Shown: piece after piece, positions 1 through 31,474 of the stretch
How positions within the stretch are numbered: the stretch's first letter is position 1
Layout of the letters: the number at the start of each line of letters is the position of its first letter
From: Amoeboradix gromovi X-113
Lineage: Eukaryota; Fungi; Sanchytriomycota
Direction: 5' to 3'
Length of the DNA stretch: 31,474 bases
NCBI GenBank assembly: GCA_018985225.1
Contig: JADGIF010000035.1
Coordinates: 1 to 31,474 of the forward strand
Notes under the pieces: model-generated
The model's database searches: none
What the model saw: the letters and a program-made list of their open reading frames with translations, nothing else
What the model was told of the DNA's origin: nothing
Translations under genes and position numbers: made by a program

Positions 1-389
1 GTAATGTTATACTAACATCATTACTCTTGTCAATTTCATTCTCACAGACACTACATTTCTTTGATTTACTGGTGTATGAAAGCTTTTGCTTTCTCTTGGC
101 CATAACTTTATTAGGAAAGGTCTCTATTTATGGGCAAGATTAAATGAAAATATACCCTATTATGAATTAGTATTATGATAAAGATTGGAGGAAAGAGTAA
201 GAGAATAGCTGCACAGAATATTTATTTTTGAAATTTCGATACAAAAAGTTACTTATTTTCCTTTTATATTCGTCAACTCCGCAACTAGCTGAATGCCCAC
301 TCGCCTCTTAAATCCATAAAATTAATAAAGCTGAAATAATCTTCCAAGTTGTTACAGAAAGTTAGTTCAGTTTTTATATTTGATGTCCC
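1..389 (-). mobile_element. TIR element copy E1 (Fanzor-derived, non-autonomous), truncated by the window start; left end only
   Basis: Ends ...GTTAGTTCAGTTTTTATATTTGATGTCCC at 389 and shares blocks with E3-E6. Minus strand 79->2 reads SYTSKSKKCSVCENEIDKSNDVSITL (TnpB/Fanzor YTSK plus first CxxC). Confidence 0.85.
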
Positions 390-603
390 TATTGGTAATC
401 TAGTGTAGTTTCTATGTCTTCTTCCTACCTAAAAATAAGGATGTTTTGTCAAAAAAACTATTTATTGTTCTTTAAAGCAGTTGTATCTGCATGTTGTAGG
501 CCAGTGTTTGCCAAGATCATCGAATTTAATGTATTTTGAACTTTCCTAGTAGAAACCATGTTTTAGACACATCAATCGAATTTTTGACACAACTGCTTAA
601 TTC

Positions 604-1383
604 ATGACTTTAGAGCAGTTTGGATTCAAGAGAACTCTAGTAGACGATGGCGATAATGCTGAAAAATCTAGTAAGATTCGAAAGATCGTTGGCAATTCAG
701 AAAACATTGACAAGGATCTGCATATTCCAGAATCTTGGAAACGTGAACTAAGTGATGAATTTGGTAAGGAGTACTTCAAAAGACTACAAAACAGTTTAGC
801 AGATGCTCGAAAAAAGAGTGTTGTTTACCCACCAGTTGATGAGGTTTTCAAGTTTATGAATTGCAAAATCAATGATATCAAGGTTGTTATTATTGGACAA
901 GATCCTTATCATGGCCAAAATCAGGCTTGCGGACTAGCCTTTAGTGTTAGCAAAGTTGTGAAAATACCGCCTTCCTTGAGAAATATTTACGACGAACTCA
1001 AAAACGATATTGCAGATTTTGAAATGCCATCTCATGGTGATCTTTCAGGTTGGGTTTCTGAAGGAGTATTCTTATTGAATGCGTCCTTAACCGTTACAAA
1101 GTCATCACCTAACTCTCACAAGGACTTTGGCTGGTATAAATTTACAGATGCGATAATCAAAAGGATTAGCCAGCATTGTGAAAATGTTGTATTTATGCTA
1201 TGGGGAAGTTTTGCGCAGCAAAAGGCATCAATCATCAACAGCAAGAAGCATCTTATACTGAAAGCAGCACATCCTTCACCATTTTCAGCACACAAGGGTT
1301 TTTTTGGATGCAAGCACTTTTCAAAAGCGAACAGCTATTTGTCTGAAAACAAGAAAAATCCCGTTAATTGGAGTTTGAAATAA
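604..1383 (+). CDS. UNG1: Uracil-DNA glycosylase (family 1)
   Basis: GQDPYH, PPSLRNI, GVFLLNASLTV and HPSP motifs; N-terminal PIP-like TLEQFGF. Confidence 0.97.
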   Translation: MTLEQFGFKRTLVDDGDNAEKSSKIRKIVGNSENIDKDLHIPESWKRELSDEFGKEYFKRLQNSLADARKKSVVYPPVDEVFKFMNCKINDIKVVIIGQDPYHGQNQACGLAFSVSKVVKIPPSLRNIYDELKNDIADFEMPSHGDLSGWVSEGVFLLNASLTVTKSSPNSHKDFGWYKFTDAIIKRISQHCENVVFMLWGSFAQQKASIINSKKHLILKAAHPSPFSAHKGFFGCKHFSKANSYLSENKKNPVNWSLK

Positions 1384-1598
1384 AAATGCGTAAATAAACA
1401 AATTAAATTTTTACTCTGCCGAATTATAAAACTACAGAAATACAGTTTTACAATGGAAAAAAATGTGACATAAGCTATGAAAGTCGACCGCGGGTAAAAG
1501 GAGTGCCGTCAAAAGAATTTATAACTGGTGAAAAGAGGACTAAATTCAAATTAGTAGAAAAGGATACGAGGAAACAGAAAATCAAGAAAGGATATTAA

Positions 1599-1929
1599 AT
1601 AACCGTATTTGTTGGGAAATGGTAGGAAAGCGCACTTTAAGGCTGTGCTCCAATTCCAAACATATTTTTTTGCCATAAATGCTCAAATGAGGACAAGGTA
1701 ATCATTGTACCTGAAGATTATACGTCCAAAATGTTATAATTCAAGAAGGGTGTGAATAGTAAAGAATTTGGAAAAAAAGAATTTCAGGAAATGTGAATCA
1801 TGCTTTTCAATTATTGATCTTGATCAGACTGCTAGTTTGAATATTAGAGATGTATTTATTAGTTATACGACATTCAAATAGCCAGAATGGCGAAATCTTC
1901 CTTTAGAAGACGATATCAATATACTATGA
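1599..1929 (+). pseudogene. Fanzor1-like (TnpB-family) nuclease relic, C-terminal RuvC/zinc-finger part
   Basis: ITVFVGKW*...GCAPIP...KVIIVPEDYTSKM (E at 1713), then FRKCESCFSIIDLDQTASLNIRDVF...*PEW (DLD at 1816-1824). Contains stops and a frameshift. Confidence 0.8.
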
Positions 1930-1981
1930 GTCAACTCTTCCCAATATGTAAACCAGGCAGCGAATGCTTTATAGTTTATGT

Positions 1982-2394
1982 GGGACACCAAACATAAAAA
2001 CTAGACCAAGTCGTCTTTAAAGTAGGTACTCCATAAGGAGGAAATACTATTATTAATAAAAGTTCTTCTTTCAAACCAATTTTCTTTCATTAATGCCATT
2101 CACCTGTTTCAAATATACGAGGTCTTTGAGTTTCTAAGAAAAAGATGCATTTTCTTAGATGATACTTTTTATCTGTTCCATTTTCTTCTTAACACCTTTT
2201 GTATAACTTAATTTTTGTTTTCTCTTCTTATTAATAATTGTTTCTAAGATTTTGATGGATGAAAAGTTTTACACTAAAATAAGTTACTTGGACTAGTCAG
2301 ATTAATTTAATTTAGTTTACTATCGGTTAATACAATTGAAATAATGATTCAAACTGTCTCAGAAAGTTAGTCTAGTTTCTATGTTTGATGTCCC
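1982..2394 (-). mobile_element. TIR element copy E2, complete (413 bp), diverged subfamily
   Basis: GGGACACCAAACATAAAAACTAGAC... to ...GTCTAGTTTCTATGTTTGATGTCCC. Minus strand reads YHLRKCIFFLETQRPRIFE and MKENWFERRTFINNSISSLWSTYFKDDLV*. Confidence 0.9.
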
Positions 2395-2426
2395 TTTTGT
2401 TTTAACGAGATTTTCCTATTCTTATT

Positions 2427-3380
2427 ATGTGTGTCCCAAAGTTGCAGACCAAAGTAGCCGGAATTGAGTTCTTTTCAGGTATAGGTGCATGGAAATATGG
2501 AATGCCTGATATAGATTTTGTTCCGTTTGATATCAATGAAAAGGCGAACTCAATTTATTTTGACAACCATGGCGTTAAACCTATAGTCAAGAATTTAGCA
2601 TCATTGAAATGCAAAGAGATACCAGACGCATTGATATGGTGCATGAGCCCACCTTGTCAGCCATTTACTCTACAGAAATCATCGAGATATAAAAAAAAAC
2701 ATGATTTTAGAAACGATGCTCTGATTAACCTCATTTCAATGATTTCATTGAAGTTGCCTAGAATAATAATACTTGAAAACGTTGCAAACTTCAAAAATAG
2801 TGACATTTGTGAATTATTCAAGAAAGCATTGAATAACAACCATTACAAATTTGATGAGGTCCTACTGTGTCCCACTCAGCTTGGAATTCCAAATAAAAGG
2901 AAAAGATACTTTCTCATCGCGATACTTGATCGAGAATTCTCATTTGTGCAACCAAAAAGTATTAAATGTAAGGATTTGTCTGAATATTTAGACGAACACG
3001 TTGATAAAGGTTTCTATATAGAGATTCCGATTCTTGAAAAGTACTTTAAAATAGCAGATATTGTAACATTTTGCGATCGTGACAGTAATTGTTTTACAAA
3101 GAACTACAACCGCATTATTGAGGGAAGTGGAAGCCTGATTCAGACCAAGCTTATAAATCTTACTCCAAGTGAAAGGATCGCGCAAGTACATCAAGTAGGA
3201 TTACGGAGGTTCACGCCACTGGAAATCGCTAGAATCTTTGGATTTCCAAGTGATGCTAAATGGAACGCTTTATTAAATGAACAATACAAGTTGCTGGGCA
3301 ACTCCATTAATGTAAATGTTGTCAAGTTTATATATGCTCAGTTAAAGCCTATCATAGACGACTTGAATTCTATAAAATAA
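2427..3380 (+). CDS. DNMT2: DNMT2/Pmt1 tRNA (cytosine-5) methyltransferase
   Basis: EFFSGIG, SPPCQPFT, LENV, DNMT2-diagnostic CFTKNY..EGSGS, LGNSINV. Confidence 0.93.
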   Translation: MCVPKLQTKVAGIEFFSGIGAWKYGMPDIDFVPFDINEKANSIYFDNHGVKPIVKNLASLKCKEIPDALIWCMSPPCQPFTLQKSSRYKKKHDFRNDALINLISMISLKLPRIIILENVANFKNSDICELFKKALNNNHYKFDEVLLCPTQLGIPNKRKRYFLIAILDREFSFVQPKSIKCKDLSEYLDEHVDKGFYIEIPILEKYFKIADIVTFCDRDSNCFTKNYNRIIEGSGSLIQTKLINLTPSERIAQVHQVGLRRFTPLEIARIFGFPSDAKWNALLNEQYKLLGNSINVNVVKFIYAQLKPIIDDLNSIK

Positions 3381-3892
3381 GCATTAACTGGCATGACCAC
3401 ACGTTCTTTGCTGTAAATTATTCGGCATACGGGTCTTCGCATGCCTTGACCAATCGTAAGTAATAAAAAATTGAATTCCCTTGTAATGCATCAAGTCTAT
3501 ATAAAATTGTCAACGTGCTAATATTTTGTTTCTCAAGCAGACCATACAATCATGAACTCTTGTGCCAGTTGTTCTTCTCATTTGTGCAAAGTAGAACTGG
3601 CAGATATTTTGGGAATGCTTAAACAAATACTCAGGTCTTTAGTAGCGCTACAGTTTACACAATTATGTAGCTGAAGACGTACTCTAGATGTAATGCCCTT
3701 GTTTATAGTCTTTCAAGCTTCACGAGTTTTGTCATGTTAGTGGACGTGTTACCGTTCTAAGGAAGTCATTTCGACCCAATATTCTTGTCCGAGGGGCCTT
3801 CTTCTTTGAAGTAAACTAGTTTCTGTTCAAATTGAACGGTTAATAAAAACATGTTCTTGTAATTCATAGATCAAGTCTCCTTTGTTTACTTT

Positions 3893-4729
3893 ATGTTCCA
3901 GCTCGAATGCAAGCTGATAAATCCTTTAATTTATTGTTTAAGCAAACTAAGTAATGAGATTTCTTGCGAAATAACTGATGATGGCTGCACATTCTCAGCC
4001 TGTGATGAAGGTAGGACTGTCTATGCTGTTTGCAACATATCATCTAACATACTTGTTGTCATCAATGATATACCTGTTAAGTCTTTCACAGTTAATTCGA
4101 TGTCATTCTATCAAGTTATCCAACACTTTGATTGCATGTTTCTAGAAATTGATGTGGATTTTATAAATTTTAAAAATATGGCAAAAGATACGGTTTTTAG
4201 TTTACCTCAAATACAGGCTGAAAAGTTACACTTAGAATACAGAAAACTAAATCTTTCTGGGTATGCTAAGATACTACCACACCTGAATTGGAGTTTGTTG
4301 TTAAACTCGCCATTTCTTCACGTAAAAACCACTGAAGATGAAATACTGCTAAGTACCACACTAGATTCTATGGAAACCAAAATAACTATTAACCCTCATG
4401 ATTGCGATGCATTCGAGTCTACTAATTTAAGCTGTATTGTTCCAATGCATATAATTACTCAAATCATGCAACTTGGGAGCATTACAAAGAAACCAGTGTC
4501 ATGGTATTACCAAAGCCAAAACCCAATGGTGCTGTCATTGGATGTGAATGATTTGTTTGATTTTGACGTAGTAGTTTCAATCAGTGAACAAGACATAGAA
4601 ACGGTAACACAAAGAGGATCTTCGGGTGACTACGCTAATAGTACAACTAATGAATCTGCAGAGGTAGAGAGGTTATCCAATACTGCAGCAGTCGGGCCTC
4701 GACCTTTGAAGAGGATTAAATACCAATAA
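3893..4729 (+). CDS. RAD9: 9-1-1 checkpoint clamp subunit, Rad9/Ddc1-like
   Basis: N-terminus YCLSKLSNEISCEITDDGCTFSACDEGRTVYA resembles the Rad9 N-terminus; PCNA-like length with an S/T-rich tail. Confidence 0.65.
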   Translation: MFQLECKLINPLIYCLSKLSNEISCEITDDGCTFSACDEGRTVYAVCNISSNILVVINDIPVKSFTVNSMSFYQVIQHFDCMFLEIDVDFINFKNMAKDTVFSLPQIQAEKLHLEYRKLNLSGYAKILPHLNWSLLLNSPFLHVKTTEDEILLSTTLDSMETKITINPHDCDAFESTNLSCIVPMHIITQIMQLGSITKKPVSWYYQSQNPMVLSLDVNDLFDFDVVVSISEQDIETVTQRGSSGDYANSTTNESAEVERLSNTAAVGPRPLKRIKYQ

Positions 4730-4873
4730 ATAATTTTTATTTGCAGCTCGATTGTTTTCTTGAATAAATTGATTATTGAGAATTTGTATGGATTTTTGTA
4801 TCATTTCAAGACTTTTCTAATAGCTTAAATACTCGATATTCTTCCTATTCGCAAATGTTAAATGGAATAAATA

Positions 4874-5240
4874 GATGTAATCCTGAATATTTCAAATCTA
4901 AAGAAATAACTAGCAGGTAGAGCATGCATTCATCAATGCTGAGGAACTTGTCCAAGGATGGAAGAATTAGATGTCTTTCAATGCCTATAAGAGATAACCT
5001 GTACAATTTATTCAAGGAACGCTTGAAGTTCAAGTGTAAACAAAGAGGAAAGACGATAATCGAATGTAATGAAGCATTTACTAGCCAGACATGTACAAGG
5101 TGGGGTACTCCAAAAAACCAACCTGCTAGTTGCTCTGTGGAAATTCTCGATTTTCTCGGATATCAGGACTTTTAACGAGGAGAAACGCTTAAATTCGCAG
5201 TTTCCTGGAGGATCAAGAGTTTCAGCAGAAACACCTACGA
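4874..5240 (+). pseudogene. Fanzor2-like (TnpB-family) nuclease relic
   Basis: YNLFKERLKFKCKQRGKTIIECNEAFTSQTCTRWG (E at 5071) matches the F.RL..K...E.YTS.TC..CG block. Decayed DVIL/FKSKEI lies upstream and SRNTY downstream. Confidence 0.8.
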
Positions 5241-5361
5241 CGCTGCTCCCTCCGCTGCGATACTAACTGACATCATTGAAAATCTGAGGCGGGAGCCTTG
5301 GAGACATCTGTTTTAAAAAGTTTGTCTTGTTCTTGTAGTGTCTCTCAAAGGACCCCTTGAA

Positions 5362-5823
5362 ATGTCTCATCGTAAAGTCACTGATGATAAGATCAACAAA
5401 GCTTTAGATGCTCAAGTGGATTCAGGTGACGAGGATGAATTAGAGTCGCAAAATGTAATTAATCAGCAGGAAATTCTTTCTAAATCCGCGATTATCAAGC
5501 AAGAAATTCAATCTTACTTAAATCGTGGGTGCCCAGAAGATGCGATGAAGTCTGCTTGTAAGGACTCTTCAAAACATGTTATCGAAGCTCTTATCCCAAT
5601 TTTTAATGATATTGTAGGCTCCGGTAAATTATCCACTGACAAATTTGTTTCTTCATTAACCACTAATGAATTGGACGTTTGTATGAAGTACATTTATAAA
5701 AGTATGGAATCCTTAACAAAAGGCTTACCCGTAAACATATCCAATGTTCTTTTGTTTCATGAAAAGGTGGTTAACCAGGCTGGTGTTGGTAGCATTGTTC
5801 GTGTTATAGCCGACACACAGTAA
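5362..5823 (+). CDS. ARC15: Arp2/3 complex subunit 5 (ARPC5)
   Basis: DVCMKYIYKSM and LLFHEKVVNQAGVGSIVRVIAD; ATG at 5362 preferred to the GTG start in the track. Confidence 0.9.
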   Translation: MSHRKVTDDKINKALDAQVDSGDEDELESQNVINQQEILSKSAIIKQEIQSYLNRGCPEDAMKSACKDSSKHVIEALIPIFNDIVGSGKLSTDKFVSSLTTNELDVCMKYIYKSMESLTKGLPVNISNVLLFHEKVVNQAGVGSIVRVIADTQ

Positions 5824-5848
5824 TAAATCTTAAATTCAGTGTATTTAT

Positions 5849-8800
5849 TTAGTCTTCTTCTTCTTGCCTAAAACTGCTGCTACTCGACTTGTTATCTTCT
5901 TTTTCGGCCTTCAGTAATCCTTCAAACTCAATCCTCTTTTCATTTGCAAGTGCTTCTAAATAATTCGCATCTTCATATACCAATGACCCTTCCACGTTGA
6001 ATGACCTTGCGTTATCAAACATCATCTTGAAATCTATTAGCATTTCGGCCAAGTCACCATACTTTCCATTTTCTAATTTGTTCTGTATTTCATTCAAAGA
6101 TATTGGACTCTTTATTTGCACATAATAGCTTGGATAGTCTACCTTTGACGGTAACTTTAAGAACAAGTATGCACGCTGTCTATCGTATCCCTCGCTGGTA
6201 TCTAAATCGCTGACAATCGCATCAATTAAATCGATTCCATATGGCAATAAAGTCTTTGGTTTCTTATAAATGCTCCTACTTTGCGAAGCTTGTCTTTTAT
6301 TAGTTGTGCCATTACTGTTGTCAATCATTCCTTCTACATACTCATCTTCAGTCATAGTGTCATCATAATTTATCAGCTGCTTCTTTCTGGTTGCGTTCGG
6401 ATCATCTTTTCGAGCCAAATCTAACGGATTAAACTCAGATTTGTACACTTGTGGTAGTTCATTCAAAGTGTACAGTCTACCAGGCATTTCACCAGGCCTA
6501 CCATAAGAAGCCCATTCGATGTTGTCATTGGTTACTCTATCTTTGTCCATCTTATGAAATACATGCAGCTCGTGCTCATTTCTAGCTAGCAATTCATTAA
6601 GTTCCTCATCGCTTACTTCTAAACTTTCTTGTCTAATCTCAGCATCAACGGTGCTAGTTAATAGAGACTTAAGAAACTGCTCACGCTCCATATCTGTTGA
6701 TTTGTTGTCAAACTTACCAGCCTGTATAATCTTGCCATCCATATCTAATTTGAACTGCGCGCGTTCTAATATTTTTTCTTCTACGCTATTGCTGGTAATC
6801 AATCTGAATATTCTAACTTCCGACTTTTGACCTATGCGATGCGCTCTGTCCTGTGCTTGCAGGTCCTATATTAAATAAAAATACTTGATGAGGATTCCAG
6901 TCGCTATCAAATATAACAACAGTATCTGCTGATTGCAAATTCAGCCCCAAACCACCAGCACGCGTGGAGAGTATAAAGAGCTGATAAGGGCTGTCCAACT
7001 GATTAAACAATCTTAATAGCTCTCCGCGATCTTCTGATTTAGTAGATCCATCTAATCTCAAATATTTAAAACCTCTGTACAGACAGAAGTCTTCCATAAT
7101 TGTCATGACACTAGTCATCTGAAAAAACATCAATACCCTGTGCTTTGTGTTAAAAAGCTTGGGTAGCATACGATCTAATAATTCAAATTTACCACTAGTT
7201 CTGAATAAAACATCATTCGAGGTATGTGACGGATTGATCGTATTCTCGATTTCACTGAACACAAATGGGTGATTGCATATCTTGCGCAGCTGCATGATTG
7301 TATTGTTTAATCCTTTTATTCCAGTAAAAGATTTCTGATTGCTTGCATCTTTAACAGTAAACAAACAGTTGTGAATTCGCATTTGCTCATAAAGCTTGGC
7401 TTGCAATGCGCTGAATGGCGTTTTAATGATTCGCTCTATTTTATCTGGCAATTCCGACTCAACATCCTTCTTTAATCTACGTAGTAAAAATGGGCGAAGC
7501 ACCTTATGAAGCCTTTTAATAATCAGCAGTGATTCTTCTTCGCTTAGCTCAATGTTACTTACTCCGAAAGGGGCACTAAACCATTCATCAAAACTACGAT
7601 CGCTGTTAAATATTTTAGGAAGAATGAAATTTAATATGCTCCACAACTCTTGCAGATTGTTTTGTAGAGGAGTACCGGTTAATATTAATCGAAATCTACT
7701 AGAATATTGAGTGTTAAGAACAAGGGATAACTTGCTATTAGAGTTTTTCATTCGATGCCCTTCATCAATGATAGTGTAAAGCCATTTGACGGGCTTCAAG
7801 ATGTGCTTGTCCTTGATGATATATTCAAAAGTTGTTAAAACAACTACAAATTGACGCTGCTTAATATGAAACTGCATCTGCTTTCTCATTTGAGGACTCC
7901 CTTTATAAGCAAGTATGCTAATAGATGGAGACCATTTTTGGAATTCGTTTGACCAATTGCTCAGTGTGCTCAAAGGTACTACAATGAGATATGGTCCCAT
8001 TTGTTGCTTGACACTTATCAGATATGATATCAGGGCAATGGATTGAATAGTCTTCCCAAGGCCCATTTCATCAGCCAGTATACCGTTTAATCGGTTATTA
8101 TACAAACTTACCATCCATTCCAGTCCCTTGACCTGATAATCTTTTAATGTGCCGCCAATAAGATTGTTAGGCTGCATGACATGCTCTTTCACATAATGTG
8201 CAGTGTCATAGTAATCCTGATCTGGAATATCTTCTTCATTATCAGATTCCATGGTTTTGGTTATCAAGTTCTTTTGAACCTTCATTTTTGAAATTAGTTC
8301 GCCAATAAAGGTATTCGTTTGCTTCAGTAACTTGGAAATTCTGTTGTCTTTGGTTTTGCTAACTAGCAGTAGATACTCTTGTTCATTGTTTTGTTTAAGA
8401 GCATTCAAACGCTGCTGTTTTATAGCTTGCTGTTGCTCTTTGTTAATTTTGATTAGATTGGTGTGTTGATTCAATATATGCTTGTGCAGTTTGAGCTTCC
8501 CTGTGTCTACTAAAATAGATTGGCCATGCTGAAGTATTGAGTTTAGATACTGCTTTTGGACTTGTTTTTGTTGAAACTCAATGGATTGTTCGTACTGCTG
8601 ATGATATTCAAGCACCTGTTGTATTGAGTGATTGACCGGTATATGTTGTGTATAGTCGATATAGTCAACAAGTAGCGGATCAACACCAGTGTCATATTTA
8701 AAATATGGTATGGCACTATCTTGAATTGTATAGCTGAGATTATTCTGGTAGAGAATAAATCGAACTAATGCATTGCTTTGATCCATCAGATGATAGTCAT

Positions 8801-8852
8801 TAGGAAAATGCTTGTCTAAGTAAAAGAATGCTTGAGTATTACTGGAAGCCAT
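5849..8852 (-). CDS. SNF2: SWI/SNF-RSC ATPase with bromodomain; 2 exons (8852-6885, 6865-5849), 994 aa
   Basis: [14 protein letters not shown] and C-terminal bromodomain. Removing 6866-6884 restores DSDWNPHQ|[13 protein letters not shown] and joins the two ORFs in frame. Confidence 0.95.
6866..6884 (-). other. 19-nt spliceosomal intron in SNF2
   Basis: GTATTTTTATTTAATATAG; removal restores the invariant helicase motif VI region. Confidence 0.95.
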
Positions 8853-9264
8853 AGATTACGAGACAAAGTTACACATGGAGAACGAAAATATAATTGAAAA
8901 TTTCGGTGCCAATGCTACTCGTTAAAAGTTCTGATTTTCTAGAAAATCAAGGACGCGCTCAGAGAAGTGACAAAGACGTTGCAATCGATGAAAAGAAAGT
9001 ATAACAAGTTGCTAAGCAAGCATCAAAATGTATACCCAGTTTCTCTTTGAAATCGAGAAGCTAGGAACAGAATTATTGTACAGCATGCGCAAATCAATTC
9101 CATGGACATATTTCAGTCTATCCCCGGAAACACGGGATACAGTTAATAACACAAGACTCTTAGATAAATAAATAAGCATGAGAGTCTTTTTTAGTCCAGC
9201 AGTTTATTAATATGTAGTGCCTTCAGTAGCATTCAAAATCTGCTTCATAAATCATTCTTAATTT

Positions 9265-9639
9265 GGGACACCAAATATAAAAACTAGACTAACTCGTTTT
9301 TAAAGGAGGTGCACCATAGGGAGGAAATGCTATCATTAATAAAAGATCTTCTATTATACCAATTTTCTTTCATTACTTTCAATCCCCTCTTCAAAATAAA
9401 ACTAGAAGACCCTGCATCTCGTTCTCTTGGCCATAACTTTATTAGTAAAGGTCTCTATTTATGTGCAAGACAGTTCTTTCTGGATAGTTCTTAAATGAAA
9501 ATATACCCTATTATGAATACTCGTCAACTCCGCAACTAGCTGAATGTCCACTCGCCTCTTAAACCCATAAAATTAATAAAGCTGAAATAATGTTCAAGTT
9601 GCTACAGAAAGTTAGTCCAGTTTTTATATTTGATGTCTC
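9265..9639 (-). mobile_element. TIR element copy E3, complete (375 bp)
   Basis: 30-bp TIRs. Minus strand 9424->9284 is an open frame ERDAGSSSFILKRGLKVMKENWYNRRSFINDSISSLWCTSFKNELV* ending inside the TIR. Confidence 0.92.
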
Positions 9640-9645
9640 AACTGT

Positions 9646-10530
9646 TTATTTTAATAAAACTTGTAGCTCCTCAGAATACTCGTCATTTTCAATCTCAATC
9701 AATTCAAGAAAATCCAACCGGTCACCTTTTGGTTTATCTAAAGCAATGAACGTGGTATAACTAGGATGATTCAAGACGTTGGGATCTTTGAATTCTGTGC
9801 TGCTTTTTTGGAGTCCTAGGATACCAACCTGGCAAGTAAATTTATAATGCATATGACTAGAAACCCAAAACTTTGGATTAAACGATTGCAATAGTTTAAA
9901 CGCGTATGGGTTTCCCAGTTCAGAATTTTCAATATCACGCTTAAACCAAGGACGGTCTTTAAATATTTTTTTGGTATTACCATAATATGCGATACCACCG
10001 GGCCAGTCATGGCTCAGACAAATATCTACTTTTTCAGAAAAGCTGTTCAATTTTTCATACTCAGTTCTTCGGCAATGATATATACTTCTTTTACTGCCTT
10101 CAGACAACGGCAGCACTTCGTTTCGAGGTTTATCAAAATTGTGATCTTTGTATATTCCTGACCAGCCAGCAATAGTAATTCCTTTTGCTTTTATAATACT
10201 GCAGTATCCCATATAATAGAAATTTGGAATCAGGAAACCTCCACTCGGATAATCCATTAGATACTCAGAGCATTCGTGGTTTCCGCCAATAGCGATAGTT
10301 AGCTTAGGAATTTTGTACTTTCCAACAAAGTAGTCACGAAAATCACCAAGTTTCTTGTATTTATCCGGAACCGCCATGCTCTCCAAGTCTTTTACGGTCC
10401 TTGCCGTTTGCAAGTCGCCAGTAAATAATATTAAATCGATTCGCCGTTTAAACTTAGATTCTAGATCCGCTATACTATTGTAAATCCTTTTCATATCGCC
10501 ATGCACGCAACCTACAACAGCGACCAACAT
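9646..10530 (-). CDS. DBR1: RNA lariat debranching enzyme
   Basis: VGCVHG, GDLQ, IGGNHE, RSIYH, SHDWP, SHMH and FIALDK; ATG at 10530. Confidence 0.93.
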   Translation of the reverse strand: MLVAVVGCVHGDMKRIYNSIADLESKFKRRIDLILFTGDLQTARTVKDLESMAVPDKYKKLGDFRDYFVGKYKIPKLTIAIGGNHECSEYLMDYPSGGFLIPNFYYMGYCSIIKAKGITIAGWSGIYKDHNFDKPRNEVLPLSEGSKRSIYHCRRTEYEKLNSFSEKVDICLSHDWPGGIAYYGNTKKIFKDRPWFKRDIENSELGNPYAFKLLQSFNPKFWVSSHMHYKFTCQVGILGLQKSSTEFKDPNVLNHPSYTTFIALDKPKGDRLDFLELIEIENDEYSEELQVLLK

Positions 10531-10755
10531 AATATTACCCCTAACAGGAGGGATCAATAAAAGAGACTCAAGTCTTTTACGGAACAAAATCAACAAGAGA
10601 GACTAACTTACCGATTCAAATAACTAAATTAGACCTAGCCAAGTTGAAATGTCCCATATTTGACATCTCAATCTACTTCTGATATGCGCTGCTTTGGTTT
10701 TGCTCACTTGGTAGACTTTTCAACGAACCTAGTGACAAGAAGCGAGCTCATTTAA

Positions 10756-12285
10756 CTACGCAAATTTATTATGATAGGGATGCAGAGTTTCTTTAGAATA
10801 TCCATCTACCTTGATCATTTTTCTATGTTTATGCATCTTTGCAACTAAATGAAAATCAGACATGTTAATCATCTTTATATTCGAAGTGCTACCTAATGCT
10901 TTTGTTTCCTTCTTCATAGATACAGTAACAGGCGTTATTTTGGTCTCTCGGCTTCCTTTATCACTACCAAGAGTAACGTTCTCTGACTTATCCAAAATCT
11001 GCGAAGACACTTCTATTTTCTGTTTTTTTAAAGTCTGCGGTTCCATAGCCATATCTTCTTTTTCGACTAAGACTTTCTCTCTCTCCATTTGCCTTTTTCT
11101 TTGTAATCTTTTCTGAATCTCCTCTTGGGATATTCCAAACGTTTGAGTTAGGCTTGAAGTCTCACCAGGTTTGTGCAGTTTAAGCGACTCATTGAACGCT
11201 TTTTGCGTATCCATGAATGATCTGTTTATTTGCGGGTGTACTTGAGAGTACTGAAGCGTATTTTTTACGTTATCAATTTCAGGTAAGTCTAGTATTGGTA
11301 GGCTGGGTTCAAATTCATGTATCTGATTATAGGACTGCGTCTGTATTTCAGATGTTTGATCGCACGCTTTTGTTTTATTACTAGATTGTTGCATGAAGAA
11401 ACTTAGAAAATCAGTTCCCGCCTGGTATGTAGGTTCGGATACTAATTCAGTTCGTGGGGTTGGATCGATAGCACTCTCAAAGCCACCATTGATGATCCTA
11501 AGGTATAATTCATCAAATGTTATTACTGCTGAAGTGCATATATCATTCGATATAGGTAGAATAGTTTTATTTGGATATCTACATTCAAATGATTTGAAAT
11601 CATAGATAGAATCTTCGGATTCATGTAGCTTCACGTCAAATTGTTTGGCTAAAGTACTTAGTATTCTCAAATCCATATCACTTAACGAAACGGCAAGAAA
11701 GACGAATTCTGCTAAATTGGCTTTGTGGATGTCTATATCGGGGTATATAACTGCCTTTTCAATCAGCTCCTCTAGAATATTACTTTCTCTACCACTAGTA
11801 AAGTCCTTTAAATTGAATGCTTCTTTAGACATGTCCTGTATGATATTTCTAAGTTTTACAATATCTAATACGGGCTTGGAGACTTTTATACCAAGTAACA
11901 GCATAAGATCATACTTATGTTTTGTTATATATTTAGATTCTTCAATTGACGTGGATACCCAATTCCATTGGTCATAAATGGATTCGCCAAAGTACTCTGG
12001 ATTGTATATTTTGATTCTGAAGTACGCCAGCTTATTGAAGCACAGTTTATCACCATCAACAACTTTGCAGTGCTTTCTGCGTGGTTTATCATTTAATAAG
12101 CACGATTTCATAGAGACATGACCACCATCTTCTCGGTATTCTATTGAAATTTCATTTTCTAAGCCAATTTGCGATTTGGAAGACATTTTGCCAGAATTTA
12201 GGATTCCTTTTTTAAGCAATAAAGTCTCATTCTTTCTCATAAAAAAGCACATGTTAAATTCTTCATAACCAACAAGAAACAGCAT
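10756..12285 (-). CDS. Divergent protein, possibly Nbs1/Xrs2-like (FHA-BRCT)
   Basis: 509-aa ORF. A globular N-half and an SQ/TQ-rich disordered C-half loosely match nibrin architecture; identity is weak. Confidence 0.4.
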   Translation of the reverse strand: MLFLVGYEEFNMCFFMRKNETLLLKKGILNSGKMSSKSQIGLENEISIEYREDGGHVSMKSCLLNDKPRRKHCKVVDGDKLCFNKLAYFRIKIYNPEYFGESIYDQWNWVSTSIEESKYITKHKYDLMLLLGIKVSKPVLDIVKLRNIIQDMSKEAFNLKDFTSGRESNILEELIEKAVIYPDIDIHKANLAEFVFLAVSLSDMDLRILSTLAKQFDVKLHESEDSIYDFKSFECRYPNKTILPISNDICTSAVITFDELYLRIINGGFESAIDPTPRTELVSEPTYQAGTDFLSFFMQQSSNKTKACDQTSEIQTQSYNQIHEFEPSLPILDLPEIDNVKNTLQYSQVHPQINRSFMDTQKAFNESLKLHKPGETSSLTQTFGISQEEIQKRLQRKRQMEREKVLVEKEDMAMEPQTLKKQKIEVSSQILDKSENVTLGSDKGSRETKITPVTVSMKKETKALGSTSNIKMINMSDFHLVAKMHKHRKMIKVDGYSKETLHPYHNKFA

Positions 12286-12355
12286 TGTGACAAGGACCCC
12301 AATGTTTAGCAGAATTTAAAATAAGATAGTTTTCATGCTATAATTGTTTATTAGT

Positions 12356-13816
12356 TCAAGCCTCCATGTTGTTTTTCATCTTTTTCAACTCTGCATTTTT
12401 GAACATTGTAGACCACAAGAATCCTAGACAAAAGAACATCAAAAAAAACACAATGAAAACGGAATAAACGTATTCAATACCAGATATTCTTCCAATTTGA
12501 CTTCCAAAAATGTTTAGTATAGCTGTATTACTTGCATATAAATCAAACGCTTTTGTGCAGAACTGTACTACACCAATCGAAGTTAATAAAATTAGCCCAA
12601 TATTAAATATCAAAGAATTCATATAGGTTGCACCTATTTTCAGCGGATGGACAGATATAAAAAGAACTCTCATTCCCAATTTTGAATTTCCTTTCATGAC
12701 ACACATTAAGAGCCAGAATGAAAACAGACCGTAGAAAAATGTTCCCAGGAAAGGAATATCATTTTGGTCGAAGGATATGAAGAAATCATTAAGGAACGGC
12801 GATAGAGGAGGGAAATTCCAGTAGCTTGGAAGTAAATAAAAACAGCAATGAAGAACCCACATAAACGAGAGTAATGACCCAATAATCCCCACCAGAAATT
12901 TTGTATACCCTAATAATGCATTTCCACCAAAATTTCTATATGAAATTTCATTTCTTTTATACGTGTTTTCTAAATTCATCACTTCTCGTCTAAACGCAGC
13001 CTCTTCAAGTTTTAATTTTCTTCTAACCTTTTGCGACATGTCTTCACGTAGGCGCTCTTGAATAGATGTTGCAGTGACTATTAGTGACATAGATTGACTT
13101 ACCATCGCAAGTTTGTTTTTAGAATAAATGTCAACTGTAATCGGCTTTGGCTTCTCTACGAAAGATGTTATCAAATCTATCGGTAAGCAAGCTAAGCCAA
13201 CACCTCCAAAGGCAGCCATGATCACCCAAGCAATTACACTGGAAATTCCAATTATGTAAACAACAAATGAGATATCTTTGTCTGCTGTGTAATTATATTT
13301 TAAGCATGTAGATTGACTACAACCAGATTGTATGTCCGCAAAATCTGCAACAGAGATCATTGGAGAGACCAACATGCTAACGTCTATTGGAGTTTTTTTG
13401 CCCCATAGCCATGCAGCTACAAAAACTAACAAAATAACAATAATTGTGGGTATGGTCCATTTCATTGCATGCCCAAGCTGGCTTCCACCACTCCCATCAT
13501 CAATCCCTTCGTACCAAAATACGCAAAATGGAATAACAGTGTAAACTAAACAGATTGATGTTAAAAAGCAGACAATTGCGATCTCTCTAATAGGCAATCC
13601 TCCATTATTTTCCTCATCTAAGCTACTATTTGCAACATCTAATGGCAGCATCAAGACATTGAAGCATGCCAATGTCATACATAAAATAAACAAAATCTTT
13701 GGAGCCCATGCAGTCCATATATCATCTGGAGACATGAAATAAACTAAGAAGTAAAACGAGGCAATAAGAATCAGTATGCATAAAAACGGAATTGTTACAA
13801 TTAATCCAATATCCAT
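12356..13816 (-). CDS. LMBR1-domain membrane protein
   Basis: Multiple TM helices; VLMLPLDVAN, IPFCVFWYE, FGGVGLACLPIDLI and TYMNSLIFN. Confidence 0.9.
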   Translation of the reverse strand: MDIGLIVTIPFLCILILIASFYFLVYFMSPDDIWTAWAPKILFILCMTLACFNVLMLPLDVANSSLDEENNGGLPIREIAIVCFLTSICLVYTVIPFCVFWYEGIDDGSGGSQLGHAMKWTIPTIIVILLVFVAAWLWGKKTPIDVSMLVSPMISVADFADIQSGCSQSTCLKYNYTADKDISFVVYIIGISSVIAWVIMAAFGGVGLACLPIDLITSFVEKPKPITVDIYSKNKLAMVSQSMSLIVTATSIQERLREDMSQKVRRKLKLEEAAFRREVMNLENTYKRNEISYRNFGGNALLGYTKFLVGIIGSLLSFMWVLHCCFYLLPSYWNFPPLSPFLNDFFISFDQNDIPFLGTFFYGLFSFWLLMCVMKGNSKLGMRVLFISVHPLKIGATYMNSLIFNIGLILLTSIGVVQFCTKAFDLYASNTAILNIFGSQIGRISGIEYVYSVFIVFFLMFFCLGFLWSTMFKNAELKKMKNNMEA

Positions 13817-13853
13817 TTTTTGAAGGCCTTTTGAAATACTTAAAAAAACAAAT

Positions 13854-15591
13854 TTACTGCTTCCTTAAACGGCTTGATCTTCTTGGTGTGATCTCTACAT
13901 TTGCAGGCTCTGAATTATTCTGCTCTTCCGAATTTAAATCGTCTTTCGAATCCACCTTGAATTTCAGTGGCATTCCTGGCTTCCATGTATCTTTCTTCAG
14001 CTGTTTTTCACTAACCATCTACATTAAATTTTACTACCTTCCATAACTCAGCAACCTCCTCTTCAACCTGAACAGCTTTTAACAAGTTCAAGGAGATCTC
14101 TTCCTGTAAAGCACATGTCTCATTCTCAGCGTCCTTGAGATGTATCTCGAAATCCACGACAAACTCTTCCAAACCTTCTAGAACTGGTAACCATTGTTCT
14201 TTAAAATACTTGTCCATTGCATCCGTCAAGTTCTTGGCAAACCCTTTACATTTAACTAAAATTGATACAAGTCCCCGTTCGTTGTCAAGATCATCTATTT
14301 TGTCGGCTATTTCTTCTCCCTTCTTCATATAGACGACCAACTGGTCAAATCTGTTATCCAGACACCTTGAAATAGAGTCTCTCAAAGACTTGACTTTTTC
14401 CAATGTATTTTGAACTTCACTTACCGAGACCTGGTTCATCATTCTCATTAACTGATCTTCATAGTTTACGGACTTGAATTTTTGATACGCTTGATAGTCT
14501 TGACCTTCAATTAAGTTCCTTTCTAAAATAGCTCTAGTACGAGCTAACAAGTTGTTCAAGTGGTATTTACGAGGATCAATCTGCTCCTTTTTTAGATCCT
14601 GAAATAGCTTTAAATTGTACAAAACATCATGTGGAAGAACAGTAGAGAACAAATTATCCACTTTCGGTAGAAAATCAATTGATATATTAGGTGATATTAT
14701 ATCCTCAGGTTCTGGTAAAGCTAATTCTGATGGCACAATTTGCAAATATATCAAATCATTGTCTTTTTTAGCACAATTTAATTTTTCGATTAAAGCTTGA
14801 TATAGCTCATTGAAAGAGTCGACATTAATCCAAGAGGTTTTTAACACACTTAGCGCATCTTCCAATCTTCTAATCTGCATTCCGTACTTATTCTGAGCCT
14901 CTAATTCCTTAGATGAATAAAATAAAGCCAGTGCTTGATAATAAGTTGTAAATTCTGCGTGGTTTGACGACTTGAAATAATTGGAAGCTTGCTGTGATAT
15001 CTTTGCAGTCAACGAAAAAGACCGGTTCTGTTCTAAAAGCTTTTCAATTGCGCAAACATTAATCCTACCTTTTAAGTAAGATAAAAATCTAGCAGTAAAA
15101 GAATTACTGGTCAGATACCTCTTTCGAAGATTGATTTTGTTAGCTTCCATTGCACAAGCAAGTGCCTTTTTCAGTACTGTTACTTCATATTCGCCAAATA
15201 GTTCCGCAGCTTTCATAAGGGCGCACATTCTCTCAAATTCTAGCTGATTAACTGAAATAATAGACCCTTCTATTTTCCAGACAAAGAAAACATCATCTAG
15301 CTTGAATTTGGATAGGTTATCTAATTGTACAATATATTCAAGGACATCATTCAAATTTTGGGATTCTCTAAGCTTCACTATTTTTGTAAAATCGTGATGA
15401 GGCACAGAAAGGTTAAGGTTTTGTAATTGGGTCATCAGAGGCTTAAGATTTAGGTGTTCTTGCTCTATAACGACCATGGAATCAAAATTTGTTTCGAACG
15501 GAGTGTTTGGATGCCTTGAATCTACATTACGGGCTGTTGAAGAAAGAGCGTTCCGAACTGGACTTGAAGGCAAAAATAAATTTTTTATCAT
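13854..15591 (-). CDS. BRO1-domain protein, PalA/Rim20-like; 2 exons (15591-14038, 14018-13854), about 572 aa
   Basis: BRO1 motifs FVW, LEFERMCAL and AKKDNDLIYLQIVP. The spliced last exon is open for 54 codons and includes WKPGMPLKF, reminiscent of the PalA C-terminus. Alternative ATG at 15624. Confidence 0.8.
14019..14037 (-). other. 19-nt intron in the BRO1-domain gene
   Basis: GTAGTAAAATTTAATGTAG; phase 0, continues in frame to the stop at 13854. Confidence 0.8.
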
Positions 15592-15629
15592 TTTGGAATT
15601 TACTGAAAATGTAGTTTGAAACATATTTT

Positions 15630-16262
15630 ATGTTCACACTATCTCAACTAGTTTATGACAAGTATACACAACTTGACGCATATAACGTTTTAATAATTGG
15701 GCTTGATAATTCTGGCAAATCAACTTTGATAGAGTGCGTTAAAAGCATGTTTACCAACAGAAGAGCTCTTCATACCCTAGTTCCAACTGTAGGACTAAAC
15801 ACTTTCAAATTTAGATACAAGCTTCCGCCAAATATTGATTATTGTATACCAGTTCCTGCAAAGATTCATTTGACATTCTGGGATCTTGGTGGACAAACAG
15901 AGTTACAGCAGCTCTGGTCTACTTATTATCCAGATTCGCATGCAATTCTTTACTTAATTGATTCGACTGACCATCAAAGACTCAAGAGTAATGTGCAAAT
16001 ATTGAAGAATGTTTTGTTAAATCAGGATGCTGACGTACCTCTGCTGCTACTCGCTAATAAGCAAGACTCGGAGCAGGCTTTGCCAATCCACCAAATAAAA
16101 GAGATTGTTCAGAATCCGTTGGCAGAATACCTTGATGTCAAGGAAGCCCAAACACTTGGAGTATCTGCTCTTCAAGGTGATGGGGTCCGAGAAGCTCTTA
16201 GCTGGGTAGTAAATAGAATGCAGCTTAACAAAGGAAATCGCCCACCCAATAGTTCAAAGTAA
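15630..16262 (+). CDS. ARL3: ARF-like GTPase Arl3/ARFRP1
   Basis: GLDNSGKST, PTVGLN, WDLGGQ and ANKQD; MF-start without Gly2 is typical of ARFRP1/Arl3p. Confidence 0.9.
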   Translation: MFTLSQLVYDKYTQLDAYNVLIIGLDNSGKSTLIECVKSMFTNRRALHTLVPTVGLNTFKFRYKLPPNIDYCIPVPAKIHLTFWDLGGQTELQQLWSTYYPDSHAILYLIDSTDHQRLKSNVQILKNVLLNQDADVPLLLLANKQDSEQALPIHQIKEIVQNPLAEYLDVKEAQTLGVSALQGDGVREALSWVVNRMQLNKGNRPPNSSK

Positions 16263-16449
16263 ACTAAGTAAATAATTCGTAATTAAATTTTCCTTCCAAG
16301 CAGTATTAGCTCAAATTAATAAACCGGTTATCGTTATAGCATGAATTTACAGTTCCAGCATTTCATCTTCGCCATAACATCTAACAGAATACGTGAGAAT
16401 TCTATTTTCTGACACAGCTAGTGTCCCAAATTATCTCAGTCAGAAGAGT

Positions 16450-16670
16450 CAGAGCTAAGAGGTCACCAGGCGATATAGGTGACATTCTGATATGGCGGAA
16501 AGGTAAAATCATCTTCCAAAGAAAGAGGAAGATGTTGGTGGAATGCAAAGAGGTACTTACTCGTCTAACGTGCACAAGGTGTGCAGCTTGAATAAATGCA
16601 ATTTGGACACATAAAAACATACATGTACAAGCTCCAATTTTCCAGTAGATAGAATCCAGAACGTGTAATA
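16450..16670 (+). pseudogene. Second Fanzor2-like relic
   Basis: KMLVECKEVLTRLTCTRCA, then in a shifted frame HTCTSSNFPVDRIQN. 16521-16585 aligns by eye at nucleotide level with 5041-5105. Confidence 0.7.
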
Positions 16671-16884
16671 GATCCCAGATACTCAACAGCTTTAATTGAC
16701 AAACTCCAGAAAGCCAAGTATATAGTCTAGATTAATTCTTCTGTTTGCGTTTAGTACGTAGTACTCGTTAAGGCAAGAATATCTTATAAAGAAACAGGCA
16801 CACGTTGCCCATATTCAAAGAACGTAAAAACTCGAAATAAGCCGACAAGTTTACATTTAACTACCAGTTATTTTTATCAACAAC

Positions 16885-17015
16885 GCCTACGTTAAATGTG
16901 AAGAATTCGAAAATCATGAAGATTTCAAACCCCACACTTCACAAGTGTAGACAACTTGGGGAGATACCATTTGAGCATGTTCTTGCCTACATTATTTTGA
17001 AGTACCTGGATTGAT
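16885..17015 (+). pseudogene. Possible MULE transposase SWIM zinc-finger relic
   Basis: HKCRQLGEIPFEHVLAY resembles CxC..WQ..GIPCxHxxA; degenerate. Confidence 0.4.
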
Positions 17016-17099
17016 ATCTCTATGGTCTTGGTGACCGCATTGCTGACAATTGACGCAACGATGGAATCCTTTCATAACGCTTGCAGCTACTACAAGTGT

Positions 17100-17210
17100 T
17101 GGACACATCATATTATTTTTGAATGGTCACAACTCTAATGAACTGAGTTCTTTTCATTTCGCATATTCTGATGGGAAAAAATTGCTCCAAGTCGTAGATC
17201 TGCAAAGTGT
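17100..17210 (+). pseudogene. Possible pogo/Fot1 (DDE_1) transposase relic
   Basis: IILFLNGHNS resembles LLxLDGHxSH and LLQVVDL resembles LQPLD, with an internal deletion. Confidence 0.4.
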
Positions 17211-17268
17211 TGAATGGCGACAAAATACCAGTACCAATAAAAAGAAGTCCTATGATATTGAGAGTTGT

Positions 17269-17742
17269 TTATTTTTTGTCTTGTTCACTTTCACGCCAAC
17301 GGTCTTCAAGGGCATCCAACCAAATATCTGATTCTGTTTCACTCTCTTTATCTTCTATAGCGGGTTGCATATGAGAAGACAAGGATGCGCTATGTATTTT
17401 GGAGTTCCTTCGAGTTGAAGAAGAGAATGGCTTGCTATTTAATATAAAAAGTTGACTTAGGCTGCTATCAAGAACACTTTTTTTTGATGGTTTTTCTACT
17501 TGCAAATCAAAACTAGAGTTCTTGCTAGAACTTGGTATCCTAGATCCCTTTCGAAATATGCTACTAAGTGATGACTTGACACTTACTTGCTTTTTCATCA
17601 TTGCAATTGGAACCCAAATTTCTTCTGTTTCTTCTATTCTTTGACCATTGTCTTTTTGATCTAAAGAGTCAAATCTATCTTCTGGTTTAATATTATACTG
17701 CTCGTTCAAAATGTGAAGAAGCAATCGACCGTGATTTTTCAT
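17269..17742 (-). CDS. Hypothetical Ser-rich protein (about 157 aa)
   Basis: Open frame from ATG at 17742; low complexity; no recognisable domain. Confidence 0.55.
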   Translation of the reverse strand: MKNHGRLLLHILNEQYNIKPEDRFDSLDQKDNGQRIEETEEIWVPIAMMKKQVSVKSSLSSIFRKGSRIPSSSKNSSFDLQVEKPSKKSVLDSSLSQLFILNSKPFSSSTRRNSKIHSASLSSHMQPAIEDKESETESDIWLDALEDRWRESEQDKK

Positions 17743-17824
17743 CCTTTCGGCCAAAGTGGAGTATCTCAAAATTTACTAGTTACATGGACTCTGAAAGCAA
17801 TGAGAGATAAAACTATAAATAAAT

Positions 17825-19102
17825 TTACTTTCTCTTTTGCTTGATACTTTTAACTTGGTGTAAAGTATCTTCTGCGTCCTCCTCCGGCTTGTTCTTTTTC
17901 TTTTTATTCGCCAAATCTTTCATCTGTTGACTTGCCATGTGATTAGCTTCATCAACACTATCCATTAAAATTTTAACAGCATTATCATCCAATTCGTACT
18001 TATCTAATTTCTTACTAATAGCATTTTCGATTCTCTGATAGACTTCAACATCATATTGAGTTACAAATGTTATGGTTTTGCCATGCCTACCAGCTCTTGC
18101 TGTCCTCCCTATTCTATGCAAGTAATTTTTTGAAGACAAGGGAACATCATAATTTATAACATAACCAACCTGAGGAATGTCCAAACCTCTAGAAGCAACA
18201 TCGGTACAGATAAGAATATTCTTATTTCCCGATTTAAACTTGTTCAAGGAAGCTAATCGTTTTTGTTGACTCATCTGGCCATGTAGAGGTACAGCACCGT
18301 TTAATCCTAGGTTACGAAGCATTAGAGATACCTTAGTTGTGGCGGCACAAGTAGCAGTAAACACAATGCAACTGTTACCCGAAAACTCATTCATCAGATA
18401 TACTAAATAACAATCTTTAAACTTTAAAGGGAAGAAAAGATAGTACTGCATTAAAGTGTCAACAGTCTCATACTTGGAATTCACTTCGATCTTCGCAGGA
18501 TTGTCTAGACAAGCACGCTGTAGCTTGTGCACTTTAGAAGTCATTGTGGCACTAAACAACATAGTTCTTCTTTCTTTTGGAATACATCTCATAATTAAGT
18601 CAATCTTGGGACCATAATCAGAATCCAAAAGTCTATCCGCCTCATCTAAGACTAAATATTTTGCCGACTTCAATGAAAATCCTTTTGTGTTTTCTAGATG
18701 ATCAGCCATTCTCCCTGGTGTGGCGACTACTATGTGCGGTTTACGCGAAAGAGCTATCTTTTGTTGGGTCATATCTACGCCTCCTACCAACACTGTACAA
18801 CGAACGCCAATTGTGGACCCTAATGCAGTACATTGCTCACCAATTTGAAATGCCAACTCCCGAGTTGGCGCCAGAATAACAGCATAAAAAGGACTAGGTT
18901 GTTTCCATAGGTGGTGAAGAATAGGAAGTACAAACGCAGCAGTTTTTCCTGATCCAGTTTTAGACAAACCAATTATATCTCTTCCTTCTAAGGCAATTGG
19001 AATTGCCTTCTTTTGAATTTCAGTAGGCTCCTTATAACCAACTGATTTACATGCGTCTACGAGCTCCGAAATTAATCCTAATTCAGAAAACATTTCCGAC
19101 AT
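17825..19102 (-). CDS. RRP3: DEAD-box rRNA helicase Rrp3/DDX47
   Basis: [36 protein letters not shown] and [10 protein letters not shown]. Confidence 0.95.
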
Positions 19103-19409
19103 GATTAACAAAAATAGACTGGGGGTAAAAGCGGATGATAAAATGAAAAAGAGATGGAGTGATCAGATGCCCAAAACCATAGCATATAATTCTTATCAGA
19201 TTTTTACTCTGACACCTAATAATGATTAACATTAGTATACTCAACAAGGAGGGCTGATAAAAACTTGTGTTTTGCAAGATAGAGACCAAGAGTGCGAATA
19301 TGACAATTGAGAAAGGAAGCAAGCTATGATTACTCACGAGTATACCTTGCCTAGAAGGAAGGCATGACCTTTCTGTCCAGGCATAAATAAGTTTAAACAA
19401 AGTGTTTAT

Positions 19410-20378
19410 TTATACAGCCATTTGCATATCAATCCTTCCGTGAGGTTTATAATCAATGATTTCCAAGTCCTTGAAAGATAACTCATCAATGTCTCTCGAA
19501 GAATTATTGATTTTCAGTTTAGGAAATGGGCGTGGAATTCTTTTTAGCTGTTCCTTTAAAGGTTCAACATGGTTGGAGTATACGTGAGCATCTCCCATAC
19601 AATGAATGAATTCATATGGAATAGTATCTGTGCAATGAGCGATAAGATAAACCAGTAACGCATAGCTGGCAATATTAAAGGGTACACCAAGTCCTAAATC
19701 ACAAGAGCGCTGATACATTTGACAAGATAAATAATTTTTTCCGTTATCATTCAGAGTAACATAAAATTGACACATTAAATGACAAGGTGGAAGAGCCATT
19801 TTATTTAGATCAGCGGGATTCCATGCGGTCAAAATCATCCTTCTATCAGTTGGGTTGTTCTTTATAGTATCAATAATTTCTTTTATTTGGTCTACGCCCT
19901 GTCCAGTATAATCATGATTTGGGCCTAGATATTTAGCTCCAAAATGGCGCCACTGAAATCCGTAGACTGGACCCAACTCCCCATTTTCATATGAGCACAG
20001 ATTGCGACTGTCCAAAAATTCTCTGCTACCATTGCCATTCCAAATTTTGATGTTTTTCTCTTGCAATTTCTTTATATGCACGCTACCTTTTAAAAACCAA
20101 AACAATTCTTCTGCAACACCTCTAAAGAATGTGCGCTTGCTCGTTAGCAATGGAAAAAACTCGTCAATTTTAAATCTTAGCTGGGGAGGTGCAAATAAAG
20201 ACAGAGTTCCTGTTCCTGTTCTGTCACCTCTTGATTGTCCTTGTTCAATAACAAATTTTACGAGGTTCAAGTACGCTTGTTCCTCGGCATTACCCGATTC
20301 TTCATCAGGTGCCTGCTGAAAAATTGAAGAATTTGAGAAGAGTACCATTTCTCCAATGTCAGAGCACATTGGCGACAT
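19410..20378 (-). CDS. CDC21: Thymidylate synthase (monofunctional)
   Basis: DRTGTGT, LGPVYGFQWRH, MALPPCH and YQRSCDLGLGVPFNIASY. Confidence 0.97.
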   Translation of the reverse strand: MSPMCSDIGEMVLFSNSSIFQQAPDEESGNAEEQAYLNLVKFVIEQGQSRGDRTGTGTLSLFAPPQLRFKIDEFFPLLTSKRTFFRGVAEELFWFLKGSVHIKKLQEKNIKIWNGNGSREFLDSRNLCSYENGELGPVYGFQWRHFGAKYLGPNHDYTGQGVDQIKEIIDTIKNNPTDRRMILTAWNPADLNKMALPPCHLMCQFYVTLNDNGKNYLSCQMYQRSCDLGLGVPFNIASYALLVYLIAHCTDTIPYEFIHCMGDAHVYSNHVEPLKEQLKRIPRPFPKLKINNSSRDIDELSFKDLEIIDYKPHGRIDMQMAV

Positions 20379-20500
20379 TCTCTCCTCAGTAAAGTCTGGT
20401 TTGTAAGAAAATCAAGAGTTATCATGGAGAGTATGACGAGTTATTAATATAACTATAGAAGGCAATCAATCAGGGTAGAGTTTGTGTAATCACTATAAAT

Positions 20501-20961
20501 GGGACACCAAATATAAAAACTAGACTAACTGGTTTTTAGAGAAGGTGCACCATACTGAGGAAATGCTATCATTAATAAAAGATCTTCTATTGTACCAATT
20601 TTCTTTCATTGCTTTCAATCCCCTCTACAAAATAAAACTAGAAGACCCTGCATCTCGTTCAAATATATGAGGTCTTTGAGCATCTAAGCAAAAGGTGCAT
20701 TTTCTTAGACGGTACTCTTTTCTAGAGTCATTTTGTAATGTTATACTAACATCATTACTCTTATCTATTCTAGTTTCTACAGAGTAATAGTGATATTTTA
20801 TTTGAAATAAAGATTGGATGAAAGAGTAAGAGAATAGCTGTACAGAATATTTATTTTCCTTTTATACTCGTCAACTCCGCAACTAGCTGAATGTCCACTC
20901 GCCTCTTAAATAATGTTCCAAGTTGTTACTGAAAGTTAGTCCAGTTTATATTTGATGTCCC
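20501..20961 (-). mobile_element. TIR element copy E4, complete (461 bp)
   Basis: TIRs at both ends, the left one with a small deletion. Minus strand reads SNDVSITLQNDSRKEYRLRKCTFCLDAQRPHIFERDAGSSSFIL (CTFC 20688-20699, ERD 20652-20660). Confidence 0.92.
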
Positions 20962-21134
20962 ATATGTAATAAACTGAACTAAAATCCATTACTTTAGCAT
21001 CTGCTTGTGTAGCGAATGATATGGAATAAATCGTTATTGCTAACTTTATGAGATCGATTGTAGCAATTGCTCTTTCTAGCATTTGTATACGATATTCAAA
21101 ATGCCTTGATCTTGGGATTTATAAAAAGCTTTAT

Positions 21135-24100
21135 TTAATCTGAATCTTCGATTACAAATACGCTGTCATCGGCTTCTTCCATGTCTTCAAATTGAGAATC
21201 CGACTCTATAGTATATTTGACTTTTCGTATTCTTTTTGTGTGTGCAGCCTTTGGCAGAGATTCATCCATTTGCTTGTCATTCGAAATACTACTCTCATCG
21301 CTAACTTGAATAAAGCTGTCTATTTTTTTGATCTTCCCAACAGTCTTTGTTATAGGTTCATCATCACTAGAGTTTGCTTTGCTGCGCTTATCCTGTAATA
21401 TAACAATTTCATCATCCGATGTGACTATAACAGGCTTGCTACTTTTTGAGTTGGGTTTTTTTCTTTTTTTAGCTGGCTCTAATTCACTAGATGCTCTCTT
21501 TTTTGGTTCTGGAGATTTGCTCAATCCTAAGTTAGTTTCTGTTACGCTGCTCTTTCTTTGCCTTCATCATTAGCATTACTCTCTCTTTTGGATCTAGGTT
21601 ACCAGTTGGTTTAAATAGTGGATCCAGAGTTGTCTGTTTACTTGGAGCAACTACTGATGGAGTAAAAAATGATCCTACCTTTGAATTTCCCACTGGTTTC
21701 ATTTCTGTCTTTTGCTTGGCTTTTTTAGTCTTTTTTTTAGATGCGGTGTTACTTGACCCGCTTTGCAATGGCGCCTGAAGTTCTCTCTGTCTTAATACCT
21801 CTAGAAAATCATCCAAATCTGCATTCCACAAGTCTTCGATGGTCTTCAACTCCAATTCTTCTTTTTCTTTGCTCTTACTGCATATGTCAGCAGATAATGC
21901 ATCCACTTTTTCCTTAGTTAAGCTGTATATAGGCATGTTCAATAAATAATGATAATTTCCCTCGATTTTGTCAAATTGCAGCTTCAGTAACTCTGATTCT
22001 ATAATTGACTGCTTTTTATTTTTAATTATCAGCTCGTCGTTTATGATTAGCATGATAAATCGCTGCTTATTAGTCAGCAACAACAACTCCTTGCTCATAA
22101 GTTGGAGCATCAAAGTTTTGCGCTTCCTATACATTGCGTATCTCACGGCGTAGAATTCTTTTAGTATATCACTCACAGTGTTGTATCTATGTATCTTGTT
22201 ATCCTTGTCAAAGCACACTAAATTGCTGGTAGATATAGTGCTAGTCAGTTTTAGTTTCTTCACTATATCCTGCTGTTTAATACCCAGATCCGTAAAGTTG
22301 ATAATAAAATGTACTAATTGATCTGTGTGGTATTCCTTGTAATCATGGATATACGATTTGGAAATCCATGCCTCTAATAGTTCTTTGAATGACTGGGTCC
22401 ACACTCCGATCGGTAATTCAGTAACTGTCAGTACCTTATCTTCAAATGAAAACAACCCACTGATCTTGTATTTACCGTCACTTACAATTTCCATTTTACC
22501 AGTCCAGTTGCGATAAAACGGATGCATCTCATTAGGTTCTAACCCGAGCATCATCTGTTTTATATTGTTGACTATATCTACGGGATTATAGTTTGGAATG
22601 TTAGTACTCCAACCAGTTCCGATTCCGCTTGTGCCATTAACTAGAACCATCGGAATAATCGGAATGTAATACGATGGCTCTATATCCTGACCATCGTCAT
22701 TTAAATAGTTTAGCAAGCCATCGTCCTTTGTATTGTATATATGTCTGGTAGCGGGAGACAATTGCGTAAATATATACCTTGCACTTGCAGCATCTTTGCC
22801 GCCATTTAGTCTAGTACCAAATTGACCAATAGGTTCTAACAAGTTTATATTGTTACTCCCAATAAAATCTTGAGCCAAATTTATTATAGTCAGGTTGAGA
22901 CTTTGCTCCCCATGATGATATGCACTGTGCTCAGCTACGTACCCACTTAACTGCGCTACTTTGACCTCATTTACTAAGTTACGCTTAAAGCACCCAAATA
23001 AGACCTTACGTTGACCTGGTTTTAAACCATCAATAACAGAAGGAATAGATCGAGCATTGTCTGCCATACTAAACAGTATCAACTCTTTATTAATGAATTC
23101 AGTAATAGCTAGATGCTGCCTGCTATGATCCAAATAAGTACCAGGTATGAAGTTGCTCAGCCACTCTTTACGCTCGTCTGCTTTACTTTTGCTAAAAGCT
23201 AGTAACAACGCTTCTCTATCGATCGGTGTACTAGGAAGAAAGGGCTTAATATGTGTAGTCAAGTTACTAAAATAAACCTTGGCATCAGCAGCCGTCGAGG
23301 TACCTAGACCCTTGTAATACTTGCACGACCATCCTGTTGAGTGAGATTCTTTCCAAGAATTATATTCCGGAAGAGTAAAGAATATTTCGCTCTGTTTTGC
23401 CCGTGAATTGGTTGCCTTGATAATTGGAGTAACAAACTCCTTTAGGAACCCATCAACTTGTAATAAACTTGGCCAGTAAGTGTCCAAGAAATTAATAATT
23501 AATCCTTTAATATGACTACCGTCACTATCTTGATCAGCCATCATCATTATGGATCCGTATCGTAGAGAATCCACATTGGTATACTTCTTGTTGTGCTGTA
23601 ATCCCAATATCTTTTTCAAATTTTGTATTTCTTGATTAGCAAGAACCTGATTGGTATTGGCATCCCTGGTATTTAAAAGCTTACCGCGTAATGGAAAACA
23701 TCCATAGTTATCTCTGCCAACTACACTAATGCCACAAACGGCCAACGATTTGGCACTGTCTCCTTCTGTTAGTATTAATACGCAGTTCTTAGCCAGTCTT
23801 GTGCCGGCATTGTTAGCGTCGTCTAACTTTGGAATTCCACTAATTACACTGCGCTTGGAGCCATCAGTCTTTTTCAAGTCTTTATTAGTTTTTAACTTCA
23901 AGAAATCAATACATTGCTCAACTATAGAGCTAGAAATCAACTTCTTGATAAATGCTTCGGAGGGTTCGTATTTGCTTCCAAACTTGGACTGAATTGTAGT
24001 CAAGTGCTCTTTGGTTTGTGAATCAAACGAGGGATTCTGGATTAAGCAATTAATAAACAAAAACATCTGGTTTTTTATCTGAAAGTTTTTCAAGTTACTT

Positions 24101-25140
24101 TTTTTATGTTTCTTCTTGATTTGCTCATGTACTAAATCAGCAAATTTATCGCTAATCTTCAAAACATGAGGACCGCCTTTAAAAGTATTTATATTATTTA
24201 CAAATGAACAGTGTTGAAACTGACCATTACTAGGAATGATTGCAACTTCCCAATTAGGTTGAATATCAAACAAAACAGTGGGAGGTACCTCAGAATCGTT
24301 TTCTAATTGAATTGCTTCGGAGTATAAAGAACAATAATCCTTGAAGTTTTTGATAGGTATTTTGTTACCGTTTAAATAAACGTTGATTGACTTGACAGTT
24401 CCAGCTAGATCAAAAGCCCTTTTAGTCATCAAACCCACAATATCTTCATCAAGTAGTTTCATGTTGAATTTATCAAGATCAGGATAGAACGTAACACAGG
24501 TATAGTCCTTTGATTTGCAGGGAGTGATAACAGGAGTATTAATAACACTCATGTTAGAATCGAAAACCTGAACGTATTTTTTTGATTTTTTGGAATCAAC
24601 AGTTTCGACAATAAATTTTGAACTAAACACGTTGCATAATTTAGCGCCATATCCATTTCTACCACCTGTAGTTTTCTTTTTAGAGTCATCGAAATTACTA
24701 CTAGTTAATAAATGCCCAAAGATTAACTCAGGAACCCAGACTTTCTCTATTGAATGTTTCTCGATAGGAATACCCTGACCATCGTTCTTGACGCTAACTC
24801 TGTTCTCTTTAACGTTAATTTCGACTCTGATTTCCTTCATATTTTTGTCTCGCTGAGCATTGTCCGCGGCATTAACTAAAATTTCATCGAATATTTTATA
24901 CAAACCAGGAACAAATGATATGGTCTTTTTTGTCATCTTGTTGTTGTTGTCTACTATCCACATTTCCTGTGTCGCTTTCTCTATTGAACCAATGTATGTA
25001 TCTGGACGTAATAAAATATGTTCTAATTGTGTCTTTTTTTGATAAATATGCTCAACAGATCTATCAGATGCAGTCTTATCGACCTTTAAAAAGCTTATTT
25101 GGCTTTCTTCATCAAAATCTGAAGTTTCTGTAGATGACAT
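21135..25140 (-). CDS. TOP2: DNA topoisomerase II; 2 exons (25140-21546, 21526-21135), 1328 aa
   Basis: EHILLRPDTYIGS, GGRNGYGAK, EGDSA, PLRGK and ASARY; the charged CTD ORF joins in frame through a 19-nt intron. Confidence 0.97.
21527..21545 (-). other. 19-nt intron in TOP2
   Basis: GTAACAGAAACTAACTTAG with a CTAAC branch motif; splicing gives ..EQR LSKSPEP.. in frame. Confidence 0.9.
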
Positions 25141-25312
25141 TGTTAGAACCCCCGAATTTGCAAAATTAAATCACAAAAACATCCAAGAGAAAAACTGGAA
25201 TAACTAAAAATTTCAACATTCCCAATACGAGTATCTTTCCTTGCAAAATTTTACTTCAATAATAACAACTAGATCAAGTATTTGAAAATAGGACTTATTG
25301 ATAAATCCATCT

Positions 25313-25794
25313 GGGACATCAAATATAAAAACTGGACTAACTTTCTGTAACAACTTTGAACATTACTTCAGCTTTATTAATTCTATGGATTTAAGAGGCG
25401 AGTGGATATTCAGCTAGTTGCGGAGTTGACGAGTATAAAAGGAAAATAAATATTCTGTACAACTATTCTCTTACCCTTTCATCCAATCTTTATCTCAAAT
25501 AAAATATCACTATTACACTGTAAAAACTAGAATAGATAAGAGTAATGATGTCAGTATAACATTAAATGACTCTAGAAAAGAGTACCGTCTAAGAAAATGC
25601 ACCTTTTGCTTAGATGCTCAAAAGACCTCATATATTTGAACGAGATGCAGGGTCTTCTACTTTTATTTTGAAAAGAGGAATACAATCAATGAAAGAAAAT
25701 TGGTATAATAGAAAATCTTTTATTAATGATAGTATCTCCTCTGTATGGAGCACCTTTAAATACGAGTTAGTCTAGTTTTTATATTTGGTGTCCC
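25313..25794 (+). mobile_element. TIR element copy E5, complete (482 bp), opposite orientation to E1-E4
   Basis: GGGACATCAAATATAAAAACTGGACTAACT ... AGTTAGTCTAGTTTTTATATTTGGTGTCCC; colinear with E4. Confidence 0.92.
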
Positions 25795-25938
25795 AGATAA
25801 TACCATCTGCTAAAAGCATTCTAGCCATTTGGCGTAATAGAGAAGACCTAAATATCCTGCATTTGCTCAATTAAAACCTCTAGCAAGAATCACTACTGAA
25901 GCAATAAAATCTATGTAGTCACGGTAGATATCATTTAT

Positions 25939-27561
25939 TTAGTATGGTATTGAGCACTTCTTCCTATACATCCCACGCCCTAATCTTCCAGCGTGTCTAA
26001 TATACCGACCACTTCTCCTTGCGTGTCCTCTTCCTCTTGTAAATCTTTCAGCTCTTCCTCTCAAAAGTCGACGACCTCGAATACTTCTTCCAGATTCAAG
26101 CCTGCTCTCGATAGCGGTAAATTGTTTTACACCAATGTCCTTTCTTCTATCCTTATGCTCTGCTCTTAGCTTAGCGACATCATTACTTTCATTTTCTGGT
26201 AGTGTAACGTTGAGTAAGTGATACTTTCCATAGTTACTCTCATTTACATTTTGTGCTTCCAAATCTAAAACGGAACTTACTGAATCCTTGCTTAATAATT
26301 GTAACTTTTTATGTTTCAGCTCAACAAGATGTTCAGGGTGTATCTTCAACAAAGAAGCAACCAAAAATCCAACTTGGAAACCCTTTTCATAGCTTGGCGT
26401 ATCATATATAGAATATCTATTATTTTCAGTAATGTTTGAATAACTTGAAGAAAAATCAGCAGAAAGGTCCAGCATTTCGATTTCTTGATTATTAAAACAA
26501 GGCGATATATCAGGGAAGGCCAGGTTAGCGTCAGCTTGCAAGGATTTCTGGAATTTGTATATTGAACTTACATCAATGCTTGAGGATTGACCCATACTGA
26601 AAGGAATGAGCTTCAATGCCATGTCCCTATTAAAATAGTCAAACTCTTTGGGTGGGTGATTGATATAGTAGTGCTGTAATGGATTAAACAATGGAAAATC
26701 TGATTTGTTTTGATTTAATTCGAATTTAGTCATATTATAAGGCAGCTTTATAGCATACAAAGATGACAAATCTTTGTTGAAGCTAAAGTCGTACGATTTA
26801 CAGGACACGCGAACGTGTTTAAATGGGTTTCTAATTCCCAGCTGCACTTGTAATCCAAACAACTTGGGCAAATGATTGCCTTGAGTAACATTGAGCACTT
26901 TTGTGTAAAAAGGCTTTATGTCAACAATATTAAAATAATTCAGATCTTTGCACCATCTATACAAATTGTCTGGTAATTCAAGATAAAGTGCATTGTACAA
27001 GCAAGCAATTTCAGTTATCCCATTAAAACAATATATATTAACATTATTGTTGCTCAATTTGCAAAGCACACTAGAGAACAAGAACTGGATGCCTTGATGA
27101 TTTACTTGGTACTGGCCAGGGATGTATCGCAGGCCATATAACGCATGTATATTAAAATCCATACCAGTCTTTTGTAAGTACTCGCGGTTCTTAGCATTTA
27201 GGGTGACACGCTCGCCAGGATATATTCTGAAGTAGTAGTTGCTACATATGTAGCCTTTTTCAGTTTTGGACCAGAAACTGACACTCCAAGACCAAATACA
27301 GCCATAAGTGGAGATATACTTGAGGGTATTATATTTGTCGTCAAGCTTAGGGGCATGTAACTTACCAGGAGTACCCATGGTGCTATAATCTGACTTCATA
27401 ACACAGTAATCACATTCATTCGCATCTTGATTAACTTTTGCAACAATGTCATCATTAAAGTTTCTTGAATCTACGACTGTTACATCAGGTCTATCAAATC
27501 CATGGAGTCTTGTAATTTTTAAATGGAACTGAGAATCATTCGGTCTAGAAATAGCCAACAT
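25939..27561 (-). CDS. CAF1-family (TOE1/PARN-like) ribonuclease homologue with degenerate active site
   Basis: YLQKTGMDFN..YGLRY and YCFNGITEIACLYNALYLELPDNL...IVDIK match the family blocks; Arg-rich tail. ATG at 27561. Confidence 0.7.
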   Translation of the reverse strand: MLAISRPNDSQFHLKITRLHGFDRPDVTVVDSRNFNDDIVAKVNQDANECDYCVMKSDYSTMGTPGKLHAPKLDDKYNTLKYISTYGCIWSWSVSFWSKTEKGYICSNYYFRIYPGERVTLNAKNREYLQKTGMDFNIHALYGLRYIPGQYQVNHQGIQFLFSSVLCKLSNNNVNIYCFNGITEIACLYNALYLELPDNLYRWCKDLNYFNIVDIKPFYTKVLNVTQGNHLPKLFGLQVQLGIRNPFKHVRVSCKSYDFSFNKDLSSLYAIKLPYNMTKFELNQNKSDFPLFNPLQHYYINHPPKEFDYFNRDMALKLIPFSMGQSSSIDVSSIYKFQKSLQADANLAFPDISPCFNNQEIEMLDLSADFSSSYSNITENNRYSIYDTPSYEKGFQVGFLVASLLKIHPEHLVELKHKKLQLLSKDSVSSVLDLEAQNVNESNYGKYHLLNVTLPENESNDVAKLRAEHKDRRKDIGVKQFTAIESRLESGRSIRGRRLLRGRAERFTRGRGHARRSGRYIRHAGRLGRGMYRKKCSIPY

Positions 27562-27822
27562 ACAATAAAGTTGTTTCAAAAAATAAACAACGCAATAGCA
27601 GCCTCTACACACTTAAAGATCGTACATATCTTTAGACAACGCTGTGAGGAATTAAATTCTTACAATTTCGTACCAGAATGGAATAAGGAATTTCCATTTT
27701 TCTAGTACCGATTTTAAGTAATTCATAATCTAATTCTTGAAATGAAGTGCTCTAAGAAGAAATTATGAGCCGTTTATTCTCAAAACGGATTGCAAAGCAA
27801 TTATCCCTTCGTTTCATATTTA

Positions 27823-28730
27823 ATGGTTGAGAAGAAATCCATAAATTGGACAAACCTGGCGGTTGGTGGGTTTATTCAAATTTTAGAGGTGTCCACTCTT
27901 GGTCAACCGTTCGAGGTTCTGAAGACACATATGGCTGCCCAGCGTGGAGATAACTTAAGGGCAGCAATTCGTAAAACTTACCAACGAGGCGGTATATTTG
28001 GATATTGGCAGGGATTGGTTCCTTGGGCCTGGATAGAGGCAGGAACGAAAGGTGCAGTATTAATGTTTACAAGCTATGAGGTTGAGCACATTTTAAAGAA
28101 TTTTGGGGTTTCGAGCACTCTAGCAGCTGTCTCTGGAGGTGCTATCGGTGGAGTGGCACAAGCTTACACTACCATGGGATTTTGTACATTTATGAAGACT
28201 GTTGAGGTTACTCGCCTTAAGGATGGTAGGGGAACATTAGAAGTTGCTGCTTCCGTTTGGAAAGCAGAGGGCTGGAAAGGAATGAACAAGGGTGTAAGTG
28301 CAGTAGCTCTACGCCAAATGACCAACTGGGGTAGCAGATTTGGTATCTCAAGATTTGTGGAATCGCTCATGAAAGGTAGTTCTGATAGAAAGCTTTCAAG
28401 ATCTGAAAAGGTATTATCCAGCGCCATAGGTGGCGCTTTAGCTTGCTGGAATCAGCCGTTTGAAGTCATTAGAGTAGAAATGCAGAGTCAGCTGAAAGAT
28501 AAATCTCAAAAAAACTTTGGGTTCATCGACACAGCCAAGTTTATTTATTCAAGAAACGGAATTTCAGGATTTTATCGTGGTGTGACACCTAGGGTATGTC
28601 TTGGTGTATATTTGACAATTTGCATGGTATCATTTAATTTATCTAGGTGTTTGGTGGTGATGAAGCCAAGGCAGCAGTAGCAAAATGGCAAAAAGACAAA
28701 AAGTTGAAGCAATCAAGTAAAGATATTTAA
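27823..28730 (+). CDS. YHM2: Mitochondrial citrate/oxoglutarate carrier; 2 exons (27823-28626, 28647-28730), 295 aa
   Basis: TLGQPFEVLKT, PWAWIEAGTKGAVL, TMGFCTFMKTVE and RQMTNWGSRFG; the spliced end CM|VFGGDEAK matches the Yhm2 C-terminus. Confidence 0.93.
28627..28646 (+). other. 20-nt intron in YHM2
   Basis: GTATCATTTAATTTATCTAG; restores the conserved MVxxGDxAK. Confidence 0.88.
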
Positions 28731-30153
28731 TAAAACTATCCCGAATACGTACTGGAATGTAATTAAGTTTCCATTAGACACTTCTTTGACCGCAATCTCT
28801 TGTTCCAATTTTGGAATGACTGATTTGTTAGTCTTGACATCAAACACGGGTTGTTCTGTTATATTACCAGTATACATTTTTAGATAGTTCAATTGGCTTT
28901 CAATATATCTTGCGTGTTCAGGCACCATTCCTAATTTTTTATAATCTTCATCAGTGACATTATTGTTGATCACAGTAAAAGAAGAGTTATCAAAGTAATC
29001 TCCGATGTATTTCACAGCAGAATCCCACTTAGCCTCGCTTTTTTGGTCTGAAGAGTAAATGAGATGTAAACCCTGAAAAACGTCCAAATCTATATCTACC
29101 TCAATTTTCTCAATGCTATCCACTAAATCAATTTCGCTCTCAAACTCGGTTTCTGTAGCCATTGGTTCTTCTTCCATCTCATTAATCTCAATAGAAGGCA
29201 TTTCTGCTATCTCCAGTTCAATCTTTTGATCTATGTCACCAGACCCTATGGTGACATTTCTGGATTTCTCAGACTCTTCCTCTCTTTTGTATATAATATT
29301 AGATTTGACAATCTTCTTCTTAAACCTGTTAGGAAAGGATCCCTCGTATTTAACACAGTTGTATTTCATTGTAATAACGTCCACGATTTTATTGTTTAAT
29401 ATAGGCAATGGTGCGTTCTTCCACCAGGGGGTAAAACTTTCTGCTGTCCACATGTTATGGACATATTGATATTGTGATAAAGCCTATATTAGGATAAATT
29501 ACATAATCAGAAAAGGTGTGGTGAACATAAAATGCAAAATCATTATTACTATAGGAAACGCCCATATCCCCTCCCAAATGCATATGAAACAGAGCATGAG
29601 GCCCATTTTCTAATAGTTTCCCAAAATATTCGACTCCATTTGGAGTAGCTACAATATTGGCTATGACACCCCCACCAGAAGGAAGTATATCTCTTCTCAG
29701 CCTTCTGGATATGCAATGCCTGAATGGGTAATTAACAATATTGTAATCAAAAGGACCTCCCTTGACGCATCTATCTGGTCCAACGGAACCGAGGTAATAG
29801 TCGGAAAAAATCTCAGTTTTATCAAAATTCCACTTAAGCTTATCGGCGTCCTTGGCCCAGTTCCAATAAGGTAGTGTCACATTAGCATCTATCTTTCTCA
29901 TCTCTGTCTCAAAATTATATATAAACTGTCTATGCCATGGCATAAAGTAAACGTTGTTATGAAATCTGCTAAAAAATGAGTGATGAATTTCTGCAAATCT
30001 TCTGAACACCCCATTTTTCTTCAACTGGTTAACAACTCTCTTAACAGTAGACCATTCTTGCTTGCTTAGCTCTCTGATCTCTTTCCTAATTCTTGGGTTA
30101 TTGCAGCCTACCTTAAATTGTGCAAAAATGAGAGCGATCATCAAAAGTAACAT
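28713..30153 (-). CDS. Secreted tyrosinase-family di-copper protein; 2 exons (30153-29503, 29483-28713), 473 aa
   Basis: Signal-like N-terminus, IRKEIREL, CuA H..FH..FMPWHR, LPYWNW, CuB PHALFH..GGDM..FYVHH; hydrophobic C-terminus. Confidence 0.9.
29484..29502 (-). other. 19-nt intron in the tyrosinase gene
   Basis: GTAATTTATCCTAATATAG; joins HHTFSDY|ALSQYQYVHNMW in frame with the downstream ORF. Confidence 0.9.
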
Positions 30154-30239
30154 TTACGTTTCGCAAAACCCCATAGTTGAACTAACGGGTATACCCAATT
30201 AGAGGGACTTTTTGAGGAGAGCAACTTTGTTACCAAGTA

Positions 30240-31325
30240 ATGATCACAAAGATCTCACTCATATCTGATAAAGGGTTAATGGATCTAACCAAGCAGTATC
30301 TCTTTGAAAAACAACTGGTGGCAATACCAACAGAAACTGTATATGGTTTAGCAGCGAAATTAGAAGTTGAAGCGATCTCTAAAATATTTGAAGTAAAAAA
30401 AAGACCAATGGATAATCCATTGATAGTGCATATTTATGATAGAACAGAATTAACTTGTCTAGTTACTGAGATTACTGAAACTCAGACCCTTCTTATGGAC
30501 AGATTCTGGCCAGGTCCTCTAACACTTTTATTTAATGTTAAGAAAGCAGTGCCAAAGATAATTACAGCTGGGTTAGACACAATAGCAATTCGTTGTCCTG
30601 CGCATCCAGTTACTCGAGAGATTCTAAAGAACTGCGGCCCACTAGCTGCCCCTAGTGCAAACTTAAGCGGGAAACCATCTCCGACTACAGCGCAGCATGT
30701 GTTTACTGATCTCGAGGGCAAAATACCGCTTATTATTGATGGAGGACCGTGCTCTGTCGGCCTAGAGTCGAGCGTCTGTAATCCGTTAACAGATCCACCA
30801 TGTCTCTTAAGACCAGGTGTAATCACACTTTCCCAATTACGGCAGATAAAAGGAATGGAAAATTGTGTATCTAAATTCGAGGGCAAGATGGCTATGGCCC
30901 CTGGGATGAAATACAAACATTACGAACCCACAATACCTGTGATACTAGTGGTAGCTGACTTTATAGATTATTCTGTTCTTAAAAATGTTGCACAACCTTT
31001 TGCGATAATTAGAGATGCCACTCTTCCTATTACGAATGATGAATTACATTATCAGTGCATTAAGGGCTGTATTGCTGATATTTCGCAAACATTTGAACTT
31101 TCTAAATCAGACTCGGTTCAGTATTTAAATCAGCCGATTGCGGGAAATGTGGAGATATCTATAAGCGATATGAGAAGTAGTTTATTTCAATTTTTGCGTA
31201 TACTTGATGGTGAAAATAACTTTCCTAAAAAGGCATGTATTGTTGCATATTTGAGGCCTGAAAACAATGAAGACTTGTACAACAGACTCTCTAAAGCATC
31301 CAGTTTAATTTTGATTGCATGCTAA
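30240..31325 (+). CDS. SUA5: Threonylcarbamoyl-AMP synthase
   Basis: PTETVYGL, KKRPMDNPLIVH, FWPGPLT, APSANLSGKPSPT and APGMKYKHY. Confidence 0.96.
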   Translation: MITKISLISDKGLMDLTKQYLFEKQLVAIPTETVYGLAAKLEVEAISKIFEVKKRPMDNPLIVHIYDRTELTCLVTEITETQTLLMDRFWPGPLTLLFNVKKAVPKIITAGLDTIAIRCPAHPVTREILKNCGPLAAPSANLSGKPSPTTAQHVFTDLEGKIPLIIDGGPCSVGLESSVCNPLTDPPCLLRPGVITLSQLRQIKGMENCVSKFEGKMAMAPGMKYKHYEPTIPVILVVADFIDYSVLKNVAQPFAIIRDATLPITNDELHYQCIKGCIADISQTFELSKSDSVQYLNQPIAGNVEISISDMRSSLFQFLRILDGENNFPKKACIVAYLRPENNEDLYNRLSKASSLILIAC

Positions 31326-31343
31326 TTTCAATCATCAACAAAT

Positions 31344-31474
31344 GAGACATCAAATATAAAAACTGGACTAACTTTCTATAACAACTTGGAACATTATTTC
31401 AGCTTTATTAATATTATGGATTTAAGAGACGAGTGGACATTCAGCTAGTTGTGCGGAGTTGACGAGTATAAAAG
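31344..31474 (+). mobile_element. TIR element copy E6, left end, truncated by the window end
   Basis: GAGACATCAAATATAAAAACTGGACTAACT followed by the conserved left-end block. Confidence 0.9.

Follow-up and report, generated by a model that had tools for sequence, protein, structure and literature searches.

Fanzor1 nucleases in TIR elements that are accompanied by ghost loci are already known, and the closest described system is SPu-1 of Spizellomyces punctatus with its nuclease SpuFz1 (PMC3627910; PMC10432273). SPu-1 is an element of ~2.1 kb with 30-bp TIRs, a single Fanzor1 ORF and no transposase of its own, it is found together with ghosts of ~500 nt, and a conserved CA is present outside the left TIR only, which for SpuFz1 forms part of the TAM (PMC10432273). 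The repeat family of Amoeboradix gromovi X-113 analyzed here is alike in all these points and finds its best structural match in SpuFz1, so the architecture itself comes as no surprise; the likeness to the S. punctatus ghost loci that was originally predicted turned out to be close. Differences from SPu-1 concern the TSD (TA in SPu-1, 4-bp ANNT here), the right end (75–80 nt non-coding in SPu-1, a stop codon inside the TIR here), the protein sequence (13% identity to SpuFz1 in the structural alignment) and the abundance (42 + 134 loci in 24 Mb for SPu-1, 558 copies or more in 10.5 Mb here).

The best sequence-profile match is GtFz1 of Guillardia theta (PDB 9CER; E 4e-17, 17% identity; PMC11423790). 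The omegaRNA of GtFz1 overlaps the C-terminal codons (17 aa) and a similar right-end overlap is proposed for the Amoeboradix family, whereas the third catalytic residue (Asn in GtFz1, Asp within ERDxxS here) and the TAM (TTAA in GtFz1, predicted CANNN here) differ. The Sola2-Fanzor1 elements DFa-1/2/3 and PPa-1/4/5 of Dictyostelium and Polysphondylium share Fanzor1, 4-bp AT-rich TSDs and a mobiliser of Sola type, as is likewise suggested for Amoeboradix (PMC3627910). However, they are 10–15 kb long, occur in 2–12 copies, have TIRs of 12–22 bp of other sequence and encode intron-rich Fanzors of 1000–1800 aa with the transposase inside the element (PMC3627910), whereas the Amoeboradix element is ~2 kb long with an intronless Fanzor of ~600–640 aa and a transposase that would act in trans. 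Finally, by description and not by sequence, the SfAV elements are similar as compact Fanzor1-only TIR elements with TIR and TSD predicted within the guide scaffold, and unlike the present family they have insect-virus hosts and two copies (PMC10711439).

The window, i.e., the whole stretch of 31,474 nt that was analyzed, contains six copies with 30-bp TIRs and differing internal deletions (BLAST; TIR pattern search), in agreement with the original prediction. They are listed together with one coding remnant, the strand being that of the gene:

1..389, minus strand: E1, truncated by the contig start; left TIR 360–389, 5' region, junction with filler 65–76, zinc-finger-coding remnant 1–64; left flank C-AATA
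1982..2394, minus strand: E2, both TIRs; older divergent subfamily, ~80% to other copies; flanks AAAA / ACAT
9265..9639, minus strand: E3, both TIRs; right end of ~140–160 nt kept including the RuvC-III ERD codons; flanks AGTT / AAAT
20501..20961, minus strand: E4, both TIRs; commonest ghost type with left ~190 nt and right ~270 nt; flanks ATAT / ATTT
20520..20762, minus strand: C-terminal Fanzor remnant of E4 with the second CxxC, the ERD motif and a single internal stop (tblastn with the full-length homologue P0003, E 3e-8)
25313..25794, plus strand: E5, TIRs 25313–25342 and 25765–25794; remnant with a single frameshift; flanks ATCT / AGAT
31344..31474, plus strand: E6, left end only, truncated by the contig end; left flank C-AAAT

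Left and right TIR differ at two positions (93%), and the piecewise identity among the six copies is 69–95%. Within the window BLAST E values reach down to 0, and the reversed TIR pattern has no match genome-wide compared to 355 exact left and 558 exact right matches, which shows that the family is not due to chance. Both E5 junctions are present in independent contigs; none of these spans E5, so that its flank pairing is provisional. The Fanzor remnants carry stops and frameshifts, and the final stop codon of the E4 remnant (20520–20522) falls inside the right TIR. The peptide pieces from which the family had been recognized are indeed present in E1, E4 and E3, and as stated the ORF list of the window misses them, containing no ORF of at least 80 aa over these pieces. 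The assignment of YTSK as a RuvC-II motif was partly coincidental: LSYTSK of E1 is made up of 5'-region DNA and a filler of 12 nt (65–76), which accounts for most of YTSK and lies at a deletion junction with microhomology, and the zinc-finger motif contributes SKKCSVC only.

The genome-wide TIR search proposed originally turned up long copies as well as 558 or more right ends with an exact match in the 10.5-Mb genome, the latter number being taken as the copy-number floor. Of 40 right ends sampled, 30 were exact, from which a rough size of ~750 copies or more is extrapolated. A count of 1,163 TIR matches was discarded, as it pools left and right TIRs that differ at two positions only. The density of about one copy per 5 kb holds for the window (1 per 5.2 kb); averaged over the genome it is at least 1 per 19 kb. 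In L074, a TIR-to-TIR copy of 1,660 bp with an exact AAAT TSD, the window copies match the ends at 81–95%. Similarly, 40 paired copies cover both ends of L074 and none its middle 1.2 kb, i.e., as in SPu-1 ghosts both TIRs and the right end are kept and the ORF is mostly deleted.

The longer copies encode a Fanzor. L081 has the best family frame in the assembly, 436 aa and truncated by the contig start, with SDG followed by D125 (DPG), E340, C347/C350, C379/C382 and D394 (ERD), i.e., the RuvC-III Asp follows a CxxC..CxxC zinc finger. DPG and a RuvC-II Glu about six residues ahead of the zinc finger are Fanzor fingerprints (Yoon et al., 2023). DPG (RuvC-I) occurs in L081, L074, P0003, P0006 and P0007 and is deleted from the window copies. 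The rearranged RuvC-II Glu (E340-x6-C347 in L081) is likewise present in L060 and L072–L077, so that its loss, as originally described, applies to the short window copies only. The unusual ERDxxS motif is real; instead of decay it represents a clade signature, which aligns with the third catalytic position of GtFz1 in the profile alignment, retains the catalytic Asp and is common to distant homologues. The codon-position divergence between subfamilies (0.32/0.18/0.48) indicates past selection on the protein. The assembly yielded no family gene that is both intact and full-length: the contigs C1157, C746, C322 and C346 break off within the gene, and the D-E-D triad is seen in the truncated frame of L081. 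From another sample, L096 is a complete TIR-Fanzor-TIR element of 2,071 bp with a 642-aa gene (P0007), whose right TIR is identical at 29 of 30 positions and whose protein is 31% identical. Homologues amount to 16 representatives among 1.84 billion proteins.

The original prediction named as its alternative that the long copies carry just a DDE transposase whose tail is Cys-rich and that no TnpB/Fanzor profile is matched. Pfam returned no match for the 78-aa window piece and phmmer of L081 against the PDB found none, GtFz1 being reached by profile only. However, the long copies contain the full RuvC D-E-D order, lack a DDE transposase gene and match GtFz1 by profile and Fanzor1 by fold, making this explanation practically negligible and already refuted. 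In Foldseek, ranks 1–7 for the predicted model (pLDDT 66.5) were SpuFz1, GtFz1 and PpFz1 at TM 0.3–0.4, Fanzor2 following at rank 35; PF07282 matches were sub-threshold (E 4e-4 and 4e-5). Judged by these best matches, the six repeats are very probably internally deleted ghosts of a ~2-kb Fanzor1 TIR element, supporting the non-autonomous Fanzor1-type identity proposed.

A second, unrelated Fanzor family of IS607-type Fanzor2 (family B) is present in the same window and abundant in the genome; it has the resolvase (serine recombinase TnpA; L040), and 560 candidates from a PF07282 genome search belong to it and are not counted as TIR-family copies. Its abundance and an assembly apparently derived from amplified single-cell DNA would be compatible with the capture of a Fanzor2 gene by a TIR element or with a contaminating bacterial TnpB. 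Against this, family B sequences adjoin the repeat and do not lie within it, the window copies are located between eukaryotic housekeeping genes, the WED motif is SDG/TDG as in Fanzor1 (L081, P0003, P0006, P0007) and the top matches are Fanzor1 only. Moreover, IS607 Fanzor2 elements have neither TIR nor TSD, both of which the family possesses. Such an origin is thus highly improbable.

The TSD is 4 bp long. It is exact in 11 of 39 copies (28%) compared to 3.0 in shuffles (P 5e-5), and exact matches number 3 at k=3 and 0 at k=5. About 60% of the copies have unmatched TSDs, for which misassembly or recombination are the candidate sources. Ageing was rejected, since the interiors deviate from the majority by only 3.7%, predicting ~29 of 39 exact TSDs, transversions make up 35 of 46 TSD mismatches compared to 42% in the interior, and left-flank C and A remain above 90%. 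That the six window copies arose by composite transposition was also discarded, as no outer-end pair shares a TSD.

DUF7869, which we take to be a Sola transposase, has 29 matches in the genome in frames of up to 687 aa, long ones starting at C556:18982, C915:1938 and C367:9293; none of the papers searched names it. One match lies within 4.2 kb that interrupt a family gene on C488 (region 8000–12800), and the insert has the termini GGGACAC..ACTAGAC with an ANNT flank (AATT) and an end related to the family TIR (21/30). Read from profile matches and coordinates, a DUF7869 element with a related TIR is likely the mobiliser and its transposase is probably Sola-like. The link is drawn from coordinates at a single locus with a 21/30 TIR match, and among transposases the search covered DUF7869 only, which leaves room for another DDE family, e.g., IS630/Tc1-Mariner as proposed for SPu-1, Zator or a piggyBac-like element. 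We consider this unlikely: the ANNT flanks and the 4-bp duplication, neither TA as for Tc1/Mariner-IS630 nor TTAA, and the ends of the C488 insert argue against it, and Sola elements have TSDs of 4 bp (PMC10741241; PMC3627910).

The flanks are one-sided. C-A is found outside 331 of 355 left ends (93%) and 182 of 558 right ends (33%; Fisher P 5e-82), and the TAM predicted from the flank statistics of the 355 left-end insertions is 5'-(A)CANNN. A partial mirror motif is present in the right flanks (33% compared to roughly 12% expected from composition), pointing to a CA..TG preference of the transposase itself. This is a point for Fanzor-derived inert MITEs, whose ends would serve a transposase only, with CA as its orientation bias and the right-end hairpin as a subterminal inverted DNA binding site. 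The hairpin is best seen in E3:

9264..9316, minus strand: terminal hairpin of E3, the first flank base (A) forming its closing pair; candidate omegaRNA scaffold core (z -3.97, 0/200 shuffles)

It is also present at the right ends of E2, E4 and E5. Several copies fold no better than shuffles, the 167-column consensus has no covariation term, Rfam returned no match, and covariation is not significant (3 both-side changes, matched in 18–33 of 500 shuffles). This weak covariation, the stops and frameshifts of the remnants and the intact gene not found in the assembly further favor inert elements. On the other hand, with G-U pairs and another 5' arm the hairpin recurs in both the 31%-identical homologue (z -3.5) and L094 (z -4.8), the A at +1, which is nearly invariant (52/53), takes part in stem pairing, and the scaffolds of SpuFz1 ghosts are functional (PMC10432273). 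Inertness is thus a possibility of some weight, on balance doubtful.

In the mechanism we favor, the ghosts are non-autonomous derivatives of a ~2-kb cut-and-paste element with Fanzor1 as its sole gene, mobilised in trans and inserted at (A)C^ANNT in fixed orientation with a 4-bp duplication. The mobiliser would most likely, at roughly two chances in three, be a DDD transposase that is Sola-like and has related ends of the GRGACA type. By analogy to SpuFz1 and GtFz1, the right end (last codons and TIR) may, with somewhat better than even confidence, be transcribed through the flank as omegaRNA, the terminal hairpin acting as scaffold, the first TSD base closing it and the flank serving as guide. 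Fanzor supplied in trans might then cut the emptied site (5'-CANNN TAM plus guide) and repair from the sister or homologue might restore the copy, a step we hold to be slightly less than evenly probable. That the family forms a working, or recently working, nuclease-transposon circuit dense enough to reshape the genome is improbable as a whole. In such a circuit, Fanzor cutting would keep only copies with a CA TAM, which would account for the motif being one-sided, and neighboring ghosts would recombine through breaks or through transposition with hybrid ends, so that ~60% of the copies join flanks of different insertion sites.

Among the papers listed, none joins Fanzor with Amoeboradix or Sanchytrium, and the accessible parts of the supplements of two Fanzor surveys name neither. 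The architecture is known; the literature searched does not describe this branch, which has 558 or more copies in a fungal-like genome of 10.5 Mb and a target motif that can be read. What goes beyond the original prediction is the TSD of 4 bp, the one-sidedness of the flank motif, the terminal hairpin, the candidate transposase and the Fanzor2 family in the window. This Fanzor1 branch is divergent (13–17% identity to solved Fanzor1s), with a right end almost unchanged at 31% protein identity. Compared to the S. punctatus family, it has several times as many copies in a genome of under half the size, which is reduced and parasite-like, it coexists with the abundant Fanzor2 family, and the candidate trans transposase is a component that SPu-1 lacks. 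P0007/L096 as an intact member of 642 aa with its two ends, together with the predicted scaffold and a TAM whose prediction draws on 355 insertions, forms a test package, and hundreds of oriented insertions make a native Fanzor role in element retention after excision statistically testable. If the circuit exists, it would offer several hundred natural guide/TAM pairs for probing Fanzors in native hosts. As a side observation on the contigs of the analysis, L091–L093 are virus-like.

The window is a gene-dense eukaryotic contig of 36% GC, in which frames for uracil-DNA glycosylase, Dnmt2-like, SNF2, thymidylate synthase, topoisomerase II and Sua5-like proteins were recognized by reading. All six copies of the predicted repeat are present at their predicted coordinates, each located between host genes, and the length of their terminal inverted repeats (TIRs) was confirmed to be 30 bp. 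Left and right TIR differ at two positions and the left and right ends can therefore be counted separately. Across the 10,549,678 bases of the assembly (1,319 contigs), exact TIR 25-mers occur 355 times for the left and 558 times for the right end, while the reversed TIR used as control gave no match in the same sequence. A DNA search of the genome with the repeat resulted in 1,373 first-look candidates, among them halves of copies divided between contig ends. Next to repeat E2, a Dnmt2-like methyltransferase ORF (by motif reading; window 2427-3380) begins 32 nt from its left end, and a 557-aa ORF (window 25939-27612, minus strand) lies 144 nt from the right end of E5, showing a CAF1 ribonuclease match at the N terminus (E 5e-11) and an Arg/Gly-rich tail.

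The repeats are deletion derivatives, here called ghosts, of an element encoding a Fanzor1. A family copy at the end of locus L060 retains the Glu before the zinc finger and led, used as query, to 20 longer pieces. The best open frame, L081 (contig C1157), begins at the contig start, runs for 436 aa up to a stop 27 nt short of the element end, and contains SDG, D125 in DPG, E340 seven residues ahead of the first of two CxxC motifs, and D394 in ERD. DPG and the shifted Glu are fingerprints of Fanzors and TDG is the mark of Fanzor1 (PMC10711439). L074 (contig C33) extends from TIR to TIR over 1,660 bp and is flanked by an exact AAAT duplication. Its gene is broken and partly deleted, and its ends are 94-95% alike to those of the young window copies. 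L077, of the young subfamily, has Glu and ERD in a single frame. The loss of the RuvC-II Glu described in the original prediction is limited to the short copies, the longer ones having kept it. The ERDxxS motif, regarded as unusual, represents a clade signature, as ERDxxS(A) is common to five homologues (P0001, P0003, P0006, P0007 and P0013), with the catalytic Asp being retained; the third catalytic site varies among Fanzors and is Asn in GtFz1 (PMC11423790). Concerning the 'YTSK' motif read in E1, SKKCSVC does derive from the zinc-finger motif, but 'LSYTSK' is made of 5'-region sequence joined to a filler of 12 nt situated at a TCAAAGAA microhomology.

Homologues are rare, with 4 in 5.8 billion and 16 in 1.84 billion representatives, and a profile of the homologues matched G. 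theta Fanzor1 with E 4e-17. In the structural comparison of the AlphaFold model (pLDDT 66.5; first 110 residues poor), SpuFz1, GtFz1 and PpFz1 occupy ranks 1-7 at 13-17% identity and Fanzor2 appears at rank 35. L081 and L074 diverge by 0.32, 0.18 and 0.48 at codon positions 1, 2 and 3, which shows that the Fanzor protein was under selection. A full-length intact family gene was not found in the assembly, and contig ends hold most N-terminal and middle pieces, as expected if the assembly collapsed longer repeats, so that such a gene may still exist in the genome.

A complete element was found in another sample. L096 holds a 2,071-bp element composed of the left TIR, the 642-aa homologue P0007 and a stop inside the right TIR, with no transposase within it. 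Its right TIR is identical to that of the window at 29 of 30 positions even though P0007 shares only 31% identity with the L081 protein; the flanks AAAC and CAAA form no clean duplication. L094 (64% identity) and L097 carry right ends of the same kind, flanked by ATGA and AATT, respectively, and L095 carries a left end, GGGACA, preceded by AC-ATTA. These end structures argue that in several genomes the Fanzor clade is carried by TIR elements ending in GRGACA. The complete element of L096 comes directly after a divergent histone H3-like gene (1-147). Another full-length homologue, P0003 (616 aa, 38%), lies on a gene-dense virus-like contig (L091-L093) together with AAA_25, dCMP deaminase and U-box genes, its stop being followed by a GAGACA-type end with the flank ATGT.

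In a typical ghost ~190 nt remain from the left end and ~270 nt from the right (most of 40 paired copies, a sample biased to E5-like copies), and the middle 1.2 kb of L074 is not represented in any of the 40. The last 55-60 nt of the element form an interrupted hairpin with the TIR as 3' arm and the first flank base, an A in 52 of 53 ends, in the closing pair. Folding z values range from -2.7 to -5.2 in 5 of 10 ends, the others being unremarkable, and are -4.8 for L094 and -3.5 for L096. In the pair test 86-90% of cells pair and 3 both-side changes occur, which was equalled in 18-33 of 500 shuffles; covariation is suggestive, not significant. For Fanzor1, TIR and target site duplication (TSD) were described as scaffold parts (PMC10711439), and the omegaRNA of GtFz1 overlaps the ORF (PMC11423790). 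A search for RNA sequencing runs containing the window's DNA gave none.

Insertion creates a TSD of 4 bp, exact in 11 of 39 copies compared to 3.0 in shuffled data. The left flank has the consensus A-C-A-W-W-T (C in 43/46, A in 45/46), C-A being present in all six window copies, and at mirror positions genome-wide CA is found at 331 of 355 left and 182 of 558 right ends (P 5e-82). The target motif is thereby oriented. SpuFz1 loci likewise carry CA on one side, where it belongs to the measured CATA TAM (PMC10432273), and 5'-(A)CANNN is predicted as TAM of the family; alternatively, an orientation bias of the transposase alone would leave a one-sided CA. The distinct loci L005 and L023 have an identical 12-nt right flank and unlike left flanks, and L068 shows a 6-bp duplication from the same C^A position.

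Ghost interiors deviate by 3.7% from the majority, at which ~29 of the 39 duplications would be expected to be still matched, more than the 11 observed. The 46 TSD mismatches lie between the expectations for ageing (12) and shuffling (67) and are transversion-rich, so that in roughly 60% of copies the two flanks stem from separate insertion events. Recombination between copies would be the interesting cause, misassembly through the 480-bp repeat in amplified short-read data the simpler one. For E5 (25313-25794, plus strand) both junctions are borne out by independent contigs and no contig spans the whole copy. The flank statistics were taken per end and are therefore untouched by this problem.

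Concerning the mobilizing enzyme, the genome contains 29 matches to DUF7869, which we take to be the Sola-type transposase core; their frames reach 687 aa. The 4-bp AT-rich duplications point to Sola, elements with 4-bp TSDs (PMC3627910, PMC10741241). On contig C488 a family gene breaks off at 8071 and resumes near 12246. A DUF7869 match (11139-11675) lies between the two parts, and the end of the insert is formed by a related TIR (21/30), with AATT behind it; from the coordinates we infer a nested insertion rather than a composite. Several further GRGACA-ended families are present in the genome:

L079, L082-L085, L087: ghosts of ~990 bp that form a sister subfamily and derive from the same Fanzor, with variant TIR and N- and C-terminal Fanzor remnants
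L002, L011, L021, L023, L050, L058, L086: other GRGACA-ended termini with different inner sequence, which suggest a wider set of elements sharing one transposase type

Ghosts are probably moved in trans by a Sola-like enzyme, and the right end may give rise to an omegaRNA with the flank as guide. The Fanzor would cut vacated sites and a homologous copy would template the repair, which would keep ghosts in place while the Fanzor is expressed. Descriptions already exist, each singly, of the type of system, of ghost loci, of a one-sided CA, of the overlap with the ORF and of a Sola partner; the papers and survey supplements searched contained neither this clade nor this host or copy number.

Further Fanzors are present in the genome:

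Window 4744-5182 (plus), 8913-8966 (minus) and, weakly, 16517-16583 (plus): remnants of IS607-type Fanzor2, a second family that is unrelated to the first and had escaped the original prediction
L040 (assembly G000, C542:57-3245): IS607 Fanzor2 locus, in which a resolvase (PF00239) and an open Fanzor2 frame of 590 aa overlap
L054, ~700-1150 (plus): third Fanzor remnant, Fanzor1-like, with the usual WNRD..AA.NI ending

An 83-aa ORF in the window (4924-5172) matches PF07282 (E 1.6e-8), and the IS607-type family counts 560 candidates genome-wide. With DPG, shifted Glu and DRD in its frame, L040 is apparently an intact IS607 Fanzor2 locus; the abundant remnants of family B are its relatives, from which it has diverged. 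In L085 a family B end adjoins the truncated right TIR of a copy of the ~990-bp subfamily.
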